Shown: piece after piece, positions 1 to 64,000 of the stretch
Position numbering within the stretch: the first letter of the stretch is position 1
Layout of the letters: each line of letters begins with the position of its first letter
DNA from: Raillietiella orientalis
Taxonomy: Eukaryota
DNA: 64,000 nucleotides
Assembly (NCBI GenBank): GCA_036172245.1
Contig: JAYWIR010000033.1
Coordinates: 186,001-250,000 of the forward strand
Reading direction: 5' to 3'
The notes under the pieces: generated by a model
What the model saw: the letters and a program-made list of their open reading frames with translations, nothing else
Told to the model about the DNA's origin: nothing
The model's database searches: none
Position numbers and translations under genes: made by a program

Positions 1-1508
1 TATCGGCGCCATCGCCTGCAGCCGCGGCGGAATTGTTGGCCTATGTGGAGGAGGGGTACAACCCCTCATTGTTCTACAAGGTAGGCAATTTATATTCTTA
101 AGAGAGCGCGCGCGCCTCCTCGAAGGGCATGCGCGCTCTCGATGTGAAAGAGGAGGAGCTTAGCGCTATGACCATCCGCAGAGGAAGTCAGTACGTTGAG
201 GTCATCTGCAGACATGCAGAGCTGGCCCAACGACTGCTTAAAACCCCCGTAGTGATGGGGACGCGCAGGCTTCTCTTCACTACGGCGGACCGCAGCATGG
301 TGGTCCACCTGTTAGGCGTCACCGCGCGAATGCGCAATGAACATGTTCGCGCTGCTTTGAAACAGTTCGGAACGGTCCACGCGCAGTGGACTTAAGTTTG
401 TCCCTTCGAGGACTACGCAAGGCTGCAACACGGCCTCACGGATGCGCGCGTGACCGTTCGGGAGGGCTGCACTCTTCCCCACAAACTGGTGGTCGAAGGC
501 GAAACCGTCGACCTCTGGTATGTGGGGAAGCCGAAATACTGTGGCTTCTGCAAGACGTCGGGCCACCTCAAAAAGAGGTGTCCCAATGTGCAGTGCCAAG
601 TATGCGGCACAATGGGCCACACGAGGGAGGTGTGCCCAAAAGCAGCAGTGCGGGTGGTTTCCAAGAGAAACCTTAAAAAACGCGCCCGGCCTCTGCAGAA
701 AAGACTGGCGGCGAAAGCTGCCGCGAAGGCTGTGCCACCCGCTCCCAAGACCCAGGCCGCACCCGAGACCCCGACGACCAACGCCGAAACAGTCAAGGGA
801 ACTAGGTGGAAGCCTGGGTGGCAGGTGGATACGGCCAAAAAATCAAAGAAGGAGAGGATCATGGAAAAGAAAATCGCCTAACAACAGAAGAAGAAAGAGC
901 AGGGTAGCGCGATAATTAAAGAGTGCAGCGTCGATATCGAACGCGTTCTTGATGTTGCCGAACGCTGCCGGAAAGAACTCGCCGCTACCGACGACCTCCC
1001 CTCTGTTGACACAGTCAACAGCGAGGGGAGCAAGCCGGCGGCGGCGTCCGTCATAGACACCACCATCGATGACGTAGCCTTCGCGCGAGCCGCGGAGGAG
1101 CTGGCAGCCTCGTTGCAGCCAGAACCCTCCAGGGCTGGTAAGAAGGCCGTAAGGCGTCCGGCCTCTTCTCAGGATTCCCCCACTTCCGACCCCGAGGTGG
1201 AGGCCGGAAGCGCAGCCTCCGTTTCCACGGCACCGCGCAAGAAGGATGGACGTAAGTCCACAAAGCCAAGGAAGCTCGTCTCCCCCGTCAAAGGGGAAGA
1301 GATGGCTTCCGCAAGCGAGGGTGCCATCAGCGTTGGAAACTCTCGGGACCCGTCGCCCGAGAGACTCCCACGCGCGGACACGGAAGGGATGGAGAGGGTG
1401 GAGGCCGAACAGGTACCTCAGGTGCCTGAGAAGGCCGAAACCCCCATGGACATCCCGCCCGCCTCGCAAGAGGAGGGCTTCCCCACACCTTAATCTTCCC
1501 AGCAGTAA
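1..1508 (+). pseudogene. ORF1 (gag-like, RRM-like region plus 2 zinc knuckles), disrupted
   Basis: ORF pieces 129-395, 450-881 and 1113-1493 match the other ORF1 copies; ends at TAATG overlap with ORF2. Confidence 0.85.
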
Positions 1509-4500
1509 TGCCGGGAATCTCCTCCCGCCGTCGTCTGCGCATCGCCGTTTGGAACATGAACGGCATGACAGACGCCGGCAGGAGACGAGACATGGCCGCC
1601 CTTTTGGAGTCCTACGACCTTGCGCTGCTGCAGGAGATCCACGTGATCTCTGCAGAACAAGCGCAAGAGTTCGAACGGATCTCCGGAGGGCGGCTATGGT
1701 ACAGGTGTGGGAGAGCGAAAAGTTGCGGTGTTGCCTACCTACTTCGGCCAGCCGTCGAGGAAGCGGCTCGGGACGTGCGGTTCGACGATCACGCTCGTGT
1801 CGGCCAGCTGACTCTCAGGTGGTCCGACTCGATCGATCTGATCGTCACGAACGTGTACGCACCGAGCGGCAAGGACCTGATGAACAGCAGGGCTAGGAAA
1901 AAGTTTTTCCTTGCCCTCCGGCGAGACTGGCTGACCGAAGCAGGCGTGCGGAATGCCCATCTGGTTGCAGGCGATTTCAACGTTCGCCTCAAGCCAGATG
2001 GGCAGAATCCCGAGCGTGACCTAGTCAACGAGGTGTGCATGGCGGTGCACACCTGTAATTTGTTGGCCAGTGCACCGGGGATGGAAGACAGCATTGACCA
2101 CGTGTTTCTTGACGAGCACCTGTGCCCTCGCGTGGGCAGGCGCGGCAAGTTATTGTGCGAGCTGTCCGACCATCGCCCGCTAGTCCTCGAGATCCATCCG
2201 CGCGACAGGGGCCTCCCATCTTCAGCGTGGCGTCTCCCATGGGACTGGCTGAAGCTCCCGGACGCGGCGGAACATCTCCGCACGTTCATACGGAGCTTCA
2301 GGCTGCGGACACTCCAGGATTGGGACCGCTTCAAGCGGTCGGTCCAGGAGTTCTGCGACGAGTTCCCTCTGCAACGCCCACCTACGGGTTTTAAGACCGG
2401 GGTCCGTAACGAACGAGCCTACCTGCAGGCCCGTCGTTACGCCAGGACCCCCGACATCCGCAGGCTGGCGGAATACAAAGCGGAAGCCGAGAGGCAAGCC
2501 TGGCAGTCCGGATCGGCGAGCTTACTGGACGATCAGGGCCAGGAGCACTCGGCACCTGCCCGAATCCGCGGCCTGCTGCGGAGTTACTACTCCTCCCTGT
2601 ATGCCAGGGCACCTCCGGAGAGGAACGTCGCACGACTCCTGCTTCCGGAATGCGCTCCAGCGATCGGGGAGGAGCAGAGAAAGACCCTCGACGAGCCTTT
2701 CACGATGGACGAGATCCTCTCTGCCATCGGGAAGCTGAAGAAGCGCAAGGTTCCAGAGGAGAACGGCGTGCCCGCGTAGTTTTATCAAACTTTCGCGGCT
2801 GAGCTTACCCCCCTGATACAGCAACTCACCTTGCTGATACGCGAAACAGGTGACGTTCCCGCCTCGTTTCGTTCGGCAAAGGTGCGACTCCTCCCTAAGA
2901 TAGGAGATCTAAGGAGCATGAACAACTGTCGCCTCATCACAATAGTGAATGCGGACGCCAAGTTGGTGAATAAGGTTTGGGCAGAGCGTCTGGGACGGGT
3001 TGCCAACATCTTCATCAGCCCGGAATAGACATATGCTGTTCCCGGGCGAAGCATATAGGCGAACCTGTTCCACGCTTCCACCTGGCTAGAGCTCCAACAT
3101 GAAAGGAGCTTGGTGCGCAGCCGGAATTCCAGGGCGTGCGCCGGCAAGGGGTTGGATAGTCGAGTGTAGGACGGAGCCCTTGCGGTAGCAATCGACTTGC
3201 GGAAAGCATTCGATTGCGTCGACCAGAATCTCCTTCTGGAGCTTCTGGAACGCTTGGGCTTCCCGGCCTCATTAGTGGCCTATCTGCGCTCCTGCTGGCG
3301 CGACGCGCTCATCAATGTTACTTTCAGCGAACAGACCGTGCATGGCGTGCCGGTGCGGCGTAAGATCCGGCAGGGAGACAGCCTGAGCCCCTTGCTCTTC
3401 AGTACCTACATTGAGTTGGTACTGAGAGCGTACAGGGGAACTCTGGCGCACCTGCCGCACGACTGTGCCGGTACGCCGGCCGTTCCAGCATACGTGGACG
3501 ACCTTCTGCTGCTGCTCCCTATGTCCACCACGGCTACGGCGGTCGATGAGTTCTTCGACCTGCTGCATCGGGGAATCGGACTTACGGTGAACAGGGCGAA
3601 GTCGTCCGTGATGCCAGTTGGTGCGGCGTGGGCAGGGCAGCAGGACTGGGTCCGTTTAGGGATCCCCACGGTAAGGTTCTTCAAGTACCTTGATGTGCCG
3701 TTGGGGGACTACTCCCCAGAGGAAGCGTGGTCCGGCTGCCTTGAAAAAGTAGAAACGGCGATCGGCCCTTTCCGAGGCGGCAGGTTTTTCCTGCCTGAAC
3801 GGGCCGCGGTTTGGAACACGTTCGCGGCTCCTCTCCTCCGCCCCCTGCTTTTTGCTTGCTCCCCCACAGAGAGGATTAAAAAGCGGAAAAAGGACCTCCT
3901 CCGTATCGCCCTTTGGGGCAACGGGAGGGCCCGAGTCCGCTTAAATGTCTTGTGCGCTCCTCGTCGGGATGGTGGTCTGGGCCTCCTGACGCTGGAGCGG
4001 CTGGAGCTTCAGCTCCAGTTCCGCTTGTCGGCACTCGTTCCAGAGTTGTGGTGCACCTGTTGGTGCGTCCCTGCACGTCTCCTTCTCCAGGAAGCAACCG
4101 GCAAGACGGGACTGACGTCGTTTCTAGCACTCCGTCGCCGCGTCAACCGATGCGGACTTCAGCTACGGAAAGTGGCTGCGCTGGCAAGGAAAAATCAAGG
4201 ATGGATCACCTGTCTATCCGCGAACGGTAGTGCCTGGTTGCAGGAAACCGTTCGAACGTGGGGACAGTTCGGCATGCAACGCTCCCAACAGGAACGAAGG
4301 TTCCTGTTTGGGGGTTACAGAAGTTGCACGCTCCGCGAGACCCTGAAGGATCCAAAGAAGAGAGCGTGGGCAGGAAGAACCCCCTCGATGCTGCGCTGCC
4401 TTTCCTGATGAAAGATCTGGACAGCGATGTTGCGGCGAAGTGGGTGGTTACAGTAACAATCTCCGGAAAGGAGAAGAAGATAGGAGAGTGGAAGACGGGC

Positions 4501-5087
4501 CAGTTAACAGACGCTGCGACCCCGAGTACGCCTCATAATGGACTTCTGCGCTGGGGTGCGCTGCTCGATGTTCCCATTGAACATTTGAAGTGGCCCCCGG
4601 TGCTCATGAACACTTCCGCCCTCCTTTCAAAATGGCAGAAGTCAATTCTCCTGTTGCAGCTCTGGGACTTTCCTGCAACGCCCGCCGACACCACTGGACC
4701 TGGGGAGCGGTGTACCCTAATTGCGTCAGGTGTGGGGAACGGGAGTCCCTCCCCCACCTGCTAGTGGATTGTGTTGCCCTTCGGCCCCTTTGGTTTCGCT
4801 TTGCCGCGGCCATCGGTATCCCCTGCGGCAACCCCAGGAAGGCACTGAAAGCCCTCTTCGTTGCCGACGCCCTTCGGCTAGCGGCCTCGTTAGCAGCTTT
4901 GTGCTGCCTACGCGGGATCGTCACCGCTTGGAGCAAGGCTACGGGAGGACAACGCGACCAGGGTGCCATCCAGCCAGCCTCCCAGTTCCTGAGGAGGGCG
5001 TCCCGATGGCCCCACTTGGATCCAGGAATACAGAAGGAGCATGCCGGCATCCTGCAAAGGATGCAACGGCCCCACCAGCAACTGTGA
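1508..5087 (+). pseudogene. ORF2 APE endonuclease/reverse transcriptase, disrupted by stops and frameshifts
   Basis: WNMNG, LLQE, NVYAP, AGDFN, SDH; KAFD, RQGDSLSPLLF, YVDD; CVRCGERESLPHLLVDC. Confidence 0.95.
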
Positions 5088-5304
5088 TCCCTTCCCTTAC
5101 CCTCCCAACTTTTCTTTTCTTTTTTGTTTTGTTTTTTGTATTCCCCCCTTCCCCCTGCTGCTGTGGTGGACCGTACCGGTCTGCGAACCGGTGATTCGGC
5201 AGGCTCTGTGTTTCTTCGTGCGTGACTGGAGCAATGGTCCAGCCACCGCACGTTTTTGTAAAAGTTTATTTTCCAATAAACGCCCGGCGAAATCCGGGTG
5301 AAAA

Positions 5305-6556
5305 CCGAACGCCCTGTGGAAATCGACTGCGAGCGCTAGGGCCCCCTTCCCCGCCCGGGGGTCACTTCTCAGTCCGGCTGGCGGCCCCAATGTGGGGTTG
5401 CCGACTTTCCCTATCCCTTTCTTTTCTCTTCTCTGCAGGTGCACCCATGTGCTTGCGAAGAAGCGGTTGCCATCCATACTTCGCCCGGGAACAGCATAAG
5501 TCTGCTCCGGGCTAATTAGGGATTCTGCCACCTGCCCCAGACGCGAAGTCCATAGCCGTGCTATTAACTTGGCGTCCGAATTCACAATCGTGATCGGAGG
5601 CCAGTTCTTTAAATTCCTGACGTCTCCTTCTTTCGGAAGGAGCCTCACTCTGGCTGACCGAAACTAGGCGGGAACATCGCCTTCGCCTCGGATCAGCCTG
5701 ATCAACTTATGCAGCAGGGGTGCCAGCTCTTCCGCGAAGCTCTGAAAGAACTCTACGGGCAAGCCGTCTTCCCCTGGAGCCTTACGCCTCTTGAGTTTTT
5801 TGATACTGGCGAGAACTTCGCCGGTGGTAAAAGGCTTGTAGAGGCTTTCCATCTCCTCCTCCCCTATTGCCGGGGCGCCATCCGGAAGCAAGCGTCGAGA
5901 AACGTTCCGATCCGGGGGCTCCCTAACGTAAAGAGAGGAATAAAAACTTCGCACGAGATGCCGTACCGACGCCGGGAACGAACATTCCCTGCCCTGGGCG
6001 TGCAGCAAGCTGGCCGACCCGGATTGCCAGGCTTGGCGTTCGGCCCCGGCGCTGTACTCGCCCAGGCGACGAACATTAGGGGTTCTTTCGTACCTACGAG
6101 CCTGTAAATAGGCCCGATGGTTGCAAGGACCCTCGTTGAATCCGGAAGGCAGGCGGTCCAGGGGGAACTGCTCACAGAACTCGCGGACGGATTCTTTAAA
6201 AAGGTCCCAGTCCTGGAGATTCCGGAGCGTGACGCCTCTCAGGTATTCGCGAAGGTGTTTCTTCGCACCTGGGAGTCGCGTCCAGTCCTCCGGCAGACGC
6301 CAATCCTAGGATGGCGGTCCTTTGTCTCGAGGCAGCAACTCGAAAATTAACTGGGAATATCCCGACAACGTCGACGCAACCCTCCCCCGTTTGCCGACCC
6401 GTGAACACAGGTCAGCGTCGAGAAAGACGTGGTAGATGCTGCGGACCCTTCCCCTCTCACCCGCGAACAAGATGCGAGCACGCATGGCGGCGCACAACTC
6501 GTTCTTCGCGTTCTCTTGTGTTTCTGGCTCACCTGATAGCAGACGGAGATTGAAAT
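5305..6556 (-). mobile_element. Family T copy 1, downstream part of ORF2 (from APE GDFN to RT AF[D/G])
   Basis: FNLRLLSGEPE, KAPGEDGLP, PEQTYAVPGR, AVDFHRAF; continues exactly from 19876-22213. Confidence 0.9.
6533..6556 (-). repeat. Target-site duplication, downstream copy (partner 19876-19896)
   Basis: Minus strand ATTTCAATCTCCGTCTGCTATCAG versus ATTTCAATCTCCG---GCTATCAG. Confidence 0.85.
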
Positions 6557-9500
6557 TTATCACCCGGTCACGCCGGGGCGTTTATTAATAATAATAAACT
6601 GGTCAGGGACAATGTCCTCAACCAACAGGACGACAGAAAACATAGAAAAATTACCGGCACGCAGGCCTGGTAAACAAACCGCTCGCAGCGTGGGGGAATG
6701 AGGGGAAACAAACAAAAATCAAAAACTGGAGGGAAGGGAAAAGGGTTTTTGGTAAGGCTCCGTACTCACGGGGATTTAAACGATGAGCACCTCGAATGTC
6801 TTGGAGCCTATCGGGACGCGGGTGTAAAAAGAAAATACAAAATTAGTTTATGGAGGGTAGGGCAATGATCACCGGGTTGGCCGCTGATGAGGGTGTGTAA
6901 ACCGGCGGTGTATTGCGGCGAGATTCCTCTTTGTCTCCTCTGTCAAATGAGGCCATCTAGCGGATGCTCCCATGTAGAAGGATGCTTTGCTGATTACCTC
7001 TTGGTGCTGTCCGTTGATTACCAACGCCTGGCGTACGGAAACTATCGCGCGTATGCAACCGATGGTTGCAATCCTTGCGCTTAGTGACAGCCCGCTCGGC
7101 GTGAAGAATCGTCGCAGCAAGTCTCTTGCGGTGTCCACGGGATGCATTAGTGCTGTTGCCAGCCTACGCCACAGTCCTCGTAGGACACCGCAGTCCAGAA
7201 GTAGGTGCGGAATCGACTCCGTCGATCTGCACCGAACGCAGTTCGCAGACGCAAGTCCCCCGGAGTCACGATGCCAACGCACGTTGCACTGAAAACCCCA
7301 GTGAACGAAAAGCAGCACACTTGTTTCCAAGCAAGGAAAAGCAGCGAACTGTCCATACACTGTGAAGGGACTACAAGTTCTTCGGGGGTGACAGCAAGTT
7401 CTTCTGCCCACCGGAGGAGTCCCTTTGCAGTAACACGAGGAGTGGCAACGTCCGCCAACTCACTCGTCTTCCAGGCGCCAAGGATTTTGGTTTTTCCCGC
7501 TATCGTGCAGGAAACCTCCCACCTCGGCGGTTGGTAACTGTCGTTTCTTGCCCTGAGGGCAGACAGCGCTGCGGCAAGAGGCGTGGCAGCCAGGGTAGAA
7601 AACTTCACCTCGTCCTGCAGTACCTCTTTCAAGGATCGTGGAAAAAATTGACGCAGGGGGCGAAGATCTTCAGGGCGTATTCCTTGGAACGCCGCCCAGG
7701 ATTCAACAGACTCCTGCCGCCAAGCTTCAAAGTTCATTGGGAGGCAGGAGATCCACGAGTGAGCTTCCAGAAGTGCGGTCAACTGCCGCAATGGAAACCC
7801 GAAACCCCGCTTCCTGTATTGAGTGCCCGGCAAAAGCGAGAGAAATTCTCCGCTGCCGGCGCATCTCCGCAGGAGAATGCGGGCTGGCACACACAGGGGG
7901 GATGTCCATAGCTGGGCACACAGTGCCAGCAGTCGGAACTGCACCTGCAGTCCGATTCGCTCCATTGTCAAGATACCCAAACCAGCATCCCGACGCGGAG
8001 CTAACAAATCTTTAAGGCGGATCCTGGATCTCGCCGGACCCCAGAGAGCGTTCCTGAGCAGGCGTTTAGCCCGCTGTTTTGCCGCATAGGGGGGGTCCAA
8101 AACAAAAAACAGGGGACGGAGGAGGGGGGCCACAAAGGTGTTCCAAATAGTCGCCCGTTCCTGCAAGGTAAACTTGCCGTTAAAGAACGGGTTGATGGCC
8201 AACTCTGCTTTCTGAAGGCAGTCCGCCCACGCTTCGGCTGTGCCGAAAGCGTCCAACGGAACACCAAGTTACTTAAAGTACCCGCCCGTGGCGATCCCCA
8301 GGCGGATCCAGTCGGACTGCCCCTCCCACGACGTACCCACAGGAACGACCACGCTCTTCTCTATATTCACGTTCATGCCCGCTCCCCGACGAATCAGGTC
8401 GAAGAAATCCTCGACACTGGACGCCGGGGTGGACATGGGGGGCAGAAGAAGCAGGTCATCAGCGTAGGCGGCCACGGCAGGCGTTCCCGGGCAGGAGCTT
8501 GGCAAGTGAGACAGCGTCAGCCTGTATGCTCTTAGCACCAACTCAAAGAAGATGCTGAAGAGCAACGGGCTTAAGCTGTCGCCCTGTCGGATGCCCCTAC
8601 GAACGGGAATACCATACACGCGGCAGCCGCTGAAAGTCATGCAGGTTAGCGCGTGGCGCCAGCACGCGCGCAAATACAGCAGGAGTTGCGCCGGGAACCC
8701 AAGGCGTTCCATAAGCTCCAAAAGCAGCTTCTGGTTTACGCAGTCGAACGCCTTGTGGAGATCGACCGCGACCGCCAGGGCACCTGGCGTTCCCTCCTGC
8801 CGTCGGCGCCTGTTCTTCTTGCCTGCGGCAGTGACTTTCGCAGCAGCCTGGCTTTGCTGCGCCACAACTTCCTGCAGCTGCATCCATGTACGCGCGAAAA
8901 GGATGTTCGCCTCCATGGATCGTCCCGGAACCGCGTAGGTTTGTTCCGGGCTCACCACAGATTCCGCGATACTTCCTAGCCGCGGGACCCACAGCTTGGA
9001 AAACAACTTGACGTCCGAGTTCTCCAAGGTGATCGGACGCCAGTTGTTAAGTTGGCGCAAGTCTCCGCCCTTCGGCAGGAGACGCACCTTCGCTGAGCGG
9101 AAGGAATCCGGGACATTCCCGGATTCCCTCATCCCGGATTCACTCATCAGCGTCGCGAGTTTCAGCATCAAGGGAATGAGCTCCACTGCAAAGCACTGAT
9201 AAAACTCTGCAGGGGGCCCATCCTCGCCTGGCGCCTCTCGTCTCTTCAGCCCAGCGATTGCGGACGAAAATTCATCCACCGTGAAGGGCTCGTCGAGACG
9301 TTCGCCTTCCCTATTCGCCGACAACACGAGCATCCTGAGACAGAAGTATCTCAGAAAGAATATCCTCCGTCGGGGATTCCGCGTACAGCGAGGATAAGTA
9401 GGGTCTCACAATGCGGCGTACTTCGGCTGGGGCCGAACATTTCTGGCCCTTGTCGTGCAACAGCCATGCTGCTTGGACTGCCAGACCTGGCGCTCGGACC

Positions 9501-12410
9501 TCGCCTTGTACTCTGCGAGACGCCCGACATCTGCGCGTCTCGAAAACGTGCGGGCCTGCAGAAAGTCTCTACTGTTGGCCACGCCCTCTCCGAAACCGCG
9601 TGGAAGCCGGTGAAAGGGGAATTGGCAGCAGAACTCGCGGACAGATCTTTTGAGATCGTCCCAGTCCGCAAGTTCTTGAATGGGAAAGCCTCGGAGGTAT
9701 ATACGTAGATGCTTCGCAGCATCCGGTTGGCTAAGCCAATCCGCCTGCATCCTCCAGTTTTGGAACGGAGGCCCCTGCCTGGCGGAAGGATCTCAAACTC
9801 CAACCTGTGGTGGTCAGAAAGCCTAGTCAACAATCTTCCTCTCCAACCCACACGCGAATGCAGGTTTATATCGAGGAAAACGTGATCGAGCGATCTTTCC
9901 ATTCCAGGTTCGCTGACCATCAAGTTGGCGGCGTGCGCGGACGCGCACATCTCGATAAGCAGCGCGCGTTCCCTCGGGGGGCTCCAATCGTCGGAGAGCA
10001 GGCGGACGTTGAAGTCCCCAGCGACGAGGTGCGCCACTTGGAAACCGGAGTTGTTGAGCCAGTGGCTCTGCACCTCACCAAAGAAAGCTACTCTTTCTTC
10101 GAGGTAGCGAGAGCCACTCGGCGCGTAGACGTTCGTAACGACGAGATCGATGGACTCGGACCACTTGATGACAAGCTGGCCTATCCGTCCGTTGTCATCG
10201 AAACGAACACAACGCACCGCTTCCGCCATTTTTCCTCTTACGAGGAACGCGACGCCGCACGTGTGTGCGCCGCCGCACCGCCAATGTAGCGTTCCGCCTG
10301 CGCGCTCCTCGATTTCGGCTGCCTGCTCGTCGGAGATTACGTGAATCTCCTGCAGGAGCGCGAGGTCGAAGGGGCGCAGGGCGTTGGCTACCAATCGGCT
10401 CTTCTCGTCATTCTGTATTCCGTTCACGTTTCAACACGTTACGGACAGACGACAAGAAGACGCGATTCCCGCATTACTGCTGGGAAGGTGGCGGCTTTTT
10501 GCTCGCTTTATCCGGCGAGCAGACGGCGAGCAGCACGACTGGCTGGACCCCGTCGGGTTTCGTGGAGACTTCGCGTTGCTTCGTGGCGAGCGTTGCCTGG
10601 CTGCCTACTTTTGATCGGCGCGCACACGCTTTCGAGCGAGTTGTCCTCGTCTCGGTGATCGGAACGGCATCCATTTCGGAGTCCGACCGGCGCATGTTCG
10701 ATCGGGTTTCGGCCTTCCGCGAAGTAGTGACAGGTTCTGCTGGATTGACAGCTGTCCTGTTGTCATTTTCCGTCACAAGGGCATCGCTTTTGGTGACGGC
10801 TGCTTTCCCGGCGCGCGCGTTCTCAGCGTGCTCACGCGCAGTTGCACGAGGGACCTTTGCTGAAGTCTTCTTTACTTCATTACGGTTCCTCACTTCGCGT
10901 GGCGCCGTAAATGGAGATTCTGCTCCATTGCCATCTTTGAAGCCATCCGCGTCTTTGGACGGGAGCACTTTGGATGGCTTCGACACGCTCGTCATGGACG
11001 CTGCCTCCGGAAGGGCTTTCAATCCCTTCGTTGGCATGGCATCCGCGCCAGTCGAGAGCTTGCTCTCCGACTGCGACGGCGTGAGATTTTCCTCCGCTTT
11101 CGCAGTGTTCGATCGCGACGCGGATTTTTTTTTGCCGACTTTCGAAGTCGACACGACACAACCCTTCTTACCCGATTTGGGCTTATCAGACACTGCAGGA
11201 GGTGAAGGAATGGATCTGACGGTACTGGAAGTGTCCTTACCGCCGTTGTCCATTGACGTCCCCGCCGGCTGCTCGAACTCCGAAAGAGCCGGGCGTGCTT
11301 GGTTAGGACAGCTATTGCGCCTATGGGGACTTACCATTGCCCCGGATTCCCCGCACCCTTTCTTTTGCGGCTCCCCTGCCGCGAGAGGGGGCGCGCAGGG
11401 CTTCGCTTGCGAGGTTTCCTGCTGCTTTGGGGCGACATTCCGCCTCGCGTATTTCGGAATTTCTGCCGTGGGGTCTCCAGATTTTCCGCAGATTTTTTCT
11501 TTTTATCCGCGCTTTGTTTCTTAAGATGAAGCTCCGCGGCTGCCTTTTTTCGCAAAAGATCCGAGCATTTTTTCAATTGGTGCCCGGATAGTTTGCAATA
11601 ACGGCAATTTCCAGAGGAGCATTTATCCAAATAATGCCCCTTCTTCCCGCATTGCTCGCACGTTCTTACTTTGCCCACGAACCACAGGTGAACGACCGTG
11701 TCTTTCACCTGTAGTTTCGTGGGCAGCAGAAGGCGGTCCGGCATTGTAAGCCGGACTCCAGCGACTCCGCTATGTATGGACGGGAAGTCCTTGAGGTTGC
11801 TACGCATCCTCCACAGCGCATGGACCGTGGCGAATTTCGCGAACGCGTTCCGAATGTCAATATCGGAGATTTCCGACTCGATGTCGAAAATCTCCGCCAC
11901 AAATGAGTCGTCCATGGCGGCCGGGAAGACCTTCTGGCCACGGATCGACAACGGGGTGCGCAGCAAGCGTTGCACAAGTGCAGCGTCTTTGCAACGCACC
12001 TTCAAGTACCTCATGTCTTTTACGGGCATAATGGCGAGAAGGTCCTCCTCCCGCACGCCAACACGGGTCAGTTCATCGTTGAACTGATTCCCGTCGCGCG
12101 CAGAAAGAAAACCACTCACCTTATATCGGAGAGCAGGTCTATTGCCTTGGGCTACGTATGCCCGCAACTCCGACTCGTCGAGTGGTTTCCCTTTGACGGC
12201 TGCTGTGGCAGCAACGTCAGCAAAACTCCTCTCCATTGGCGACAAAGACGAAGTAAAGGCGGCCGTCGGTTCCGCGATTGCAGATCCGGATGCTGTTCCT
12301 CCAACTTCAGTAGCTTCAAGTTGGGTCGATAACGTCGTCAAAATGTACGACGCCAAGATCAAGCGGATGAAAGCACGGAGACAAGAGCGAAGAAAAACAC
12401 GTCCGCACTC
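6557..12410 (-). mobile_element. Family G copy A, full-length, frameshifted
   Basis: 5' GAGTGCGGACGTG at 12410; ORF1 about 12333-10474; ORF2 10474-6869 in fragments with YADD and CVRCRSTESIPHLLLDC; 3' hairpin 6557-6586. Confidence 0.95.
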
Positions 12411-12732
12411 GATTGAAATTTATCACCCGGTCACGCCGGGGCGTTTATTAATAATAATAAACTGGTCAGGGACAATGTCCCCAACCAAGAGAACGACAGA
12501 GAACATAGAAAAATTACCGGCACGCAGGCCAGGTAAACAAACCGCTCGCAGCGTAAGGGGAATGAGGGGAAACAAACAAAAATCAAAAACTGGAGGGAAG
12601 GGTAACGGGTTTTTGGTTAGGCTCCGTACTCACGGGGATTTATACGATGAGCACCTAAAATGTTCCGGAGCCTATGGGGACGCGGGTGTAAAAAGAAAAT
12701 ACAAATTTAGTTTATGGAGTGTAGGGCAATGA

Positions 12733-15700
12733 TCACCGGGTTGGCCGCTGATGAGGGTGTGTAAACCGGCGGTGTATTGCGGCGAGATTCCTCTTTGTCT
12801 CCTCTGTCAAATGAGGCCATCTAGCGGATGCTCCCATGTAGAAGGATGCTTTGCTGATTACCTCTTGGTGCTGTCCGTTGATTACCAACGCCTGGCGGAC
12901 GGAAACTATCGCGCGTATGCAACCGATGGTTGCAATCCTTGCGCTTAGTGAAAGCCAGCTCGGCGTGAAGAATCGTCGCAGCAAGTCTCTTGTGGTGTCC
13001 ACAAGATGCAATAGTGCTGTTACCAGCCTACGCCACAGTCCTTGTAGGACACCGCAGTCCAGAAGTAGGTGCGGAATCGACTCCGTCGATCCGCACCGAA
13101 CGCAGTTCGCAGACGCAAGTCCCCCGGAGTCACGATGACAACGCTCGTTGCACTGAAAACCCCAGTGAACGAAAAGCAGCACGGCTTGTTTCCAAGCAAG
13201 GGGGAGCAGCGAACTGTCCATACACTGTGGAGAGACTACAAGTTCTTCGGGGGTGACAGCAAGTTCTTCTGCCCACCGGAGGAGTCCCTTTGCAGTAACA
13301 CGAGGAGTGGCGGCGTCCGCCAACTCACTTGTCTTCCAGGTGCCAAGGAGTTTGGTTCTTCCCGCTATCGTGCAGGAAACCTCCCACCTCGCCGGTTGGT
13401 AACTGTCGTTTCTTGCCCTGAGGGCAGACAGCGCTGCGGCAAGGGGCGTGGCAGCCAGGATAGAAAACTTCACCTCGTCCTGCAGTACTTCTTCCAAGGA
13501 TCGTGGAAAAAATTGGCGCAGGGGGCGAAGATCTTCAGGGCGTATTCCTTGGAACGCCGCCCAGGATTCAACAGACTCCTGCCGCCAAGCTTCAAAGTTC
13601 ATTGGGCGGCAGGAGATCCAAGAGTGTGCTTCCAGAAGTGCGGTCAACTGCCGCAATGGAAACCCGAAACCCCGCTTCCTGTATTGAGGGCCCGGCAAAA
13701 GCGAGAGAAATCCTCCGCTGCCGGCGCATCTCCGCAGGAGAATGCGAGCTGGCACACACAGGGGGGATGTCCATAGCTGGGCACAAAGTGCCAGCAGTCG
13801 GAACTGCACCTGCAGTCCGATTCGCTCCATTGTCAGGATACCCAAACCAGCATCCCGACGCGGAGCTGACAAATCTTTAAGGCGGATCCTGGATCTCGCC
13901 GGACCCCAGAGAGCGTTCCTCAGCAGGCGCTTAGCCCGCTGTTTTGCCGCATAGGGGGGGTCCAAAACAAAAAACAGGGGACGGAGGAGGGGGGCCACAA
14001 AGGTGTTCCAAATAGTCGCCCGTTCCTGCAAGGTAAACTTGCCGTTAAAGAACGGGCTGATGGCCAACTCTGCTTTCTGAAGACAGTCCGCTCACGCTTC
14101 GGCTGCGCCGAAAGCGCCCAACGGAACGCCAAGGTACTTAAAGTACCCGCCCGTGGGGATCCCCAGGCGGATCCAGTCGGACTGCCCCTCCCACGACGTA
14201 CCCACAGGAACGACCACGCTCTTCTCTCTGTTCACGCTCACGCCCGCTCCCCGACGAATCAGGTCGAAGAAATCCTCGACACTAGACGCCGGGGTGGACA
14301 TAAGGAGCAGAAGAAGCAGGTCATCAGCGTAGGCGGCCACGGCAGGCGTTCCCGGGCAGGAGCTTGGCAAGTGAGACAGCATCAGCCTGTATGCTCTTAG
14401 CACCAACTCAAAGAAGATGCTGAAGAGCAACGGGCTTAAGCTGTCGCCCTGTCGCATGCCCCTACGAACGGAAATACCATACACGCGGCAGCCGCTAAAA
14501 GTGATGCAGGTTAGCGCGTGGCGCCAGCACGCGCGCAAATACAGCAGGAGTTGCGCCGGGAACCCAAGGCGTTCCATAAGCTCCAAAAGCAGCTTCTGGT
14601 TTACGCAGTCGAACGCCTTGTGGAGATCGACCGCGACCTCCAAGGCACCTGGCGTTCGCTCCTGCCGTCGGCGCCTGTTCTTTTTGCCTGCGGCAGTGAC
14701 TTTCGCAGCAGCCTGGCTTTGCTGCGCCACAACTTCCTGCAGCTGCATCCATGTACGCGCGAAAAGGATGTTCGCCTCCATGGATCGTCCCGGAACCGCG
14801 TAGGTTTGTTCCGGGCTCACCACAGATTCCGCGATTCTTCCTAGCCGCGCGACCCACAGCTTGGAAAACAACTTGACGTCCGAGTTCACCAAGGTGATCG
14901 GACACCAGTTGTTAAGTTGGCGCAAGTCTCCGCCTTTCGGCAGGAGAGGCACCTTCGCTGAGCGGAAGGAATCAGGGACATTCCCGGATTCACTCATCAG
15001 CGTCGCGAGTTTAAGCATCAAGGGAATGAGCTCCACTGCAAAGCACTGATAAAAGTCTGCAGGGAGCCCATCCTCGCCTGGCGCCTTTCGTCTCTTCAGC
15101 CCAGCAATGGCGGACGAAAATTCATCCGCCGTGAAGGGCTCGTCGAGACGTTCGCGTTCCTCCTCGCCGACAACACGAGCATCCTGAGACAGGAGTATCT
15201 CAGAAAGAATATCCTCCGTCGGGGATTCCTCGTAGAGCGAGGAGTAGTAGCGTCTCACAATGCGGCGTACTTCGGCTGGGGCCGAACATTCCTGGCCCTT
15301 GTCGTCCAACAGGCATGCTGCTCCGGTCTGCCAGACCTGGCGCTCGGCCCTCGCCTTGTACTCTGCGAGACGCCCGACATTTGCGCGTCTCGAAAACGTG
15401 CGGGCCTGCAGAAAGTCTCTACTGTTGGCCACGCCATCTCCGAAACCGCGTGGAAGCCGGTGAAAGGGGAATTGGCAACAGAACTCGCGGACAGATCTTT
15501 TGAGATCGTCCCAGTCCGCAAGTTCTTGAATGGCAAAGCCCCGGAGGTATCCACGTAGATGCTCCGCAGCCTCCGGTTGGCTAAGCCAATCCGCCTGCAT
15601 CCTCCAGCTTTGCAACGGAGGCCCCCTGCCTGGCGGAAGGATCTCAAACTCCAACCTGTGGTGGTCAGAAAGCTCAGTCAACAATCTTCCTCTCCTACCC

Positions 15701-16326
15701 ACACGCGAATGCAGGTTTTCATCGAGTAAAACGTGATCGAGCGATCTTTCCATTCCAGGTTCGCTGACCATCAAGTTGGCGGCGTGCACGGACCCGCACA
15801 TCTCGATGGGCAGCGCGCGCTCTCTCGGGCGGCTCCAATCGTCGGAGAGCAGGCGGACGTTGAAGTCCCCAGCGACGAGGTGCGCCACTTGGAAGCCGGA
15901 GTTGTCGAACCACTGGCTCTGCACCTCACCAAAGAAAGCTTCTGTTTCTTCGAGGTAGCGAGAGCCACTCGGCGCGTAGACGTTCGTAACGACGAGATCG
16001 ATGGACTCGGACCACTTGATGACAAGCTGGCCTATCCGTCCGTTGTCATCGAAACGAACACTACGCACCGCTTCCGCCATTTTTCCTCTTACGTGGAAGG
16101 CGACGCCGCACGTGTGTGCGCCGCCGCACCGCCAATGTAGCGTTCCGCCTGCGCGCTCCTCGATTACGGCTGCCTGCTCGTCGGAGATTACGTGAATCTC
16201 CTGCAGCAGCGCGAGGTCGAAGGGGCGCAGGGCGTTGGCTACTAATCGCCTCTTTTCGTCGTTCTGCAGTCCGTTCACGTTCCAACACGTTACGGACAGA
16301 CGACGAGAAGACGCGATTCCTTGCAT
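12733..16326 (-). pseudogene. ORF2p of copy B (APE, RT, CCHC; about 1197 aa) with one in-frame TGA at 14092-14094
   Basis: ORFs 14092-16326 and 12733-14067 share a frame; paralogues have TGG (AEAW) at the stop. Confidence 0.95.
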
Positions 16327-18248
16327 TACTGCTGGGAAGGTGGCAGCTTTTTGCTCGCTTTATCCGGCGAGCAGACGGCGAGCAGCACGACTGGCTGGAG
16401 GGGACGGTCGCCACCGTCCTCTGTCGTGCTGCATGCATGTAATGCCTCCACGCCAGGCGGAACCCCGTCGGGTTTCGTGGAGACTTCGCGTTGCTTCGTG
16501 GCGAGCGTTGCCTGGCTGCCTACTTTTGATCGGCGCGCACACGCTTTCGATCGAGTTGTCCTCGTCTCGGTGATCGGAACGGCATCCTTTTCGGAGTCCG
16601 ACCGGCGCATGTTCGATCGGGTTTCGGCAATCCGCGAAGCAGTGACAGGTTCTGCTGGATTGACAGCTGTCCTGTTTTCGTTTTCCGTCACCAGAGCATC
16701 GCTTTTGGTGACGGCTGCTTTCCCGGCGCGCGCGTTTTCAGCGTGCTCACGCGCAGTTGCACGAGGGACCTTTGCTGAAGTCTTCTTTACGTCATTACGG
16801 TTCCTCACTTCGCGTGGCGCCGTAAATGGAGATTGTGCTCCATGGCCATCTTTGAAGCCATCCGCGTCTTTGGACGGGAGCACTTTCGATGGCTCCGACA
16901 CGCTCGTCATGGACGCTGCTTTCGGAAGGGCTTTTAATCCCTTCGTTGGCATGTCATCCGCGCCAGTCGAGAGCTTGCTCTCCGACTGCGACGGCGTGAG
17001 ATTTTTCTCCGCTTTCGCGGTGTTGGATCGCGACGCGGATTTTTTTTTTCCGACTTTCGAAGTCGACACGGCACAACCCTTCTTACCCGATTTGGGCTTC
17101 TCAGCCAGTGCAGGAGGTGAAGGGATGGATCTGACGGTACTGGAAGTGTCCTTACCGCCGTTGTCCATTGGCGTCCCCGCCGGTTGCTCGAACTCCGAAA
17201 AAGCCGGGCGTGCTTGGGAAGGACAGCTATTGCGCCTAGGGGGACTTACCATTGCCCCGGATTCCCCGCACCGTTTCTTTTGCGGCTCCCCTGCCGCGAG
17301 AGGGGGTGCGCAGGGCTTCGCGTGCGAGGTTTCCTGCTGCTTTGGGGCGACATTCCGCCTCGCGTTTTTACCGAATTTCTGCCGTGGGTTCTCCAGGTTT
17401 TTCGCAGATTTTTTCTTTTTATCCGCGCTTTGTTTTTTAAAATGGAGCTCCGCGGCTGCCTTTTTTCGCAAAAGATCCGGGCAATTTTTTAATTGGTGCC
17501 CGGATAGTTTGCAATAACGGCATTTTCCAGAGGGGCATTTATCCAAACAATGCCCCTCCTTCCCGCATTGCTCGCACGTTTTTACTTTGCCCACCAACCA
17601 CAGGTGAACGACCGTGTCTTTCACCTGTAGTTTGGTGGGCAGCAGACGGCGGTCCGGCATTGTAAGCCGGACTCCAGCGACTCCGCTGTGTATGGACGGG
17701 AAGTCCTTGAGGTTGCTACTCACCCTCCACAGCGCATGGACCGTGGCGAATTTCGCCAACGCGTTCCGAATATCAGTATCGGAGATTTCCGACTCGATGT
17801 CGAAAATCTCCACCACAAATGAGTCGTCCATGGCGGCCGGGAAGACCTTCTGGCCACGGATCGACAACGGGGTGCGCAGCAAGCGTTGCACAAGTGCAGC
17901 GTCTTTGCAACGCACCTTCAAATAGCCCATGTCTTTTACGGGCATAATGGCGAGAAGGTCCTCCTCCCGCACGCCAACACGGGTCAGTTCATCGTTGAAC
18001 TGATTCCCGTCGCGCGCAGAAAGAAAGCCACTCACCTTATATCGGAGAGCAGGTCTATAGCCTTGGGCTACGTATGCCCGCAACTCCGACCCGTCGAGTG
18101 GTTTCCCTTTGACGGCTGCTGTGGCAGCAACGTCAGCAAAACTCCTCTCCATCGGCGAGAAAGACGAAGTGGAGGCGGCCGTCGGTTCCGCGATTGCAGA
18201 TCCGGATGCTGTTCCTTTAACTTCAGTAGCTTCAAGTTGGGTCGACAT
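16326..18248 (-). CDS. ORF1p of copy B (RRM-like domain, two CCHC knuckles, long basic low-complexity tail)
   Basis: Uninterrupted ORF from MSTQLEATEV; CEQCGKEGHCLDKC and CRYCKLSGHQLKNC. Confidence 0.9.
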   Translation of the reverse strand: MSTQLEATEVKGTASGSAIAEPTAASTSSFSPMERSFADVAATAAVKGKPLDGSELRAYVAQGYRPALRYKVSGFLSARDGNQFNDELTRVGVREEDLLAIMPVKDMGYLKVRCKDAALVQRLLRTPLSIRGQKVFPAAMDDSFVVEIFDIESEISDTDIRNALAKFATVHALWRVSSNLKDFPSIHSGVAGVRLTMPDRRLLPTKLQVKDTVVHLWLVGKVKTCEQCGKEGHCLDKCPSGKCRYCKLSGHQLKNCPDLLRKKAAAELHFKKQSADKKKKSAKNLENPRQKFGKNARRNVAPKQQETSHAKPCAPPLAAGEPQKKRCGESGAMVSPPRRNSCPSQARPAFSEFEQPAGTPMDNGGKDTSSTVRSIPSPPALAEKPKSGKKGCAVSTSKVGKKKSASRSNTAKAEKNLTPSQSESKLSTGADDMPTKGLKALPKAASMTSVSEPSKVLPSKDADGFKDGHGAQSPFTAPREVRNRNDVKKTSAKVPRATAREHAENARAGKAAVTKSDALVTENENRTAVNPAEPVTASRIAETRSNMRRSDSEKDAVPITETRTTRSKACARRSKVGSQATLATKQREVSTKPDGVPPGVEALHACSTTEDGGDRPLQPVVLLAVCSPDKASKKLPPSQQ

Positions 18249-18334
18249 CGTCGTCAAAATGTACGACGCCAAGATGAAGCGGATGAAAGCACGGAGACGA
18301 GAGCGAAGAAAACACGTCCGCACTCGATTGAAAT

Positions 18335-19875
18335 TTATCACCCGGTCACGCCGGGGCGTTTTTTAATAATAATAAACTGGTCAGGGACAATGTCCCCAAC
18401 CAACAGAACGACAGAGAACATAGAAAAATTACCGCCACGCAGGCCTGGTAAACAAACCGCTCGCAGCGTGGGGGGAATGAGGGGAAACAAACAAAAATCA
18501 AAAACTGGAGGGAAGGGAACAGGGTTTTTGGTTAGGCTCCGTACTCACGGGGATTTAAACGATGAGCACCTCAAATGTTCCGGAGCCTATGGGGACGCGG
18601 GTGTAAAAAGAAAATACAAATTTAGTTTATGGAGGGTAGGGCAATGATCACCGGGTTGGCCGCTGATGAGGGTGTGTAAACCGGCGGTGTATTGCGGCGA
18701 GATTCCTCTTTGTCTCCTCTGTCAATTGAGGCCATCTAGCGGATGCTCCCATGTAGAAGGATGCTTTGCTGATTACCTCTTCGTGCTGTCCGTTGAGTAC
18801 CAACGCCTGGCGGACGGAAACTATCGCGCGCATGCAACCGATGGTTGCAATCCTTGCGCTTAGTGAAAGCCCGCTCGGCGTGAAGAATCGTCGCAGCAAG
18901 TCTCTTGCGGTGTCCACGGGATGCAATAGTGCTGTTGCCAGCCTACGCCACAGTCCTTGTAGGACACCGCAGTCCAGAAGTAGGTGCGTAATCGACTCCG
19001 TCGATCCGCACCGAACGCAGTTCGCAGACGCAAGTCCCCCAGAGTCACGATGCCAACGCTCGTTGCACTGAAAACCCCAGTGAACGAAGAGCAGCACGGC
19101 TTGTTTCCAAGCAAGGGGGAGCAGCGCACTGTCAACACACTGTGGAGGGACTACAAGTTCTTCGGAGGTGACAGCAAATTCTTCTGCCCACCGGAGGACT
19201 CCCTTTGAAGTACAACGAGGATTTGCGGCGTCCGCCAAATCACTTGTCTTCCAGGCGCCAAGGAGTTTTGTTTTCCCCGCTATCGTGCAGGAAACCTCCC
19301 ACCTTGCCGGTTGGCAGCTGTCGTGTCTTGCCCTGAAAGCAGACAGCGCTGCGGCGAGAGGCGTGGCAGCCAGGGTAGAAAACTTCACCTCGTCCTGCAG
19401 TACTTCTTCCAAGGATCGTGGAAAAAATTGGCGCAGGGGGCGAAGATCTTCAGGACGTATTCCTTGCAACGCCGCCCAGGATTCAACAGACTCCTGCCGC
19501 CAAGCTTCAAAGTTCATTATGCGGCAGGAGATCCAAGAGTGTGCTTCCAGAAGTGCGGTCAACTGCCGTAATGGAAAACCGAAACCCCGCTTCCTATATT
19601 GAGTGCCCGGCAAAAGCGAGAGAAATCCTCCGCTGCCGGCGCATCTCCGCAGGAGAATGCGAGCTGGCACACACAGGGGGGATGTCCATAGCTGGGCACA
19701 CAGTGCCAGCAGTCGGACCTGCACCTGCAGTCCGATTCGCTCCATTGTCAGGATACCCAAACCAGCATCCCGACGCGGAGCTGACAAATCTTTAAGGCGG
19801 ATCCTGGATCTCGCCGGAATCGAGCAGAGAGCGTTTTTGAGCAGCGCCAGCCCGCTGTTTTGCCGCATAGGGGTT
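18335..19875 (-). mobile_element. Family G copy C, 5'-truncated
   Basis: ORF2 C-terminus 18648-19868 and 3' UTR near-identical to copies A and B. Confidence 0.95.
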
Positions 19876-22213
19876 CTGATAGCCGGAGATTGAAATCTCC
19901 CGCTATCAGGTGAGCCTTCCGCACGTTCGTGTCCGCCAGCCAGTCGCGCTTCAGGGATTCCAGCAGCCTGGTGCGGTCGCTGTATCCCTGTTTACCGCTG
20001 GGGGCGTACACATTCGTGACGATCAGTTCGATCGAGTCGGACCAGCTGAGAATCAGCTAACCGTCCCGACCGTCGTCAGCGAAGCGCACGCCCTTCACGG
20101 CCGCGTCGATGGCCGGCTTCACGAAGAACGCGACCCCGCAGGTGTTGCGGAGGCCGCACCGCCAATACAACCGACCCCTTGCGATCGTCTCGATTTCCTG
20201 GGCGTCTGTCGTGGTGATCACGTGGATCTCCTGCAGCAGGGCCAGGTCGAGCTCACGCAGGGTGTCGGCCGTATCTCGCCTGTTACCGTCGTCGCGCAGC
20301 TTGTTCACGTTCCAAGGGGCGGCGCGAATCCGACGGCGACTGGCGAGCCCAGGTGTCAGTCCTGGGAAAACGACGATGCGGCGTCCGCCACCTGCTGGGG
20401 CGGGACGCTAGGTGGAGGAGGAGGGTCAGGCGCTGCGTGCACCTGGTCCCCCTCCTCCATGGGTATCGGCGCGTCGAGCGGGTCACCCTAAGGTGGGGTC
20501 GCGCCTACCTGTTGGCCCTCCTCCATGGGGGCGGGCTGTTCAGGCTCGGCGACTGCAGGTAGCACTTCGCCCCCCTGCTCACCCTCCTTTATGGGGGTGG
20601 CCGGCTCGACGGCTTCCGAGCGTGGGAGTTCCCCCTCCGGGATTCCCACGCTACCGCTAACTTCCTGTTTCTCCTCCTCGCTGGTGGAGGGGAGGCGCCT
20701 CCTTGGTTTCTGGGACTTGCGTCCCGACTTCCTAGGGGGTGCCTCCGAGGAGGAAGATGCACTTCCGGCCCTTAAATCCGACTCACCTATGGGGGCCTTT
20801 TTCGCGGGAGCCGGCCTTCGCACGGCCTTGCGTGAGGGGTTCTCACGCTCCGCCAGCGTGGCCGCGAGCTCCTCCGCCGCCTTTGCGAACGCGGCGTCCT
20901 CGGTGTCGACCGGCGCGTCGCGCGGCTCACCCTCTGTTTGCACTGAGGGTTCGCCGTCGCGAACTTCGGGTGCGACGGAAACGGCGAGGGGAGGCTCGTC
21001 GCCCCGGGTGGCATCTTCCGGAACGCCGATACGTTCCAGTGCCCCCGTGCACTTGCGTACGGTTTTCGAACGCGGCCCGGGTTTTTTTGCCTTACCGGCC
21101 GGCTTCTCTTTCTTCTCCCTTAAAGGAGCTTTTCTCTCTTTTCTAGCTGCTACAAGTTGCCAGCCTTCTTCACCTTTCGCCTCTTGGCAAGGTTTATCCT
21201 CCGCTTGCTTTTGTTTGCAAGTCTTTTCTTTTGGAGGTTGAGGATCTGGCAGCTTCAGCCGGCCAGCGTCCGCCTTAGGTCTTGTGACCTTTAGTGCGCG
21301 TTTCCCCTGCGCCTTTTTCGCGGCAGGAGGAACCGGGGTGGGGCGTTTTGGGCACACACGTCGAACGTGGCTCTTCTCCCCGCACATGTGGTATTGGATG
21401 CTAGGATACCTCTTGGGATGGTGTCCTACGGTATCGCAGTAGCCGCAATCCCAGGGCTTTCCCACGTACCAGAGGTCCACGCTCTCTTGCGCAACCTCCA
21501 GCTTGTGAAGAAGCCCACAGTCCTTACTCACGGTTACCCGCGCTGCAGCCTGGCCTCCGAAATGGCTATTGAAGCCTTTAAAGATTGTTGGCTTAGGCCA
21601 CAGCGCGTGCACCTCACCGAGCTTCTGTAGTTCTTGTGCTACCGCAGAGCGTGTCATACGGCTCGTTATTCCAGTGAGATGGACCACCACGGAGCGGTGC
21701 ATCGTCACCGGCAAGATCTTGCGGCCGTCGACGTTCAGCGGGTTCGTGATCAGAGTTTGAGCCAAAGTGATCTCCTTGCACACCACCTCGACTCGCTGAC
21801 CTCCGCTGAGAACGGACAAACCGTCAAGATCTTGTTCTCTTACTCCAGCGTTTTGCAGCGCTTTCGGAAACGCGCGTGCCGTTTTTCCATCAAATAGGGG
21901 CCTACCTGTTACACCAAGCTGGGCTTGTACCCAGCTGCCCGGTAGGCCGCCATCTCGGCCACGGTTTCCGCGCTCGGCGCGGCCACCATTTCGCTCCAGC
22001 TCCTCGCCTTGGGCGGCGAGGGCGATTACGGGGCGGATGCCCCTGATTCTGTAGGCTGTGGGGGTGGGCAAGCCTTCCTCATACCTACCTCCATCGTGGT
22101 GTCCTCAGGCATTGCTGCCATCGGACACCAACGATGTTCCACACGAACACACAGAAAGAAAAAAACCGCTTCCTGTCGACTCACTCGGGAGCGAAGGAAA
22201 AATACGTCCACTC
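19876..22213 (-). mobile_element. Family T copy 1, upstream part (5' UTR, ORF1 22121-20356, APE N-terminus)
   Basis: 5' GAGTGGACGT at 22213; SEAPPRKSGRKSQK ORF1 signature; LLQEIHV, YAPSG, IAGDFNLR. Confidence 0.92.
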
Positions 22214-25141
22214 GCCAAGGGATTTGGAGACGGGTTACGTAACCAACGAGCCTATCTGCAGGCTCGCCGTTACGCCAGGACCCCCGACATCCGCAGGCTG
22301 CCGGAATACAAAGCAGGAGCTGAGAGGCAAGCCTGGCAGTCAGGATCGGCCAGCTTGCTGGACGATCAGGGCCAGGAGCATTCGGCACCCGCTCAGATCC
22401 GCGGTCTGCTGCGGCGTTTTTACTCCTCCCTGTACGCAAGAACGCCTTTCGAGCGGGATTTGCCACAAATCCAGCTTCCGGAAGGCGCTACTGCGATCAA
22501 GAAAGAGGAGAAAAAGTCCCTTGACGAGTCTTTTACGATGTGCAAGATCATCTCGGCCATCGGAAAGCTCAAGAAACAAAAGGTTCCAGGGGAGGACGGC
22601 CTGTCCGCGGAGTTCTATCAAACCTTCGCGGCTGAGCTAACCCCTCTGGTACATCAACTCACCTTGCTGATACGCAAGACCGGTGACGTTCCCGCCTTTT
22701 TTCGTTCGACAAAGGTGCAGCTTCTTTCTAAGGGAGGAGATCTGAGGAGCATAAACAACTGGCGTCCCATCACAAAAGTGAATGCGGACGCCAAGTTGGT
22801 GACTAAGGTTTGGGCAGAGCGTCTGGGACGGGTTGCAAACGCCTTCATCATCCGGAACAGACGTATGCTGTTCGGGGCGAAGCATGGAGGCGAACCTGTT
22901 CCACGCTTCCACCTGGCAAGAGCTCCAACACGAAAGGGGCTTGATGCGCACCGGGAATTCCGGTGAGTCCGTCAGTCATGCGACGGATGGTCGGATGGGG
23001 GAGGGAGCACTTGCGGTCGCTGTCGACTTGCGTAAAGCATTCGACAGCGTCGACGAGAATCTCCTGCTGAAGCTTTTGGAACGCTCGGGCATCCCGGCCT
23101 CATTATTGGCCTATCTGCGCTCTAGCTGGCGCGATTCGCAAATCAATGTAACTTTCAGCGGGCATACATTTCACGGCGTGCCGATGCGACGTGGGATCCT
23201 GCAAGGAGACAGCCTGAGACCCTTGCTCTTGAGTACCTACTTTGAGTTGGTACTGAGAGCGTACACGGAAACTCTGGCGCACTTGCCGCATGAATGCGCC
23301 GAAACGTTTGCGGTTTCATCATATGCGGACGACCTCCTGCTACTGCTCCCTATGTCCACCCCGCCTTCGGCGGTCGAGAAGTTCTTCGACCTGCTGAATC
23401 GAGGAACCGGGCTTACGGTGAACAGGGCGAAGTCGTCCGTGATGCCAGTTGGTGCGGCGCGGGCAATGCAGCAGGACTGGGTCCGTTTGGGGATCCCCAC
23501 GGTAAGGTACTTCAAGTTCCTTGGTGTGCCGTTGGGGGACTACTCCCCTGCGGAAGCGTGGTCCGGCTGCCTTCAAAAAGTAGAGACGGCTATCGGCCCG
23601 TTTGGAGGCGGCAGGTTTTTCCTTCCTGAACGGGCCGCGGTTTGGAACATGTTTGCGGCTTCTCTCCTCCGTTCCCCGCTTTTTGTTTGCCCCCCCACAG
23701 AAAGGATCAAAAAGCGGACGAAGGACCTTCTCCGTATCGCCCTTTAAGCCAACGGGAGGGCCCGAGTCCGCTTAAAGGACTTGTGCGTTCCTCGTTGGAA
23801 TGGTGGTCTGGGCCTCCTTACATTGGAGCGGCTGGAGCTGCAGCTCCAGTTCTGGATTTTGGCACTTGTGCCGGAGTTGTGGTGCACCTGTTGGTGCGTT
23901 TCTGCACGTCTCCTCCTTCAGCAAGCCACCGGCAAGACGGGACTTACGTCGTTTCTTGCGCTCCATCGAAACCGCATCAACCGATGTGAGCTTCAGCTAC
24001 GGAGGGTGGCTGCGCTGGCAAGGAAAAATCAAGGATGGATCACCTGTCTATCTGCGAACGGTAGTGCCTGGTTGCAGGAAACCGTTCGCACGTGGGGACA
24101 GTTCGGCATGCAAAGCTCATATCAGGAACGAAGCTTCCTGTTCGGGTGTTACAGAAGTTGCACGCTCCGTGAGATCCTGTAGGATCCTAAGAAGAGAGCG
24201 TGGTCAGGAAGAACCCCCCTCCGCTGCTGCGCTGGACTCCCTAGTAGAACATTGGGACAGCGATGTTGCGGCGAAGTGGGAGGTTAGGATAAAAATCTCC
24301 GGGAAGGAGAAGAAGCAGAGAGAGTGGAAGACGGGCCAGCTAACTGATGCTGCGTCCCCAAGTACGCCTCCTAATGGACTTGTGCGCTGGGGAGCGCTGC
24401 TGGATGTTTCCATTGAACATCTGAAGTGGCCTCCAAATCTTATCAACACTTCCATTATCCCTCTTAAATGGCAAGAGTCGGCATTCCTGTTGCAGCACTG
24501 AGGACTCCCCTGCAACGCACGTCGACACCACTGGACCTGGGGAGCGGTGGATCCCAATTGTGTGAGGTGCGGGGAACGGGAGTCCCTCCCCCACCTCCTA
24601 GTGGATTGTGTTGCCCTTCGGCCCCTTTGTTTCCGCTTTGCCGCGGCCATCGGTATCCCTTGCGGCAATCTCAGGGACGCACTAAAAGCCTTCTTTGTTG
24701 CCGACGCCCTGCGGCCAGCGTCCTCGATAGCAGCCTTGTGCTGCCTTCGTGGGATCGTCGCCGCCTGGTGCACGGCGACGGGAGGACCTAGCGATATGGA
24801 CGCCATCCAGTGCGCCTTCCAATTCCTGAGGAGGGCGTCGCGATGGCCCCACCTGGATGTTTATAACAAACAAGAGCTTGTCAGCATCCTGAGAAGGATG
24901 ATGCGGCCCCAGAAGCATCAGTGATCCCTTCCCGTTCCCTCCCACCCTTTGTTTTTTTTTGTTTAGTTTTTTTGTTTTTCCCCTTTCCCCTGCTGCCTTG
25001 GTGGACCGTACCGGTCTAGAAACCGGTGAATTAGCAGGCTCCGTGGTTCTTAGCTTCTGGCTGGAGCATTGCCACAGCCATTAATAATTACTTTATAAAG
25101 TTTATTTTTTAATAAAAGACCCGGAGAAATCCGGGTGAAAA
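22214..25141 (+). mobile_element. Family F copy b, 3' part (ORF2 from GFGDG to the end), pseudogenised
   Basis: Colinear with 2390-5304; YADD; zinc finger; ends AATAAA AGACCCGG AGAAAT CCGGGTG AAAA. Confidence 0.95.
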
Positions 25142-25711
25142 TCGAAAGCTTCACGCAAATCGACTGCGACCGCAAGGGCTCCAGGCGATGCATCTTCTTC
25201 CCGGCTTCCCTCCCCCCTATCAGTGGAGAGTCCAGGACTTTCCCGACGTAGCTTCGCCTCGCGTTGTTGCAACTGCCAGAATGTGCTGGCGAGGAACAGG
25301 TTGGCCTCCATGGTTCGTCCAAGAACAGCGTATGTCTGTTCCGGACTGATAACGGAGTCCGCTACCCGTGCCAAGCACTCAGCTCACAGTTTGGCGAGCA
25401 ACTTTGCGTCCGCATTCACTACAGTGATGGGACGCCAGTTTCCAACGTTGCGCAAGTCTCCTCCCTTAGGAAGGAGACGTACTCTAGCTGACCGGAACGA
25501 GTTGGGGACATCCCCACGTTTACGGATCAGCATACACAGTTTTAGCACCAGGGGGGCCAGCTCTGCCGCGAAGTATTGGTAGAATTCAGCTGGCAGGCCG
25601 TCTTACCCTGATGCTTTGTTTTTTTTCAATTTAGTGATAGCGGAGATTATCTCCGCCATCGTGAATTCTCGGAGGAAGAAGCTTATCTCTTCCTCCCTCA
25701 ACGAGGGAGCC
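25142..25711 (-). mobile_element. Q-like ORF2 fragment (RT N-terminus up to AFD)
   Basis: NWRPITVVNADAKLL, PEQTYAV, AVAVDLREAFD; resembles 45520-46050. Confidence 0.85.
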
Positions 25712-28021
25712 TGAAGGTAGCGGAAGCGTGGAAATCCCGGGGAGGGAAGTCCCACGCTCGGAAGCCGTCGAACCGGCCACCTCCATGAAGGACGGTGAGT
25801 TGGGGGGAACGTCCTCCCTGCAATAGCCAAACATGAACAGCCCGTCCTCATGGAGGAGGGCCAACAGGTGCCCTACGTCTGCTACGTACACCTGTTCTTA
25901 GGGGGAATCGCCGCCTCCATCCCATCATCCATCGTGATCTACCTCCTCGAAATCACCTTCCGGATGGCCAAAGAGGCTGTCCGAAAGGAATTATTGAAAC
26001 TTGGCACCGTGAACGCGCTCTGGAAAAAGTCTACTCCGTTTTGGAAGTATAATCTTCCCAATTGCTGTCAGGCTTCCGCGCGAATCACGGTGCGCGAAAC
26101 TTGCTCCTTACCAAACTAGCTGGAGGTCAACGACGAGCCCGTTGACGTTTAGTATGTTGGTAAGCCGCATTTTTGCGGGCATTGCAGCACTTGAGGTCAC
26201 CTGAAAAAAAGGTACCCCTACTTGCAGTGCAAGCAATGCCAGCAACCCAGGCACACTTTTCCGGTGTGCCCTGCAAATCAAGTCGGCGTCGCGTCCGCAC
26301 GGAATGCTAACCACCGCGGCCAAAAAAAAAGAGTTCTGGCAGCGCGAGAGCGAGCCGCCGCTAAAGAAAAAGCTATCGTGCCTCAGGTAAAAATCCGCTC
26401 CGAGATCCCGGAATACTCGGACAAGGTCGAGGAGAACGGCCAGGAACATGGAGGGCAGGTAGTAAAATCCAAGCCGCAGAAAAACCTCAAGGAACGAAAA
26501 AAAAACTTCGCAAAACGCAGCGAGAATCTGCCGCGTCACGAAAAGATCAAACGCTGCTCTGTCCTCATCAAGCGCATTGCTGTAGTCGAACAGAGTGGCG
26601 AAATTGAACCGTTCGCTGCCGACTTTCAGCCCTCCGGCAAATTAATGCCGGTGGATACCGAACTGGCGGTACTGGCCGTCGTCCAACTCCTGCTCGACGA
26701 CGTCGCCTTTGAGCGAGCGGCGGAGGAGCTCGTTGCGTCCTTGCAGCGTCTCGCCAAATCCGCGATAAAGGCCTTAAGGCGTCCGATCTCGATCAAGAAG
26801 TCGGAGATTCTGAGCTTTGACGCAGAGGCGGAAAATACGGACTGCGGCCTCGCGGCCTCGCGTCCAAGGGTCAGTGGCACGAAGAAGGCTACTTGCAAAA
26901 TTATCCCGTATGTTGAAATGGTAGAGACAATCGAGAAAAGCGAGCGTGCGAACAGAGTGGTGAACTCCGGGGACTCTCCTCCAGAGCTAACTCAACGCTT
27001 CGACGCCAGAGGAAGGGAAAAGGTAGAGTCTGTGGCCCAGGTGATTCAAGTGCCTGAGATGGCTGCGGTATCCTTACTCGTCTCTCCCACCTGTTCCATG
27101 ACAGGTGCTGCAATGCCACGTTCCCAGCCTGAATGCCGCGAATCGCCTCTTGTTGCCATCTGCGAATTACCTGTTGGAACGTCGGCAGGATAAGCGACAT
27201 CGGAAAGAGACGAGAGGTGGCCGCCACCCTGGCATCGTTTGACCTGGTGCTACTGCAGGAGATCCACGTGCTCTCCTCAGACCAAGCAGCAGAGATCGAG
27301 CGTATCTCGGGTGGACGGCTGCTGTGGCAATGCAGCACCGTTAAATCTTGCGATGTCGCGTTCCCGCTTCGGCCAGCTGTCAAGGCTGCGGCAAAGGGCG
27401 TAATGTTTGATAGTGCCGGTCGAGTCGGGCAGTTGACCATCAGGTGGTCCGACTCCATCGATCTGGTCATTACCAACGTGTTCGCCACAAGCGGGAGAGA
27501 CGTGCCAAGGGCAAAGGTAAGGAGAGATTTATTCCTTACTCTGAGGCTCGAGTATCTGGACAAAGTGGGAGAGCGCAAAGCGCACCTAATCGCAGGTGAA
27601 TCTAACCTTCACCTGCTGTCAGGTGCGTCCGACACACTTCAGAAGCGTGTGAACGAGCTATGCGCAGAGATGGACACGCGCAACTTGTTCGCAGGAGATC
27701 CGGAAATCACCGACAGCATAGATCACGTGTTTTTTTACTACCTCCTATGCTCACGCGTGGGCATGCGCGGCAAGTTACCGTCGGAACTGTCGGACCATGA
27801 CCGGATCCTACTGGACTTGCGCCTACGCGATAGGGGTCCCCCGTCATTTGCGTGGAGATTACCGAGAGACTGGCTGAGAATTCCGGTAGCCGCGGAACAT
27901 CTCCGAGGGTTCATACCAGGTTTCAGCTTGCTGACGCTTCAGGACTGGGACCACTTCGAGCGCTCGGTCTGGAAGTTTTGCGACGAGATCTCTATGAACC
28001 TCCTACCTGCCTGGTCAGGCG
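25712..28021 (+). mobile_element. Degenerate element: ORF1 remnants plus APE domain (ORF2 from 27133), preceded by a short T-like ORF1 piece
   Basis: DDVAFERAAEELVA; CWNVG, LLQEIHV, SDH; TGA-ATG junction at 27130-27135. Confidence 0.85.
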
Positions 28022-30388
28022 TTGCCACCCGGGTACGCTTGGGGCGTCTATTGAACAAAACTCTCTATAAAACGTGGTACAAGGCCTCATTTCATCCTGA
28101 GAGACGGGACCTGTCGGGACACCGGGAAGCAGCCAGTCGTGGCACTGCCCGACAGCGAAAGGGGATGGGGGAAATACAAAAGAAAGAATAAAAGAGATAA
28201 ACAAACAAAAAGAGTTCGGATAACAGGGAAGGGATCTCCAAGCGCTGTAAAGAGAGCCCATTCGTCGAAGGAGGCCCTCGAAGACTGCGCGCATACTTCA
28301 CAGATGGAACCATCGAGCAGCTCTTCGCAAGAAGCGTTCTGCATGCTGGATGACTTCCCTCTCGTTCCAATCTTAATTTTCGCTGCTGGCGTCGCTCCAA
28401 GCTGCCACGATGCCTCGAACGCAGCAAATACTTGCGAGGGCTGCTGCTGGCTGCAGAGCGTCACGCACGAAGAGGAGGCGGAAAACGTCTGTAAGTGCAA
28501 TGCCCATAGGCAGCCAGAGTGTCGTCCCGAACCGTTCCCAAAGTGGTCGGAGGGCATCACAATTCAATGTACGGTGAGGGAGCGATTCCCGCACCCCGCA
28601 CCTGTCACACGCAGAATCCACAGCCTTCCTCGTTCAGTGGAAGCGGCGCGAATTGCCGGGTGGACTCCAATCCAACAGAAGCAACGCCGACTCTTGCCAC
28701 TTGAGAGGCAGAATCCTGGATTCCTTCATTACTGGGGGCCACTTAAGCTCATCCCTGGGGATGAAGAGCAGCTCGCCCCTTCTCAATATTCCACTCGCCT
28801 GGACGCTCGGGGTCGTGGCTTCCGCTAGTTGACCCATGGTGCATCCGCTCATCTTCTTCTCTGCCCCTCGACGCAGCAGGAGACTTGCCACCTTGGGATG
28901 CGCCTGCTGTGAAGAGCGCTCCTAGGGAAGGGCATCGCCGTAGCCAGGCAGGTTGTCTCGGCTCACTTGCTTGCCGCGGTATTCTCCAAGAGATCCCGCA
29001 GCATGGAGCCGGCGTAGGGACCGCATCGGAGACATTTCCATGTTTCGTCGGTTCTCCGGTTTAACACAGCCCAGGTGCTGATGTTCTCCTCCAACGAGGA
29101 GAAGGAGTTGGCATGGCTGCAAATCATACAGCGGTTCTCAATGGCCAGGGTTGCCACGCGCCTGTGCAGTAGGCTGGATCTTCTTATTTTCCGACCTGGG
29201 CACAGAAGAAAGCACGCGAGTCCTTCGCAACATGACACACGGCTCTCTAGAAGGCGGGCCGGAATGCACCAAGAAGCGATGCACATTTTCGCTGCGATGG
29301 CGAGGTTCCGCCATGGCAGCTGTTTCTCCACGCGTTCCAGAGTCAGGAGGCCAACACCGCCGTCCCGACGCGGATCGCAGAAGCCCTGCAGAGGGACTCG
29401 GGCACTTCCGTTGCCCCTATGAACTATGCGAAGGAGGTCATCCGTCCTCTTCTTAATCTTTAATGGAGCGGGGCAAACAAAAAGCAAGCGGCGCAGGATG
29501 GGAGCCGCAAATGCGTTCCGAACCGCTGACCGTTCCGGCAAGTGAAACTTGCCTTCCAGAAACCGGCCAAACGCCGTCTCGACTTTTCGAAGGCAGCTCA
29601 ATCACGCTTCTGCCGGGGAATAGTCATTGAACGGCACACCAAGGTACTTCAACAACCTGGCCGTGGGGATCCCCAAAGACAACCAGTCCTGCTGCCCAAC
29701 CCACACCGCACCTATTGGAACCACCGAAGACTTCGCCCTGTTAACCTGCAGTCCGGTTCCGCGGGAGAGCAGATCGAGAAAGTCCTCGACTGCCGTTGCC
29801 GGGGTGGACATGGGTAACATAAGCAGAAGATCGTCGGCGTACGCTGCTACGGCGGGCGTGCCGGGGCACGAGCTCGGCAATGGGGCCAAAGTCACCCTGT
29901 ACGCTCTCAGCACCAACTCAAAGTAGGTGCTGAAGAGCATTGGGCTGAGGCTATCTCCCTGCCTTATACCCCGCCGCACCGGCACACGATACACATTCTG
30001 ACTGCTAGAAGAGATGGTAATTGTCGCGCTCCGCCAGCAAAAGCGCAAGTAGGAAATCAGGGAGGGCAGGAAGCCCATGCGACCCAGGAGCTCCAAGAGG
30101 AGTTCCTGGTCCACACAGTCGAACGCCTCGTAGAGATCTACTGGGAGCGCAAGGACCCCTTGTCTGCCCGAGTATTCCTTTCCAGCCCGGTTGACGGCCC
30201 CAATGTGGGGTTGCCGATTTTCCCTTTCCCTTTCTTTTTTCTCCTCTGCAGGTGCATCCATGTGCACGCGAAGAAAAGGTTGGCATCCACACTCCGCCCG
30301 GGAACAGCATAAGTCTGCTCCCGGCTAATTATGGATTTTGCCACCTGCTTCAGACCCGAAGCCCATAGACATGCTGGCAACTTGGCAT
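28022..30388 (-). mobile_element. Family T copy 2, 3' part (RT from DAKL to the 3' end)
   Basis: RT insert GKIGNPTLGP shared with T copy 1; YADD; CDRCGVRESLPH; 3' end GCGTACCCGGGTGGCAA. Confidence 0.9.
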
Positions 30389-32891
30389 GCAAACGTGTTT
30401 TTTCCGCGCACCTCTGTGCCTGTTGAAAAGGCTTTCGTTTTGTTAGTGTTTGTGTGTGGTGCATCTGCGGTGTGCAATGGCAGAAATTCTTGAGAACACC
30501 GCCATGGAGATCAGGGGAAGGAGAGGCTTTTTATTCTCCCTAACCCAAAGAGGTGGGGGCGACGGCCCCCACGGAGACAAGGACAATTACCTTCTTGAAA
30601 AAGGGATTAACCGTCCCGTCGTAAGCGAGGGCTGCCGCTTCCTTGAAAACGAAGCAACTATCCCCGTTGAAAAGTATGCAACCGCCCCCTTGAAAAACGG
30701 GGCAACCGCATAATTGGATACTTCCTCGGCAACGACGAATACCTGGAACGCCAAGAAGCAGCACAATTCCCTGAAGTCATCGGCGAACAGTGTGCCCACA
30801 GGGATCAAGGGTATAAACCATCCTTGATTTATAAGGCAGAGAACCTTTTTGTTGAAACACCGTTCGGAATTTCGAATGAGAGCTACAGCGTTTGCAGGAA
30901 AGAAGCATGGTTGGCACAAAAACTGCTGCGAACTTTTGTCAGGATCGAAAGTTGCCAGACCTTTCTTGTCCCGGTGGACAACTTAATAGTTGTTTACCTC
31001 CGCGAAATCACCTCACGGATGCCACCGAGTGCCGAGAGGGCTGAATTAAGCGAATTCGGCACCGTGCACGCACTGGGAGCGAAGCCCAACAGACTCCGTA
31101 CTTATGACGGACTTCTAGGCGTTCTGGCTGCTGCACGCATCACGGTTGCCAATGACGTTGGAATTACCCACAAAATTGTTGTCAACGGCAGTACTGTCGT
31201 CATCTGGTATGTGGGTAAACCCAGATTCTGCGCGTTCTGTGATGCTATGGGATACGTTAAGAAACGTTGTCTAAACATCACCTGCCGCAAGTGCGAGGTG
31301 ACCCGGCACACGGAAGAAGGCCGTGTTGAACACCCCGTTTGCGGAAACGCATGCAACCGGGGCGGAAGGAGAAGAGTCGGACTAGAAAAATTCAAGCTAC
31401 AAAGAAGGGAACTTGAAAGAGAAGAATAAAGTCCCTTGAAAACCTGCGGAACCCACAAAAAATCAGGTGCTGAAGAAACGCACGATCGGACTGGAGAGTC
31501 TTCCAGATGCAGAAGTGGCATACTAACAGGCCTTTGCCGTGTGCAACAACGCCGACAGTCACGTCGCTGTGCGAAGAGCATCCCAGGGCAGTAGTGAGGG
31601 GGAAAGCCGCGTTGACGCGATCTTTTCGAAGGCTGCCGGCGAGTTCGCCGCCGCCGTTCCGCAATCACTTGCAAAGGGCGAGAAGGCCGCTAGGAGTCCT
31701 GCCGAAAGTAGGGGGACCGGAACCTAGGACTCAATCCCGGAGTCCGGGCACGCACCATCCGCGTCTGCAACAGCATGGAAGACCGGACGGAAAATCCGTA
31801 GCCCGAGGAGAATCGTTTCCTCCGAGGAGAAGGAATCTTACGTAAACGAGGGTCCGTCGAGCGTGGGATCAATGGACTCGAGTCCTAAACTCCCACGCCC
31901 GGTCGAGACAGCCGCTGCAAGCGGAGGAAGTACTCGAGGCGCTTCTCACTGCAGACGAGTAAGAAAGCATCCCGCCCAATGGAGAGGCGGGAGAGGCTGC
32001 ATCACGTTCTTAGCATTAATGCCGGGATACGCCACCTGCAGTCAAATCCGCATCGCCAGTTGGAACGTTAACGGGCTTTGCGAAGACGGCAGGAGACCAG
32101 ACATAGCTGCCACCTTACAAGCCTTCGACCTTGTGCTGCTGCCGAAGATCCATCAGATCTCCGCAGAACATGCGCGGAAGATCGACAGAATAGCAGGTGG
32201 TCAGCTAATGTGGCGACGCGAACACTGCGGTACGGAAGGGGTCGTTTTCCTTCTGAAGCCTGCCTTACAACGTTCGGTAAGGAAAGTTCGTTTCGATAAG
32301 CCAGGTCGGGTCAGGCAAATCACCTTCAGGTGGTACGGCTCGAACGATCTCGTCGTCACGCGCCAAAGGGCGGTCACCTGCGCGTAGAACGGACGGCATT
32401 CTTCCGTGCGTTCCAGCGCGACTGACTGTCGGAGGCACGCACGCTATCGGCGCACTTGATAGCCTGCGATTTTATTATTCTCTTGCTATCAGGTGCGGCG
32501 AGGACTCAGGCCACCCCGGTTAACAAGATGTGCGCCACGGTGCACGCATTCAAATTGTTTGCCCCGGAAGCCGGGATGGATAGGAGCGTGGACGAAGTCT
32601 TCCTCGACATTCACCTGTTCTGTCGCTTGGGCAAGAGAGGTAAGATACATTCCGCTTTCTCCGATCACTGGCGAGTGGAATTTGTGATTCGCCCTCGCGG
32701 AACAGGGCCGCTTTCGGAGGCGTGGGGTCTAAAGGGGGAATTACTGTTGAAGCCAGGCGCAGCGGAACACCACCGCGCGTTCTTGCGAGGTTTCCGCCTG
32801 CAGATGCTCGACGTCTTTGACGATTTGAAAGTCTCAGTACGAGAGTTCTGCCAGCAGTTCCGCATGGACCGTCTCCCAAAAGGATTTGGTG
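30389..32891 (+). mobile_element. Degenerate element 5' part (ORF1, APE from TAATG at 32017-32021); possibly family K
   Basis: 5' GCAAACGTG motif; WYVGKPRFCAFC; SWNVNG; FSDH; family assignment inferred only from insertion site. Confidence 0.8.
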
Positions 32892-33018
32892 TTGCCACCC
32901 GGGTACGCCTGGTACGTTTATTGATCACAATTCTCAATAAATCGTGGTATAAGGCCCAACTGCGGCCTTAAACACGGAACCTGTCGGCACAGCGGAGCGG
33001 AGCCCGGCAGGGCACCTC
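32892..33018 (-). mobile_element. Family T 3'-terminal stub (about 125 bp)
   Basis: Matches 28022-28150. Confidence 0.85.
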
Positions 33019-33173
33019 TGCTGCTTCAGTTGATGAGGCTGATCGGAGACGAGAGCGATGTTCCCGCCTCCTTTCGGTCAGCCAGGGTGAGGGTCCTTAA
33101 GAAAGGGTGAGACCACAGGGATCAAGGAACAGGCGTCCGATCACGATTGTGAATACGGACGCCGAGTTGCTAG
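33019..33173 (+). mobile_element. Short RT N-terminal fragment
   Basis: DVPASFRSARVR, RPITIVNTDAELL. Confidence 0.75.
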
Positions 33174-33250
33174 TTGCCATCCGGTCACGCCGGGTAGTTT
33201 ATTATAAATTCTCTACAATTCGTGGTACGAGGCCCCACTGCAACCAACTC
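33174..33250 (-). mobile_element. Family K 3'-terminal stub (about 75 bp)
   Basis: Matches 36120-36195. Confidence 0.8.
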
Positions 33251-35144
33251 GGACGTGAGTGCGAACCGGAAAAAGAGCGTGATTGTACCTGTAGGAGCGT
33301 CGTGGGAGGGTCATAAACACTGGATCCGCCTGGGGATCCCAACGGCGGCGTATTTCAAGTACCTTGGAGTTCCGCTGGGCAATCTCTGTTCTGTCGAGGC
33401 GTGGTCGGACTGCCATCAAGAGTTAGAGTTGGCAGCCAGCCCGTTCACTTACGTCAAGTTCACCTTACCGGAACAGGCAACAATTTGGAACACCTTTGTA
33501 GCACCTTCCTTCGACCCCTGTTTTTTGTCTCGGACCCCCCCTACGCGGCCAAAGAGCGGGCAAATCGCCTGCTAAGGAACCCACTCGGGGGTAATGCGCG
33601 ATTCAGGATCCGCCTAAAAAACTTCGCGGCTCCAGTCGGGATGCTGGTCTTGGCATCCTTAGAATGTAGAGAATCGGACTGCAAGTGCAGTTGAGGATGC
33701 TCGCACTTTGTGCCGAGCTATGGACTTTCCCCCTGTGTGCGCCTCCGCGCATCCTCCTAAGAAGGTGTGCAGGCAGTGAAGGACCTCTTTCCTTGGTGCC
33801 CGGCATGCGTCACAGGAAACAGGGATTTGGCTACCCTCTGAAGAAAATCGCCTCCCTATTGGAAGCCAATGCGTGGATTTCCTGCTGCTCGATGAACTAC
33901 AATGCTTGGCGGCAGGAAACCATTGATTCTTGGGCTGTATCCTTAGGTATGAGCCGTAAAGATCACCGCCCCCTGCGTCGATTCCAACCTTCGTCGCTCG
34001 AAGATGTCATGCGGGACGAGGTGAAGTTTTCCTCCCTGGCCGCCACGTCCCTTGCCGAAGCACTTTCTGCACTCGAGGATCGAGATGACAGTAGCCAGCC
34101 ATGGAAGTGGTAGTTCTTCCGCACCATTGCAGGAAGAACAAAGCCAGTTGGCGAATGGGCCACGAGCGAGTTCGCAGATGCCGCCAATCCTGGTGCAACA
34201 CCAAAAAGATTACTTCGGTGGGGAGAAGCACTAAGTGTTGCCCACAGGGAACTTACAATCCCTCCTTGGTGTTTGGACGGTTCGGTGATTTCCCTTGCAT
34301 GGAAGCAAGACGTCTTGCTCTTCTTACACTGCGGCTTGCGCTATTACGAGCGGCGACACCGAGTTTCCGGTGGGGTAGCTTCTCCCTACTGTGTTCGTTG
34401 CGGGGCGACGGAGTCGTTCCCGCACCTTGTTATGGGCTGCGGTGCCCTCCATGAACTCTGGAGGAGGCTAGCATCAGCTCTCCCGCTTCCAAGTGACACC
34501 GCTTGAGAAGTGCTGCGACGGTTCTTCCAGCCACAAGGACTTTCGATGGTTGCGACGATTTCCACTGTTGGGTGCATCCGCGGCATCGTCACGATCCGAG
34601 ACGTGATGGAGAACCCGGGACAGCAATGTTGTGCCACCAGGAAGGCAGCCTACTTCATCAGGTGGGCAGCTGGGTGGCGACACTTATGGGAAGACACAAC
34701 GGAGCAGCTAACCGGTATCCATCGCCGGATGAGAAACGGCTTAGAACGACGAACCCGGTGATCCGCCCTCATTTTATTTTTAATTGATTTTTTTGTTCTC
34801 GCATCCTTTTCCCTATACCGTCCGCAGTGGTTTTGTTGCTGAAACTTCCGAGTTTCCCGGTGACTGCGGAGCGTCCCTAAAGTTCCCTGCCCCACTACTA
34901 CAGTTTAGAATTTTCTTTTTTTTGCTTTTTTTTTGTTTGTTTTTTGTTTTGTGTTTTTGTTTTTTTTTGTTTTTTTTGGTTTTGTTTTTGTTTTCAGACT
35001 CCCCTCAGTCGTCCGTGTTCTTCCGTTTTCCTGGCCTGCGTGCCAGTGGTGAATCTCCGCTGCATGTCTTTATAGTCGTGGCCTGGAAATGACTGTTTCT
35101 AGCTCGTTTACATCAATAAACGTCCCTGCGTGACCGGGTGATAA
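33251..35144 (+). mobile_element. Family G-related element, 3' part
   Basis: YFKYLGVP, DEVKFSSLAAT, CVRCGATESFPHL; long T-rich 3' UTR; ends GCGTGACCGGGTGATAA like copies A-C. Confidence 0.9.
34915..34995 (+). repeat. T-rich (TTTTG)n-like low-complexity tract in a retrotransposon 3' UTR
   Basis: Seen directly; shorter equivalents follow each ORF2 stop. Confidence 0.8.
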
Positions 35145-36119
35145 ATTTCAACGTTCGTTTGAACCAGATAGTTAGAATCACGAGCGTGCCCTGGTCAACG
35201 AGGTGTGCATGGCGGTGCACACCTGTAATTAGTTGGTCAGTGCACTGAGGAAGGAGGACAGAATCGACCACGTGTTCCTTGATCAGCACCTGTGCCCTCG
35301 CGTGGGCAGGCGTGGCAATTTACGGTACGACCTGTCCGACCATCGCCCGATAGTTCTCGAGATCCAACCGCGCGACAGGGGCCGCCCCTCGTCAGCGTAG
35401 CGTATACCAGGGGACTGGCTGTAGCTCCCGGACGCGGCGCAACATCTCCACACGTTCATACTGAGCTTCCTGCTGCGGACACAGTAGGATTGGGACCGCT
35501 TCAAGCGGTCGGTCCAGAAGTTCTGAGGCCAATTCTCTCTGCACCGCCTACCTACGTGTTTTGGGAATAGGGTCCGTAACGAACGAGCTTACCTGCAGGC
35601 CCGTCGTTACGCGAAGATCCCCGAGATCCGCAGGATCGCGAAATACAAAGAAGGAGCCGAGAGGCAGGCCTGGTAGTCCGAATCGGTTAGCTTGCTGGAC
35701 GATCAGGGCGAGAAGCACTCGGCACCCGCCCAAATCCGCGGCATCCTGCGGAGATACTACTCCTCCCTGCATGCCAGGGTGCCTCCGGAGAGAAATGTAT
35801 CCCGACTCTTGCTTCCGGAAGGCGCTCCGATGATCGAGTAGGAGGAGACAAAGCCCCTGGACGAGATTTTCTTGGACATCGCAAAGCTCAGGAAGCGCAA
35901 GGCTCCAGGGGAGGACGGCCTGTTCGCGGATTTTTATCAAACTTTCGTCACTGAGCTCATCCCCCTGGTGCTATCACACCATGCTGATACGCGAGACAGG
36001 TGACGTTCCCTCCTCGTTTTCTTCGGCGAAGGTGCGGCTCCTTCCTAAGAGAGGAGACCTGAGGAGAATGAACAACTGGCGTCCCATCACAATATTGAAT
36101 GCGGACGTCAAGTTGCTAG
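35145..36119 (+). mobile_element. Family F copy c, internal fragment bounded by GDFN and KLL
   Basis: Colinear with 1974-2970; many stops. Confidence 0.88.
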
Positions 36120-39014
36120 TTTTCACGCGGTCACGCCGTGGTGTTTATTAAAAATTTTCTATAATTGTTGGTACGAGTCCCCACTTCGGCCAACGCAAAA
36201 GGACCTGCCGGGTTGCGGTACGCAGACCGGTGCTAACTCTCCTCGGCAGCGATACAAGATGGGGAAAAAAACAAGATTAAAAATTGAAAAATAAAAACAA
36301 AAAGATTTTGGAGGGATCGGAAGGAATTACGTTCCATTGGGAGAGGGGTCCATTCTTTCGAGGATGCCCTCGAGGTCCGTCCGTATAATTCTCAGGTGGG
36401 GCCATCTGGTCGCAATCCGCAGGTAGCGGACTGCAAGTACGACGGCATCCCTGTCGTGGTTCCGTCTTCTGACGTCGATCCAGCATGTCACAATCCCGCG
36501 GACTCAGCAAAGTGCAGCCAGGGCAGTGGCTGGTCGCAGTTCATCCTGCACGAACGGAAGCCAAAAAACGTCTCTGTGCTAACTGCCCTCCTGGATCTGT
36601 AAGGAGTGACGAAGACGTTCCCACAGGGGTCGAAGGGCAGCACAATCAACTCGGAGGTGGGGGAGGGTTTCCCGCTCTCCACACCTGAGGCAGGAAGGAT
36701 TTACTCGACACCTATTTCAGTGGTGGCGGAGTGAGTTGCAGGGTAGACCCCAATGCAACAGCAGAAGCGCCGACTCCTGCCACTTCACTGGGAGGATCAT
36801 CGTACCAATGAATACTGGGGCTCACTTGAGGTCATTCATCATGATGCCGAGCAGTTCGCCACATCTCTTTAATCCACGCGGGAGGACACTTCAAGAAGTG
36901 GCATCGGCCAGCTGCGCTGTGATCCAGCCGCTTAACTTCTCTCTTCCTGCGATACGGCAGTAGAGTTGCCACCTATGCATGCGGCTGCAAGAGAGCGCCC
37001 TCCTCAGGAGGGGCATCGCCGAAGCTAGGGGCGTAGTCTCGGCCCACGTGCACCGGGAGGGACACTGCACAAAGGTCCGCAGGCTGCAGCAAGCGCGGTT
37101 GTAGAATCGCAGGCTGTTGTAGCTTTCTTCACCTTGGGCATTTAACCTCGCCCACGTTCCAACAGATTCCTCCAGGCATGCGGAGGAGTTGGCGGGGCTT
37201 CGTGCCATCCAGCCGTTTTCCATAGCCAGAGTTGCCATGGGTCCTAGGAGAAGTCCGCATCTTCTGATCTTTGAGTCACGGCAGAGAAGATAAGTCGCGG
37301 GACCCTTCGTCCAGGATACACAGCTGGAAAGGAGTCGGGTCGGAACGCACCAAGGGGTGCTCCAGAAATTCGCTGCGATGGCGAGAGTCGCAATCGCAGC
37401 GGAATCTCTACTCGTTCTATCGTCAATAGGCCGAGACCGCCATCCCGACGTGGAGCACACAAATCCTTCAGAGGGACTTAGGTCTCCCATTTCCTCCAAA
37501 AGGCAATTCTCAGGAGGTCGTTCGTTCGTTTCTTCAACTCTCTGGAGACGGTAAAAACAAAAAGCAGGGGGCAGAGGATGGAAGCCCCGAACGCGTTCCA
37601 CACCGTGGCCCGTTCCGGAAGAAAAAACTGTCTTCCAGGAACGGGCCGATTGCCGTTTCCACTTTTTGGAGGCAGCCGGGCCACGCATTCGAAAGGGAAT
37701 AGACCTTCAACGGCACACCCAGGTACTTCAAGCACCTTGCCGTGGGGTTCCCTAAGCGGTCCCAGTCCTGCAGCTTAACTTACCCCTCACCGACTAACAA
37801 CACCGTCGACTTCGCCCTGTTCGCCGTAGATCCGGACCCGCGGCTAAACAGATCGAAAAAATCCCGACCGCTTTCGCCCGAATAGACATCGGCAACAAGA
37901 GCAGGTGATCGTCGGCATAAGCTTCTACGGCGGGTATGCCGGGGTTCGAGCTCGGCAAGTAGGCCAAAGTCACCCTGTATTCTCTCAGCACAAACTCGAA
38001 GTAGGTGCGAAAGAGCAGGTGACTCATGTTATCGCCCTGCCGTATGCCCTGCCGTGCCATTATGCCGCAAGACCATTTGATCTCTGAAGGAGATATTAAT
38101 TAGCGCGCTGCGCCAGCAATAGCACAGGTACGTCAGTAGGGAGGAAAGGAAGCCCATGCGTCCCAGGAGCTCCAGCAGAAGATGCTGGTCCACGCAGTCG
38201 AACGCTTTATGCAGATCGACTGCGATCGCTAGGACCCCCTTCCCTACCTGGGAGTCCCATCCCTGCCCGGCTGACGTCCCCGAAGCAGGGCTACAAATCA
38301 TTACCTCTTCCTTATAACTTCTCTGCGCATTTGACCATGTGCTCCCGAAAAATAGGTTGGCCTCCATACTTCGCCCGGGAACAGCGTAAGTCTGCTCCGA
38401 GCTAATTATGGAATTGGCCACCTGCCCGAGACGGGAAGCCAACAGTCCCGCGAGGAACTTGGCGTCCGTATTCACAATTGTGATCGGACGCCAGTTGCTA
38501 AATTTCCTGAGAGCTCCCCCTTTCGGTAAAAGCCTCACTCTGGCTGACCGAAACGAGGAGGGAACATTGTGTTCGTCTTGGATAAGCCTTGTCAACTGAT
38601 GCACCACGTGTGCCAACCCTGCCGCAAAGCATTGAAAAAACACCGTGGGAAGGCAGTCCTCCCCTGGTGATTTATGGCTCTTGATCGTTTTGATACCGGC
38701 GAGAATTTCGCCGGTTATAAAAGGCTCGTCGACGATTTTCTTCTCCACCTCCCCTATTGCCTGGGCACCACCCGGGAGCAAGCGCCAAGAAGCATCTTGG
38801 TCCGGGGACGCCCTGGCGTAAAGGGTGGTATAGTAACACCGCACGAGGTACCGTATTCTGGCCGAGGCCGAGTTCTCCCGGCCCTGATCGTCCAGCATGC
38901 TGGCCGACCCGGATTGCCAGGCTTGACGTTCGGCCCCGGCTCGGTACTCCGCCAGGTGATATACATTGAGGGTCCTTGCGTAACGACAGGCATACAGGGA
39001 TGCCCTTTCGTTAC
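36120..39014 (-). mobile_element. Family K element, 3' part (linker, RT, zinc finger, 3' end)
   Basis: ORF 38029-39042 NWRPITIVNTDAK and DLHKAFD; YADD; KYLGVP; terminal hairpin. Confidence 0.9.
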
Positions 39015-41339
39015 AGAAAGACGTGCTGTTCCGGCGCTCCATCGACGAGTCCCGGAAAGCGGATTGATTGTGCGTTTTTTAACATTGTTGGTGTCCGATG
39101 GCATCGCCTCCAGAGGACACCACGATAAAAATAGGCGTGAGGGAGGCTAGCCCCCCAACGGCCTACAGAATCAGAAGCATACGTTTCGGAATCATCCCCG
39201 GCGATGCCGTGGACCTGGAGCACTATAGTGGCCGCACCGAGCGCAGAAACCTTGGCGGAGCAAGCGGCTGAAAGGGCCTCAAAATATAAACCATCTCTGG
39301 TTTATGAGGTAGGACCCCTGTTTAATATTCGCACCGCCCGGGCCTTCAGTAAGGCACTACAGGACTTTCCTGTAAGAGATGAGGATCTTGACGGCCTCTC
39401 CGTACTCAGCAAGGGGAGCGCATGGAGGTCGTCTGCAAAGACGTAGCCATAGCACAGCGCCTGATAAACCCCCGCTAAATGTGGATGGCTGGAAGATCCT
39501 ATCGGTTAGCATGGACCGCTCCGTAGTGGTCTATCTAACCGGAATCACAAATTGTAAAACGCGCTCGGCGGTAAATTCCCAGTTGACGAAATATAACGCG
39601 GTACACGCGTCGTGGCCAATACCCACCATCTTCGGAGGATTTAATAGCTATTTCGGAGGCCAGGCCACAGCGCGTGTCACTGTCAATTAGGGTGCTGGGT
39701 TTGCCCCACACACTGGAAGTAGCGAAGGAATCCGTCTACCTCTGGGACGTGGGGAAACCAAGCTATTGTGGCTACTGCAATTCAGTAAAGCAATTGCGGA
39801 AGTGGTGCCCGCACATTCAGTGCCACTTGTGCGGGGTTAAGGGACACGTGCGTCGTGTGTGCCCTAATCGCCCCACCCCGGTGCCACCTGCTGCCAAAGA
39901 GACGCAGGCCAAACAAATGAACAAGGTCGAAAGTCCTAAGCGAGAAACTGGCCGGCCACAGCCGCCATCTCCTCTTCCTCCCACCCAGGCGTCGGATGAT
40001 AAAACCGCGGAAGACGCGGGAGTGGAGGAGGAATGGCAACTGTAAAAGGCCAGGAAAAAGAAAAAAGGGGTCAAAGAACCAGGGAAGATAACGGAGACCA
40101 AGAACACGGCCGCCAGAAAGAATGAAGCCGCGCCGCTTTCAAAAAAACACCGCGAGTGTCCAGTGGAACTGGCGAGGCAGTCACCCTGGGCGAAGAGCCT
40201 CCAGTCACCGTTTCCGCCCTGCCCGAGGTACACGAGGGCGAACCCTCTGTGCAATCAGAGGGTGAGCTGCGCGACGCCCTCGCCGCTGGCAAGGATGCCG
40301 CGTTCGATAAGGCGGCGGAGGAGCTCGCGACCACGCTAGCCGAGCGTGAGAACCCCTCACGCAAGGCCGTGCGAAGGCCGGCTCCGCCGAAGAAGGCCCA
40401 GAAGGTGATTCCGACCTAAGGGCTGGAAGTGCATCCTTTTCCTCGGAGGCACCCACCAGGAAGTAAGGACGCCAGTCCCAGAAGCCCAGAAGGGGTCACC
40501 CCTGAACCAGCGAGGAGGAGAATCCGGAAGCCGACGCCAGCGCGGCAACCACGGAGGGGGAATTCCCACGCTCGAAAACCGTCGAGGAGGCCATCCCCAT
40601 GGAAAAGGGAGAACAGAGGGGCGAAGTCCTCCCTGCAGTCGTCGCACCTAAACAGCCCGCTTCCATGGAGCAGGGCGAACAGGTAGGCGCGACCCTGCCT
40701 GAGGGTGAACCGGCCGACGCGCCGTTACCCATGCAGGAGGGGGAACAGGTGCTCGACGCACCTGTCCCTCTTCCTCCTAGCGTCCTGCCTTAACAGGTGG
40801 CGGACGCGGCATCGCCAATTTCCCAGGAATAACACCTGGGCTCGCCTGTCGCCGTCGGATCCGCGTGGGCAGTTGGAAGGTCAGCGGGCTGCACGACGAC
40901 GGCAACAGACGAGATACGGCCGACAACCAGCCTGAGTTCGACCTGGACCTGCTGCAGGAGAACCACTAGATCACCACGGCAGACGTTCAGCAAATCGAGA
41001 CGATCGCGTGGGGTCGGCTGTATTGACGATGCGGGGCCCGCAACACCTAATAAGTCGCGTTTTTCGTAAAGTCGTCCATCGACGCTGCCGAAAAGGGCGT
41101 GCGATTCGATGACGACGGTCGGGAGGGTCAGCTGATTCTCAGCTGGTCCGACTCGATAGAACTTATGTTCACGAATGTTTACGCCCGTAGCGGAAAACAG
41201 AAATACAGCGACCGCACCAGGTTGCTGGAATCTTTAAAGCACGACTGGCTGGCCGATACGAACGTGTAAAAGGCACACCTGATAGCTGGGGACTTTATTC
41301 TCCGTCTGCTGTCAGGTAAGTCCGAAGCGCTTGAATGCG
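39015..41339 (+). mobile_element. Family T copy 4, 5' part (ORF1 about 39098-40832, APE start), degenerate
   Basis: AGACGTG 5' motif; AFDKAAEELATTLAERENPSRK; TAACACCTGGG ORF junction. Confidence 0.88.
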
Positions 41340-42660
41340 CGGTACACGGCGGACGCCATTGTTGTGCGCTCCGTGGATAGGAAGTTTTTCTTTTCTGGTG
41401 TTTCGTGTGTGTTTCTCGGCCGTTGACAGGCAGAAATGCCTGTGAACGCCGCAGTTTCAGGTGAGGGAGGCGGGAAGACCGCGTCTCCCAAGCCAAAGGA
41501 GGTTAGATCACGCCCCATTACTTCTTCTGAACCCGCCACTACGGCGAGGGCCTGGAGCGCGGTGGCAGCGGCGGAGACGCCCGATGTCGCCGCCGAAATC
41601 CAATCCTACATCCAGGAGGGCTACAATCCGGCCCTCCTGTACAAGGTAGGCAATTTATATTCCCCGTTAAGGGCGCGAAAGTTCGGCAATGCCATCAAAA
41701 AGATGGGCCTTGCCGACCATGAAATTCTTTGCCTCTCTATACGGAGCGGAGGGCAGTTGGCGGAGCTCATCTGCAAGGATGCAGCTCTTACCCACAAGAT
41801 GCTCTGCACGCCCGTACAATTTGAGGGCAGGAATTTACTCCCACACACGGTGGACCACTCCATTGTGGTCCACCTAACAGGGACAACAGTGCGGATGGAT
41901 GAGAACGGCATCCGCGCTAAACTGGAAAAATGTGCAAGCGTTTTCGCGATGTGGAGAAAGCCCAACACCTTCGGAGTGAACGGTGCATTTAGTGGGCGAG
42001 TAGGCGCGCGCGTGACGCTTCGAGAAAGCGTACAGCTTCCCCACAAGCTCCAAATTGGCGACGACTTAGTCGACATTTGGTCTGTGGGGAAACCTACATT
42101 TTGTTGAAACTGTAAGTCGTTCCCACATTTGAAAAAGCGGTGCCCGGACGCAGTTTGCCCAACTTGCGGCGCGAAGGGCCACACCAAAGTGGTGTGCCCG
42201 ATGAACGTCGCTCCAACGCCGGAACTTCCGCAAAAGAAGGAAGGGAAGGCAAAACTAGTAATCAACCCCAAAAAAAGGGATCAGCCGTCGGCTCCAACAA
42301 AAGTCGCGCAGCAGGAAAGGGACTCGGTACAGGAGCTCCCAGAAAAGACTGCCGACGAGGAAGGCTGGCAGCTGGTCACCCGTAAAATAAAAATCGGCAA
42401 AAAAACCGCGCCCGCACCGGCGAAAGTGGTGAAGGGCAAGGGGAAGGTCGCGCCACGCCCAACAATCAAAGCGTGCAGCGTGGCCATCAAACGCGTGCCG
42501 GCGATCGATACTCGCTCCGGTGACGGATCCATGCGAAGTGACGTCACGCCAGCTGTTCAACCCGCCGCCTGAGAGGGTGCACGTGCTTTTGTGGTGCTCC
42601 GCGTTTTTCTCGCGAGTGTTTTCGGGGTTTTCCGCTGTGAGCGGTTGTTCCTGGGCAGAG

Positions 42661-44328
42661 ATGCCCGAGGACGCCGCAAAGACGGCGGAGGGGGGCGAGC
42701 GAGCCTCGTCCCCCCAGCCCATGGATGTGGGGGCCATCTCCCCCACGGAATCGTCCCCCGCCCCGGCGAGGGCTTGGAGCGCGGTGGTGGCGGCGCCTGC
42801 GCCGCCCCCCGCAGAGGAACAGCGGGCTTACATGGCCGACGGGTATAACCCGGCCTTGTTATACAAGGTAGGTGGCCTGTACTCCCCCGCGGTTTTGCGG
42901 TCGTTCGCGGCCGAGTTCAAGAAATTGAAAGTCCCGGAGGACGAAGTCCTCGGACTTTCGGTTAGGAGTGGCGGGCAGCTGGTTGAGCTGAACTGCAAGT
43001 CTGCAGGGATGGCTCAGCAGCTGCTTCGCCTGCCATTGACCGTGAACGGGAGTAGGATCTTCCCGTTCACGGCGGACAACTCCATCGTGGTGCATTTGAC
43101 CGGCATAACGATGCGCATGGCAAAGAGCGCCGTGCGAGAATCGTTAGAGAAGTTCGGGACCGTTCACGCGTTGTGGGCAAAACCCAATGTCCTGGGTTAC
43201 ACCAGGGCATTTAGTGGTGACGCCGCTGCGCGCGTGACGGTACGTGCCGAGGGTGGGCTACCCCACAGACTGCAGGTCGGGGAGGAGGAGATCGACCTGT
43301 GGTATGTGGGGAAACCCGTATACTGCGGCTTTTGCCAGGTGTCGGGGCACCTGAAGAAGAAATGCCCCAACATCGTGTGCTTGGGCTGTGGGGACAAGGG
43401 GCACATCAGGCGGATGTGCCCGAACCGAAAAAGGTCCGTTACGTCAGGCGCGAGAAAGGATGAGACGCCGAAGGAAAAGGACCGAAGCCAACAACTGGCA
43501 GAACCCCGCCCTGCCGACCAACCCGCTACTCAGGCATCCACCAGCGAACAACCAGCTGGAGAAAGCGCCGAGAACGAGGAAGGTTGGCAAAAGGTAGAAA
43601 CGAAGAAGCCCCAGAAGAAGCAGGCAAAAAAGATAAACAAGTCGGCGCCGAAAAAGCAGAAACCGGTCGTCCGCGCTTGTACGGTGAAGATCGAACGCGT
43701 CTCGATCGCCAGAGCCGTAAAGAAAGTAACGGTAAAGGCGATCGATACCGTCGATCCAGAGCCGGTCGTGCCCGCAGTGACGTCACCATCAGCTGACGAC
43801 AATGCCGTTCCGGCATTGCCAGCGAAGGACGTCTGCGCGCCGATCGATGAAGCCGCCCCTGTCGCGCCTGCGCAAAGCGTCGGTGCGGAACGCGAGGAGG
43901 CGGCGCGCATAACGGACGCGACCTTCGCGCAGGCCGCGGAAGAGCTGGCAGCCATGTTACGGCAGCCTGCCAAGGCCGAGAAGAAGGCCTTGAGATGACC
44001 GGCAACGGTGAAGGGCCCGGAAAATTCCGAGTCCGAAACCGAAGCCGGTTGTTCTACTTCCGCAGCCGTGCCGAAGAGGAAGGCTGGCAAGAAGACCGGT
44101 TGCCCGAGACGGGTCGCCCCTCCGCAGGTGGAGGAGGCCATGTCCTCGGGCACGGAGGAGGAGGCAATGTGCGTCGCGCCAGGCGACCCCTCTCCGATCC
44201 GTGTCTCGGAAGCCAGCCCCATGGAAGTCGCTGTGGACGACGTGCTCCCGTGTGAGCAGCCGACCGTCGTCACGGCCGCCAACAAGCCGCCTCCCGCAAG
44301 GGAGGAGGCCGCCTCCACCCCACAATAA
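42661..44328 (+). pseudogene. ORF1 of Q2 with one in-frame stop (43996-43998)
   Basis: CGFCQVSGHLKKKC and CLGCGDKGHIRRMC; frame continues after the stop. Confidence 0.9.
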
Positions 44329-44336
44329 ACGCATCA

Positions 44337-47300
44337 GTGCGTGGGCTCGCCTTCTGCCGCCGCTTGCGCATCACCTGTTGGAATGTCAACGGGTTGCGCG
44401 ACGACGGAAAGAGGCGAAATGTAGCCGCCATACTGCGAGATTTCGACCTGGTGCTCCTGCAAGAGACGCACGTTCTCCGACCGGGAGATGTCCAGGAAAT
44501 CGAAAGAATCGCGGGAGGGCGGCTACTGTGGAGGAACGGAACGGACAACTCCTGCGGAGTGGCCTATCTGCTAAAGCCAACCGTCGACAACTCACTGCGC
44601 AGTGCACGGTTCGACGGGGATGGTCGAGTTGGGCAGCTTGTGTTCAAGTGGTCCGACTCGATCGACATCGTAATCACGAACCTGTACGCTCCGGTGAGCA
44701 GCCACAGGGCCGAGGAACGCACTGCGTTCTTCGAAACCTTGCGGCGAGACTGGTTGGCCGAAGCAGGCGTGCGAAGGGCGCACCTCATTGCGGGCGATTT
44801 CAATCTCCGCCTGCTGGCAGGTGCGCCCATCGGACGAGCACAGCTGGTCAACGAGTTGTGCGCAGCCATGCATGCGCGCAACTTGTTGGCCGGCGATGCC
44901 GGGAGAGATCGGAACATCGACCACATGTTCCTCGACAACCACCTGTGCACGCGGGTGGGAACTCGAGGAACGCTCCCGGCAGAGCTGTCCGACCATCCAC
45001 GGCTCGTCCTCGAGTTACATCCGCGCAATAAGGGCCCTCCCCTGAAAACATGGCGCCTGCCAGGGGATTGGTTGCGCCTCGCAGGAGCGGCGGAACATCT
45101 ACGCTGTTTTCTGCGAGGATTCCAGCTTCAGACGCTCGCGGACTGGGACGAAATGAAGTGCTCAGTCCGTTAGTTTTGCGACCAGTTTCCCCTGGAACGT
45201 CTTTCGCCGGGCTTCGGTGAGGGTGTCAGGAACGAGCGGGCGTACCTCCAGGCGCGCCGTCATTCCCGGCGTCCCGACGTCCGTCGCCTGGCTGAATTCA
45301 AGGCTGAGGCGGAGAGGCAGGCCTGGCAGTCAGGCTCGGCCTGCCTGCTGGATCATCAGGGCCAAGAACGCTCCAGCCCAGCCCAGGTAAGCCGCATCGT
45401 GCATGAGTTTTATTCCTCCTTGTACGCGCCACTAACACCTGAGCGCCATTTCGCGCAGCGCCTGCTGCCGGATGGCGCTCCCGCGCTCAAGGAGGAGGAC
45501 CGTTCCAGATTGGCGGAACCGTTCACGATGGCGGAGATCATCTCCGCCATCAACAGGCTCAAGAGAAGGAAGGCACCAGGGGAGGACGGCCTGCCCGCGG
45601 AGTTTTGCCATCGCTTCGCGCCAGAGCTGGCCCCCCTGGTGCTCAGGTTAAGTGCGCTGATCCGCGAACACGGCGAAGTTCCCGCCTCGTTCCGGTCAGC
45701 TAAAGTACGTCTCCTGCCGAAGTCAGGAGACTTACGCAACATTGGCAACTGGCGTCCCATCACAGTAGTGAATGCGGACGCAAAGTTGTATGCCAAGTTG
45801 TGGGCTGAGCGTTTGGCGCGGGTGGCCGCTTCCGTGGTGAGTCCCGAGCAGACCTATGCTGTTCCCGGACGAACCATGGAGGGCAACCTGCTCCTCGCCA
45901 GCTCATGGTGGCAGTTGCGACAACGCGTTGCACAGGACGGTCAAGGGAGCCTCGCGCCCCCCTCTGACCAAGAAGATCGGGCAGAGGGTGGGATGGACTC
46001 GGCGTGAGCCTTTGCCGTCGCGGTCGATTTGCACAAAGCATTCGACTGCGTCGACCAGGATCTCCTTCTGGAGCTCCTGGAACGCATGGGTTTCCCTGCC
46101 GTGCTTCAATCTTACCTGCGCTCCTGCTGGCGCAACGCGTCAATCAATATCGGTTTCAGCGGCCGGCACGTGTACGGCGTGCCCGTACGCCGCGGCATCC
46201 GGCCGGGTGACAGCCTGAGCCCCTTGCTCTTCAGCATCTACTTCGAGTTGGTGCTGAGGGCATACAGGGTAACTCTGGCAACCCTGCCGAGCTCGTGTGC
46301 CGGCACGCCTGCCGTGTCGGCCTATGCAGACGATCTTCTGCTGCTGCTTCCCGGGTCCACCCCGGCGAGTGCACTCGAGGACTTCTTCGAGATGCTGCGC
46401 CGCGGGACGGGCCTGGAGGTGAACAGGGCGAAGTCGTCCATGGTCTTCGTCGGTTCGGCGTGGGCTGGACGGTCGGACTGGATCCGCTTAAGGATCCCCA
46501 CGGGCAGGTGCTTCAAGTACCTCGGCGTACCGTTGGGGGACTTCTGCGCAGCAGAAGCCTGGTCCGACCGTCTCCAAAAGGCAGCGTTGGCGATCGGTCC
46601 GTTCCAAGAAGGCAAGTTCTACTTGCAGGAACGGGCCGCGGTGTAAAACGCGTTTGCGGCTCCCCTCCTTTGCCCCCTACTTTTTGTTTGCCTTGCCCCT
46701 TATTTTATTCGGAAACGAGCAGCGGGCCTCCTGAGGACAGTCCTTTGGGGCAAAGGGAGGTCCCGTGTGAGGCTCAAAGACTTGTGCGCTCCATGTAAGG
46801 ACGGTGGACTTGGCGTACTTACGCTGGAGCGCATGGAACTACAACTTCGATTCAGGATTCTCGTTCTTGCGGCAGAATTGTGGGACACGCCTTGGTGCGT
46901 TCCAGCACGCCTCCTGGCCCAACGAGCCTGTGGAATCGGCGGACTTTTGTCGTTTCTGTCTGCGCGCGTCTGCAGAAGACCATACTGTGGCTCTATGCTG
47001 CGACGCATCTTTGTTGCGGTTCGGGAGAACGCCTGGATCTCCTGCCTCCCAGGGAACTACTCCACCTGGTTGCACGAGTCAGTCTCCACCTGGGTAAAGT
47101 TCCACGTTCCGGCGGGCACAAGAAACACTTGTATGAAAAGGCACGCCTGCTGGAAACTGCAGGAGATCGTGCAGTCCCACGACAAGCTTCTGTGGGCCTT
47201 GATAACTTCCCTCGCCCCAGTGCTGCCCTTCCTTGTGAATGCCAGGGACAGTAGCGAGCAGGGGAAATGGACCGTGTCCTGCACTATAGGCGGCAGGACA

Positions 47301-47918
47301 CAATCGATTAAGTCGTGGACATCTCGGCAGCTAGTTGACGCTTCGACGCCGAGTGTCCCGCCCAACGGAATTCGACGCTGGGGCGAGCTACTCTGACTAT
47401 CTCCGGAGGAGATGAAGTGGCCCCCAGCGTTCTGGAACAGTGCATCCCTCCTTCTGAAATGGCAGGATGTGGCGTTGCTTGTTGTACTCTGGGGATAACC
47501 ATTTAAATCACGCCTGCACCACACCACCCGGGAAGCTGTGGATTCGAATTGTGACCGGTGTGAGGAAAAAGAAACATTTTCCCTCCTTCTCCTTGAGTGT
47601 AGCGCCCTCCGCCCTTTGTGGGATCGTCTCGCGGCGATCCTGGACTTGCGCGGATGCGGCCCAAAGGACGTTTTTAGGCGCCTCTTCTGTAGTGACGCCT
47701 TGTCCCCGCCCGCTAGTGTAGCAGTCCTCTGCTGCATCAGAGGAATAGTGGCGGCTTGGAACGCCACCAGAGGAAGGCGTCAGCCAACCGGCAACGCCTT
47801 ACACTGGACTCGCCTTTTCGCGCGCAGTGTCTGCAAGTGGCGACACTTGGGCGCTGAAAGGACTCAGCTTGTGCGGATCCTGAATAGGATCTAGAGGACC
47901 TCTCCACGCGCACCGTGA
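44337..47918 (+). pseudogene. ORF2 of Q2, single frame with several nonsense codons
   Basis: ORF pieces at 44337, 45399, 46029, 46767 and 47538 share a frame; GDFN, KAFD, YADD, CDRC finger. Confidence 0.93.
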
Positions 47919-50900
47919 TCCCTTCACCGCCCTCCCACCCCTACAACATTTGTTCCCCCCCCACATTTGAACTTTTTGTTTCTTTTTGTTTTTCTTTATT
48001 TCCCATCCCCGCGCATCGGAAGAACCTCTCCGGCACGGAGCCGGTAACCAGCAAGCTGTTTTGGAGTGGTGAACCTTCGGGTTCACCACGTGACATTTTT
48101 CTGTAATTTTATTTCTATGAAATAAATGCCCCGGCACATCCGGGTGTGAACAACCCGCCGCCGCGCGAAAGCCGACGCCGCGACAAAGTCGCGAGCCCAG
48201 CGTGAGCAGCGACGACCGGGACTTCAACAAGGCGGCGGAAGAGTTCGCAGCCATGCTCAAGTAACCTCCCAAGGCCGACAAGAGGACCTTGTAACGTCCG
48301 ACTGAGGCGAAAGGTCCGGAAACTTCCGAGTCCGAAGCCGAAGCCGGCAACGCTCCGGCTGTCGCTCTCCCAAAGCGCAAAGCGGGCCGCAAGGTAGGCA
48401 ACCCGCGGCGCTCCGCACCTCCACCGGCGGAGGAGGAAATGCGGTGACCACGACGACGGGGAGGCGATGTCCGCGAGGTCTCGCGACTGCTCGCCGGAGG
48501 CGGCCTTGGCCAAGCAGGATCCTCCAACCACCACCACAACCACCGACGGACCGCCTTCTTGCGAGGAACAGCCCGTCGCAATGGATACACAACTCCCGCC
48601 TGCTGAACAGCAGGCGGAGGACGGTAAGCAAGCACAATAAACACACCAACGCGTGGACTCTCCTCCTGCCGGCGACTGCGCGTAATCTGTTGGAACGTCA
48701 ACGGGTTGCGCGACGACGGCAAGAGGAGAGAAGTGGCCGCCAGCCTGCGGGACTTCGACCTGTCGCTTCTGCAGGAGACGCACGTGCTCCACGCAGGGGA
48801 GGCCCAAGAAATCGAACGGATCGCAGGCGGGCGGCTCGTATACCAAAACGGGAGAGACCACACCCGCGGTGTGGCTTTCATGCTGAAGCCAGCCGTCGTT
48901 AATGCGCTGCGCGACGTGCACTTCGACGGGGAAGGTCAAATCGGGCAGCTTGTTGCCAAGTGGTCCGACGCGATCGTCCTCGTCGTGACCAACGTGTACG
49001 CGCCCGGCACGAGCCACAGGCGCGGGGAACGCACTGCGTTCTTCGAAGGCCTGCGGCGAGATTGGCTGGCCGAAGCAGACATGCGAAAGGCGCACCTCAT
49101 TGCCGGGGACTTTAACGTCCGCCTGCAGGCAGGTGCGCTCGACATTCGCGCACAGCTGGTCAACGAGATGTGCGCTGCCATGCACGCGCGCAACTTGTTG
49201 GCCGGTGACGCCGGGACGGAGACGAGGATCGACCACATGTTCCTCGACAACCACCTGTGTTCGCGGGTGGGAAATCGAGGGGCAGTGCCATCCGAACTTT
49301 CCGACCATCCCCGGCTCGTGCTAGAAATACACCCGCGCGGTAGAGGTCCACCCTCCACAGCGTGGCGTTTGCCAGGGGACTGGTTGCGCCTCGCAGGAGC
49401 AGCGCAACATCTTCGCTCGTTCCTGCAAGGCTTCCATCTGCAGTCGCTCGCGGACTGGGACGACTTGAAGAGCTCGGTCCGCGAGTTCTGCGACCATTTT
49501 CATCTGAACCGTCTCCCTCCAGGTTCCAGCGAAGGGCTGAGGAACGACCGGGCATACCACCACGCCCGTCTTTAATCTAGGACTCCCGACGTTCGACGCC
49601 TGGCGGAGTATATAGCTGGGGCTGAGCGACAGACCTGGCAATCCGGGTCGCCCAGCTTGCTGGACGCTCAAGGCCAAGAATGCTCAGCTCCGGCGAGTAG
49701 AAACCGCATCCTGCGGGACTATCACTCCTCCTTGTACGCGCGTAGAACAACAGAAAACGCCGTGGCGCAGCGCTTGCTGCCGCAAGGCGCCCCCGCGCTG
49801 CCGGAGGAGCAGGCATATCATCTCGAGGAGCCTTTCTCGATGATGGAGATCGTCTCCGCCATCGGAAAGCTCCGAAAGAGGAAAGCACCAGGAAAAGACG
49901 GTGTGCCCGCAAAGTTCTACCAAGGCTTCGTGGCGGAGCTGGCCCCCCTGGTGCATCGGCTATACATGCTGATCCGAGAACAAGGGGACGTCTTTAAATC
50001 GTTCCGGTCAGCTAGAGTACGTCTCCTGCCGAAAGGAGTAGACAATCGCAACGTTGGCAACTGGCGTCTCATCACAGTAGTGAATGCGGATGCGAAGTTG
50101 CTTGCCAAGCTTTGTGCTGAGCGACTGGGACGGGTGGTGGAATCCGCGGTGAGTCCGGAGCAGACATACGGTGTTCCCGGACGAAGCATGGAGGCTAACC
50201 TGTTCCTCGCCAGTACATGGTGGCAGTTGCAACAAAGCGAAGACCAAGGAGGTCAAGAGAATCCTGGATTCTCCTCTGACCAGGAAGGGGACGCCCTTCA
50301 TGGAACAGCCGCTCCCGATGCCCTTGAGGTCGCAGTCGATCTGCGTAAAGCGTTCGATTGCGTCGACCAGGAACTGCTTCTGGAGCTCCTGGAACGCTTG
50401 GGATTCCCGACCGTCTTCCGGGCTTACCTGCGCTCCTGCTGGCGCTTTGCTCTAATAAACATCTCTTTTAGGGGCCGGCACGTGTACGGAGTGCCGGTTC
50501 GGCGTGGCATAAGGCAGGGTGAAAGTCTGAGCCCCTTGCTCTTCAGCATCTACTCCGAGCTGGTGCTGAGGGCATACAGGGAGACTCTGGCAACCCTGCC
50601 AAGCTCGTGTCCTGGCACGCCTGCCGTGTCAGCCTACGCCGACGACCTTCTGCTCCTGCTCTTCGGATCCACCCCGCCGTCGGCGCTCGAAGATTTCTTT
50701 GAGTTGCTGCGCCGCAAGACGGGCCTAGAGGTGAACAGACATAAATCTTCCATCGTACCAACATCACCACAACTTTTCAACAATACGGCGTAGGCCGGAC
50801 GGCCGGACTGGATCCGCTTGGGGATCCCCACGTGCAGGTGCTTCAAGTACCTTGGCGTTCCGTTGGGGGACTTCTGCGTTGCAGAAGCCTGGTCCGACCG

Positions 50901-52505
50901 TCTCCAAAAGGTGGAGTTGGCGATCGGCCCGTTCCGGAACGGCAAGTTTTACTTGCAGGAGCGGGCCGCGGTGTGGAACGCGTTCGCGGCCCCAGTCCTT
51001 CGCCCCTTACTTTTTGTTTGCCCCGCCCCTCCCATCATACAGAGACGGACCAAAGCCCTCTTGAGGACTGCCCTTTGGGGCACAGCGAGGTCGCGAGTCC
51101 GATTGAAAGACTTGTGCGCTCCACGCAGGGATGGTGGCTTGGGCATCCTTACGTTGGAGCGCATCCAACTTCAAACAAGAATTCGAAAGTTAGCCCTTGC
51201 GGCTAGCTTATGGATGACGCCATTGTGCGATCCGGCACGGCTCCTCTCCAGAAGAGCAACCGGCTGCGAAGGATTGTCCTCGATCCTCGTGGCCTACCAG
51301 CGCAGCCTCTCCAAATGTTGCCCCGATTTGCGCCAGATGGTCGCCCTGATGAGAAGGAATACCTGGATCTGCTGCATCCCCGGGAACTGCTCTGGCTGGC
51401 TTCAGGAGTCAGCTTCTGCGTGGGCTAAGATCAACGGCACGAGCGAGGCGGAATACAACTGCCTACGACGAGGACCGTACGCTCGAGAGCCGCTGTAGGA
51501 GATTATCAACACGCCCCGGAAGTTTCTGTGGGCTTATTCCAGTCCCTTTGGCCCCGTTCTGTCCTCTCTGAAAAACAGTAGGAGCAGCAACGAGCTGGCA
51601 TCGTGGGAAATGTCCCTTCTCATCCGAGGCAGGAAAAAACCTTTAATGGCGTGAACGACTCAAGAGCTCACGGACGCTGCCACCGCGAGCGTCCCGCCTC
51701 ACGGACTTGCGCGCTGGGGAGAGCTGCTCGCAATACCTCCGGAGGTGGTGAAGTGGTCCCCAGCGTGTTGGGATTGCGGCACACTTCCGTTGAAGTGGCA
51801 GGAGACGGCGTTGCTATTTTTGCACTGGGGACTGTTAAGCAGAGCACGCCTGTCTCACTGGACACTGGGGAATGTGGATGCCCGCTGTTTCGAGTGCGGA
51901 AAATGAGAAACCTTCCCGCATCTCACCCTCGAGTGAGTCGCCCTGGATGGACTCTGGAGTCGAATCTCCACAATCCTCCATCTTCCAGTAGGCGACCCTA
52001 AGGAAATTTCCCGTCGCCTCTTTCTGCGTGACGGCTTGCGCCCCGCTGCGTCTCTAGCAGTCCTTTGCTGCGTGCGCGGCATTGTGCAAAGGTGGCACAC
52101 CAGAAGAAGAGGCATAAGATGCAGGGACGCCATCCACTGGACGACGATCTCTTTAGAGACGGCGACAAGGTGACGTCTACCTTTCACAATAAAAACTGAA
52201 CTTGACTGCATCCTCAACAGGATGCGGAGGATCGACCCAGGCGCCCAGTGATCCCTTCCCTGCCCCCCCCCTCTCCCCATACAACTGTTTCCCTCCCCGT
52301 TATCTCTCTTTTTGTTTATTTTTGTTCTCTTTTTCCCTTCCCATGCGCCTCGAGAATGGACCTAACCGGTCTATGCACCGGCAACAGACACGTCAACCAA
52401 GGTGGGAAAACCAAGTGTTTCCCACAATGAACTTTTGAAAGACTTTATTATCTAATTGTTGTTGAAAATTAGAATAATATATGCCCCGGCATATCCGGGT
52501 GGCAA

Positions 52506-52975
52506 ACTTCGGCTGCAGCCGAGCATTGCTGGCCAACCTCATCGAGCAGACAAGCCGCAGCCCTTGCAGCCTCGTGCTGCGTCCGAGGCATCGTTGCGGC
52601 ATGGAGCGACACCAACAAGGAAAGAGTGGGTCAACACGCGAGGGATGTCATCCCATATGCCCAACGCTTTTTGCGGAGAGCTGCTAAATGGCCCCAACTG
52701 GGGAATCTACGGATGGACCTCGAGGGCTTCCTTCAACGGATGGGCCGTCCTCTCAGCGAACAGTGATCCCTTCATTGCCCCCCAACCTCACTTGTTTGTT
52801 TGCCTATTTGTTTTTATTTTTGTTTTTCCCCATCCCCTTTCGCTGCCGGGGAGTGCCACGCCGGGCTGCGTCCCGGCGTCCCGGTAGGTACCGTGCATAA
52901 GGACGTGAGCGGGGCCAGGTACCGCAATTGTAGAGTTTTTTATAAATGAACGCCCCGAGCGTACCCGGGTGATAA
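52506..52975 (+). mobile_element. Family T copy 5, short 5'-truncated copy
   Basis: CCVRGIVAAWSD-coding end and 3' UTR match 28022-28440; ends GCGTACCCGGGTGATAA. Confidence 0.88.
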
Positions 52976-52993
52976 CTCCGAATCCCCGCTGTG

Positions 52994-55706
52994 GAGAGCG
53001 GACGTGCTTTTCCTGCGCTTCGCCTGCGTGGCAAAGCGAGTGTTTTTTCTTCTTGAGTGATTTGTGCGTGCACATCGTCGGTGTCCGATGGCAGCGTTGC
53101 CAGAGCACACCGCGATGGAAGTAGGCGTGATGAAGGCTTGTTCGTCCCCACAGCCTACTGGATCAGGGGCATCCGCCCCGGAATCGTCCCCGGCGACGCC
53201 GAGGTCATGGAGCGCCATGGTGGCCGCTCTTAGCGTGGAAGCCATGGCCGAGATGGAAGCCTACAAGAAAGCGGGGTATAAACCCTCGCTAGTCTACAAG
53301 GTAGGCAACCTTTTCGATGGGCGAACTGCACGCGCCTTTACGAAGGCGCTGCAGAACGCCAATATTTTTGAAAAAGATCTCGAGGGCCTCTGCGTCCTCA
53401 GCGACGGACAGCGGGTCGAGGTGGTATGCAAGGATATCACCTTGGCCCGACACCAGATCACCGACCCGCTGATCATTGATGGTCGGAAGATCTTGCCGAT
53501 AACGATGGACGGCTCGGTGGTGGTCCATCTCACTGGGATCTCCAGTCGCATGACAAGGTCAGCGGTTCTAGAACAGCTACAAAAGCACGGAGAAGTGCAC
53601 GCGTTGTGGCCGAAGTCTACGATTTTCGAAGGCTACAATAGCCTTTTCGGAGGTCAAGCTGCGGCGCGTATCACAGTAAAAGAGGGTGTTGCGCTTCCCC
53701 ACAAGCTGTAGGTCTGCCAAGAAGCAATGGACCTCTGGTACGTGGGGAAACGCCAATTTTGTGGCTACTGCATTGCAGTAGGGCATCTACGCAAAAGGTG
53801 CTTGAACATTGTGTGCCACCTATGCGGCGAAAAGGGTCATGTTTGCGCGTGTGCCCCAAGCGCCCCACCCCGGTGCCCCCTGCTGCCAAAAAGGCGCAGT
53901 GAAACTGTGGAAAGCTGGTAGAATGACCAGCTCGCGAAAATAGCCGTTCCCAACTGCCAGCCTCCCTTCCTCCCGTACAGACGTCGGAGGAAAGAGCTCC
54001 CGTGAACGCGGAAATGGAGGAGGGTTGGCAGCTGGTTCAGGTTAGAAAAGAGAAAAAAAAGAAAGTGACGTTGGAAGAAAATTCAGAGAAGAAAACTGCC
54101 GGCAACAAGAAAAAAGCCGCGCCGCTTCCAAAAAAAAAACTCCGCGAATGCTCGGTGGCACTGGAACGCTTAGCCGTTCCTGCCGAGTCCGCCCGCGGCA
54201 ATGTTCGCGGAACAGCTGATGCGGACGCGATGAACACTCGCGTTGACGAGCCCAATCTACGTTTACAGGGTGAAACGCGAGACTCCCGCGCCGTCAACGA
54301 TGACGCCGCGCTCGATAAGGTCGCGGAGCAGCCCGTGGCAACGGTCGCCGCTAGCGAAGACGCGGCCTTCGAGAAAGCGGCGGAGGAGCTCGCAGCAACG
54401 CTCGCCGAGCGCGAAACCCCGTCGCGCAAGGGCGTACGCAGGTCGACTCCGACGGAGAAGGCCCCCGCAGGTGAGTGCGAGCTGGGGGCCGCAAGCGGAT
54501 CCTCCTCCTCGGAGGCACCCCCCAGGAAGTCGGGACGCAAGTCCCAGAAAGCCAGAAGGCGCCTCCCCTCTGCCAGCGAGGAGGAGAAACCGGAAGGAAG
54601 CGGCAGCGTGGGAATCCCGGAGGGGGAATATTCACGCCCGGAAGCCGTCGAGTCGGCCACCCCCATGGAGGAGGTAGAGCAGGGGGGTGAAGTCCTCCCT
54701 GCAGTCGCGAAACCTGAGCAGCATAAACCCATGGAGGAAGGCGAACAGGTAGGCGCGACTCCACCTGCGGGTGATCCGGCCGACGCGCCGGCACCGATGG
54801 AGGAGAAGGAAAAGGTGCCTTCAGTACCTGTCCCCCCTCCCCCTCCACCTAGCGTCTTGCCCCAGCAGGTAGCGGACGCCGCATCGCCTTTTTCCCTGGA
54901 CTAACACCTGGGCTCGCCAGTCGCCGTCGGATTCGCGCGGCCTGTTGGAACGTCAACGGGCTGCGCGACGACGGCAACAGGCGAGATACAGCCGACACCC
55001 TGCGTGAGCTCGACCTGGCGCTGCTGCAGGAGATCCACGTGATCACCGCGGCAGACGCCCAGGAAATCGAAACGATCGCGTGGCGTCGGCTGTATTGGCG
55101 ATGCGGCCTCCGCAACACCTGCGGGGTCGCGTTCTTCGTGGAGCCGGCCATCGACGCTGCCGTAAAGGCCATGCGGTTTGATGACGACGGTCGGATCGGT
55201 CAGCTGATTCTCAGCTGGTCCGACTCGATCGACCTAATCGTCACAAACGTGTATGGCCCCAGCGGCAAACAGGGTTACCGCGACCGCACCAGGCTGCTGG
55301 AAACCCTGAAGCGCGACTGGCTGGCGGATACCAATGTGCAAAAGGCGCACCTGATAGCGGGAGATTTCAATCTCCGCCTGCTAACAGGTGAGCCGGAAAC
55401 ACAAGTGAACGCGATGAACGAGTTGTGCGCTGCCATGCGTACGCGCAACTTGTTCGCGGGTGAGAAAGGAATGGTCCGCAGCATCGACCACGTCTTCCTG
55501 GACGCTGACCTGTGTTCACGCGTCGGCAAACGGGGGAGGGTTGTGTCGACGTTGTCGGACCATTCCCGGCTAATTTTCCAGATGCGGCCTCGCGACAAAG
55601 GACCGCCATCCAGGGATTGGCGTCTGCCGGGGGACTGGACGCGACTCTCAGGTGCGAAGGAACACCTTCGCGAATACCTGAGAGGCGTCACGCTCCGGAA
55701 TCTCCA
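52994..55706 (+). mobile_element. Family T copy 6, 5' part (ORF1 53088-54904, APE domain)
   Basis: 5' GAGAGCGGACGTG; SEAPPRKSGRKSQK; IAGDFN, LSDH. Confidence 0.93.
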
Positions 55707-58700
55707 TTGAAACCCGGGTGCGCCGGGACGTTTATTTTCACGAATAAACCTATACAATCTGTGACTGGACCAGTAGTCCAGCCACGCCCTGGAAAGATAT
55801 AGCTTGCCGGGCGACCGGTGCGCAGACCGGCGCGGTCGATCTCGGCAGCAGAGGGGAGGGGGAACGAAACAAAAAGAAAACAAAAAAAATAAACAAAAAT
55901 CAGGGAGGGAGCGGAAAGGGATCACAGTCTGCTGGGAGGGTCCGTCATCCTCTGGAGGATGCCGGCAAGCTGTTGCTGCGTGTGTGGTTCCAGATAGTTC
56001 CATCGCGTCGCCATCCAGAGGAAACGGGCGGCATACACGTTGGCATCCCTGTCGCTGGATCCTCCCGTCGCTTTGCTCCATGCCACGACGATCCCGCGTA
56101 GGCAGCACAGGGCTGCAAGCGAGGCCGCTGGAAGCAGGGCAACACGGACGAAGAGGGGGCGCGAAGCGTCTCTGGGGTTGCCTCCGGGGATCTCCAGGGC
56201 AGCGGCAAAGCGTTCCCACAAGGGACGGAGGGCAACACAATCCACTAACAGGTGAAGGAGGTATTTTCTCTTCCCGCACCTGACACAATTAGGGTTGACA
56301 CCCCCCCGCGTCAAGTGGTGTCGGCGGGCGTTGCAGGGAAGCTTTCAATGCAACACCAGCAGTGCCGACTGTTGCCACTTCATGGGCAGGGTGCGCGAGT
56401 CCATGAGCACCTGTGGCCACTCGAGATGTTCCTCAGGAACATCCAGTAGCTCTATCCAGCGCAACAGTCCATTTGGGGTGGTCCTCGGGGTCGCAGCGTT
56501 CGTGAGCTGACCCGTTCTCTAATCCACGAGATTCTTTGCCTTTCTGGCGATCTTGACTGTAACCTCCCATTGTGCCGCGACGTCGCTGTCCAGATGTTCC
56601 CGTAGGGTAGGCAGTACCGCAGCAAGGGAGGTTCTTTGTGCCCACGCTCTCCTTCGGGGATTATCGATGATTTCTCGGAGCGTGCGGCGGGCATGCGGCA
56701 TGAACAGAGCTATTCGCTCGTGTTTCGGGCTCTGCTCCTGAATCATCGCCCACGTGCGGACGGTTTCCTGCAACCAGGCAGGACCGTTCGCGGGGCATAC
56801 GAGGATCCGCGCCGAGTTCTTCTTCACGAGCTTGGTCGCCCTCCGAAGTTGAAGTCCGCAGTGACAGATGGGGCTTAGGAGAGCAAAGTAGGACGAGATT
56901 CCCGCATTGCCGGTGGCCCGCTTGACAAGGAGACGTGCAGGGAGGCACCAAGGGATGCAACAATTTTCTGCCATAAAGGCAACAACTCGGAACTGGAGCT
57001 GTAGCTCCAGCCACTCCAACGTCAAGAGGTCCAGACCACCATCCCGACGAGGAGCGCACAAGTCCGAAAGACGGACTCGGGGCCTCCCTCTGCCCCAAAG
57101 GGCGATCCTGAGGAGGTGCTTCGTGCTCTTCCTTGACTCCGTTGGGGTGGGGGCAAACAAAATGCAAGGGGCGAAGGAGGGACGCCGCAAACGCGTTCCA
57201 CGCCGTGGCCCGTTCATGCAGGGAGAACCTGCCGTCCTGGAACGGGCCGATCGCCGCCTGAGCCTTCTGAAGGCAGCCTGACCACGCTCCCGCAGGGGAG
57301 TAATCCCCCAACGGCACACCAAGGTACTTGAAGTACCTCACCGTGGGGATCCCCAAACGGACCCAGTCCTGCTGCCCTGCCCACGCCGATCCGACTGCCA
57401 TTACGGACGACTTCGCCCTGTTCACCGTCAGTCCTGTTCCACGACTCAGCAGGTCGAAGAAGTCGTCGACCGCCGAGGCCGGGGTGGACATAGGCAGCAG
57501 CAGCAGAAGATCGTCCGCGTACGCCGAAACCGCAGGCGTACCGGGGCAATCGCACGGCAGGTGCGTCAGAGTCTCCCTGTACGCTCTCAGCACCAATTCG
57601 AAAAAGGCACTAAAGAGCAGGGGGCTCAGGCTGTCTCCCTGCCGTATGCCGCGTCGCATCGCTATTCCGTGCAAGGTTTGCCCGCTGAAAAGAACATTAA
57701 TGAGCGCGTCGCGCTACCTGGAGCGCAGGTAGGCCAACAAAGAGGCCGGGAAGCCCAAACGTTCCAGAAGCTCCAGCAGGAGATTCTGGTCGACGCTGTC
57801 GAATGCTTTACGCAAGTCGACAGCGACCGCAAGGGCTTCCTTCCCCACCCGACCGTTCCGTCTCCCGCCAACGGACGCACCGGAATTCCGGCTGCTCAAT
57901 AAGCCCCTTCCTTGTTGGAGCTCTAACCATGTGGAAGCGTGGAACAGGTTCGCCTCCATGCTCCGCCCGGGAACAGCATAAGTCTGTTCCGGGCTGATGA
58001 AGATGTTGGCAACCCTTCCCAGACGCTCTGCCCACATCTTGGCTATCAACGTGGCGTCCGCATTCACTATTGTGATGGGACGCAAGTTGGTCATGCTCCT
58101 TAGGTCTCCTCCCTTCGGGAGGAGCCGCACCTTTGCTGAACGAAACGAGGTTGGAACGTCACATGTTTCACGGATCAGCAAGGTGAGCTGATGTACCGGG
58201 GGAGTAAGCCCTGCCACGAAAGTTTAATAAAACTCCGCGGGCAGGCCGTCGTCCCCTGGAGCCTTCCGCCTCTTGAGCTTTAGGATGGCCGAGAGGATCT
58301 CGTCCATCGTGAAAGGCTCGTCGAAGCTTCTTTTCTCCTCTTCCCCGATCGCTGCAGCACCTTCCGGAAGCAGAAGTCGTGAGACGTCTCGCTCCAGAGG
58401 CGCCGTGGCGTACAGGGAAGAGTAAAATTTCCTCACTATCCTGCGTTTCTGAGCTGGAACCGAGTGCTCCCGGCCCTGGACGTCCAGCAAGCTGGCCGAT
58501 CCGGATTGCCTGGCTTGCCTCTCGGCTCCCGCTCGATACTCTGCTAACCTGCGCATGTCGGGGGTTCTCGCGAAACGTCGGGCCTGAAGTTAGCACCTTT
58601 CGTTACGCGGCCCCTCCCCAAATCCCTCAGGTAGGCGATGCAGGGGGAACTGATCGCAGAACTCCTGGTCCGACCGCTTGAAGCGGTCCCAGTCCTCAAG

Positions 58701-59352
58701 TGTCTGGATCCTGAAGCTCCGAATAAACGCGCGGAGGTGCTCCGCCGCGTCGGGAAACTTCAGCCAGTCCCCTGGCAGACGCCACGCTGACGAGGGGGGC
58801 CCTTGTCGCGCGGACGCACTTCGAAGATGATCCGACAATGGTCCGACAGCTCGTATGGTACCTTGCCGCGCCTGCCCACCCGAGAGCATAGGTGCTGATC
58901 AAGGTACATGTGATCGATGCTGCTTTTCATGGCCGTGTCCCCGGCCAACAAGTTGCGCGTGTTCATTTCTGCGCACAACTCGTTGACGCGGTCGTTCAGT
59001 GTATCCGGTGCACCTGGAAGCAGGCGCAGGTTAAAATCACCTGCGATCATGTGCGCTTTGCGAACTCCTGCATCGGTCAGCCAATGGCGTCTCAGGGCAA
59101 GGTAGAATTCTCTTCTTGCCTTCGCCCTCAACGCGTTGTTTCCGCTAGGAGCGTATAGGTTGGTGACGACCAGGTCGATAGAGTCGGACCAGCTGAGAGT
59201 CAGCTGACCGACGCGACCTGCGTCATCGAACCGAACGTCCTTTATCGCGGTCTCGATGGCTGGCCGAAGCAGGAAGGCGACACCGCTTGATTTCGCGGTG
59301 CCGCAACGCCACAACAGCCGCCCATCCGAGATCCGTTCGATCTCCCGCGCTC
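55707..59352 (-). mobile_element. F-related element, ORF2 from EIER to the 3' end, pseudogenised
   Basis: GDFN, KAFD, YADD, CVRCGK finger; ends AATAAA CGTCCCGG CGCAC CCGGGTTTCAA. Confidence 0.93.
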
Positions 59353-60733
59353 GTACAGTGCAGACGTGTTTCCGCGTCTTTCCGCGCCAACGATCGGGCA
59401 ACTTTGTGCCTGCGTTTTTGCTCGCACTTGTGTGTTCCTGTGCAATCTGCCAAGTAGCATAGTGCAACATGGCCAGTACACAGGATAGTGTGGAGGAGCA
59501 AGCCACTGGATGCACTTCAGCTGCACTTGAAGTGGCCGCATCCTCCGTAATGGTTTCCTCGCCCCCGGTGCGGAGTTACGCTGCCGTTACCTCCCAAAGA
59601 CCAGGACCCTGCGATGCGGAGTTCCAGGCATATGTGTCATCAGGATACATGCCTACACTCCGTTATAAGGTCAGTGGGCCACTTAACGGGAGAATCGGTC
59701 GTGAGCTCAATGATGAGCTCGTCCGGATAGGCGTTCGCGAGGAGGAACTCCTTGCCATAATGCCTGCTGGCGGGATGGAATATACGAAGATTCGGTGCAA
59801 GAACGCAGCACTTTTGCAGCGCCTTCTCCGTACGCCGTTGACCATCAATGGCAAAGAAGTCCTACCTACCGCGATGGACGACTCTTTTGTCGTTGAATTG
59901 TGCGACATCGAACCGGAAATCTCCGACCGCGACGTCGTAAGTGTGCTGCCGGAGTTCGCCACCGTGCACGCTCTGTGGAGGAGGCCAAATCCTCTAAAGG
60001 ATTTCTCCTCTGTCCACATTGGACAAGCCTCCGCGCGGATCACCGTCGCGAACAGGCGTGTTGTGCCTGAGCAGCTGCAGGTGAACGGCACGGTCGTTCA
60101 CCTGTGGTTCATAGGCAAGAATCGCGCGTGCGACCAGTGCCACAAGGAGGGGCACCGAATTAAAGAGTGCCCCTCTCCAAGATGCCGCTATTGCCAAGAT
60201 TCCGGGCAGGAAATCGAAAAGTGCCCGGTACTTGCAAGAAAAAGAGCCGCAGCGGAAATTCGTCGGGTTCAAGAGCCCACTGCACGAAAAGCCGCAGCGG
60301 CAAATAAAAAAAATTCGTCGGCAAAAACTCGAAAAAAACCACGAGCGATCCGCGGATAAAAAGAAAGCATCCCCGCCCGCAACGTCCCGAAAGGGGAAAG
60401 TCACGGCAGGGAAGCCAATTAAAAAGGGGCGCGAGGGTTTGACGCGTGCCGTGCCTTCCCTCTCTGCCGAACTCGCAGGCACCTTTCCGAGCCTGGAACC
60501 AGGAAATCTCCGTAACACCCTGGAGGGAAAGGTAGGAAAACAGGAAGATCGCAACAGTGCGAAGACTTCTTGCCCCGTTCCGTTGTCCCTTCCGAGTTCC
60601 GGACAGCCCCACTGCAGCGCAGGCCCCACTGCAAAGGCTACGAAAGCCGTAAAAAGCAGCGTCGCGACGAGCAAAAGCACGCTGCATGCAGTCGCCCCAT
60701 CGCCGACTCGGCAGTTTTCCCCAAGTCCCACGA
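59353..60733 (+). mobile_element. G-related element, 5' part (ORF1 from 59469)
   Basis: 5' GTGCAGACGTG; LRYKVSG and NDELVRIGVREEELLAIMP as in G ORF1; CDQCHKEGHRIKEC. Confidence 0.88.
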
Positions 60734-63700
60734 GGGGTGGGGTAAATTTATTTTTCTTAAATTTTTCTATAAAAACATTCACACTACAGTCTCATCCATA
60801 CCATTAGCACTTTTTTTTTTTACCACTATGAAGTCCTTGGGTTCTCACAATTTCTGCACTCATGGTGGGTTTCCTACTGTTTGGTCCCGGGCGTCGTCTT
60901 CTATCCTCTTCAGGATGAATCGGTACGTCCAGGCTTGGATTTTCCCACAGTTTCTAATGCCGATTTCCCTCTTCAGGAGCCCTTGTAGGATCTCCATCGG
61001 TGGTGCGGCTCTTCTGGCTTTCCTCATTTTCCACCACCGCACAAGTATGGCGGTGATGAAGAGGGCGATGGTCGTCCCCACCATGGGATTGTAACAGGGA
61101 ACATTACCATTCCCCTGAAACATCCCGGCGAGGATCTACATTACGGATCTGTTCGTAAGTCCGATGATCCTTTTCAGGATCAGCCAGTCATGCAGCAATG
61201 TGGGACACGTCAAGACGTGAAGTCTCGTGTCGATGTCTCCACATGCTGTGCAGTCTCGATCTTCCCTTCTTCCGGTGTAGTGCTGCAATCGGGACCCACT
61301 CTGGATTCCCCCATGATAAAACATCAGGAGGTCATCCTGGGTGTCCGGCGGAAGGTCACTTCTCCAGAGCGTCGTGCCAATCGCTAACAGATTGATCCGT
61401 TCACTCCTGTAGCGATCGGCGGCTTCCTGGAGGGCACTGATATCACTGTGTTCTTCTTGAATTAGTCTTCGGAGCTTTGTTTTGGTTACCCTGGAGCACG
61501 CAAAGTCGTTGTGGTTGAACCACACTTCGCGAGTCATGTGGGTAAACCTTCCTAACATCATCTCTATATGCCTAAGTATACAAGTGTGATGTAGGTACCC
61601 TCCTCGTTTCCACTCCTGGATTCGTTGAAGGGTAACTCTGGACCGCTGGTGGATCCAGCTTCTCGTGTCCGGCGGGACAGGAAGCATCCGAGGGATCACC
61701 AGGATGGACTCGTCCTGCCAGAGTTCCCTAGTTCTCGGCACGATCTTGATTTTGTGCTTTCGCAACAGCCGTTGCTTCCTCGTCCAGGTTGGGTCGATTT
61801 TTTTCCATACGCCTGTTCGGCCTAGCAGCGCAGTCATCAGGCCTTTCGAGTTGTTCAACAACAACGCGTAGGCCCTGTGCGCGGCATACGGCCAGTGATC
61901 CCAGTGAGTGGCAATTTCCAGGATGTGTCGCGTATCCATGATTTCTATGGAGTGTGCAAGCGACTTCATCCCGGAACCGCCTTCTTCCCTGGGACGACAC
62001 AGGGGTTTTAGTCGGAATCTTGGGCGATAGTGGCCCCACAGTGTTTTTCTCTGCAGCTTGTCGAACTCCCTCGTGGTTTCCTTGTTTATCCTCGCAAAGG
62101 CCGCCCCGAAGAGCACTTATGGAAGGAGTACTCCGTTCCAAATGTTGGCCTTTCGCTTCATTCCAAGGTCCGTTTGGGTGTACTTGGCTGCTTCCTTCGC
62201 CGTTTTCCCTAGGATCTCGGTCCACAATAGCTTCGACGCGGAGACGTCGCCAATGTAGACACCCAGGTACTTGGCCTTGTCCACCGTTGATAATCCTTTC
62301 CCCGCTAGAGTGGAGAGATCGAAGATTCCAACGGGCGAGAGCTGGCTTTTCTGGGCGTTGATCTTTAGACCCAGGCCTTGATCCATCAGGTCTACCACAT
62401 CCAGAAACGCTCGTTGATTTCTCTCTCCCTTGATAAAGAAGAGTAGATCATCAGCGTATGCAAGATGGGTAAGACGCTGGCCATCGATTGTTATGCCTTG
62501 CAGTCGTCCGCTCTTCTCGATAAAGGACGATAACGCCTCCATGTAGATGACGAACAGCATCGAACTTAGCGAGTCGCCCTGTCGGACTCCTCGTTCCATC
62601 CTGATTGCTGCCGTCTCCTGGCCGTTGATTTTGATTCGGCAGTACTGGTTCTGGAGTACCACCCTCACGAAGTTGCTGAAGTGTTCCGGAAGGCCTAGCT
62701 TCTCCAGAACCTTCAGCAGCATCCCATGGTCGATGGAGTCGGAAGCCTTCTCCTTGTCAGTGAACACCAGCGCCAGATTCTCGCCGACGTATCGGCTGAG
62801 TCCGACGGTGGCCTTGGCACACATGACATTGTCCGACATGTAACGTCCAGGGACTGCACACGTTTGGACCGGAGAGATGAGCCTCGACATGACCTTGCCA
62901 AAGCGGTTGGACCAGATCTTCGCCAACCACTTGGCATCCGAGTTCAGGATCGAGATTGGCCTCCATTGAGCGACCTGCGTGAGGTCGCCTCCTTTAGGCA
63001 ACAATCTCATCCGACTCTCGTAGAAGGACTGTGGAAGTCTTCCTTCTTCACGGATGCAGAGGGTCAACTGGTGGAACAAACGCAGGTAGGCATGCAAGTA
63101 CCGCTGATAGTGAGTGATGAGTACGCTGTCAGAGCCCGCTGCCACGTCCTTGCGTAGTTGACCAAACGCAGTCTTCACCTCGTCTTCGGAGAATTCCTCC
63201 TCCAGTCTGTTCCGCTGGAGGTCGTCGATCCTCTTCTCGAGATAGCTCAAGAAGGCCTGTTGACTAGAGCGACACAGCTGTTGTCGCCTGAAGTGTTTCG
63301 TGTAATGCCTTTGAAAGGCATCCACGATGTCCCCAGACGACTGTCGCTCTTGACCGTCGTACTGGATGCAGAAGATATCTGTTGCCAGATTTCTCTTCTC
63401 CAGCACGCCGACTTCCTCTATTATGTTATTGAGGACGTACCGTCTCTCGTACTGATCGAAGTACTTTGAGAGTGAGCGATCTTGGATGTTCAGCTCCCGT
63501 TACGCCTCCTGCCTCAAGCGCCTATCTCCGAACTGCATGTTTGCAAACAGGTGTATCCTGTGTTTCAGGCTGTCCCAGTCGGCGACTCTTCGGATTGTTG
63601 TTGCCTTCAGAATCGTCTCCAGGACAGCCTGATGTCCGGGATGGGTTTCGAACCAGGCGGGCATGCTGATGAGTGCTGCCCTGGTGCCTTGCCTCCCCCG

Positions 63701-64000
63701 AGGATTCTCCGTTCTTAGGGAAAACCGCACCAGGGGGTGATCGGACACCCTGGTCATAATGTGTCGAAAACCCTGGATGCGATTCCCAAGTTCGGTGCTG
63801 TGCAGGACGTGATCGATCGGCTTGTGACTTGCAGATCGTTACACCAGTCCGAACTCGTCGGATAACTGCCGATACGCCGTCCTTCCTCTGGCGTCTTCGC
63901 AGTGAGTGATCTCATCCAATATGTTGAGATCGCCAGCAACAATCACGACGTCCTTTGAAGCAACCTTTTCACGGAGTGCTGCATTCAGCGCCTCCGCTCA
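60734..64000 (-). mobile_element. Divergent L1/Tx1-type element (family L), ORF2 pseudogene, 5' part outside window
   Basis: AGDLN, SDH, QWRPISILNSDAK, RGVRQGDSLS, LAYADDL, KYLG, CTACGDIDTRLHVLTC; AATAAA at 60747-60752. Confidence 0.92.

Follow-up and report, generated by a model that had tools for sequence, protein, structure and literature searches.

Related LINE lineages in a nested array from Raillietiella orientalis join recurrent nucleotides in one another's ORF2

How does a long stretch of DNA come to be built of retrotransposons inserted into retrotransposons, and does each of them land at a site of its own? The window, by which we mean the whole 64-kb stretch of Raillietiella orientalis DNA analysed here, consists over its entire length of related LINE pieces (ORF1/ORF2) of one superfamily, nested in one another and with a GC content of 53–62% (Table 1). 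The elements are APE-type non-LTR retrotransposons in which ORF2 encodes an APE-like endonuclease followed by a reverse transcriptase: a domain scan of eight ORFs found RVT_1 in three (2.6e-18 to 2.5e-28 in ORF2 pieces) and Exo_endo_phos in two (5e-11 and 1.2e-12), one ORF carrying both, and gave only a sub-threshold zf-CCHC match in one further ORF and no match in three. No Rfam family was found in the 64-kb window, and a word-indexed protein search returned no match above 26% identity; with phmmer the nearest proteins were at 60% (P0005) and then 36% identity. In the clade tree F1 and F2 group with F', Tb with K, G1–3 with G4, and E44 with E48 (support 0.96–1.00). Hallmarks of TPRT are present, namely variable 5' truncation (G3, G4, Tc, Tf, Kf), defined 3' ends, with defined tails on 14 of 14 copies, and target-site duplications, seen at the G array and at E44.

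At the end of the 3' UTRs, AATAAA is followed by a short CCCGG/CCGGG hairpin and then TGNNAA, without an A-tail. A scan for this pattern gave 12 rows, 10 of which are element ends; those at 43215 and 53265 were rejected because they fall within the coding part of ORF1, and four degenerate ends (33203-, 35115+, 28052-, 52946+) were read directly. The resulting set is the same as the 14 hairpin-type ends counted by an earlier, sequence-only reading of this DNA. Across the 14 ends the tail letters are TGAAAA, TGATAA, TGGCAA, TGTGAA or TTTCAA, with 2–4 A's past the hairpin and the target following directly. AATAAA occurs 43 times against 11.4 expected. The hairpin is small: z was -2 or below in only 2 of 12 folds, and 3 of the 12, degenerate copies, do not fold into a hairpin.

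Table 1. Elements of the window and the junctions made by their 3' ends (orientation and site in the recipient; junction residues numbered as in G2).
Element	Positions	Strand	Content and interruptions	3' junction
F1	1..5304	+	Near full-length F, 5' end beyond window start: ORF1, ORF2 aa 7-1205, 3' UTR; tail AATAAA-hairpin-TGAAAA	5304; antisense; after TTCG(A/G) of AFD, aa 583
T1b	5305..6549	-	T1 ORF2 aa 165-583; cut by F1 (AFD) and G array (GDFN); 91% to T2	
G1	6550..12412	-	Full-length G, several frame breaks; 95.5% to G2	6550; sense; between G and ATTTCAA of GDFN, aa 165
G2	12413..18327	-	Full-length G; ORF1 open (678 aa), ORF2 open save one TGA at G1's TGG	12413; adjoins 5' end of next G copy, only ATTTCAA common with GDFN site
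G3	18328..19875	-	5'-truncated G (from aa 806), head-to-tail with G2	18328; as G2
T1a	19876..22210	-	T1 5' UTR, ORF1, ORF2 aa 2-178; ends with upstream duplication copy ATTTCAATCTCCGGCTATCAG	
F2	22211..25141	+	F aa 302 to 3' end; 84.4% to F1; takes T1 at LPxGFG; donor into S8	25141; as F1
S8	25142..25713	-	E-like ORF2 aa 393-584, 78-80% to E48/E44; recipient of F2	
S9	25916..28021	+	F'-like 5' part: ORF1 piece, ORF2 aa 12-310; takes Tb at LPxGFG	
Tb (=E10)	28022..30390	-	T aa 495-1184, 3' UTR, tail TGGCAA; cut at DAKLL by E11 5' end	28022; antisense; after GGN-G of LPxGFG, aa 307
E11	30391..32891	+	Separate lineage: 5' UTR, ORF1, ORF2 aa 5-310; takes Tf at LPxGFG	
Tf	32892..33010	-	T 3'-terminal fragment, ~120 nt, tail TGGCAA	32892; as Tb
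R2	33012..33173	+	T-like ORF2 aa 445-497; takes Kf at DxKLL	
Kf	33174..33245	-	K 3'-terminal fragment, ~70 nt	33174; antisense; after TTGCTAG of DxKLL, aa 497
G4	33250..35151	+	Diverged G, aa 707-1208, 3' UTR; tail TGATAAATTTCAA, same as G1-3; ~67-73% to G1-3, depending on region	35151; as G1
R3	35152..36119	+	F-like ORF2 aa 167-499; takes G4 (GDFN) and K (DxKLL)	
K	36120..39019	-	aa 311-1200, 3' UTR, tail TGAAAA; cut near LPxGFG by T3 5' end	36120; as Kf
T3	39020..41381	+	T 5' part: 5' UTR, ORF1, ORF2 aa 3-196	
E48 5' part	41382..42569	+	5' UTR, ORF1, up to left duplication copy CAACCCGCCGCC	
E44	42570..48150	+	Full-length, sense insertion	48150; in ORF1 tail of E48
E48 3' part	48151..52505	+	Rest of ORF1, ORF2 aa 6-1180, 3' UTR, tail TGGCAA	52505; antisense; SAxAEV, aa 364
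G-like fragment	52506..52560	-	ORF2 aa 347-364; recipient of E48 at SAxAEV	
Tc	52546..52975	+	5'-truncated T: aa 1135-1204, 3' UTR, tail TGATAA	52975; as Tb
LPxGFG remnant	52976..52998	-	23-nt target remnant, SPQRGFG in antisense, between Tc 3' and T2 5' ends	
T2	52999..55706	+	T 5' part: 5' UTR, ORF1, ORF2 aa 2-280; interrupted by F' at aa 280	
F'	55707..59351	-	F sister lineage (77%), ORF2 aa 59-1205, 3' UTR, tail TTTCAA; cut at aa 62 by 5' end of H	55707; antisense; aa 280
H	59352..60714	+	5' part of G-related element; ORF1 50% to G ORF1; 5' terminus G-like	
L	60715..63958	-	Distant LINE, ORF2 26% to G; different 3' hairpin; antisense in H ORF1 tail	

When the junction flanks were mapped onto ORF2, 11 of the 14 ends fell into the four classes that had been proposed, with the same nucleotide used within each class: F joins AFD (2), T joins LPxGFG (3), K joins DxKLL (2) and G joins GDFN (4). 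The last count holds in part. G1 and G4 are true hits at GDFN, but G2 and G3 are head-to-tail joints between G copies, and as there is no full duplication between the copies these joints are not simple re-targeting. The 11 classed ends include nine independent target hits. For the non-tandem ends of this one window, joining at the same nucleotide was seen in 2/2 cases for F, 3/3 for T, 2/2 for K and 2/2 for G; that is, independent copies sit at the same nucleotide of the same target, as expected of target-specific LINEs. All data on the site classes come from the single 64-kb window, with 2–3 independent events per class. The four sites are recurrent, as suggested earlier, but they are not the whole partition, since at least four further singleton addresses exist, one of them in ORF1. 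Nor are they uniformly the most constrained codons: DAKLL and AFD lie at the 99.9th and 97.8th percentiles of nucleotide conservation and GDFN is moderate (87th), but LPxGFG lies at the 19th.

Chance coincidence of the junctions is excluded. Counting as coincident any two junctions at the same codon within 1 and in the same orientation, we found 6 pairs among 11 ORF2 junctions where 0.07 were expected, a number reached in 0 of 200,000 simulations. The junction class also tracks the donor family within the window, in agreement with the sequence-only reading: donors placed in one clade by the tree share a site in 6 of 6 same-clade pairs, which was matched by 6 of 200,000 label shuffles. Own-family avoidance is not statistically supported (0 of 15 events in the donor's own clade, about 2 expected). 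In some lineages the own copy of the address differs, T having GFN for GFG and K having TTCCTCG for TTGCTAG. The LPxGFG site of S9, GCCTGGTCAGGCG, agrees poorly with the remaining T targets.

The junctions are real, separate insertions. Target-site duplications range overall from 10 to 24 bp. The G3-G2-G1 array is flanked on both sides by the duplication ATTTCAATCTCCG(T/G)(CTG)CTATCAG of 17–24 bp, and E44 by an exact 12-bp duplication, CAACCCGCCGCC; the 5' joint of E44 carries 9 additional nt. When aligned with E44, the two parts of E48 run colinearly through the insertion point. At the addresses of the 3' junctions, or close to them, are four full-length 5' ends, as had been noted for several 5' ends: that of T1 in F2 (LPxGFG site, duplication of ~19 bp); that of T2, after the 23-nt GFG remnant; that of E11, at the K site of Tb (DAKLL), with ~17 nt retained; and that of T3 in K, 3–4 codons off the T site. 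The reciprocal attack claimed for F and T is likewise found, as F1 interrupts T1 at AFD and the same T1 copy has its 5' end in F2 at LPxGFG. Among the joints listed for the contigs of run X1, one is an empty site in T, where 6543 continues at 19884 with 13 shared letters, one follows a further G copy (98.6% to G2) whose 3' end is continued by TCCGCCTGCT, fitting the codons after GDFN, and one brings a G-like tail against an F-like element at F1 position 1669, a break that matches the one in F' at 1660, where the 5' end of H adjoins. Rearrangements have also occurred, since the E48 flanks come from different recipients (5', T3 aa 196 sense; 3', G-like aa 364 antisense) and several pieces at 32.9–35.2 kb cannot be ordered as simple nested insertions.

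Could the recurrent junctions instead descend from a few ancestral chimeras that were copied by segmental duplication within the array and then diverged? The array is clearly duplicated and rearranged, the tandem G1-G2-G3 copies are 94–95.5% identical to each other, and for the K pair donor and flank identities are similar (77% versus 76–81%). Other observations speak against it. Recipients at one site are diverged, as the sequence-only reading stated, and come from more than one clade, which shows that no single chimera was copied to give the junctions: F entered T1 and the E-like S8; G entered T1 and the F-like R3; T entered the F'-like S9, E11, F2 and K; and K entered the T-like R2 and the F-like R3 (R2 is 82.6% identical to T1b and 76.3% to R3, which is itself 83.6% identical to F1 in one comparison and 85% to F1/F2/F' in another). 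Moreover, donors are more alike than their flanks for F (80.0% versus 68.9%), G (69.8–80.4% versus 63.1–64.9%) and T (76.5% versus 59.1–60.3%), and truncation points vary between copies. This reading is largely refuted, and we give it hardly any credence.

Two other explanations concern how a true insertion finds its site. A weakly specific endonuclease might be followed by annealing of the flank of a read-through RNA to a homologous stretch, which would set the junction, so that the address would be inherited through location and not encoded by the APE domain. All targets are common to the elements, so a read-through flank has many partners, and in R1-type elements such flanks aid precise joining. 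The G tail and its target have 7 nt (ATTTCAA) in common. The end letters of the tail do not track the site (TGGCAA and TGATAA for T, TGAAAA and TGGCAA for K), which fits inheritance through the flank and indicates that the tail itself is not the guide. Yet same-class flanks are only 59–69% identical over 115–500 nt and the junction is still nucleotide-exact, a correctly placed nick would be needed anyway, and the sister clades T/K and F/F', at 65–69% nucleotide identity (F/F' also given as 77%), use different addresses, as encoded specificity would predict. We regard homology-guided inheritance as unlikely. It is more improbable still that elements are merely drawn to the region, for instance by centromeric chromatin, where they would cut some short motif that is common, the junctions recurring because the array offers little but ORF2. 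All 64 kb are indeed LINE sequence, and Zepp/ZeppL are reported as one cluster per chromosome. Against this reading, intact copies of each target motif remain uncut in many elements, so that the motif alone is insufficient. Attraction to a region also accounts poorly for nucleotide-exact recurrence with an orientation fixed by clade, given the simulations and label shuffles above.

The model that we consider probable for these exact recurrent 3' junctions, with their duplications, matching 5' junctions, several recipient clades and sites that track the donor clade, is a self-nesting array built by no fewer than eight sibling lineages, all from one APE-type group and each with its own sequence address for TPRT. 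Each element would consist of an ORF1 with CCHC knuckles and an ORF2 with APE endonuclease, reverse transcriptase and C-terminal Cys/His motif, and for most lineages the address would be a short coding stretch common to the ORF2 of other lineages. G would nick opposite the step between G and ATTTCAA (GDFN, APE domain) and enter in sense. The other three would enter in antisense, F priming from the sense strand after TTCGA (AFD, RT domain), T after GGN-G (LPxGFG, linker) and K after TTGCTAG (DxKLL, RT domain). Judged from sequence, recognition of the address presumably lies with the APE domain that each lineage encodes; the hairpin at the 3' end may be the recognition element of the reverse transcriptase, and the array may keep the elements away from genes. 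As every insertion would create new targets, the array would grow on itself. More tentatively, and with doubt outweighing confidence, the locus may be a closed transposon ecosystem: a LINE radiation that has abandoned the host genome as a target and whose members use solely each other's coding sequence, its endonucleases re-tuned to at least eight codon-level addresses in both orientations, with some own address copies changed and the array extending itself.

Exact addresses for each lineage may explain how transposon-only arrays build themselves. They would give a concrete mechanism for the origin and growth of such arrays, for example the Zepp-type clusters proposed as algal centromeres, with new copies of every address arriving at each insertion; if the closed ecosystem is real, this would be a self-extending array of the kind proposed to serve as centromeric DNA in some algae. 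Transposons would supply each other's niche in the genome, lineages hitting one another reciprocally, and competition, self-avoidance and coexistence among selfish elements become directly testable. Site-specific LINEs are natural models for programmable, RNA-templated DNA insertion, and a set of relatives whose main difference is the address would offer nature's own, unusually clean test of how APE specificity changes.

Several known systems share part of this behaviour. Target-specific APE LINEs of the Tx1 and R1 clades include Tx1L in the Tx1D transposon, Keno in U2, Mutsu in 5S, R1 in 28S and TRAS/SART in telomeric repeats. In targeting behaviour the window elements resemble them, with an APE endonuclease, an exact recurrent 3' junction in a multicopy 'safe' repeated target, and short target duplications or deletions. 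The targets differ: instead of host genes, satellites or DNA transposons, the elements of the window enter coding sequence of autonomous LINEs that are their siblings, and donors double as recipients (F in T, T in F). The rDNA unit is similarly partitioned among R-element lineages, R1, R2 and other R elements each occupying their own positions. There too, a repeated unit holds separate nucleotide addresses for several related lineages, but in the window the part of the unit is played by ORF2 (and ORF1) of the elements themselves, so that the target pool expands with each insertion. Transposons are listed among known targets by Kojima and Jurka (2015, PMC4640811). In Drosophila, the telomeric HeT-A/TART/TAHRE elements are described as several LINE lineages co-occupying head-to-tail arrays made only of themselves, as here. 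They extend chromosome ends and use no internal sequence address, unlike the window insertions, which are internal, occur in both orientations and have target duplications at their sides. In organisation the window resembles Zepp (Chlorella/Coccomyxa) and ZeppL of green algae, which form LINE-only clusters by insertion into existing copies and show frequent 5' truncation and GC-rich elements (Blanc 2012 PMC3446292; Craig 2021 PMC8226300), with a single ZeppL family described for Chlamydomonas (PMC9940879). The window is likewise a pure nest of GC-rich LINEs, but many lineages coexist in it, every one of which has an address at codon level and keeps to one orientation. Zepp moreover carries poly(A), whereas 14 of 14 ends here have no A-tail and many copies keep full-length 5' ends. 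From the sequence, the array would appear to combine site-specific LINE targeting with Zepp-like self-nesting.

Essentially all 64 kb of the window could be assigned, by tblastn and by a profile made from copies within it, to ORF1 and ORF2 pieces of one superfamily lying on both strands, with a GC content of 53–62% throughout. A domain scan of eight ORFs gave stop-to-stop frames with Exo_endo_phos and RVT_1 domains and a weak CCHC knuckle: RVT_1 was found in three ORFs, Exo_endo_phos in two (both domains in one ORF) and nothing in three, and the zf-CCHC match, in one of the eight, was below threshold. As reference element we used G2, the best-preserved copy of lineage G, whose 678-aa ORF1 is open and whose ORF2 (~1208 aa) has a TGA at 14092–14094 as its sole stop, where the sister copy G1 has TGG. 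Pfam matches place its APE domain at aa 26–233 and its RT domain at aa 474–745, and ORF2 positions below follow its numbering. An Rfam scan of the window found no family present.

Features of the window with their coordinates
Feature	Coordinates	Strand	Description
G3-G2-G1 array	6550-19875	-	head to tail in one target-site duplication; G3 5'-truncated
G2	12413-18327	-	reference element
T-type inter-ORF fragment, 157 bp	25713-25869	+	78-85% identical to T2 and T1a; between recipient fragments S8 and S9
Tract in the G4 3' UTR	34920-34995	+	T-rich, microsatellite-like, TTTTG/TTTGT runs
5' side of E48	41382		T3 aa 196, sense
12-bp duplication around E44	42558-42569 and 48151-48162		exact, CAACCCGCCGCC
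3' flank of E48	52505-52560		55-nt G-like piece, aa 347-364, antisense
L	60715-63958	-	distant LINE lineage, ORF2 ~26% identical to G; antisense in ORF1 tail of element H

The 14 hairpin-type 3' ends counted in the sequence-only reading, and its four junction classes for 11 of them, were recovered by a pattern scan together with direct reading. Of the rows that the scan returned, 12 in number, 10 are element ends; the other two, 43215 and 53265, fall within the coding part of ORF1 and were rejected. Direct reading supplied the degenerate ends (33203-, 35115+, 28052- and 52946+). The ends consist of AATAAA, 2–4 nt, a CCCGG N5-6 CCGGG hairpin and TGNNAA (TTTCAA in lineage F'), without an A-tail. 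The 3' hairpin of L differs from that of the other lineages (CCCCAC...GTGGG...GGGGAAAA). Runs complementary to the T-rich tract of G4 (AAAAC/AAACA) were seen, in a comparison covering G4, E44, E48 and F', in the listed minus-strand 3' UTR contexts of E44 (47980) and E48 (52320), and also, opposite F', in the listed context of the plus strand at 55890.

The sequence that follows each end defines the classes. Beyond F1 and F2 the sequence reads as ...GC(G/T)TTCG(G/A) in antisense, in the AFD motif (aa 583). Beyond the T copies Tb, Tf and Tc it reads, again in antisense, as ...GG(N)-G, the base directly past LPxGFG (aa 307), and beyond K and its 3' fragment Kf as antisense ...AAGTTGCTAG, the base directly past DxKLL (aa 497). 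G1 and G4 run in sense into the codons past GDFN (ATTTCAA, then TCTCCG and CGTTCG), with 7 nt at these two junctions assignable to tail or target. E44, E48 and F' each have a site of their own. Four ends had previously been credited to GDFN; G1 and G4 stand, G2 and G3 each adjoin the following G copy at its 5' end, and the four classes thus hold nine independent hits. Among 11 ORF2 junctions there are six coincident pairs (codon within 1, same orientation) versus 0.07 expected, and none of 200,000 simulations under a uniform model reached six. When site labels were shuffled over donor clades, the observed six of six same-clade matches were reached in 6 of 200,000 trials. The claim that class tracks donor family is supported within this window. 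Addresses number more than four: further ones were found at aa 364, aa 280, aa 62–66 and, twice, in ORF1 tails.

The earlier proposal that the targets are the most constrained codons was overstated. By Pfam matches on G2, one target (GDFN) falls in the endonuclease domain, two (DAKLL and AFD) fall in the RT domain and one (LPxGFG) in the linker. Nucleotide conservation, measured in 7-codon windows over up to 17 copies, is high at DAKLL (99.9th percentile) and AFD (97.8th), with GDFN at the 87th and LPxGFG at the 19th, the last two figures being somewhat contaminated by broken copies.

A tree of the donors from 374 C-terminal codons gave (F1,F2) with F', (Tb,K), (G1-3) with G4, (E44,E48) and a distant L, with support of 0.96–1.00, and the 3' UTRs, compared over their final 72 nt, group in the same way, with T and K near each other. 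The 5' parts of T1, T2 and T3 make up one tight clade (85–90% identical), and T1b is nearer to Tb (82.8%) than to K (76.6%). Sister clades at 65–69% identity have different addresses (T versus K; F versus F'); G and G4, 67–68% identical, have one common address.

Could each class descend from a single chimera that was later duplicated? In three of the classes the flanks are less alike than the donors: 68.9% versus 80.0% for F, 63.1–64.9% versus 69.8–80.4% for G, and 59.1–60.3% versus 76.5% for T. For K the two are similar (donors 77%, flanks 76–81%), and its flank identity of 79–81% had suggested that the K pair might be a duplicate; this reading was rejected after clade assignment, as recipient fragment R2 is T-like (nearest relative T1b, 82.6%) and R3 is F-like (nearest F1, F2 and F', 85%). 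R2 and R3 are 76.3% identical with 15 gaps in a direct alignment, which was used since codon-anchored identities read too low because of a frameshift in R2. Recipients also differ in clade. F sits in T1 and in the E-like fragment S8; F' in T; G in T1 and in the F-like R3; T in F2, the F'-like fragment S9, the E11 lineage and K; and K or E11 in the T-like R2, the F-like R3 and Tb. Recipients that differ more than their donors, and differ in clade, exclude a single duplicated chimera per class, and the earlier statement that the junctions are not one junction copied is borne out.

Duplications and 5' ends also mark separate insertions. The G3-G2-G1 array is bracketed by ATTTCAATCTCCGGCTATCAG at the end of T1a and ATTTCAATCTCCGTCTGCTATCAG at the start of T1b, and both pieces align to T2 with a 13-nt overlap, as halves of one T element. 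E44, with its 12-bp duplication, is placed in the ORF1 tail of its sister element E48 by the sequence on its two sides, which can be aligned colinearly with the 5' region of E44 itself; it lies in sense orientation, with 9 extra nt at the 5' joint and an address outside ORF2. An assignment of this flank to antisense ORF2 at ~aa 368 had rested on matches with E=0.09 and was dropped, given the ORF1 tail and the duplication. As had been noted from the sequence alone, several 5' ends map to the same sites, four full-length ones lying at or near addresses. T1 adjoins F2, which still starts with CTCGCCAAGGGATTTGGAG, reaching the T nick after 19 nt; ahead of T2 lies a GFG remnant of 23 nt, in which Tc later landed at the canonical nucleotide; E11 adjoins Tb, whose start is GCATGCCAAGTTGCCAG (17 nt up to the K nick); and T3 adjoins K, 3–4 codons beyond the T nick. 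A 5' terminus ...ACGTG(Y)TTTT is common to full-length copies of different lineages (22210, 30391, 39020, 42579, 52999, 59352, 12412 and 18327), preceded in G and H by ~8 extra nt (TCGAGTGC / TACAGTGC), and its conservation suggests a common initiator or internal promoter.

Further links of the network are E48 in a G-like element, E44 in E48, H in F' and L in H. The reciprocal attack of F and T reported from the sequence is confirmed, with the same T copy on both sides: F1 lies in T1, and T1 in F2. The full nesting runs from S8 through F2 and T1 to F1 and the G array, so activity of F both preceded and followed the arrival of T1. None of 15 events is an own-clade insertion; as about two would be expected by chance, this does not establish self-avoidance. 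At T's own site (6143 in T1b, the sole T copy covering the address) we read GGATTCAACG versus GGATT(T/C)GG(N)G in the targets, and at K's own site (38460, one copy) AAGTTCCTCG versus AAGTTGC(T/C)AG; F's own site shows no difference from its targets near the nick. The differences at the nick in T and K, seen in one copy of each, may represent self-immunity.

Sequencing run X1 contains 42% of sampled window words, and runs X2 and X3 gave low-complexity matches only. We placed 495 X1 contigs on the window, 32 of them at ≥99% identity. Most of the joints listed are colinear cross-family mappings and not rearrangements. In one contig 6543 runs straight on to 19884, with 13 letters shared; this is a T copy whose site is empty. 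Another holds a further G copy, with 14 differences to G2 over 1,030 nt; the sequence past its tail, TCCGCCTGCT, agrees with the codons that come after GDFN. G2 is nearly intact. With G copies 98.4–98.6% identical to it in X1, G may be recently active. In a third contig a G-like 3' tail meets an F-like element at F1 position 1669, and in the window F' breaks at F1 position 1660 (aa 62) beside the 5' end of the G-related element H (59352); together these suggest a further address at aa 62–66, antisense, with a 10-bp duplication. Drawn from the joints and ends listed, the X1 contigs serve as supporting evidence only. In one more, an F-like element has an antisense G-like hairpin at a distance of 16 nt from the D codon of its GDFN motif (F1 position 1975); with 21 letters on its shorter side, this contig may reflect either an antisense form of the G address or a chimeric assembly.

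Besides simple nesting, rearrangements are present in the array. The two flanks of E48 do not match, so rearrangement or aberrant 5' joining must have occurred there; the pieces between 32.9 and 35.2 kb give no ordering as plain insertions; and the 157-bp T-type fragment has a recognisable end on neither side. Within the G tandem the copies are mutually 94.3–95.5% identical, with only ATTTCAA at each joint. As there is no full duplication between copies, unlike at Tc/T2, a single integration with template jumping or a later unequal exchange fits better than re-targeting. The RT of R2 retrotransposons can leave one template at its 5' end and continue on the 3' end of a second, and we infer that the G tandem arose by such a jump in one integration or by later unequal exchange.

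Insertions in the array show a defined 3' end, duplications of 10–24 bp and 5' truncation, and every clade has its exact address and its orientation. In the mechanism we propose, each clade's own APE domain would make the first nick at its address, presumably cutting the sense strand of the recipient in the case of F, T and K and the antisense strand in that of G. The RNA 3' end is probably set by AATAAA, which lies ~24 nt ahead of the element end, and the conserved hairpin would be the element recognised by the RT. Hairpin thermodynamics are weak and not decisive: it folds clearly in 7 of 12 copies and weakly in two, with z ≤ -2 in 2 of 12, and is conserved in sequence, not by covariation. 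The main rival is flank-guided joining, in which read-through RNA sets the junction. The last tail letters do not track the site: T has TGGCAA twice and TGATAA once, and K has TGAAAA and TGGCAA. Each insertion would bring a full set of addresses, so that the array would feed itself.

No close relative was found by a word-indexed protein search (four matches, ≤26% identical), among metagenome contigs (80 loci kept of 196 relative-encoding stretches, all generic RTs at 24–39% identity and uninformative about junctions) or among prokaryote genome contigs (one distant match), and viral contigs gave no relative. The best phmmer matches over representative proteins were P0005 (60%), P0062 (68% over 106 aa) and P0072 (60% over 132 aa), with nothing else above 40% identity; the Protein Atlas gave generic APE+RT clusters only.

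Target-specific APE LINEs, with transposons among their targets, have been reviewed (PMC4640811). In the available parts of the literature searched, which included a centromere-atlas preprint and excluded the primary Zepp papers, we found no description of sibling LINE lineages with fixed codon-level addresses in each other's ORF2. The core of the initial interpretation is supported, with details trimmed and a scope set mainly by the single window. According to several reports, Zepp forms nested clusters, one per chromosome, and Zepp-like LINEs are centromeric (PMC3446292, PMC8226300, PMC9940879, PMC11005252, 10.1101/2025.03.28.645958). Altogether, the observation is confirmed in this one window, and we class it as site-specific LINEs combined with self-nesting of the Zepp type.

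Follow-up and report, generated by a model that had tools for sequence, protein, structure and literature searches.

Composition of the locus

The stretch of Raillietiella orientalis DNA analysed here, 64 kb in length and referred to as the window, is a nest of L1-like LINEs that carry APE and RT domains. The LINE-derived fragments, 22 in number, span positions 30 to 63943. Judged by sequence, the elements are APE-type non-LTR retrotransposons of L1-like character. One ORF2 is a 755-aa frame with Pfam matches to Exo_endo_phos (5e-11) and RVT_1 (2.6e-18), and many other copies match as well. Among PDB proteins phmmer returned human LINE-1 ORF2p at 2e-42 and R2 proteins at 6e-15 or weaker, which is a ranking by similarity and not a phylogeny. 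Marks of target-primed insertion are present, namely 5' truncation (T3, K, U, W, V and O are among the truncated copies), no LTRs, and a target-site duplication around the T-array described below. A word-index protein search with ORF2 found relatives at 23-29% identity only; an exhaustive protein search added a single relative at 60% and some short ones at 60-68%. No relative of the T2 ORF2 was found in a scan of viral_contigs, and a protein search with the ORF spanning the F1/R1 junction gave no match among 209 candidates.

The F copies and their 3' junctions

Two copies of the F family of LINEs lie on the plus strand. F1 (1..5304), mapped by tblastn, comprises a partial ORF1, a decayed ORF2 with APE and RT domains (Pfam Exo_endo_phos and RVT_1) and a 3' UTR; the left edge of the window cuts off its 5' end. 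F2 (22214..25141) runs from about aa 300 of ORF2 to its 3' terminus. It is broken at a site termed G-F-G by another element, G, so its own 5' part must also lie left of the window. The two copies share one 3' terminus, at 5304 and 25141, which in F1 occupies 5275-5304 and consists of AATAAA, CCCGG-N6-CCGGG and TGAAAA. The tail of F-family 3' ends is CCGGGTGAAAA, preceded by CCCGG-N6. The 22-nt terminus CCCGGNGAAATCCGGGTGAAAA occurs in the window only twice, at the two junctions (expected 0.00 from 100 shuffles), and a metagenome scan with it returned seven loci, all in unrelated bacterial coding DNA.

On the plus strand, the F1 junction at 5304/5305 joins ...CCCGGCGAAATCCGGGTGAAAA to CCGAACGC and the F2 junction at 25141/25142 joins ...CCCGGAGAAATCCGGGTGAAAA to TCGAAAGC. 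Translated on the minus strand, the flanking sequences read ..LALAVDFHRAFG and ..LAVAVDLREAFD up to the respective junctions. The flank of F1, R1 (5305..6556, minus strand), represents ORF2 aa ~165-583 of a G/P/I-like LINE and is broken at 5305 after GCG TTC GG (A-F-G, formerly D). The flank of F2, R2 (25142..25695, minus strand), comes from an N/O-like LINE, of which it represents ORF2 aa ~399-584; its break, at 25142, follows GCT TTC GA (A-F-D). Both stop at column 1784 of a nucleotide alignment of 16 ORF2 sequences, in agreement with the original prediction that the F copies join the antisense of GCN TTC GR at the same base. This point, the AFD site, lies in RT motif A, within the codon for its catalytic Asp. 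Eleven motif-A sites are found in the window, nine intact and two interrupted, by F1 and by F2.

F is the insert and R1 and R2 are the hosts, since the junction is the true 3' terminus of F (AATAAA and the conserved box) but an internal point of the host ORF2. LINE insertions lose sequence on the 5' side, not the 3' side. Were insertion spread evenly along an element of ~5.9 kb and over both orientations, a second insertion would by chance fall on the same base and strand about once in 12,000 cases by our own arithmetic.

Independence of the two F insertions

A shared junction could also be inherited, had one ancestral composite of F within its host been segmentally duplicated and then diverged. 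The cluster is rich in duplicated structures, and a single blastn alignment does cross the junction (2398-5776 against 22231-25610, 81.9%). Such a duplication predicts equal divergence on the two sides, whereas F1 and F2 are 84.8% identical over their last 2900 nt (2453/2891) and the hosts only 68.9% over their first 450 nt (302/438; Fisher p = 2e-14). R1 and R2 are not mutual nearest relatives either, R1 grouping with Y at 100/100 support and R2 with N and O, as would follow from the earlier claim that the recipients belong to different families. The best matches of each host, I (82%) and Y (77%) for R1 and O (79%) and N (76%) for R2, are uninterrupted at the site. F1, moreover, is nested in the G/R1 element, which itself interrupts F2. 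Inheritance from one duplicated composite is therefore extremely improbable. The divergence, clade and nesting tests all agree with what had been proposed at the outset, and two independent antisense insertions of F at the motif-A codons are supported.

G/R1, F2 and the T-array are the elements whose nesting was reconstructed. G (19876..22213, minus strand) is the 5' part of the element to which R1 belongs and contains its 5' UTR, ORF1 and ORF2 aa 3-170; its complete 5' end (GAGTGGACGT..) adjoins F2. Identity to the element P is 85% for G and 91% for R1. Between G and R1 lies the T-array (6557..19875, minus strand), inserted in sense at the codons for the APE motif G-D-F-N. It consists of the full-length T1 (12410-6557) and T2 (18325-12420) and the 5'-truncated T3 (19875-18335); all three are on the minus strand, have a GTGATAA tail and are separated from one another by 9 nt (ATTTCAATC). 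The left-hand copy of the duplication at the end of G is ATTTCAATCTCCGGCTATCAG and the right-hand copy, where R1 resumes, is ATTTCAATCTCCGTCTGCTATCAG; the duplication at which G and R1 meet again across the array is ATTTCAATCTCCGG(CT)ATCAG / ATTTCAATCTCCGTCTGCTATCAG. This target-site duplication of 21/24 nt is the one full duplication observed.

Distribution of 3' ends among ORF2 sites

A 3'-box model locates 14 3' ends in the window, 13 that were used to build it and one new. All stop 2-4 A after the box CCGGG-T-G-NN-AA, and the poly(A) tail usual for L1 elements of mammals and plants is absent. A hairpin at the 3' end was dropped as a proven structure, none of its five pairs covarying, and the feature is thus treated only as a conserved box. 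The 3' ends can be grouped by position: 11 of the 14 fall in four family-specific sites, within each of which the orientation of the family is fixed. Two (F1 and F2) are at the AFD site in antisense, four (T1, T2, T3 and K) at the GDFN site in sense, two (Y and U) at RT motif 1 in antisense, and three (I, W and V) at the G-F-G site in antisense. The remaining three (F3, N and O) occupy singleton sites. J probably belongs with the motif-1 users Y and U, and G, P and X probably with the G-F-G users I, W and V.

In the endonuclease motif G-D-F-N it is the Asp codon that contains the GDFN site. T1 and K adjoin their hosts there, and T2 and T3 precede the first 9 nt of the site. K (33249-35144, plus strand), a T-like element whose tail is GTGATAA, meets L in sense orientation at the GDFN codons. 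The F-like L (35145-36119, plus strand) is in turn broken in RT motif 1 by Y (36120-39019, minus strand); Y picks up again some 20 nt beyond the G-F-G site and there adjoins the 5' end of X at 39020. The second motif-1 case is S (33011-33173, plus strand), interrupted by U (33174-33248, minus strand).

At the G-F-G site, the antisense 3' end of I (28022-30386, minus strand; tail GTGGCAA) breaks H (27115-28021, plus strand) after ..GGTCAGGCG; I starts at RT motif 1 and adjoins the 5' end of J. The element W (minus strand, 32892 to about 33010) breaks J (30391-32891, plus strand) after ..GGATTTGGTG, at the alignment column where H is broken. A stretch of 18 nt (52976-52993), an antisense copy of the G-F-G site, separates the I-like V (about 52546-52975, plus strand) from P. 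An overlap of 13-18 nt with the matching 3'-junction position is seen at the 5' junctions of G with F2, of P with these 18 nt and of J with I. Twin priming, i.e. 5' inversion, was considered for the head-to-head joins of G with F2 and X with Y and rejected: G runs on through R1 as far as aa 583, and the join coincides with the recurrent G-F-G site.

In every pair of insertions at a site, the best match of the host is another element intact at that site, never the partner host. Inserts and hosts have diverged equally in the Y/U pair (78.7% against 78.3%) and nearly so in T1/K (70.0% against 66.0%, p = 0.04), so for these two pairs it is the nearest-neighbour comparison that argues for independence. 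By nucleotide conservation in 20-nt windows the AFD site ranks in the 97th percentile and the other three sites rank lower (57th for GDFN, 58th for motif 1, 22nd for G-F-G); a general rule that all sites lie at conservation peaks was rejected, being true of AFD only. The sequences around the four proposed nick sites have nothing in common.

A deviating copy and the strength of site preference

P (52994-55706, plus strand) has its full 5' end at 52994 and is broken at about aa 280 of ORF2 by the antisense 3' end of F3 (55707-59364, minus strand). F3 is a member of the F clade (support 100/99) and is 76% identical to F1; it differs in its tail (GTTTCAA) and adjoins another ORF2 site, and hence specificity varies within the clade or is not absolute. 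The original prediction had named F copies at unrelated flanks as evidence against it. F3 touches this point in part, in that it lies at a different ORF2 site, and F1 and F2 stay at AFD.

F might have no more than a weak preference, for a short word such as TCGAA or for a DNA shape, and otherwise enter LINE-rich DNA at any point, in which case two insertions at the same base would be coincidence or a mild hot spot. The position of F3 is consistent with this, the sample is two, and the 8-mer GCNTTCGR is common: the window contains 39 (expected 29.5), and 7 of 100 shuffles contain at least as many. The word is not rare, so the significance of the junctions lies in homologous position and orientation. 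Exact coincidence, however, is seen in three other families too, with 11/14 3' ends in four sites and a constant orientation for each family, and the high conservation percentile of the AFD site is as expected of a recognised sequence that persists across diverged hosts. A weak preference of this kind is considered unlikely. True site specificity of F is favoured, although two F junctions in one window count against stating it more firmly. Kojima's criterion assigns target specificity when more than 20% of flanks agree (PMC4494074, in the portion available). The corresponding counts here are 4/4 for T-type, 2/2 for Y/U and 3/3 for I/W/V copies, small numbers from one window, and 2/2 for F copies with a GTGAAAA-type terminus or 2/3 counting F3, again from one window.

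The junctions could alternatively be chimeras between LINE copies of a repeat that is difficult to assemble, produced by recombination, template switching or assembly. Some joints are unlike simple nesting, such as the head-to-head 5'-5' join of U and K at 33248/33249 and that of F3 and Q near 59358-59364. The one related sequencing run found (X1, share 0.12) yields fragmentary short-read contigs: on positions 1-6600 there are 270 short pieces of 85-99% likeness, which hold no usable junction information, and one contig of 357 nt that stops within 4 nt of 5305/5306 is taken only as a break in the repeat graph. Against chimerism, F is present at both junctions up to its full canonical 3' terminus, and with the T-array taken out G and R1 fit together again with a duplication. 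Assembly errors would link repeats that are nearly identical and would not twice link copies 69% alike at a single exact base, and RNA template switching would not be expected to leave the host fragment antisense to F. Chimeric origin is accordingly held to be very improbable, and the junctions are read as insertions.

Proposed mechanism

It is likely that F is a site-specific L1-like non-LTR retrotransposon that targets the RT motif-A DNA of other LINEs, and that it is one of a guild of at least four lineages with fixed ORF2 sites. Under this proposal the F protein would nick the coding strand of the host inside the Asp codon, 5'-GCN TTC GA^Y TGC GT-3', the order of nicking being presumed. 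The short A-tail of the F RNA (..AAUAAA-CCCGG-N6-CCGGG-UGAAAA) would be the point at which the freed 3'-OH primes reverse transcription; priming from the coding strand would leave F antisense to its host. A cut of the second strand some 13-24 bp away would then give rise to a target-site duplication, which for F is presumed. Each family would thus carry out sequence-specific target-primed reverse transcription with a specificity encoded in its protein. Guiding by RNA was rejected as a candidate, the longest words common to the F 3' UTR and the target being 6-10 nt and those in shuffles reaching 10-13. This lack of RNA-target complementarity, together with GTG-NN-AA tails common to families with different targets, points to the protein, and we infer that the specificity of each family resides there.

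A broader interpretation is put forward tentatively, at somewhat less than even confidence. At least four co-resident lineages may divide ORF2 DNA into heritable, base-exact sites, disabling rivals and building a self-propagating LINE-only island, possibly of the centromere type that has been proposed for Zepp, with endonuclease specificity evolving within one clade. As sites fall inside codons of catalytic motifs, each insertion could find a safe harbour and at the same time disable a rival copy. The different sites of F1/F2 and of F3 may reflect the evolution of endonuclease specificity within that clade.

Relation to known elements

For the rDNA LINEs R1 and R2 (not the host fragments so labelled above), one exact site in conserved multicopy sequence is nicked for target-primed reverse transcription, a defined 3' end is recognised by the RT, and tandem or re-inserted copies occur at one site. 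Endonuclease specificity of R1Bm is a subject of PMC1919474, in the excerpt available. The present LINEs resemble the rDNA elements in their proposed exact nick sites, target-primed reverse transcription and defined 3' end. They differ in that R2 has a restriction-like endonuclease and these elements an APE, and in that R1 and R2 target a host gene and these elements other selfish elements.

The closest analogues appear to be Zepp-type nested LINE clusters and Tx1-type transposon-targeting LINEs. Zepp (Chlorella/Coccomyxa) and ZeppL-1_cRei (Chlamydomonas), of the L1 clade, likewise form LINE-only islands from LINEs inserting into LINEs, with nested and tandem arrangements and frequent 5' truncation. 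Zepp-like clusters are nested and occur once per chromosome, according to the portion of PMC3446292 available. Zepp and L1-1_CR end in (A)n, as given in part of PMC3472496, in contrast to the 2-4 A after a conserved box here. Several diverged families each with a base-exact ORF2 site and orientation, as seen here, are not described in those portions of PMC3446292 and PMC3472496, the original Zepp papers aside.

Within the Tx1 clade, as far as the available portion of PMC4494074 goes, Tx1L inserts into the Tx1D piggyBac element, Tx1-Mar into Mariner-N4_AMi and others into LTR retrotransposons or Harbinger, and the specificity is attributed to the endonuclease. These LINEs and the present ones are both APE-type with fixed position and orientation inside another transposon family. 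Tx1-clade targets, however, are DNA transposons, LTR elements, snRNA genes and microsatellites, not coding motifs of fellow LINEs, whereas the targets here are the protein-coding motifs of the guild itself, including the catalytic Asp codon of RT motif A.

Programmable insertion of genes from RNA templates finds its natural models in site-specific LINEs, and the distinct specificities known among APE-type elements are few. The window is predicted to offer four related enzymes with four exact sites, plus F3 with a fifth, and could therefore serve as a compact natural series for finding the residues that set target choice in L1-like endonucleases. Self-targeting of this kind would also supply a base-level mechanism for the growth of LINE-only islands, e.g. 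the Zepp-type candidate centromeres of green algae. It further raises the idea that transposon families compete by inserting into the codons of each other's catalytic motifs.

Composition of the LINE nest

Non-LTR retrotransposons are densely nested over the entire 64 kb (G+C 53-63%). A tblastn map of the window, queried with the best-preserved element, comprises 22 LINE fragments on both strands. That element, T2 (18325-12420, negative strand), has an ORF1 of 678 aa and an ORF2 of 1208 aa with one stop. Exo_endo_phos (APE) and RVT_1 domains occur in many frames of the window, both of them in one 755-aa frame, and CCHC knuckles are present in the ORF1 translation. Among solved structures human LINE-1 ORF2p is the top match (2e-42), with the known R2 element far behind (6e-15 or weaker). 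A distant LINE at the window's right end (61184-63943, negative strand; 26% aa identity to T2 ORF2, RVT_1 2.5e-28) is not part of the guild of site-specific LINEs. Full-length copies of diverged families have in common a conserved 5' terminus, about GAGTGCGGACGTGTTTTTCC, at 12391-12410, 18306-18325, 22196-22213, 30391-30405, 39020-39034, 52994-53013, and 59358-59375, which points to a defined site of transcription start or to an internal promoter.

F insertions at RT motif A

Two copies of the F clade on the positive strand, F1 (1-5304) and F2 (22214-25141), have their 3' ends at 5304 and 25141 with the common terminus CCCGG-N-GAAATCCGGGTGAAAA. The 22-mer F terminus has two sites in the window, F1 and F2 only (expected 0.00). 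Right of the junctions, the minus strand reads ..AVDFHRAFG in R1 (5305-6556), the host of F1, and ..AVDLREAFD in R2 (25142-25695), the host of F2, the cut in both lying in RT motif A between bases two and three of the Asp codon. Both hosts end at column 1784 of an ORF2 alignment of 16 sequences; nine motif-A sites elsewhere in the window are uninterrupted. In F orientation the target is GTCGACGCA(G/A)^TCGAANGC. Its bare 8-mer is not rare (39 in the window vs 29.5 expected), thus the weight rests on homologous position and orientation. Antisense insertion of both copies at the same base of the AFD codons, as originally predicted, is real according to the junctions, the minus-strand reading, and the shared column. 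The F junctions number two, both of them 3' junctions from a single window, with the 5' ends to its left, and metagenome, sequencing-run, viral-contig and protein searches found no copy outside it.

LINE insertion generally loses 5' sequence and keeps 3' sequence. The F side of the junction is a canonical 3' terminus (AATAAA, conserved box, short tail), a design common to 14/14 3' ends in the window, but the host side is an internal point of ORF2; on this basis F is the insert, having entered R1 and R2 as recipients.

Over the last 2900 nt F1 and F2 are 84.8% identical (2453/2891), versus 68.9% (302/438) over the first 450 nt of R1 and R2 (Fisher p = 2e-14). Duplication of one F-in-host composite, which predicts equal divergence on both sides, is very unlikely on these values. 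Maximum-likelihood analysis of aa 399-584 grouped R1 with Y (100/100) and the third F-clade copy, F3, with F1 and F2 (100/99); R2 came out in an unresolved group together with N and O. R1 best matches I (82%) and Y (77%), and R2 best matches O (79%) and N (76%); the AFD site is uninterrupted in each of these four elements. F2 begins at 22214 with GCCAAGGGATTTGGAG and directly adjoins the complete 5' end of G (negative strand), which ends at 19876; R1 begins at 6556. G and R1 are parts of a single element because both are P-like (85% and 91%) and each carries one copy of a duplication (ATTTCAATCTCCGGCTATCAG and ATTTCAATCTCCGTCTGCTATCAG) flanking the T-array, a series of T elements between them. 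F1 lies inside the G/R1 element and the latter inside F2, and this nesting places R2 earliest, F2 second, G/R1 third, and F1 and the T-array last. Insert and host divergence, the tree, the best matches, and the nesting order together support the original prediction of independent F events in different host families.

Family-specific landing sites

A 3'-box profile built from 13 3' ends recovered 14 in the window, i.e. the training ends and V. Eleven of the 14 fall in four sites of ORF2 with fixed orientation. F1 and F2 occupy A-F-D in antisense. T1 (12410-6557, negative strand) and K (33249-35144, positive strand) are in sense orientation, their 3' ends (tail GTGATAA) abutting ATTTCAA in the APE G-D-F-N codons of R1 (P-like) and L (F-like, 86.5% identity to F1), respectively; the 3' flank of T2 and T3 (19875-18335) is 9 nt of this site (ATTTCAATC) followed by the 5' end of the next T. 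Y and U, hosted by L and S, are antisense with the 3' flank CTAGCAACTYGRCGTCCG, which is RT motif 1 (..D-A/V-x-L-L). I, W, and V are antisense directly after GG-N-TT-Y-GG-N-G of the G-F-G linker (aa ~303), with tails GTGGCAA or GTGATAA, and H and J both end at that site (column 927 of the ORF2 alignment). F3, N, and O are single cases.

In every pair the best match of the host is a different element intact at the site, never the partner host. Inserts and hosts are 75.4% and 59.5% identical for I/W (p = 2e-3), differ slightly for T1/K (70.0% vs 66.0%, p = 0.04), and do not differ for Y/U (78.7% vs 78.3%). F3 (55707-59364, negative strand; tail GTTTCAA) adjoins ..CGGAATCTCCA of P (aa ~280) with its 3' end at 55707, an ORF2 site different from that of F1 and F2, which counts against one fixed clade-wide site; a recent change of target is possible. 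The AFD site is in the 97th percentile of conservation among 20-nt ORF2 stretches and the other three sites are average, thus targeting of the most conserved motif holds for F only.

Target specificity and proposed mechanism

Tails follow the scheme CCGGG-T-G-NN-AA throughout, and tails and boxes are common to families with different targets. No complementarity of the F 3' UTR to its target was found beyond chance, and the nick contexts on the primed strand (A^C, T^C, G^C, and G^A) have nothing obvious in common. From these three lines we infer that target specificity is probably encoded in the protein, family by family. Such specificity is accepted for the known R1 and TRAS/SART elements. It is likewise accepted for Tx1-type elements (PMC4494074). 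In antisense inserters the coding strand of the host would be nicked first; the short A-tail would then serve for priming, and last would come a second, staggered cut. Only this last step is directly supported, by the duplication around the T-array. AATAAA lies ~20-26 nt upstream of each of the 14 3' ends (e.g. 5275-5304 and 6557-6586); tails have only 2-4 A, with no long poly(A) tracts in the nest. In the 3' hairpin no covariation was found.

Zepp and ZeppL are described as forming nested LINE clusters by self-targeting (PMC8226300, PMC3446292, PMC9940879, PMC11005252, 10.1101/2025.03.28.645958), as in the window. Tx1-clade LINEs are described as inserting into other transposons at one set position and in one set orientation (PMC4494074), whereas here other LINEs are the target, in their coding motifs. 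The cited passages and literature searches yielded no description of multiple LINE families that each have a base-exact site in such motifs; an earlier description is possible. The F and guild finding should be of solid interest to transposon biologists.

5' junctions and tandem arrays

There is an overlap of 16-18 nt with the G-F-G nick at the junctions of G with F2 and of P with an 18-nt segment, and one of ~13 nt with the motif-1 nick at the junction of J with I; the junction of X with Y lies ~20 nt beyond the G-F-G site. These 5' junctions agree with the family-site picture.

In the T-array (6557-19875, negative strand) units run head to tail, a 5'-truncated T3 followed by full-length T2 and T1, and aligned 300-nt repeat copies are at least 90% identical. 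The spacers (18334-18326 and 12419-12411) are exactly 9 nt, the target's first nine, and could reflect repeated insertion at a regenerated site, template jumping, or read-through RNAs carrying 9 nt of target. At 52964-53006 (positive strand) an 18-nt antisense copy of the G-F-G site lies next to the 3' tail of V, and P, with a full 5' end, begins immediately after it. This looks like re-insertion into a duplication copy from an earlier insertion, which, if true, is one route to same-strand tandem arrays.

Three joins are at odds with simple nesting. U (negative strand) and K, both 5'-truncated, meet head to head at 33248/33249, and F3 (from aa ~62) meets Q (positive strand), whose 5' end is near-complete, head to head at 59357-59364; either the joining of two primed cDNAs where the DNA was broken or a deletion may account for them. 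The third is a positive-strand run at 41371-48230, in which X is cut at aa ~196, M is cut in ORF1, N is full length, and O is 5'-truncated. After the tails of N and O come short unassigned spacers, of 56 nt and about 40 nt respectively; the one after O is similar to the antisense of ORF2 just beyond the G-F-G site.

Follow-up and report, generated by a model that had tools for sequence, protein, structure and literature searches.

The locus lies in a window of 64,000 nt of Raillietiella orientalis DNA (contig JAYWIR010000033.1) and consists of three units of one LINE family, here called G, set into a copy of a second LINE family, T, which is split at its GDFN codons (Table 1). Read along the minus strand, the 5′ part of T is followed by a copy of the target, unit A, ATTTCAATC, unit B, ATTTCAATC again, unit C, a further copy of the target and finally the 3′ part of T, which is itself terminated at 5305 by the 3′ end (5304) of a plus-strand element, U1. 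At the array edge the 5′ part of T reads ...CTGATAGCGGGAG followed by ATTTCAATCTCCGGCTATCAG (19896-19876, minus strand), and the two target copies that enclose the array match at 21 of 21 shared positions, with a single 3-nt indel between them. A preliminary description of this stretch had T broken at 19876-19896 and continuing from 6556, a duplication of about 21-24 bp, and exact 9-nt separators at 12411-12419 and 18326-18334; all of these hold, and the separators read ATTTCAATC, identical to the opening 9 nt of the duplication that flanks the array. Its term "head-to-tail trimer" is apt in that three units do stand head to tail, but only B and C are whole units, A being truncated at its 5′ end.

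Table 1. Features of the G array, with the sites in the window used for comparison
Feature	Position	Strand	Remarks
T copy 1, 5′ part	19897..22216	-	5′ end near 22216 (5′ end alignments); ends ...IAGD
T copy 1, reading frames	ORF1 ~21945-21349; ORF2 residues 3-170 at 20383-19880	-	tblastn map
Upstream target copy	19876..19896	-	ATTTCAATCTCCGGCTATCAG, 21 nt; 3 nt fewer than downstream copy
G unit A	18335..19875	-	5′-truncated; last ~1.54 kb of G (ORF2 end and 3′ UTR)
Target-derived spacer, A/B junction	18326..18334	-	ATTTCAATC, 9 nt
G unit B	12420..18325	-	full length, 5906 nt; start GAGTGCGGACGT
Target-derived spacer, B/C junction	12411..12419	-	ATTTCAATC, 9 nt
G unit C	6557..12410	-	full length, 5854 nt; termini as in B; 95.5% to B
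Downstream target copy	6533..6556	-	ATTTCAATCTCCGTCTGCTATCAG, 24 nt; runs on into rest of T
T copy 1, 3′ part	5305..6532	-	ORF2 residues ~165-583 (tblastn 6557-5307)
Empty target site, uninterrupted T paralog (comparison)	55364..55387	+	
G-like element	33246..35144	+	72.7% nt to G; 3′ end ...GTGATAA at same base of GDFN codons
U3	35145-36115		U-family host of G-like element

The G element

By its sequence, G belongs to the L1 group of LINEs; it codes for an APE endonuclease and a reverse transcriptase (RT) and lacks poly(A). In unit B the Pfam profiles Exo_endo_phos (5e-11, residues 26-233) and RVT_1 (2.6e-18, residues 474-745) both score above their cut-offs, and the best solved relatives of the ORF2 product are human LINE-1 ORF2p at 2.2e-42 and then R2 proteins at 6e-15. 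The zf-RVT profile reaches 18.7 bits against a cut-off of 27.5, and the translation contains a CxxC...H....C pattern. ORF1 of this unit encodes two CCHC knuckles; its ORF2 comprises APE, RT and a C-terminal region and is interrupted by a single in-frame stop at 14092-14094. The unit ends with AATAAA, a small hairpin (from folding) and ...GTGATAA, with no poly(A), the 3′ terminus of G reading ...CCGGGTGATAA. Unit A aligns to B positions 4369-5906 at 95.3% identity; it begins near position 4369 of B, and the aligned junction shows 0-2 additional nucleotides. Unit C carries several frame breaks, among them a 63-nt deletion relative to B (indel list and ORFs). G lies in the sense orientation within T, with a 5′ UTR of only ~95 nt upstream of the ORF1 ATG.

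A protein search with 8000 scored candidates gave nine matches at E ≤1e-3, the best of them 24% identical; matches were at most 26% identical and carry no clade name, and the Atlas returned generic APE+RT clusters only. The exact 20-nt junction pattern had no match in metagenome_contigs or genome_contigs, a protein-guided locus search of metagenome_contigs matched 38 pattern stretches with no relatives among them, and Rfam applied to 6000-20500 gave four weak matches, all far under the gathering scores, and no ribozyme.

Target specificity of G

In an uninterrupted paralog the stretches matched by the two halves of T copy 1 lie side by side (20928-19881 to 54326-55379 at 85.2%, 6532-6214 to 55388-55706 at 90.9%), which shows that the 13.3 kb lies within one T element. 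ATTTCAATC occurs six times in the window against 0.37 expected, a count of at least six being reached in 0 of 100 shuffles, and all six occurrences fall at G junctions or at the GDFN codons of T-type LINEs. T itself supplies this sequence at the empty paralogous sites 55364 and 44797, and a further empty site lies at 1974, where uninterrupted U1 reads GGCG-ATTTCAACGTTCG at 1970-1986. The possibility, raised in the preliminary description, that ATTTCAATC belongs to every G 5′ end regardless of target is made unlikely by its presence in the empty paralogs. G's own GDFN codons are GGGGACTTCAACGTCCG, unlike the target, so that G itself offers no site.

Judged from its junctions, G is target-specific, within a census of G copies that covers this window and the short contigs of X1, one public sequencing run that may come from the source sample and of which 8 of 107 pieces are listed; two further runs, X2 and X3, contributed no pieces. 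An independent second case is provided by the G-like element, whose ...GTGATAA directly precedes ATTTCAACGTTCG in a U-family host; this host is only about 68% like T, and the insertion falls at the same base of the GDFN codons. The junction ...GTGATAA/ATTTCAA recurs at T copy 1, at 35144/35145 in the U-family host and in X1 contigs with T flanks. Among the latter, a contig of 3755 nt with 61 differences from B holds a G 5′ end after ATTTCAATC and 21 nt identical to the left flank of T copy 1, and one of 1040 nt with 14 differences continues from a G 3′ end into ATTTCAATC and TCCGCCTGCT, the T right flank; these two contigs need not derive from a single G copy. Another X1 contig lies at the same T site and has only the last ~30 nt of G in common with it, and an X1 joint that skips the entire 13,340 nt represents an empty T site. 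In one X1 contig a G-type tail is fused to U sequence in antisense (window 1669-1648), which is not a GDFN site; either the specificity is not absolute or the tail is common to another family.

The presence of ATTTCAATC in empty T paralogs, together with the X1 5′ end that has the T left flank, explains the 9 nt as a target duplication, every G copy compared in this respect sitting at the T target. All three full-length 5′ ends (B, C and the X1 contig) start with GAGTGCGG directly after ATTTCAATC, which makes 9 bp the regular duplication of full-length copies. In B the reading frame of T is open into ORF1 of G, and a T-ORF2/G-ORF1 fusion was considered and rejected, because an extra T in the 5′ UTR of C and of the X1 contig shows that the frame is not conserved.

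Origin of the array

Identity among units A, B and C is about 95%, and they relate to each other as a star, with no pair supported by common derived changes. Site patterns in the 1.5 kb common to all three group B with C at 48 sites, A with B at 36 and A with C at 22; when an outgroup is used to assign derived states, the pairs BC, AC and AB have 4, 6 and 6 in common and the private states number 24 in A, 9 in B and 20 in C, these private counts being based on 107 sites with 10 of A's within poorly aligned first 70 columns. The smaller number of private changes suggests that B is the youngest unit. B and C differ by 238 substitutions in 5837 aligned positions, a divergence as high as that of A-B and A-C, and the differences are evenly spread, at 7-20 per 300 columns, with no mosaic pattern. 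Identity to B is about 98.4% for the X1 copy, against about 95% for A and C. A closest relationship of A and B through common private defects, which the preliminary description named as contrary to its reading, finds no support among the three units, where the BC pattern outnumbers the AB pattern and AB has six derived states.

The locus is a clear example of a known process, in which one exact site within the endonuclease gene of a T-family LINE has probably been hit repeatedly by G. We propose a model for the construction of the array that we consider probable. The APE-type endonuclease of G would nick the bottom strand of T DNA between GGGAG and ATTTCAATC, where the GDFN motif of the T endonuclease is encoded, and reverse transcription of the G RNA, which would end in ...GTGATAA with no poly(A), would be primed at the nick. 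For full-length copies the top strand would be cut 9 bp downstream, giving the 9-bp duplication ATTTCAATC. Everything to the right of the nick is retained in the downstream duplicate, so that an insertion does not destroy the site, which stays open to further hits. The 5′-truncated unit A would have entered first, with an aberrant 24-bp duplication, followed by B and C, which would have entered the regenerated sites to the right of A with 9 bp duplicated each, yielding A, 9 nt, B, 9 nt and C within the 24-bp repeat. That A came first follows from its leftmost position and from the upstream flank, where a full 21 nt of T requires that the 24 nt were still contiguous. We infer the nick positions, the order of events and the endonuclease, as opposed to pairing between RNA and target, as the source of specificity. 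Repeated insertion, already inferred in the preliminary description, is thus supported by the presence of ATTTCAATC at empty sites and by the lack of a closest pair among the units, and the single duplication length of that description may be refined to 24 bp for the first, truncated insertion and 9 bp for each full-length one.

Repeated insertion carries its own demands. Duplications of 24 and 9 bp in one array need the extra assumption that truncated copies are joined irregularly; the endonuclease must accept the G tail (...GTGATAA) in place of the T left flank (...GCGGGAG); and if B is the youngest unit, it must also accept a mere 9 nt of T on the right.

The array could also result from a single event of target-primed reverse transcription (TPRT), in which the RT, on reaching the 5′ end of a G RNA, twice switched to the 3′ end of another and then aborted in the third. 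End-to-end template jumping is known for the R2 reverse transcriptase, and were G RNAs co-transcribed with their T host, with 9 target nucleotides kept at one end, C, B and a truncated A would be copied in turn; a single event would account for both the one long duplication and the truncation of the leftmost, last copied unit, and the sense orientation of G in T, the ~95-nt 5′ UTR and the lack of poly(A) are what a co-transcribed element is expected to have. The RNA ends would, however, need trimming to exactly 9 nt, while Rfam finds neither a ribozyme nor any other processing RNA at the ends of G, and since the units differ by ~5%, mostly through private changes, three different source RNAs would have to be supplied. 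The X1 contigs with T flanks on both sides of G moreover indicate that single insertions of the ordinary kind, with a 9-nt duplicate, take place, and we regard template jumping as unlikely.

Somewhat less likely still is a dimer formed by double insertion to which a third unit was added by unequal sister-chromatid or homologous exchange between G units. Such exchange would leave identical internal junctions, as are found here, and has been proposed as the route of expansion of the Drosophila R1 array in the account given in PMC5932611. It predicts, however, a pair of closest relatives or a hybrid unit, and the derived states support no pair (BC 4, AC 6, AB 6), the B-C divergence equals the A-B and A-C level, and B and C show no mosaic relative to each other.

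We think it very improbable that a G array at another locus was transcribed by read-through and entered T copy 1 as one 13.3-kb unit; the single 24-bp duplication around the block and its truncated 5′ end do resemble one long cDNA, but read-through over 13 kb is unlikely given the AATAAA and the terminal hairpin at the end of every unit, and the array's origin would merely be shifted to another locus, where the same question arises. An assembly artefact, in which mis-assembled repeat reads turned one G insertion into several, is scarcely credible, for while the listed X1 contigs (8 of 107) cover B well (depth about 15) and C and A in patches, with no G-G junction bridge among them, so that the array as such is read from the assembly, such gaps are evidence neither way, an X1 contig of 217 nt with 2 differences fits C specifically, and ~5% differences with private indels do not arise from collapsed or duplicated reads.

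Nested LINEs and known target-specific elements

The window as a whole is a nest, in which other LINE families too recur at fixed sites in each other. U lies in T-type hosts at ORF2 residue 583/584, antisense, twice, and T is found in U around U1 coordinate 2384-2397, also in antisense, in two to three cases. Three further candidates were rejected: a segmental duplication behind the U1/T1 and U2/T junctions (19.83-kb spacing), whose U parts are 84.7% alike and adjoining T parts only 64.5%; a tandem arrangement at 44321/48633 (4312-nt spacing), where another element harbours element 42573-48150 in its ORF1 region, with about 13 nt duplicated; and CTCCRAATCCC as a significant motif, which has 3 matches against 2.99 expected, the match positions alone being suggestive.

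Double insertion that leaves a target duplication in the junction is a published route to tandem transposable elements, and the R1 arrays have 33 nt of rDNA between units, as described for Drosophila by McGurk & Barbash (2018, PMC5932611). As they are characterized there, R1 and G are both APE-type, target-specific non-LTR elements whose units stand head to tail with an identical piece of target in each junction, both mix 5′-truncated with full units, and both are proposed to stem from repeated insertion into one site. The G array differs from this description of R1 in that its target is the coding sequence of another LINE rather than rDNA and its junction piece is 9 nt rather than 33 nt, and further in that it has no more than three units, which have diverged by about 5% and show no sign of growth through unequal exchange. 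The RT of G places it in the L1 group, and the likeness to R1 considered here is one of array form.

Tx1L in Tx1D is an example of a LINE that targets a transposon. The Tx1 clade comprises target-specific L1-group LINEs whose targets include other transposons in the treatment by Kojima & Jurka (2015, PMC4640811), and G shares with it, on that treatment, the L1-group affiliation, the APE endonuclease and an exact site in a multicopy mobile-element target; ORF1 of G has CCHC knuckles. The target of G is unlike those of Tx1 in being a conserved protein-coding motif of a related LINE, entered in sense, the likeness of G to the clade being one of description. Nests of L1-type LINEs are also known as the Zepp and Zepp-like clusters of green algae, where insertion "targets existing copies" (Blanc 2012, PMC3446292; Craig 2021, PMC8226300). 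From these accounts, the window and the Zepp clusters are alike as GC-rich nests composed almost wholly of L1-type LINEs, the Zepp arrays being tandem with many 5′-truncated units; the likeness extends to the GC-rich LINE nest only. In the window several distinct families appear to target each other at fixed nucleotide positions, and the accounts cited name no target site for Zepp at that level.

A wider reading, which we offer tentatively as a possibility, is that related L1-group LINE families form a guild in which each may be sequence-specific for a fixed coding site of another member, G for T and the G-like element for U at GDFN, both in sense, and U for T-type elements and T for U, both antisense. 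Mutual targeting and re-insertion would then be a nucleotide-level mechanism that seeds and grows Zepp-type, possibly centromeric, clusters, and G lineages would track their hosts as hyperparasites that knock out the host endonuclease.

At this locus the building of a tandem array by a target-specific LINE can be read with unusual clarity, as the first, truncated insertion, the regenerated 9-nt site at each junction and the empty paralogous site are all present in one window. The target is an unusual one: the DNA hit encodes the catalytic GDFN motif in the endonuclease of another LINE, so that a competitor is disabled by each insertion, and the insertion itself occupies a harmless, multicopy "safe harbour". 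Should the recurrent nesting of the other families at fixed sites be true genome-wide, it would provide a sequence-level explanation for self-growing clusters of the Zepp type, and endonucleases with new, long recognition sites would join the small set of natural site-specific retrotransposon enzymes.

Structure and origin of the G array

We confirm the preliminary description of a head-to-tail trimer of the L1-group LINE family G, consisting of a 5'-truncated unit A and full-length units B and C, at one GDFN site of T copy 1, an interrupted minus-strand member of the LINE family T. That the 13.3-kb block lies within a single T element is borne out by an uninterrupted plus-strand T paralog, whose adjoining stretches match the two T halves (85.2% for the first, at 54326-55379; 90.9% for the second, at 55388-55706) and which reads unbroken, as ...GCGGGAG-ATTTCAATCTCCGCCTGCTAACAGGTGAGCC, at the junction alignment; the block is therefore an insertion. 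The target duplication, put earlier at about 21-24 bp, is 24 nt, with the upstream copy 3 nt shorter and the remaining 21 positions identical. The A-B and B-C spacers are, as had been claimed, exactly ATTTCAATC and nothing else, a 9-mer with six occurrences where 0.37 would be expected in the window (none of 100 shuffles reaches six): four at G junctions and two where intact T-type copies encode GDFN (44797, 55364). Where unit A meets the upstream target copy it is simply truncated at its 5' end, with 0-2 nucleotides added.

Coordinates of LINE copies, junctions and insertion sites in the window
Feature	Position (strand)	Remark
G unit A	19875-18335 (-)	B positions ~4369-5906; BLAST of B against window, three-way alignment
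G unit B	18325-12420 (-)	5906 nt
G unit C	12410-6557 (-)	5854 nt; BLAST of B against window, three-way alignment
T copy 1, 5' part	about 22216 to 19897 (-)	last codons ...LIAGD
Upstream target copy ATTTCAATCTCCGGCTATCAG	19896-19876 (-)	directly after T codons for ...LIAGD
T copy 1, resumed part	6556 to 5305 (-)	begins with ATTTCAATCTCCGTCTGCTATCAG
U1	1-5304 (+)	end at 5296-5310
U2	22231-25141 (+)	end at 25133-25150
T-type hosts of U1 / U2	6557-5307 / 25695-25141 (-)	
T-family 5' ends at or near antisense-U site	22216-22231 (-), 39010-39030 (+), 52976-52993 (+)	
Empty antisense-U site	2384-2397 (U1), 58616-58630 (U4)	position intact
Mixed-family head-to-tail junction	52967-53005 (+)	3' end ...GGGTGATAA to 52975, 18-nt spacer, T 5' end GAGAGCGGACGT
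Full-length element inside the ORF1 region of a second element on the plus strand (about 41345-52975)	42573-48150 (+)	duplication ~13 nt, (A/T)CAACCCGCCGCC
U-like element 3' end ...GCGTGAAAA	36120-36128 (-), adjoining U3 at 36097-36118 (+)	U3 site ~ORF2 residue 498, antisense
Distant LINE ORF2	61184-63943 (-)	26% identical to G ORF2
LINE 3' ends with common module	5304, 25141, 35144, 52975, 48150 (+); 36120, 12420, 6557, 55712 (-)	

We propose a model of repeated insertion into a regenerated target, as suggested previously, which is supported by the star-like relations of the units and by the 9 nt that precede all three full-length G 5' ends (B, C and a contig of the public sequencing run X1). 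If the bottom strand is nicked just before ATTTCAATC and the top strand 9 bp downstream, a regular 9-bp duplication would result. Unit A would be the first insertion, into a site whose target nucleotides were still contiguous, since the upstream flank has the complete 21-nt T sequence and A is leftmost. B and C would have inserted later, to the right of A at regenerated sites, one 9-nt copy being gained each time, and this succession yields the observed order exactly. The same structure would also arise in a single event if the reverse transcriptase jumped between G RNAs that bear these 9 nt of target; this would account for the single long duplication, but it needs three different source RNAs, a search of Rfam found no processing ribozyme, and ordinary G insertions with T flanks exist in X1.

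The units are ~95% similar, with 71 mismatches in 1538 positions for A-B, 84 in 1536 for A-C and 238 in 5837 for B-C, and the three-way patterns of sites describe a star-like relation (BC|A 48, AB|C 36, AC|B 22). With the related G-like element (33246..35144, plus strand) as outgroup, which gave no polarity at 38 of 107 sites, private derived states number 24 in A, 9 in B and 20 in C. Pair-shared ones are few (BC 4, AC 6, AB 6), so that A and B are not closest relatives with shared defects, the finding that would have told against repeated insertion. As B-C differences are also evenly distributed, no two units look like local duplicates; site patterns, derived states and the spread of differences hold no sign of such a duplication. 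Had unequal exchange followed the formation of a dimer, one unit should be a mosaic or two units should be closest to each other, and neither is seen. A read-through transcript of the array retro-copied into T would need to have run past two ends that carry AATAAA and a hairpin. The 5% private divergence and the private indels among units make an assembly artefact unlikely, although none of the X1 contigs listed spans a G-G junction. Within the model of repeated insertion, the few private changes of B and its ~98.4% likeness to an X1 copy, closer than to its neighbouring units, hint from few sites that B may have come last, between A and C. Transversions make up an unusually large part of the differences among the G units (6557-19875), with 105 against 133 transitions between B and C, and CpG-to-TpG changes are few (9 of 107 variable sites of the shared part).

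Target choice and coding capacity of G

Four lines agree that G is probably site-specific at GDFN codons: the G-like element in U3 (a copy of the LINE family U), two sets of X1 contigs, and G's own codons. The G-like element, 72.7% identical to G over 1.28 kb and matching its last 33 nt at 90.9%, ends in ...GTGATAA at 35144, directly followed by ATTTCAACGTTCG, which is what comes after GGCG in an intact U-family copy (1970-1986). Its host U3 is 83% like U1 from U1 coordinate 1974 on, and thus the identical base of the GDFN codons was struck in a host family only ~68% like T. In X1, which is possibly the window's own source sample and so not fully independent, a contig of 3755 nt with 61 differences from B includes a full-length G 5' end preceded by ATTTCAATC and, further out, by 21 nt identical to the left flank of T copy 1; a 1040-nt contig (14 differences) runs from the G 3' end into ATTTCAATC and TCCGCCTGCT, the T right flank; and a joint omitting 13,340 nt represents the empty T site. 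G encodes its own GDFN motif with GGGGACTTCAACGTCCG, which does not provide the target sequence. Against strict specificity counts an X1 contig in which antisense U (window 1669-1648, minus strand) adjoins a G-type tail (...GTGATAA plus AT), so that some element with such a tail inserts away from the GDFN site. A further X1 contig, at window 6557-6586, has the T right flank, ATTTCAATC and just the last ~30 nt of G, followed by 255 nt that are unrelated and partly A-rich, and may represent a non-autonomous or different element borrowing G's tail at the T site.

G ORF2 carries Exo_endo_phos and RVT_1 domains, both over Pfam cut-offs, and among solved structures it is closest to human LINE-1 ORF2p (2.2e-42), with R2 proteins far behind; ORF1 has two CCHC knuckles, and the nearest database proteins share just 24% identity with G. 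One in-frame stop in ORF2 of B and several breaks in the reading frames of C render both copies dead. The G 3' end consists of AATAAA, a small CCCGG...CCGGG hairpin and TGATAA, without poly(A). Other LINE families of the window carry the same terminal module (AATAAA in a small A/U hairpin, CCCGG...CCGGG hairpin, TGA(A/T)AA, poly(A) absent), which suggests that the reverse transcriptase may recognise the 3' stem-loop; folding z-scores are -2.5 for G and weak for the other families.

Same-site insertions among other LINEs

Related LINEs on both strands, nested in one another, fill nearly all of the window (GC 55-62% in 2-kb bins), with a more distant LINE family (61184-63943) at the nest edge. 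The nesting of the 42573-48150 element accounts for a 4312-nt repeat spacing, and the U3 site adjoining the minus-strand U-like element (36120-36128) lies within a conserved NWRPI-type RT motif. U1 and U2 (3' ends ...CCGGGTGAAAA) both end antisense at ORF2 residue 583/584 of T-type hosts, which adds a further instance of one LINE family inserted at a fixed site of another; segmental duplication of these junctions is opposed by the U copies being 84.7% alike whereas their hosts are only 64.5% alike. Conversely, the starts of T copy 1 (within U2) and of a T-like copy near 39020 (within a U-like element) fall within ~22 nt of one antisense-U position. At 52975/52976 a 3' end in ...GTGATAA is followed, beyond the spacer, by the uninterrupted T copy, and by its architecture the junction looks like a mixed-family counterpart of the G-G junctions. 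The first 11 nt of the spacer are similar to the antisense-U site, and the frequency of this 11-mer in the window is not above chance.

Double insertion giving tandem elements with the target duplication retained in the junction is well described (PMC5932611), classically in the R1 array of Drosophila, whose units are separated by 33 nt of rDNA; G likewise keeps a piece of target in its junctions, of 9 nt. Excerpts of PMC4640811 describe Tx1- and R1-clade LINEs as APE-type and target-specific, with transposons among their targets, and G shares this mode of action. G thus appears to work like known target-specific, double-inserting LINEs, a likeness of behaviour and not a placement in Tx1, R1 or Zepp. 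The literature searched, represented by excerpts, yielded no description of a LINE with a fixed target in another LINE's endonuclease-coding motif, which may nevertheless exist elsewhere. The evidence supports the G array as a clear instance of a known process, a tandem array built by re-insertion of a target-specific LINE, with an unusual target. Mutual targeting among LINE families, if general, would raise the significance of this array.

Follow-up and report, generated by a model that had tools for sequence, protein, structure and literature searches.

Family T, a non-LTR retrotransposon lineage that occurs in the 64-kb stretch of DNA analysed here (the window), is very probably an autonomous L1/Tx1-like LINE that is target-primed into one fixed ORF2 site of LINEs belonging to the same superfamily. 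As a sequence-only reading had claimed, T inserts antisense at the LPxGFG linker between APE and RT: all six T termini observed in the window lie at this site, T is antisense to its host in all five inferred insertions, and no T terminus was found elsewhere in the 64 kb. The sample on which this model of T is built is one window of that length with five inferred events.

Elements of the window

Pfam matches on the open reading frames characterize the window as a dense nest of related APE- and RT-encoding non-LTR retrotransposons (Table 1), in which every element copy is interrupted or carries stops or frameshifts somewhere. T elements are about 5.8 kb long; their ORF1 has putative CCHC knuckles, and their ORF2 encodes APE and RT followed by a putative Cys/His motif at the C-terminus. 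They possess a conserved, non-poly(A) 3' module that ends in ...GCGTACCCGGGTG(GC/AT)AA, an end that is also given as ...GCGTACCCGGGTGRYAA.

Table 1. Coordinates of T elements, their hosts and the A-family array in the window.
Feature	Position	Strand	Description
T1, 5' part	19881..22213	-	5' end GAGTGGACGTATTTTTC at 22213; ORF1; APE to the GDFN motif
T1, continued	5306..6556	-	From GDFN in APE as far as RT motif A; aa 165-583 (A-ORF2 numbering)
E2 (E family), host of T1	22211..25141	+	(L)AKGFG codons to own 3' end
E3 (E/V-like, 72% to V), host of T2	25696..28021	+	ORF1, APE; ends ...CTACCTGCCTGGTCAGGCG (LPAWSG+1)
T2	28022..30386	-	3' end ...GCGTACCCGGGTGGCAA at 28022; 3' UTR; ORF2 from aa ~1184 back to ~494
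E4 (own family), host of T3	30387..32891	+	5' end ATGCAAACGTGTTTTTTCC, then ORF1, APE; ends ...CTCCCAAAAGGATTTGGTG (LPKGFG+1)
T3	32892..33005	-	Just the last ~115 nt of the T 3' UTR; 77% identical to T2
U2 (T-related)	36120..39014	-	RT 76% to T1; without GNPTLGP; host of T7/T5 and T6
T7	39015..41371	+	5' end AGAAAGACGTGCTGTTCC; ORF1; APE to aa ~196
T5	52506..52975	+	Final 470 nt of one T copy; 3' end ...GCGTACCCGGGTGATAA
Host (U2) target remnant, 19 nt	52976..52994	-	CCACAGCGGGGATTCGGAG in host sense (PQRGFG+1); between T5 3' end and T6 5' end
T6	52995..55706	+	5' end AGAGCGGACGTGCTTTTC; ORF1; APE to aa ~280
A-family head-to-tail array	6548..19880	-	Two full 5.9-kb units and one 5'-truncated unit; 95-96% identical

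T1, whose ORF1 is an open frame of 538 aa (20491-22104, minus strand), is broken at 19880/19881 by the A array, whose units are separated by ATTTCAATC and which entered T1 at its GDFN codons, in sense and with ~21-23 nt of flank duplicated. The continued piece of T1 has a GNPTLGP insert and its own uninterrupted site (LPSGFN, at 6152) and is cut at 5305/5306 by the 3' end of E1; the T1 3' end falls outside the window, to the left past E1, and the target sequence expected in its 3' flank is CTCCAAATCCCTTGGC. T2 gives way to the 5' end of E4 at the DxKLL site, T7 gives way to the 5' end of G2, and T6, which retains an uninterrupted GDFN site at ~55350-55390, is cut at 55706/55707 by the 3' end of an antisense V element. 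T5 is probably the 3' part of T7, if a deletion of ~3.3 kb at the G2 insertion is assumed. What had been read as a single T copy at 32892-39015 dissolved into a composite of a ~115-nt T fragment, other pieces, and the T-related U2, which has a different target and, with its own 3' end, occupies the DxKLL site in F2. Fragments are also present at 33006-33245.

The 3' junctions of family T

Three T 3' ends adjoin host ORF2, and all of them do so at the identical nucleotide. The junctions were placed by alignment in host sense with eight uninterrupted homologous sites (in A1, A2, V, T1, F2, G1, E1 and G2), which give the pre-insertion sequence; 58634 (minus strand) and 45201 (plus strand) are examples of such empty sites. 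The joint lies after base 1 of the codon that succeeds L-P-x-G-F-G (...GG-N-G) in the linker. With a slash marking the joint, the junctions read ...TGG TCA GGC G/TTGCCACCCGGG for E3-T2 (28021/28022), ...GGA TTT GGT G/TTGCCACCCGGG for E4-T3 (32891/32892) and ...CCCGGGTGATAA/CTCCGAATCC for T5 (52975/52976), the last being the antisense of GGA TTC GGA G. Because all fall behind base 1 of the codon that comes after GFG, the codon phase is identical in the three cases, as had been stated before and is now borne out against the eight uninterrupted sites; the alignment of T flanks suggested as a check, run within the window, brought the 3' ends to one nucleotide (3/3). The site in E3, one of the three hosts, reads LPAWSG, and of the 10 nt on the upstream side of its nick only about half match the other hosts, from which we conclude that the recognised sequence is not simply the GFG codons. 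The part of the target downstream of the nick cannot be observed in occupied sites.

It is very unlikely that T has just a regional or structural bias towards LINE-rich heterochromatin with a loose sequence preference and that the exact coincidence is a small-sample effect. Five events from one window and a target in E3 that differs in the GFG codons would agree with such a preference, but the 3' ends are nucleotide-exact in three of three cases and fixed in orientation. By our own arithmetic, the chance that three independent 3' ends share nucleotide and orientation in hosts of ~6 kb is (1/12000)^2, or ~7e-9, and the A, E and U lineages are likewise exact at their own sites.

The 5' junctions and target-site duplication

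Relative to the nick, the three T 5' ends lie at -16/-19 nt (T1), -19 nt (T6) and +9 nt (T7). Beyond T1, the host E2 picks up with (CTC)GCCAAGGGATTTGGAG at 22211/22214-22229, the position equivalent to the T nick being 22229/22230, and the first base of T6 is directly preceded by the 19-nt CTCCGAATCCCCGCTGTGG. The flanks earlier called similar to a target-site duplication (TSD), at 22213 and 52994, do both hold the stretch of 16-19 nt immediately upstream of the nick. From these two 5' flanks and the T5/T6 spacer we infer a TSD of 16-19 nt, and the spacer itself can be read as a duplicated target; a single T copy with both duplicated flanks was not found in the window. The 5' end formerly placed at about 39015, some 10 nt past the site, exists and lies 9 nt past the nick, yet it belongs to a plus-strand element, T7, within the minus-strand U2. 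The host sequence restarts there with a loss of 9 nt, the truncation of U2 lying 9 nt downstream from the position of the T nick.

A highly improbable alternative to endonuclease targeting is that these junctions came from recombination, from template switching or from twin priming among related LINE RNAs or DNAs. In twin priming, part of one element is inverted, with variable breakpoints. The site does fall within a conserved coding block common to all families, and the nest has undergone other rearrangements (the fragments at 33006-33245 and the probable 3.3-kb deletion at G2). However, each junction joins the host to a full T 3' terminus, 3' UTR included, in inverse orientation, and homologous internal positions are not what is joined; between the target and the T end (...GGCAA or ...GATAA) there is no microhomology; and the T 5' flanks contain target duplications.

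Under target-primed insertion, the T endonuclease would nick the host sense strand after ...GG-N-G, and the freed 3'-OH would prime cDNA synthesis from the end of the T RNA. Second-strand cleavage 16-19 nt upstream would then yield the TSD and leave a further cleavable copy of the site beside the insert. A second T may land at this retained site and produce a head-to-tail T-19 nt-T dimer, as presumably happened with T7/T5 and T6, whose insertions may have come in either order. As the T 3' terminus lacks complementarity to the target, the specificity would reside in the APE domain and not in pairing between RNA and target. Tandem TE dimers reportedly form when two copies insert into a single target site (PMC5932611). 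Like such dimers, the A array and the T5-19 nt-T6 arrangement are head-to-tail with a piece of target between the copies; unlike in those dimers, repeat insertion in the window would follow from a sequence-specific nick site that is kept beside the first insert.

Relationships of T copies and their hosts

T1 and T6 are 90-91% identical, T7 shares 80-83% with both, and T2 shares 83% with T1 in the RT overlap. The 3' UTRs of T2, T3 and T5 are 69-77% identical to one another and 43-60% to those of the A, E, V and G lineages; the U 3' UTR has 63-76% identity to T, overlapping the range within T. The GNPTLGP insert, on which the family had partly been based, occurs in the window only in T1 (5402, minus strand) and T2 (30215, minus strand).

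The T hosts represent at least three families, E2 belonging to the E family, E3 being E/V-like, E4 separate (56-61% identical to all other families) and U2 T-related. E3 and E4 are 58% identical, with differences of 0.38/0.32/0.56 at codon positions 1/2/3; the corresponding values for E3 and V are 0.22/0.19/0.43. The enrichment of host differences at third codon positions indicates that the T junctions are independent events and not copies of one composite. That one ancient T insertion was copied by segmental duplication or gene conversion, the shared junction being a single event, is therefore extremely unlikely: 27889-28125 and 32759-32995 do align at 69% over host and T, and all T junctions lie inside one 31-kb region, but the E3/E4 identity is at the between-family level, their third-position excess and largely open APE frames would not result from neutral decay of duplicates, the hosts E2 and U2 come from other families, and the sequence past each T is wholly different.

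Classification

Pfam Exo_endo_phos and RVT_1 were detected in one 755-aa frame of A2 (14095-16359, minus strand) and also on pieces of T, E, G and V. The order of APE and RT in ORF2 fits an APE-type non-LTR retrotransposon (Pfam, E=3e-11 for the APE of T6 and 2e-13 for the RT of T2), as do the insertion signatures, namely a defined 3' end, a TSD or small deletion, and 5' truncation (T3, ~115 nt; F1; A3). A shared 3' module marks 14 element 3' ends in the window according to an nhmmer profile. Among solved structures in the PDB, human L1 ORF2p gave the best match (E=2e-42, vs 6e-15 for R2), an uneven comparison as other APE-LINE clades are without a solved RT. The APE of A2 matched L1 endonucleases with weak scores (1.5e-3 to 5e-3), and it had no match to the R1Bm and TRAS1 endonuclease chains at E<=0.01. 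Strings of the form CX2C...H...C are found in ORF1 and at the ORF2 C-terminus; Pfam zf-CCHC_2 reached only 6e-4 on T7 ORF1, and PF13966 zf-RVT was frequent on distant database matches (<=30% identity). Sequence-specific insertion into a repeated target, a trait of the Tx1 clade, is present in T (3/3), E (2/2), U (2/2) and A (two independent cases plus the array).

The single close protein relative was P0011, from a JGI contig of 2870 bp, with 60% identity to A and 71% to V; all others had at most 36%. A metagenome scan with RT alignment kept 80 of 175 confirmed loci, all at 23-33% identity and thus not usable as relatives. The 3' module pattern had no matches in genome contigs, and the ESM Atlas returned just generic APE+RT clusters. 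Rfam, at the gathering threshold, and a tRNA scan of the window gave no matches either, the former indicating that no known 5' ribozyme is present.

The RNA fold of the 3' module was discarded as evidence, the consensus of 11 modules being a terminal hairpin of five pairs in which compensatory changes are absent; a loose regular expression aimed at the 3' hairpin returned 298 matches, most of them spurious, and the nhmmer profile was used instead. Self-immunity, in which a lineage's own copy of the target is mutated, was also rejected, since occupancy of 0/4 non-GGNG and 4/8 GGNG sites did not differ significantly. T1's own site encodes GFN (AACG instead of GGNG) and is unoccupied; own-target mutation in lineages other than T followed no clear pattern.

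Other site-specific lineages

The window contains at least four site-specific lineages: T, A, E and U. A elements insert in sense at the GDFN motif, A1 and F1 both preceding ATTTCAA (two independent cases and the array). E elements insert antisense at RT motif A of T-family and G-family hosts, and the 3' ends of E1 and E2 follow antisense ...TTCG(G/A) (2/2). The U lineage uses the RT 'DxKLL' codons, again antisense, with U1 and U2 following antisense ...TTGCTAG (2/2), and the E4 5' end in T2 occupies this same site. T and U are close relatives (76% RT identity) with different targets. For the G family, comparison within the window found no target shared by G1 and G2; the TSD of G1 is 12 nt.

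Discussion

The window is best read as harbouring a group of L1/Tx1-like LINEs with target specificity, which home to conserved codons in the ORF2 of their relatives. We lean slightly towards a broader interpretation as LINE hyperparasitism, in which a self-nesting community of sister LINEs, each with an endonuclease retargeted to GDFN, the LPxGFG linker, RT 'DxKLL' or RT motif A, would use prey codons as a safe haven, with close relatives such as T and U having switched target and with TSD-regenerated sites seeding tandem arrays.

Known targets of APE-type elements, according to the literature consulted, are rDNA, telomeres, small-RNA genes, microsatellites and a few DNA or LTR transposons (PMC4640811, PMC4494074). 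Work on the Tx1 clade describes insertion of Tx1 into the piggyBac-type Tx1D, of Tx1-Mar into Mariner-N4_AMi, of Tx1-8_Crp and Tx1-4_AMi into LTR retrotransposons and of Tx1-9_AMi into Harbinger elements (PMC4494074). These target-specific LINEs belong to the L1 group, as T probably does, and resemble T in that they encode an APE and occupy a fixed position and orientation in another mobile element; their specificity is credited to the endonuclease, a poly(A) target not being needed (PMC4494074). Unlike in those examples, the targets in the window are conserved ORF2 codons, in the APE, the linker and the RT motifs, and the LINEs that carry them are related ones, T relatives included; sister lineages use different sites in the same protein gene.

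R1 and R2 insert into 28S rDNA, and TRAS and SART into telomeric repeats (PMC4640811, PMC1919474, PMC7265360). T shares with these R1-clade and early-branched LINEs a nucleotide-exact, multicopy conserved target, 5' truncation and a defined 3' end without copied poly(A). The targets of R1, R2, TRAS and SART are host RNA genes or telomeres, whereas those in the window are other retrotransposons, and R2 uses a restriction-like endonuclease in contrast to the APE of T. Our literature search, thin on subscription journals and Repbase reports, found no description of LINEs whose targets are conserved ORF2 codons in other LINEs.

Site-specific LINEs are natural models for programmable, RNA-templated gene insertion. 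If our interpretation is true, close relatives that cut different sites of one gene would offer a comparative series for DNA reading by APE and for specificity change, a natural series of reprogrammed APE specificities. LINEs could then treat codons conserved in other LINEs as a safe target, and since this target is constrained by the protein function of the prey, escape of the prey by mutation would be limited. Conserved prey codons would thus form an inescapable multicopy haven, as rDNA does for R elements, and a link would emerge between competition among TEs, the expansion of TE islands and the origin of tandem arrays.

Insertion of family T at the APE-RT linker

Copies of the LINE family T, which encodes APE and RT, lie at the LPxGFG linker of ORF2 in other LINEs: all six T termini in the window are found at this site, antisense to the host in every case. 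The observation made in an earlier sequence-only reading is thereby confirmed for this single window and its interpretation supported, with anatomical corrections. A common ~75-nt module, searched with an nhmmer profile of nine element ends, is carried by 14 3' termini in the 64-kb window and consists of an AATAAA-like sequence, CCCGGCG..CCGGGTG and a further 2-4 nt ending in AA. In T, the AATAAA-like signal is located ~25 nt upstream of the terminus and the module terminates in ...GCGTACCCGGGTGRYAA, while the lineage-specific GCGTACCCGGGTG(GC/AT)AA occurs on all three T-type ends. The antisense of the host L-P-x-G-F-G codons plus one base directly follows each of them (3/3). Alignment in host sense with eight uninterrupted sites (A1, A2, V, T1, F2, G1, E1 and G2) placed all three 3' junctions at one base and in one codon phase, as had been claimed.

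The motif (G)AG(Y)GGACGTGYTTTTC is present on all three T 5' ends, whose junctions spread from -19 to +9 nt relative to the nick, which follows the first base of the codon after L-P-x-G-F-G. Flanks resembling a TSD had been reported for two of these ends and were recovered, and the third, described as roughly 10 nt past the site, was measured at 9 nt. The RT insert GNPTLGP, proposed as a mark of the family, holds for T1 and T2 and was found only there. The APE of T6 lies in a natural open frame of 285 aa (54853-55707).

Termini, target sites, nested pieces and reference motifs (positions in nt of the window, or in aa of the family A ORF2)
Feature	Position	Strand	Remarks
T2 3' end	28022	-	T-type module
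T3 3' end	32892	-	T-type module; T3 runs from here, ~115 nt, all T 3' UTR
T5 3' end	52975	+	T-type module
T 5' end	22213		host resumes with 16-19 nt preceding the nick
T 5' end	39015		host continues from 9 nt past the nick
T 5' end	52995		19-nt host remnant, 52976-52994, just before
Empty T site in V	58634	-	
Empty T site in G1	45201	+	
Empty T site in A	15456	-	
T/U-like RT fragment	~33006-33170	+	
U1	33171-33245	-	U-type 3' end, 75 nt
F1	33246-35144	+	A-like, 5'-truncated
F2	35145-36119	+	E-family fragment
U2	36120-39014	-	
E junction	5304/5305		host T1
E junction	25141/25142		host X, G-family fragment (25141-25695); host families differ
U junction	33170/33171		T/U-like host
U junction	36119/36120		E-family host
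GDFN	aa 164-167		
LPRGFG	aa 302-307		
RT 'DVKL' block	about aa 494-498		
RT motif A (KAFD)	about aa 583		

Element families

Related non-LTR retrotransposons fill nearly the whole window (G+C ~57%), in which tRNA and Rfam scans found no tRNA and no Rfam family. Pfam Exo_endo_phos and RVT_1 were detected on stop-to-stop frames of both strands (132 frames scanned). A nearly intact family A element served as the coordinate scale, with an ORF1 of 678 aa containing CCHC-type strings and an ORF2 of ~1207 aa containing APE, RT and a C-terminal Cys/His string. Every fragment was placed on this scale by tblastn of the A ORF1 and ORF2 proteins against the window, and pieces were sorted into families by a nucleotide identity matrix. 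Family T comprises T1, T6, T7, T2 and the small fragment 33006-33170, with U2 as its sister (76% in RT). The E family contains E1, E2 and F2 at 85%, V at 75%, and E3 (72% to V); the A family contains three array units and F1 at 71%; and the G family contains G1, G2 and X. E4 is a separate family, 56-61% to everything else. At the right end of the window, the distant LINE Z (60800-63943, minus strand; 26% to A ORF2; RVT_1 E=2.5e-28) is of the poly(A) type and apparently terminates in a run of A at ~60810-60822, which sets it apart from every other family there.

Anatomy of the nested T copies

The stretch 32892-39015 had been taken for a single T copy with its end at 39015. It is a composite of six pieces (T3, the T/U-like RT fragment, U1, F1, F2 and U2; positions in the table), and the end at 39015 belongs to T7, a plus-strand copy that interrupts U2. 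T7 in U2 and T1 in E2 are arranged as mirror images, and 19881-23815 aligns with the reverse of 37428-41307 (blastn). A direct repeat of 12-13 nt, CAACCCGCCGCC, read as a 12-nt TSD, lies on either side of G1 (42565-48149, plus strand), at 42553-42564 and 48150-48162; G1 is nested inside ORF1 of G2 (~41372-42564 plus 48150-52505). Because G2 connects T7, at APE aa ~196, with T5, the final 470 nt of a T copy, we infer a single original T copy, T7/T5, from which ~3.3 kb disappeared on G2 insertion. U2 would then have been hit twice: one T, with its 19-nt TSD, would have left a cleavable site in which the other T landed, giving T7/T5, 19 nt and T6. The final structure is compatible with either order of the two insertions.

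The plus-strand T/U-like RT fragment and the adjacent 75-nt U-type 3' end (33006-33245) are homologous (75%) to the F2/U2 junction at 35983-36194 and have unrelated pieces on both sides. They could have arisen by deletion or recombination, or could represent the RT of E4 after an internal deletion.

Hosts of T

Five T insertions were counted, in four host copies (INDEPENDENCE of T events): E2 (E family), E3 (E/V-like), E4 (the separate family) and U2 (T-related). With an identity of 58%, E3 and E4 differ by 0.38 at first, 0.32 at second and 0.56 at third codon positions; the corresponding values are 0.22/0.19/0.43 for E3 and V, and 0.09/0.05/0.16 for T6 and T1. Long APE frames are still open, and the sequence past each T differs between insertions. 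Duplication of a dead composite followed by divergence of the hosts is made very unlikely by the codon-position pattern, the open APE frames and the differing outer sequence. Judged from the sequences, host divergence arose under protein-level selection, in separate active lineages.

Putative mechanism of T insertion

At the T junctions, the complement of the T 3' terminus directly continues the host sense strand after ...GGNG; orientation is fixed and no poly(A) is copied. The T endonuclease would nick the host sense strand and cDNA would be primed from the T RNA end, with second-strand cleavage 16-19 nt upstream producing the TSD; no T copy has both flanks in the window. The 3' end of T1 would be expected to read ...GGGTGRYAA, then CTCCAAATCCCTTGGC(GAG), then antisense APE of E2. 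Since the T terminus was not seen to be complementary to the target at the junctions in the window, the target is most likely recognised by the T APE domain. In PMC4494074, recognition by Tx1- and R1-clade elements is likewise attributed to APE. Over the 10 nt upstream of the nick, the E3 site (LPAWSG) agrees poorly with the other sites, and some of the recognised sequence probably lies outside these 10 nt, for example downstream of the nick. That downstream sequence is strongly conserved in empty sites but no longer adjoins the junction in occupied sites.

Unoccupied target copies that lack GGNG before the nick include that of T itself at 6152 (minus strand), which reads GFN (GGATTCAACG), and that of E1 at 2378 (plus strand), which reads GFK (GGTTTTAAGA). 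These could be cases of immunity through target mutation, at numbers too small for more.

Other lineages with fixed sites

The 3' ends of E1 (5304, plus) and E2 (25141, plus), ...CCGGGTGAAAA, adjoin antisense RT motif A, VD(F/L)(H/R)xAF(G/D), at the same base after ...TTCG(G/A). U1 (33171, minus) and U2 (36120, minus) adjoin antisense P-I-T-x-x-N-x-D-x-(E/K)-L-L after ...TTGCTAG; U2, although a sister of T, has another target. The full-length E4 5' end lies at the U site in T2 (30386/30387), with 13 nt of duplicated target. A1 (6548, minus) and F1 (35144, plus), inserted in a T host and an E host, end in ...GGGTGATAA; both are in sense and directly precede ATTTCAA in the stretch that codes for GDFN. 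The insertion in T1 is a head-to-tail A array (6548-19880, minus), placed in sense at the GDFN codons, in which two full units of 5.9 kb and a third, 5'-truncated one share 95-96% identity; its outer flanks duplicate ~21-23 nt and T6 carries an empty counterpart of the site. Its units are spaced by only ATTTCAATC, 9 nt equal to both the target and the apparent element end, and the array could be due to repeated insertion or to RNA ends formed by read-through. V (55707-59353, minus; E-related), ending in ...CCCGGGTTTCAA, is a single case: it lies antisense in T6 at codons LRGVTLRNL (aa ~280; junction 55706/55707), some 22 codons upstream from the T site. An A-related element with a full-length 5' end (GTGCAGACGTGTTTCC; 59354-60800, plus; ORF1 50% to A) adjoins V at APE aa ~62. 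No common target was found for the G elements in the window. Each of at least four lineages has inserted two or more times, independently and to the exact nucleotide, at a conserved ORF2 motif specific to that lineage.

Relation to known LINEs

Among solved structures, the RT is best matched by human L1 ORF2p (2e-42, versus 6e-15 for R2), and zf-RVT is frequent in distant database relatives (<=30% identity); affiliation with the L1 group would fit these matches. The sole close public relative is a 619-aa protein on a 2.9-kb JGI contig. According to PMC4640811, the known target-specific APE LINEs belong mainly to the Tx1 and R1 clades, with 'transposons' among the known targets, and PMC4494074 describes Tx1-clade families with insertions in piggyBac, Mariner, Harbinger and LTR elements. 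The literature searched, which excluded most subscription journals and Repbase reports, yielded no case of a LINE that has conserved ORF2 codons of another LINE as its target, and no sister lineages dividing up sites in one gene. T and its sister lineages would belong to a known kind, the target-specific LINEs.

Follow-up and report, generated by a model that had tools for sequence, protein, structure and literature searches.

Target-specific LINEs are found in rDNA, small RNA genes, microsatellites, telomeres and a few DNA or LTR transposons. LINE-1 uses a loose TTTT/AA nick and has a poly(A) tail, and Zepp elements also carry poly(A) tails.

In the Tx1 clade, according to the available part of PMC4494074, Tx1 resides in the Tx1D transposon, the crocodilian Tx1-Mar in Mariner-N4 and Tx1-9_AMi about 300 bp into Harbinger. 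The R1 elements of insects are described, in the accessible portions of their sources, as inserting into 28S rDNA with nucleotide precision by a sequence-specific APE endonuclease (10.1101/158386; PMC1919474), and R1 tandems have 33 nt of rDNA between elements (10.1101/158386). Zepp and ZeppL, L1-type LINEs of green algae, are reported in the excerpts at hand to undergo nested insertion into existing copies, with LINE-only clusters (PMC8226300; 10.1101/2025.03.28.645958).

Here, a 64,000-nt stretch of Raillietiella orientalis DNA (GCA_036172245.1, contig JAYWIR010000033.1, positions 186,001–250,000, forward strand), hereafter the window, was analysed. All coordinates are window positions, and all junction counts refer to this single 64-kb window. 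It represents a nest of non-LTR retrotransposons encoding APE and RT with no other DNA class inside, so that insertions into other DNA are invisible there. The family is best read as a target-specific LINE of the kind of Tx1, R1 and Zepp, whose targets lie at several exact positions in the coding sequence of kin, with different positions for different subfamilies.

Like the Tx1 clade, this family is APE-type, prefers certain positions in transposons and includes related lineages with different targets. Unlike Tx1, as far as the available part of PMC4494074 describes it, its targets are coding motifs of its own family, the sites number at least four, most insertions are antisense, and neither poly(A) nor microsatellite tails were seen. 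Tandems split by a short target duplicate are common to R1 (33 nt, in the accessible portion of its source) and the window (13 and 22 nt); however, the target here is the ORF2 of another retrotransposon at several sites, and the specificity is read from sequence alone. With Zepp, as presented in the excerpts, the family shares existing copies as a target and LINE-only clusters. Zepp arrays are mostly 5′-truncated 3′ ends, and nucleotide-exact ORF2 sites are not described in the excerpts of PMC8226300 and 10.1101/2025.03.28.645958, whereas in the window the 14 3′ ends all terminate in TG-RNAA and many copies are near full length. Human LINE-1 ORF2p has the same layout of APE followed by RT but differs in identity (about 30% or less), in the hairpin with a short RNAA tail and in the exact sites. 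If our reading is true, it would explain at the sequence level how self-nesting LINE islands like those of Zepp can arise, for which the excerpts of PMC8226300 and 10.1101/2025.03.28.645958 give no targeting mechanism. It would also provide a natural series of close relatives with different specificities, in which to find whether the endonuclease or an RNA tail sets LINE target choice, and a possible case of competition among transposon lineages.

Family identity and termini

Based on Pfam annotation, ORF2 (P0001) contains PF03372 Exo_endo_phos (aa 26–233, E 5e-11) and then PF00078 RVT_1 (aa 474–745, E 2.6e-18), that is, the AP-endonuclease followed by the reverse transcriptase of an APE-type LINE. 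The variable-length target-site duplication and 5′ truncation of such LINEs were found as well, in a 13-bp duplication with an empty site and in the truncated K3, which begins at ORF2 aa ~812. In ORF1 (P0003), two CCHC knuckles (C-x2-C-x4-H-x4-C, twice) are visible, and no Pfam match was obtained at E ≤ 0.01. One terminus, consisting of AATAAA, a CCCGG-N5-CCGGG hairpin and TG-RNAA, is common to 14 element 3′ ends in the window; poly(A) is absent from all 14, and no microsatellite tail was seen.

The top solved relative of the RT region was human LINE-1 ORF2p (PDB 8sxt, 8uw3 and 8c8j; E 2e-42), with R2 at E 6e-15, and this PDB ranking, L1 well above R2, is the sole indication of an L1/Tx1 affinity. 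A word-index protein search returned only distant LINE ORF2s (23–29% identity), a full HMMER search gave one relative at 60% (P0013) plus fragments, and an Atlas cluster search gave only generic APE+RT clusters. A metagenome scan using ORF2 as a query gave no relatives, and one using the 20-nt K terminus gave a single match, which on reading was an unrelated sequence.

Insertions at the DAKLL codons

The initial annotation had placed two 3′ junctions, at 33173 and 36119, at an identical RT position with matching 3′ UTRs, and the sequence reads as it described. Positions 33164–33173 are GAGTTGCTAG, followed by TTGCCATCCGG, and positions 36110–36119 are AAGTTGCTAG, followed by TTTTCACGCGG. At both junctions (33173/33174 and 36119/36120), a complete minus-strand element 3′ end adjoins the plus-strand RT codons ..RAG TTG CTA G. 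To the left, both junctions are flanked by RT codons in frame (NTDAEL L and NADVKL L, respectively; ORF2 aa 493–498 in reference-copy numbering). To the right, from 33174 and 36120 onwards, each is followed by the reverse complement of the family-wide 3′ end, with nhmmer E values of 8e-21 and 3e-22, respectively. The 3′ UTR pieces share 82% identity over 67 nt.

At 30388/30389, a plus-strand element 5′ end, GCAAACGTGTTTTTTCC, adjoins minus-strand RT that starts, in its own sense, with ATGCCAAGTTGCCAG. This end is homologous to three other 5′ ends (5′-end profile, E 1.9e-17). Its reported position beside antisense RT codons was confirmed, and the junction fits the same DAKLL site with a putative 15-nt target-site duplication. 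Its grouping with the two 3′ ends was not retained, since 30389–35144 is a mosaic and the 5′ end is therefore not assignable to their family. The reading of 30389–35144 as a single element was rejected; the stretch is made up of X, antisense 3′ fragments of 124 and 77 nt, a piece of RT resembling B/C and a 3′ half resembling K (Table 1). The 77-nt fragment aligns to the E6 3′ UTR at 36120–36207, and the host piece H3 is 83.6% identical to 1974–2965. The breakpoints 33015/33016 and 33250/33251 are at odds with the logic of a nest.

Table 1. Elements, host pieces and junctions of the window (sites S1–S4 as defined in the text)
Feature	Position	Strand	Description	Support
E4	28022..30388	-	3′ end at S2 of E3; 5′ side broken at S3, starting ATGCCAAGTTGCCAG	
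X (E5a)	30389..32891	+	5′ end GCAAACGTG.., ORF1, APE to aa 307; antisense at S3 of E4; itself cut at S2	
Y	32892..33015	-	124-nt 3′ fragment, subfamily B, at S2 of X	nhmmer E 8e-22; aligns to E4 28022-28145
Z1 host piece	33016..33173	+	ORF2 aa ~446-498, ends GAG TTG CTA G (S3 occupied)	tblastn
W	33174..33250	-	77-nt 3′-terminal fragment, subfamily C, 3′ end at 33174	nhmmer E 7.6e-21
V	33251..35144	+	K-like, ORF2 aa ~703 to 3′ end; sense relative to H3, whose S1 holds the 3′ end	tblastn, 54-62% aa identity to K
H3 host piece	35145..36119	+	ORF2 aa ~168-498; S1 (ATTTCAACG) to S3 (AAG TTG CTA G)	tblastn
E6	36120..39030	-	from the 3′ end as far as ORF2 aa ~312; subfamily C; antisense in H3, at S3	tblastn, nhmmer
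K array	6557..19883	-	K1, K2 and 5′-truncated K3 in tandem, sense at S1 of H1	
E1 3′ end (subfamily A)	5265..5304	+	adjoins H1 antisense at KAFD (S4)	
E2 3′ end (subfamily A)	25101..25140	+	adjoins H2 antisense at KAFD (S4)	
H1 5′ end (GTGGACGTATTTTTCC)	22130..22211	-	adjoins E2 at TCGCCAAGGGATTTGGAG = S2, 18-nt duplication offset	E 0.0027
P 3′ end / 22-nt antisense host remnant (..GGATTCGGAG, S2) / E10 5′ end	52936..53090	+		

Uninterrupted copies had been said to carry other codons at this point. Indeed, TTGCYAG is absent from all 11 unbroken site copies in the window, which include the previously listed TTGGTGA, TTGTATG, TTGCTTG, TTAATAG and TTGTTTT. The motif RAGTTGCYAG is occupied in three cases (n = 3). 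As it occurs five times in the window, twice without an insertion, the 10-mer alone is insufficient for insertion.

The hosts Z1 and H3 share 70% identity; Z1 is closer to H1 (81%) and E6 (77%), and H3 to E1, E2 and E11 (82–84%). Since the two hosts are only about 70% alike and each is 81–86% like other copies, the 3′ junctions at 33173 and 36119 look independent of each other. The third DAKLL event (X in E4) lies in yet another host. Thus, the proposed sequence preference stands as far as the recurrence is real and its events are independent, but the motif has n = 3, and the window has at least three other exact hot spots besides the reported RT site. Nor is it a peculiarity of family K, as had been proposed: the four sites are divided among different subfamilies of one LINE family.

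Four recurrent sites and their subfamilies

The four sites are GDFN (S1, sense), the position following ..GFG (S2, antisense), DAKLL (S3, antisense) and KAFD (S4, antisense). By our own parse of the window into 18 insertion events, 14 fall on these exact ORF2 positions of relatives, with four, five, three and two events at S1 to S4, respectively. Among the 14 element 3′ ends, 11 are on the four positions (four at ATTTCAAY, three after ..GGN G, two after TTGCTAG and two after TTCGRT). As in site-specific LINEs, independent copies occupy the same nucleotide of a repeated target, with two to four exact 3′ junctions per site in hosts of different lineages. The off-site events (4/18) comprise three 3′ ends (55707, 52505 and 48149) and one 5′ end (59360). 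For 10 junctions placed at random on 3,624 nt × 2 strands, the probability that two coincide exactly is P = 0.006; six coincident junction pairs were seen versus 0.006 expected by chance.

Three 5′ junctions also lie on these sites, at offsets of 18 nt (22211), 15 nt (30389) and 22 nt (52998), each deduced from a single junction; the 5′ junction at 39030 is about 20 nt off. The K array is bordered by an exact 13-bp duplication, ATTTCAATCTCCG, at 6544–6556 and 19884–19896, and an uninterrupted empty GDFN site is present at 55363–55375 in E10. Tandem re-use of a nick is seen in the K-K spacers, which carry ATTTCAATC, and in P and E10, kept apart by a 22-nt host remnant; P and E10 read as two elements sharing one S2 site. 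Unoccupied S1 sites of the GATTTCAAY type occur in E1, E8 and E10. The idea that the element 3′ end copies the APE-RT linker in sense orientation was rejected, as the supposed linker pieces at 28018 and 32888 are antisense 3′ ends at S2.

Each site is linked to a subfamily. Subfamily A (E1 and E2, 84% alike) is found at KAFD, subfamily B at GFG (H1, E7 and E10, 82–86% alike; E4, Y and P with one common 3′ UTR), subfamily C (W and E6) at DAKLL, and K and V at GDFN. All assignable events in the window are into copies of another subfamily. Furthermore, the own-site sequences differ: K has GAC TTC and not GAT TTC at GDFN, H1 has AAC G and not GGN G at GFG, and the DAKLL site of E6 reads TTC CTC G. 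We consider it unlikely, but worth formulating, that the subfamilies are engaged in a "parasite-on-parasite" contest, each homing to a different conserved, constrained ORF2 codon block of its rivals (GDFN in APE; DAKLL and KAFD in RT) while its own copy has a resistant site. If so, an insertion would disable a rival and the element would gain a genomic safe harbour.

Proposed mechanism and alternative explanations

Based on the above results, we suggest that sequence-specific target-primed reverse transcription at a few exact ORF2 positions of sibling elements is the best reading, and a probable one. At S3, the host sense strand would be nicked directly after ..RAG TTG CYA G (RT motif N-x-D-A-K-L-L). 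Reverse transcription would then begin at the terminal ..TG-RNAA, just 3′ of the CCCGG-N5-CCGGG hairpin, and a sense-strand nick combined with a start at the 3′ terminus of the element would place the new copy antisense to its host. The duplication ATGCCAAGTTGCCAG may result from another nick about 15 nt upstream. The same process is proposed for the three remaining sites (GDFN in sense; ..GFG and KAFD in antisense), with a different subfamily predominating at each. It is possible, at slightly less than even odds in our judgement, that the choice of site is determined by the ORF2 endonuclease or by its DNA-binding parts. No nick motif common to the four sites was evident by eye, and the primer 3′ ends ..CTAG, ..GGTG, ..AAAT and ..CGAT, also inspected by eye, are unpaired with the terminal AA of the RNA.

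A somewhat unlikely alternative, which the initial annotation had already raised to account for CTAG, is that the transcript of a copy in a given site reads through into a few to tens of nt of the downstream host motif, which anneals to the same motif elsewhere and sets the RT start. The site choice would then pass on with the location of the master copy instead of with the endonuclease, CTAG would stem from the tail, and transcripts would end at least 9 nt into the host motif, e.g., ..GATAA-AUUUCAAUC. Consistent with this, CTAG is present at both DAKLL junctions, while the nearest relatives read GTGA, GTGA and ATAG (H3) and ATAG and CTCG (Z1). Both K-K spacers are identical (ATTTCAATC+GAGT), as expected if the RNAs end 9 nt past ..GATAA. 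Location also explains more easily than a change of enzyme why the 3′ UTR groups of B and C are close, yet their sites differ. In addition, re-use of a nick requires duplication-side sequence alone, and R2-type specificity is said, in the available part of PMC4494074, to gain from co-transcription with the target. However, the flanks of the other three sites vary as their hosts do (GGC G, GGT G and GGA G; ATTTCAATC versus ATTTCAACG), and conversion derived from a tail is not visible there. CTA-G, moreover, is a synonymous spelling of Leu-Ala, whose codons are common at this point, and a single change separates it from the ATA G of E11. A separate candidate, an RNA guide located in the 3′ UTR proper, was rejected: the last 120 nt of nine elements, compared with ±40 nt of the four sites for stretches of local identity or complementarity, gave no own-site excess (scores 5.5–12).

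It is improbable that the hot spots reflect DNA structure or composition recognized by a weakly selective endonuclease in an almost all-LINE region, so that the recurrence is real without being true specificity. The four off-site events, the lack of a visible common nick motif and a window offering LINE DNA alone as a target are compatible with weak selectivity; the nucleotide-exact recurrence at 4 of ~7,200 possible states, the strict orientation, the subfamily link and the tandem re-use of the same nick argue for sequence-specific insertion.

Still less probable is a single ancestral host/element junction that multiplied through segmental duplication, gene conversion or composite retrotransposition, with later divergence of the copies and no site preference involved. 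The region is clearly rearranged, and at DAKLL divergence over 90 nt is equal on the element side (75% alike) and in the flank (73% alike), so that independence at this site is read only from the host-lineage matrix, which covers 157 nt. Nevertheless, Z1 and H3 are less alike (70%) than either is to other copies (81% to H1 and 84% to E1, respectively), the third DAKLL event (E4/X) is in another host, and the paired junctions are non-colinear along the window. Same-site hosts are mutually 58–70% alike, and each is 81–91% like some other copy. At KAFD and GFG, the flanks are far more diverged than the elements (56–67% versus 72–79% alike); E1 and E2 share 84% identity, and their KAFD flanks 61–67%.

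False joins between repeats in the assembly are extremely improbable: the region is highly repetitive, and X1, which may be the source data of the assembly, is the only sequencing run listed as containing it, with no RNA run among the matches, but such joins form at shared sequence and not between a complete terminus and an opposite-strand codon, a 271-nt X1 contig spans 36119/36120 with 0 differences, and the K-array duplication and its empty site are internally consistent. Among the X1 contigs listed, none spans 33173/33174, and five paralogous ones run on as unbroken K-type RT.

Window content and element termini

Almost the whole 64 kb (G+C content of 54–62%) is made up of fragments of one non-LTR retrotransposon family lying on both strands, as found by self-BLAST and a tblastn map. 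The best-preserved copy, K2, has an ORF1 with two CCHC knuckles and an ORF2 of 1,207 codons, which carries one in-frame stop (14092–14094) and matches Exo_endo_phos and RVT_1 in Pfam. The top relative of ORF2 among solved structures was human LINE-1 ORF2p (E 2e-42; R2, E 6e-15), and public protein sets gave a single 60% relative and some fragments. Another LINE family is represented by E13 (60740–63943, minus strand), which shares just 26% amino acid identity with K ORF2; it has an AT-rich 3′ end of its own near 60740 and is inserted into the tail of ORF1 in the copy E12.

A profile built from eight 3′ ends found these and six more. In the alignment, all 14 ends share AATAAA, a CCCGG-N5-CCGGG hairpin, TG and a short RNAA tail, and poly(A) is absent from every one. 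The 5′-end profile (G[CT]GGACGTG..TTTTC), built from four ends, recovered them together with 22209 (E 0.0027) and a weak match at 41350 (E 2.3); two more 5′ ends, at ~39030 and 59360, were found by eye. T-rich (sense) simple tracts occur in 3′ UTRs at 34909–35001 and 36265–36303. Contigs of the sequencing runs X2 and X3 matched the window solely on such low-complexity tracts, and the element itself was found in run X1 alone, although X2 comes from the same sample.

Recurrent insertion sites in ORF2

By reading the flank of every terminus in the window, four recurrent sites were found in ORF2 of related copies: S1 (GDFN), entered in sense orientation, and S2 (..GFG|, aa ~306), S3 (DAKLL) and S4 (KAFD), entered in antisense. 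These sites account, in our parse, for 14 of the 18 events and for 11 of the 14 3′ ends; junction, site and subfamily counts all refer to the 64-kb window. Three 3′ ends, 55707 (E11 in E10, aa ~282), 52505 and 48149, lie off these sites, together with two 5′ ends, 41349 and 59360. The four sites resolve much of the window into clean nests of inserted and interrupted (host) copies.

Features assigned to recurrent sites, and the nests that they resolve (arrows point from inserted copy to host)
Feature	Position	Strand	Site	Setting
K2, best-preserved copy	12420–18334	minus		
K array (K1, K2, 5′-truncated K3)	6557–19883	minus	S1	in H1
V, K-like, 3′ end	35144		S1	before ATTTCAACG of H3
S2 3′ ends	28022, 32892, 52975		S2	after ..GGC G, ..GGT G, ..GGA G
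H1 5′ end	22211		S2	adjoins E2 at TCGCCAAGGGATTTGGAG
E10 5′ end	52998		S2	22 nt beyond P 3′ end; the 22 nt are an antisense host remnant
E7 5′ end	~39030		S2	cuts E6 ~20 nt further on
E1 3′ end	5304		S4	in H1, after ..TTC GG(T)
E2 3′ end	25140		S4	in H2, after ..TTC GAT
Nest 1				H2 <- E2 <- H1 <- {E1, K array}
Nest 2				E3 <- E4 <- X <- Y
Nest 3				H3 <- {V, E6}; E6 <- {E7/P, E10}; E10 <- E11

The K array is flanked by an exact 13-bp duplication, ATTTCAATCTCCG, at 6544–6556 and 19884–19896. Its three tandem copies are 94–96% identical, and the spacers between them (12407–12419, 18322–18334) are the same 13 nt, ATTTCAATC (9 nt of target) plus GAGT. S1 is uninterrupted in E10; against the general pattern, S1-type sequences are vacant in E1, E8 and E10.

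Each site is used by its own subfamily: S1 by K and V, S2 by H1, E7 and E10 (82–86% alike) with the 3′ UTR group E4, Y and P, S3 by W and E6 (82% over 67 nt), and S4 by E1 and E2 (84% alike). In all assignable events, the target copy belongs to another subfamily. The element's own site deviates in K (GAC TTC), H1 (AAC G) and E6 (TTC CTC G), and is without deviation in E1 (GCA TTC GAT). E11 is similar to E1 and E2 by ORF2 and 3′ UTR, ends in ..CCCGGGTTTCAA and lies antisense in E10, away from the KAFD site of those two copies. The 5′ end of E12 at 59360 (GCAGACGTGTTTCC) adjoins antisense E11 at ORF2 aa ~54, off-site; E12 ORF1 has 55% amino acid identity to K.

Ten independent 3′ junctions placed randomly on 3,624 nt × 2 strands would give 0.006 coincident pairs, versus six seen. 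Judging from sequence identity, the hosts at one site are of different lineages: E3 and X are 58–63% identical, H1 and H2 65%, and H1 and H3 61–70%, while each is 73–91% like some other copy; X is the exception, without a close relative (≤69%). The elements inserted at S4 and S2 are 72–79% alike, their flanks only 56–67%.

The DAKLL junctions and the reading of the site

The initial annotation proposed that one family, K, inserts antisense at the RT DAKLL codons (RAGTTGCYAG). Recurrence there is confirmed by three S3 events, two of them with complete minus-strand 3′ ends after TTG CTA G: at 33173|33174 (plus-strand ..GAC GCC GAG TTG CTA G) and at 36119|36120 (..GAC GTC AAG TTG CTA G), both at ORF2 aa 494–499 in K2 numbering (N-x-D-A-K-L-L). 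The latter is bridged by a 271-nt contig of X1 with 0 differences; this run may be the source data of the assembly. Fourteen copies in the window cover the place. As had been claimed, the 11 uninterrupted ones all differ from TTGCYAG, reading GTGA, ATAG, TTTT (×2), GTGA, CTCG (×2), TATG, CTTG, ATAG and TTGG after a TTG/TTA/TTC/TGG codon, and in the three interrupted ones the corresponding letters are CTAG, CTAG and CCAG. The recurrence is real but was drawn too narrowly, as at least three homing sites exist besides DAKLL; the earlier interpretation is partly supported and is to be widened accordingly. The motif RAGTTGCYAG as such is not established, since its occurrences at 21154 and 30949 carry no insertion.

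In the 157 nt leading up to the junction, the host Z1 (33016–33173) is 81% like H1, 77% like E6 and 70% like H3, and H3, the other host, is 84%, 83% and 82% like E1, E2 and E11. Z1 and H3 are not each other's nearest relatives, which argues against the two junctions being copies of a single composite. This comparison is the sole argument for their independence, because element side (75%) and flank (73%) are equally diverged over 90 nt. The third event (E4/X) has yet another host.

Complete 3′ termini abut a fixed host-strand bond, duplications measure 13 nt (proven) or 15–22 nt (inferred), 5′ truncation occurs, and the bond is used again where an earlier element already occupies its other side. 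Together, these features characterize the process as target-primed reverse transcription in which the first nick is site-selective. As in R1 and Tx1-type elements, the site would be read by the endonuclease of ORF2 or by its DNA-binding parts. A serious rival is that a read-through RNA tail picks the site: CTAG is common to both S3 3′ junctions and missing from the hosts' nearest relatives, the two K–K spacers are identical, and sister 3′ UTR groups occur at different sites. We nevertheless favour the endonuclease, because flanking sequence at S1, S2 and S4 differs as the hosts do, a search found no complementarity of the 3′ UTR to the target, and the primer ends are unable to pair with the terminal AA.

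R1 behaves in the same way, its tandem elements having a 33-nt target duplicate between them (10.1101/158386). Target-specific LINEs using other transposons are already known: Tx1 goes into Tx1D, and among the crocodilian Tx1 families, whose targets are Mariner, LTR and Harbinger elements, one inserts ~300 bp from the 5′ end (PMC4494074). Zepp and ZeppL are said to nest into existing copies (PMC8226300; 10.1101/2025.03.28.645958). Full-text searches, which cover neither Repbase reports nor subscription papers, found no description of LINE subfamilies dividing nucleotide-exact sites in sibling ORF2.

Mosaic and split copies

The annotation had also placed a 5′ end at 30389 in the same family as the two 3′ ends, which is not established: 30389–35144 is a mosaic rather than a single element. 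At 30388|30389, a plus-strand element 5′ end adjoins minus-strand RT that begins, in sense orientation, with ATGCCAAGTTGCCAG. Given a first nick after TTGCYAG, this junction would represent the opposite end of an insertion like those at the two S3 3′ junctions and imply a 15-nt duplication. Within the mosaic, antisense 3′ fragments of 124 nt (ending 33015) and 77 nt (ending 33250) are followed by host-sense RT pieces skipping ~0.4 and ~0.6 kb of ORF2, and the breakpoints 33015/33016 and 33250/33251 are no element termini. Both fragments may be abortive insertions with 0.4–0.6 kb target deletions, or may reflect later deletions.

E9 (41349–42700, 48150–52505) appears to be split in its ORF1 tail by a sense insertion of E8 (~42700–48149). 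E9 itself has E7 (aa ~190) to its left and the final 470 nt of P to its right, an arrangement suggesting that E7 and P belong to a single element from which ~2.8 kb has been deleted.

Follow-up and report, generated by a model that had tools for sequence, protein, structure and literature searches.

A LINE lineage with a probable base-exact target in the endonuclease catalytic-motif codons of other LINEs

Site-specific LINEs are known that insert into host multicopy genes (rDNA and snRNA genes), telomeres or microsatellites, and Tx1L is known to insert into a DNA transposon. Target-specific LINEs of the APE type are described as falling in the Tx1 and R1 clades (PMC4640811). Tx1L of Xenopus laevis, an APE-type LINE, is reported to have a highly specific targeting endonuclease that directs it to a single sequence within the DNA transposon Tx1D (PMC1950540). 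Here we describe a group of elements, the G clade, in a 64 kb stretch of DNA that was analysed as a whole (the window). In target habit it is like Tx1L, as an APE-type LINE whose target would lie inside another mobile element, but unlike Tx1L it would have as this target the coding sequence of other LINEs, namely the codons of their endonuclease catalytic motif.

Other described systems share particular traits with this locus. R1Bm and other R1-clade LINEs, as well as Utopia and Keno of the U2 snRNA genes, resemble G in having one nick site, a fixed orientation, a target duplication and occasional tandem insertion (Utopia-1_NVit is described as occasionally standing in tandem within U2 genes; PMC4640811), but their targets are host multicopy RNA genes, whereas those of G would be other retrotransposons. 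Cnl1 of Cryptococcus is described as forming large subtelomeric arrays of a single non-LTR family, which recalls the G arrays, but it is tied to telomeres and the part of its description used here gives no site in a coding motif (bioRxiv 10.1101/2021.08.11.455996).

Nested LINE clusters such as the one in the window are likewise a known pattern. Those of Zepp and ZeppL, LINEs of the L1 clade found in the green algae Coccomyxa and Chlamydomonas, are candidate centromeres and can be likened to the window by pattern alone: the portions of the Zepp/ZeppL accounts used here neither explain the clusters at base level nor name a base-level target, and they do not connect insertion with the codons of conserved motifs or assign separate sites to separate families. 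Zepp carries a poly(A) tail, unlike the elements of the window, whose 3' ends are GATAA, GAAAA or GGCAAC. A limited full-text literature search found no LINE reported to target the codons of a LINE catalytic motif, which is not proof of absence.

Insertions at one base of the GDFN codons

A sequence-only reading had placed at 35115-35165 a junction of ...AATAAACGTCCCTGCGTGACCGGGTGATAA with ATTTCAACGTTCGTTTGAACC, and had taken it to join a diverged relative of G (hereafter G-rel) to the DFNVR codons of a family F copy. The junction letters are as that reading gave them, and both partners were borne out by BLAST, multiple alignment and a tree. The alignment to uninterrupted F that it had proposed begins exactly at 35145, which corresponds to 1974, and pairs 1974-2965 with 35145-36115 at 83.6% (BLAST). 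G-rel ends in GGGTGATAA and adjoins an F fragment, F3, that begins at the A of G/ATTTCAAC (the slash marks the break), in the Asp codon of GDFN (Table 1). In the multiple alignment, ATTTC is preceded by G wherever the F or T site is empty but by A at every G 3' end, which places the break to within one base. F3 is cut off at 36118, where H, an element on the minus strand, has its 3' end.

The left boundary of G-rel is approximate, with a short minus-strand 3'-end fragment of another family, X, directly upstream. The sequence immediately upstream includes a fragment of a different family that lacks its 5' part and an RT piece that is T-like. Self-BLAST and tblastn found no upstream half of the interrupted F copy within the 64 kb window, and no target duplication was found for the event at 35145, so that we infer this insertion solely from its 3' junction. 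The segment 33011-33172, considered as the missing F half, proved to be T-like (83% to 5566-5724) and neither F nor G-rel.

Table 1 Positions of the inserted elements, their targets and associated features in the window
Feature	Position	Strand	Basis or remark
Empty target site in an uninterrupted F copy, GGC G/ATTTCAACGTTCG	1970..1986	+	Break base at 1974
Target duplication, right copy, family T, ATTTCAATCTCCGTCTGCTATCAG, directly after G 3' end	6533..6556	-	
G array: G-c 6557-12410, spacer 12411-12419, G-b 12420-18325, spacer 18326-18334, G-a (5'-truncated) 18335-19873	6557..19873	-	Self-BLAST, junctions, Pfam domains
G's own GDFN codons, GGG GAC TTC AAC, one base off the target, unoccupied	15859..15870	-	Second copy at 10008-10019
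Target duplication, left copy, family T	19876..19896	-	Same 24 nt minus TCT (21 nt)
G-rel: 5'-truncated G-clade LINE, ORF2 residue ~707 (G numbering) to 3' end, no poly(A)	33246..35144	+	tblastn with G ORF2 pieces, identity table, tree
T/G-rich simple tract in the G-rel 3' UTR	34909..35001	+	Sequence read; treated as repeat when aligning run X1; similar tracts in other 3' UTRs
Conserved 3' terminus common to G and G-rel: AATAAA, short GC stem, terminal GATAA	35112..35144	+	33 nt, 91%
F3: family F LINE fragment, GDFN Asp codon to NxDxKLL codons, recipient of G-rel	35145..36118	+	83.6% to uninterrupted F from 1974 on; alignment
Empty target site in another family T copy	55364..55387	+	

The same register and orientation had been claimed for the junction at 6556/6557, where the recipient belongs to family T, and multiple alignment agrees. 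F and T are about 70% alike, and each has a closer relative with an empty site (83.6% for F and 86-91% for T). Since each recipient is thus closer to an empty-site relative than to the other recipient, the G-rel and G events are independent, as had also been proposed. The statement that GDFN holds APE catalytic residues stands too: its D and N align to D145 and N147 of the human L1 endonuclease, where D145 is treated as catalytic and D145A/N147A is reported to be dead in retrotransposition (PMC1950540).

The exact 13-mer GACCGGGTGATAA occurs four times in the window (at 6557, 12420 and 18335 on the minus strand and at 35132 on the plus strand), and ATTTCAA comes next in 4/4. Counting the two strands together (128 kb), the window has only 10 occurrences of this word, a scarcity which argues that its place after the G 3' ends is not due to chance. 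Perfect G/ATTTCAA sites remain unoccupied at 1974, 44797 and 55364. Occupancy stands at two of five ATTTCAA sites versus none of eight variant sites (p about 0.13 by hand count, not significant alone). The target version of the sequence is GGNGATTTCAAY, and G's own version of the motif is the GACTTCAAC variant.

Matches beyond the window came from one public run, X1 (share 0.21), the only run used, which was aligned at 80% likeness and for which 6 of 361 loose ends were listed. At least three X1 contigs match the G 3' end through ATTTCAATC and then continue into a T-like GDFN flank (loose end at 18326), which, among the matches listed, shares all but about 4-5 of 30 letters with the flank in the window. 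Insertion at the same nucleotide and in the same orientation, with empty sites, as is looked for in target-specific LINEs, was therefore found in two recipient families and at a third, T-like flank. A G-like element, G3, whose ORF1 is 50% identical to that of G, has its 5' end at 59356 adjoining an unrelated antisense site without ATTTCAA, so the G clade as a whole is not uniform in target.

The G array and the kinship of its elements

The array in T consists of 2.3 G units arranged head to tail, 94-95.5% identical to one another (self-BLAST), and both of its 9-bp spacers are ATTTCAATC. It is an insertion, as proven by the 24-bp target duplication and the empty paralogous site. The duplication starts at the presumed nick, again as in target-specific LINEs, and begins with ATTTCAATC; its left copy adjoins the 5'-truncated G-a, with two extra letters, AA (19874-19875), between them. 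Because this left duplicate stands without a preceding G 3' end, ATTTCAATC is target sequence and not element sequence. At both internal G-G junctions, a G 3' end is followed by ATTTCAATC and then by the G 5' terminus GAGTGCGGACG. The 5' termini of the T and T-ref copies are closely similar to those of G, and the 5' ends of E, T3 and G3 look like looser variants, which indicates that the G 5' ends are true ones.

The 9-bp spacers are as expected from re-use of a regenerated target. The array may also be one read-through transcript of a donor array, in which case the window would hold two integration events and not four. Unequal crossing-over was rejected as its origin: two of the units are full length whereas the third is truncated at its 5' end, and with 9 bp the spacers do not match the 24-bp duplication. 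ORF2 of G-b is open but for one TGG to TGA change; a variant genetic code was dismissed as its explanation, this being a plain TGG to TGA change at a place where 7 other copies have TGG.

Judging from domains and RT similarity scores, the G clade consists of APE-type non-LTR retrotransposons (LINEs) that appear to be of L1/Tx1-like affinity. A piece of G ORF2 matches Pfam PF03372 (APE) at E 5e-11 and PF00078 (RT) at E 2.6e-18, and the G endonuclease domain, which takes up about residues 1-245 of ORF2, aligns to human L1-EN at E 7e-5 to 2.5e-4. The nearest solved RT is that of human L1 ORF2p (E 2e-42), with R2 proteins at 6e-15 or worse. Pfam gave no match for ORF1 or the C-terminal part; CCHC zinc knuckles in ORF1 and, downstream of the RT, a C-terminal Cys/His motif were read from the translations. 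A protein database search returned nine matches, the best 24% identical, among them no close relative and no named algal element. Two metagenome matches to the 20-nt G 3' end were set aside as chance, both being unrelated prokaryote-like sequence without LINE context.

G-rel groups with G as a clade with support of 96/98 in the tree. The C-terminal part of its ORF2 is 54-56% identical to G, versus 30-38% to all other families, and at the nucleotide level the two are about 73% alike (BLAST). The last 33 nt are the only alignable part of their 3' UTRs. No poly(A) or simple-repeat tail follows: every G-type copy closes with GGGTGATAA, and the target begins at the next base. Given that stringent LINEs without poly(A) are known, this tailless end is compatible with the L1/Tx1 superclade. 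A short 3' hairpin was predicted in 7/7 ends folded, but in G and G-rel it is no more stable than in shuffled sequences (z -0.2 to -0.9). It beats the shuffles only in two F copies (z -2.6 and -3.2), the others lying between -0.9 and +0.3, and with stability mostly shuffle-like it was given no weight as evidence.

A sequence-specific lineage and its alternatives

We consider it probable, at about 0.75, that these elements belong to a sequence-specific L1/Tx1-like LINE lineage that nicks other LINEs at G^ATTTCAA. The G-clade endonuclease would nick the bottom strand opposite G^ATTTCAA, in the GDFN-coding sequence of the endonuclease genes of other LINE families, and the freed 3' end would prime reverse transcription from an RNA end of ...GGUGAUAA. 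A top-strand cut 9-24 bp downstream would then duplicate, and so regenerate, the target, into which later copies could land to give head-to-tail arrays with target-derived spacers. The endonuclease would be what sets target specificity, the short predicted 3' hairpin may be what the reverse transcriptase recognises, and priming may be made more exact where the RNA reads through into the target copy downstream.

Such read-through could also be given the leading part. A G read-through tail (AUUUCAAUC...) would in that case anneal to any nick in homologous GDFN codons, so that RNA would set the target and home the element to donor-like flanks. In the window, read-through from any G 3' end would indeed take in a target copy, the junctions are base-exact, and read-through tails have a similar role in R1Bm. 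We nevertheless regard RNA-set targeting as unlikely, because F and T would still have to be nicked at one and the same base, and because past ATTTCAA the F flank reads CGTTCG and the T flank TCTCCG, which would leave a tail copied from a T-type donor just 7 nt of pairing. It is compatible with endonuclease specificity, and both may act together. It is very unlikely that ATTTCAA(TC) is instead the 3' tail or 5' leader of the G element, joined by microhomology-mediated end joining or by template switching at a conserved word. The word stands at all four G 3' ends, both G-G junctions included, as this would have it, but the left T flank has ATTTCAATCTCCG...GCTATCAG beside the interior of a truncated G that has no G 3' end close by, and empty T and F copies hold the word in their own reading frame. 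Moreover, the related family K also ends in GGGTGATAA, yet other sequence comes next, and the tails of G and G-rel would each have to equal the preceding 7-9 nt of the recipient.

The two junctions would not be independent if they went back to one old insertion, inherited through duplication and divergence of the composite, and the divergence of the inserts (G versus G-rel, about 73% at the nucleotide level) does resemble that of the recipients (F versus T, about 70%). However, the interrupted copies are each close to empty-site relatives (F3 at 83.6% to F, interrupted T at 86-91% to T), which would then need precise excision, and this is not known for LINE insertions. Together with the T event's own target duplication and the 94-95.5% likeness of its G units, this makes a single old insertion highly improbable. 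We give almost no credence to a chance coincidence of two random insertions or to a chimeric assembly at a repeat. Assemblies can err in a dense nest of repeats such as the window, and no contig bridges 35144/35145 among the X1 matches listed; but with about 2 x 6000 positions in a LINE, the chance that two insertions agree in both base and orientation is estimated at roughly 1 in 10^4, the common word of just 7 nt is too short to mislead an assembler, and the same type of junction recurs in at least three X1 contigs.

LINEs within LINEs across the window

If a sequence-specific lineage is indeed at work, a LINE aiming at the catalytic-motif codons of other LINEs would supply a mechanism for nested LINE clusters. 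Its target, held constant by selection on the enzyme of the prey, would be a safe harbour that spreads with the prey, and such a target would regenerate at every insertion, so that clusters and arrays would arise automatically. The idea predicts an arms race at synonymous sites of the GDFN, KAFD and NxDAKL codons, and would also yield a set of natural endonucleases of the APE type, each with a defined recognition sequence of its own.

The window as a whole is a recursive nest in which, for example, G lies in T, T in F2 and F in T, and its other families show three further fixed sites in ORF2, two of them within conserved RT motifs (NxDxKL and KAFD). We tentatively suggest, at slightly less than even odds, that the related LINE families form a guild of LINEs parasitizing LINEs, each with a private, base-exact ORF2 site, three of the four lying in highly conserved motifs. 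The sites would be divided such that the G clade uses the endonuclease GDFN in the sense orientation, and the others are antisense: F at KAFD of RT motif A, the H/X/E group at NxDxKLL and the T/K/d/Y group at LPxGFG. Were this so, purifying selection on the catalytic residues of the prey would keep the target available across diverged families, each insertion would disable a rival and regenerate the site, thereby letting self-nesting clusters grow, and escape would be possible only by synonymous change, of which G's own GAC TTC AAC would be an example. Among 15 insertion events in the window, there are 11 close same-orientation pairs versus 1.44 expected, a number reached in 3 of 100000 simulations (post hoc and with rough coordinates).

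Insertions at the GDFN codons of families F and T

The window is 57% G+C and holds a dense nest of LINEs related to one another. The sequence-only reading had placed an insertion related to LINE family G at 35145 in a family F copy, at the same base of the GDFN endonuclease motif and in the same orientation as the G insertion in family T at 6557. Across 35115-35165 the sequence reads ...AATAAACGTCCCTGCGTGACCGGGTGATAA|ATTTCAACGTTCGTTTGAACC, where the bar separates G-rel, a LINE fragment with a T/G-rich tract in its 3' UTR, from F3, a family F fragment. In an intact F copy the site at 1974 is GCA GGC G|AT TTC AAC GTT CGC (A G D F N V R), and the alignment of F3 to this copy begins exactly there (35145-36115 against 1974-2965, 83.6%), which bears out the proposed recipient. 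The kinship of the inserted piece was likewise confirmed: G-rel is the closest relative of G (54-56% identity over the C-terminal 554 columns, versus 30-38% to eight other elements; clade support 96/98), and the 3' UTRs of the two have the last 33 nt alone in common. Neither the upstream half of F3 nor a target duplication was found in a search at the 35145 event; upstream of G-rel lie a T-like RT piece and a 5'-truncated minus-strand 3' end, some 60-70 nt long, that belongs to another family, X. The interval between element E and G-rel (32891-33245) contains short 5'-truncated minus-strand 3' ends of Y and X together with that RT piece (33011-33172); because it lacks the right halves expected of the recipients, its layout departs from a simple nest, and deletions or rearrangements occurred.

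The other recipient is a minus-strand T copy that the G array divides in two. To the left of the array, the T sequence ends in ...GGGAG ATTTCAATCTCCG-GCTATCAG (19896-19876), followed by two extra letters, AA, and a 5'-truncated G from 19873, and its right part, ATTTCAATCTCCGTCTGCTATCAG (6556-6533), stands immediately after the last G 3' end. The target duplication is 24 bp, the left copy being short by 3 bp. Since this left duplicate adjoins the interior of a G unit and is not preceded by a G 3' end, ATTTCAATC belongs to the target and not to G. The T site proves insertion at the GDFN base.

Families F and T are ~70% alike, whereas F3 is 83.6% alike to the F copy with an empty (uninterrupted) site, and the split T is 86-91% alike to empty-site T. 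Because each recipient is closer to its own empty-site relative than F is to T, both insertions postdate the F/T split, in agreement with their proposed independence. By our estimate, two random insertions would share base and orientation in a 6-kb element with a chance of about 1 in 10^4.

Specificity, motif and possible mechanism

The window has four exact copies of the 13-mer that closes G at its 3' end, and ATTTCAA comes next in all four. The 7-mer itself has 10 occurrences on both strands of the window, 8 of them at GDFN-related places. Three perfect sites carry no insertion; occupancy was 2/5 at ATTTCAA sites versus 0/8 at variant sites, among them G's own GGG GAC TTC AAC, a suggestive difference that falls short of significance. 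Outside the window, we compared a public sequencing run, X1, which has 21% of sampled words in common with the window, with 18000-36200 at 80% likeness. Among the 6 loose ends listed, out of 361, three contigs match the G 3' end and the next 9 letters (18326-18334) before they depart from the window. In G sense the consensus of these contigs, ATTTCAATC|TCCGCCTGCTATCAGTTGATCC..., shows a T-like GDFN flank with ~4-5 of 30 letters different from the flank at 6556, which favours what the sequence-only reading expected of G 3' flanks elsewhere. A metagenome scan for the G 3' end gave two matches, both by chance. The G-like element G3, seen as a 5' part only (59356 onward), has an ORF1 50% identical to that of G and 28-36% to other families; its full 5' end (CAGTGCAGACGTG...) adjoins an F-like element in antisense, within its endonuclease region at residue ~62-68, where there is neither ATTTCAA nor a GDFN site (59348-59480, 59358-60260). 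G3 either departs from the G-clade target or represents a subfamily with a different one.

G units encode an ORF1 with two CCHC knuckles and an ORF2 that matches Pfam Exo_endo_phos and RVT_1 and has a C-terminal Cys/His motif. Unit G-b is a recent, nearly intact copy, its ORF2 (1207 codons) being open apart from a single TGG to TGA change at 14092-14094(-), where 7 other copies have TGG. The nearest solved structure to the G RT is human L1 ORF2p (E 2e-42, versus 6e-15 for R2), and AGDFN aligned to MGDFN of the L1 endonuclease, that is, to D145 and N147. In PMC1950540, D145A is the catalytic-dead control and D145A/N147A is reported to be dead in retrotransposition, which upholds the catalytic role ascribed to the motif. 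A far more distant APE and RT LINE (61211-63943(-); 21-29% identity to G ORF2, motif GDLN) runs past the window end.

We consider it probable, at about three chances in four, that insertion at the GDFN codons is targeted. The best-supported reading is a sequence-specific nick opposite G^ATTTCAA followed by target-primed reverse transcription, with top-strand cleavage 9-24 bp downstream. Specificity may reside in the endonuclease, as described for Tx1L and R1Bm (PMC1950540), and a read-through RNA tail pairing with the nicked target may assist; the two contributions are inseparable by sequence. Because its codons encode catalytic residues, the target is conserved and therefore found in diverged LINE families, in dispensable DNA, and renewed by each integration.

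Both inner G-G junctions pass from a G 3' end through ATTTCAATC to GAGTGCGGACG, the 9-bp spacer being the first 9 bp of the T duplication. Since T and T-ref start much as G does, and E, T3 and G3 apparently in looser variants, the junction 5' ends are true 5' termini. The array may have arisen by repeated integration into a regenerated site, the top-strand cut falling 9 bp downstream, although a read-through transcript from a donor array, integrated once, would yield an identical picture. Unequal crossing-over was rejected because the units vary in 5' extent and the spacer differs from the 24-bp duplication. Similar 5' termini mark full-length elements of several families (12400-12410(-), 18315-18325(-), 52994-53004, 22205-22213(-), 30387-30395, 39014-39023), those of G, T and T-ref closely following GAGWG(C)GGACGTG, those of E and T3 apparently more loosely, which suggests a shared transcription start or internal promoter.

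Other fixed sites in ORF2

Ends of tblastn blocks gather at four ORF2 positions (G numbering): GDFN 164, LPRGFG 302, NSDVKL 492 and KAFD 581. At the second, all that lies between K and T-ref is 18 bp left over from the site, which makes a head-to-tail join of different families. At the third, the X and H flanks begin with the identical word TAGCAACT, and the X recipient has 83% identity to a T copy with an empty site. At the fourth, both family F 3' ends (GGGTGAAAA) adjoin the site in two different recipients.

Junctions, target sites and element ends in the window
Feature	Positions	Strand or orientation	Remarks
G-rel	~33246-35144	+	ORF2 ~residue 707 (G numbering) to end, then 3' UTR
F3	35145-36118		alignment to uninterrupted F copy
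G units (three, head-to-tail)	6557-12410, 12420-18325, 18335-19873	minus	mutual likeness 94-95.5%
ATTTCAA, GDFN-related	1974, 44797, 55364 (another T copy)		empty sites; also two T duplicates, F3, two spacers
ATTTCAA, unrelated	26919, 33352
LPxGFG, 3' ends	K 52975, d 28021, Y 32891	antisense	residue ~302-307
LPxGFG, 5' ends	T 22213, T-ref 52994, T3 39014	antisense
LPxGFG, spans	52967-53004; 28013-28030(-); 32882-32900(-); 22205-22221(-); 39006-39023
NxDxKLL, 3' ends	X 33173, H 36119	antisense	RT codons, residue ~492-498
NxDxKLL, 5' end	E 30387	antisense	third recipient
NxDxKLL, spans	33166-33184(-); 36112-36129(-); 30378-30395
KAFD, 3' ends	F-ref 5304, F2 25141	antisense	in Asp codon; RT motif, residue ~584
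KAFD, spans	5296-5313; 25133-25149

Target-specific APE-type LINEs are known from the Tx1 and R1 clades (PMC4640811). Tx1L has another transposon as its target (PMC1950540), and the LINEs Zepp and ZeppL, which 'target existing copies', are known to form nested clusters (bioRxiv 10.1101/2020.06.13.149070, PMC3446292, PMC9940879). A limited full-text literature search, which an earlier description may have escaped, returned no LINE reported to be aimed at the catalytic-motif codons of other LINEs and no report of LINE families dividing such motifs.

Among 15 events there were 11 close same-orientation pairs versus 1.44 expected, a count matched in 3/100000 simulations and made post hoc from rough coordinates. 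A T copy also harbours an F-like 3' end (...ACCCGGGTTTCAAT) in antisense, at residue ~280-285 of its ORF2 (55697-55719(-)), the sole example in the window.
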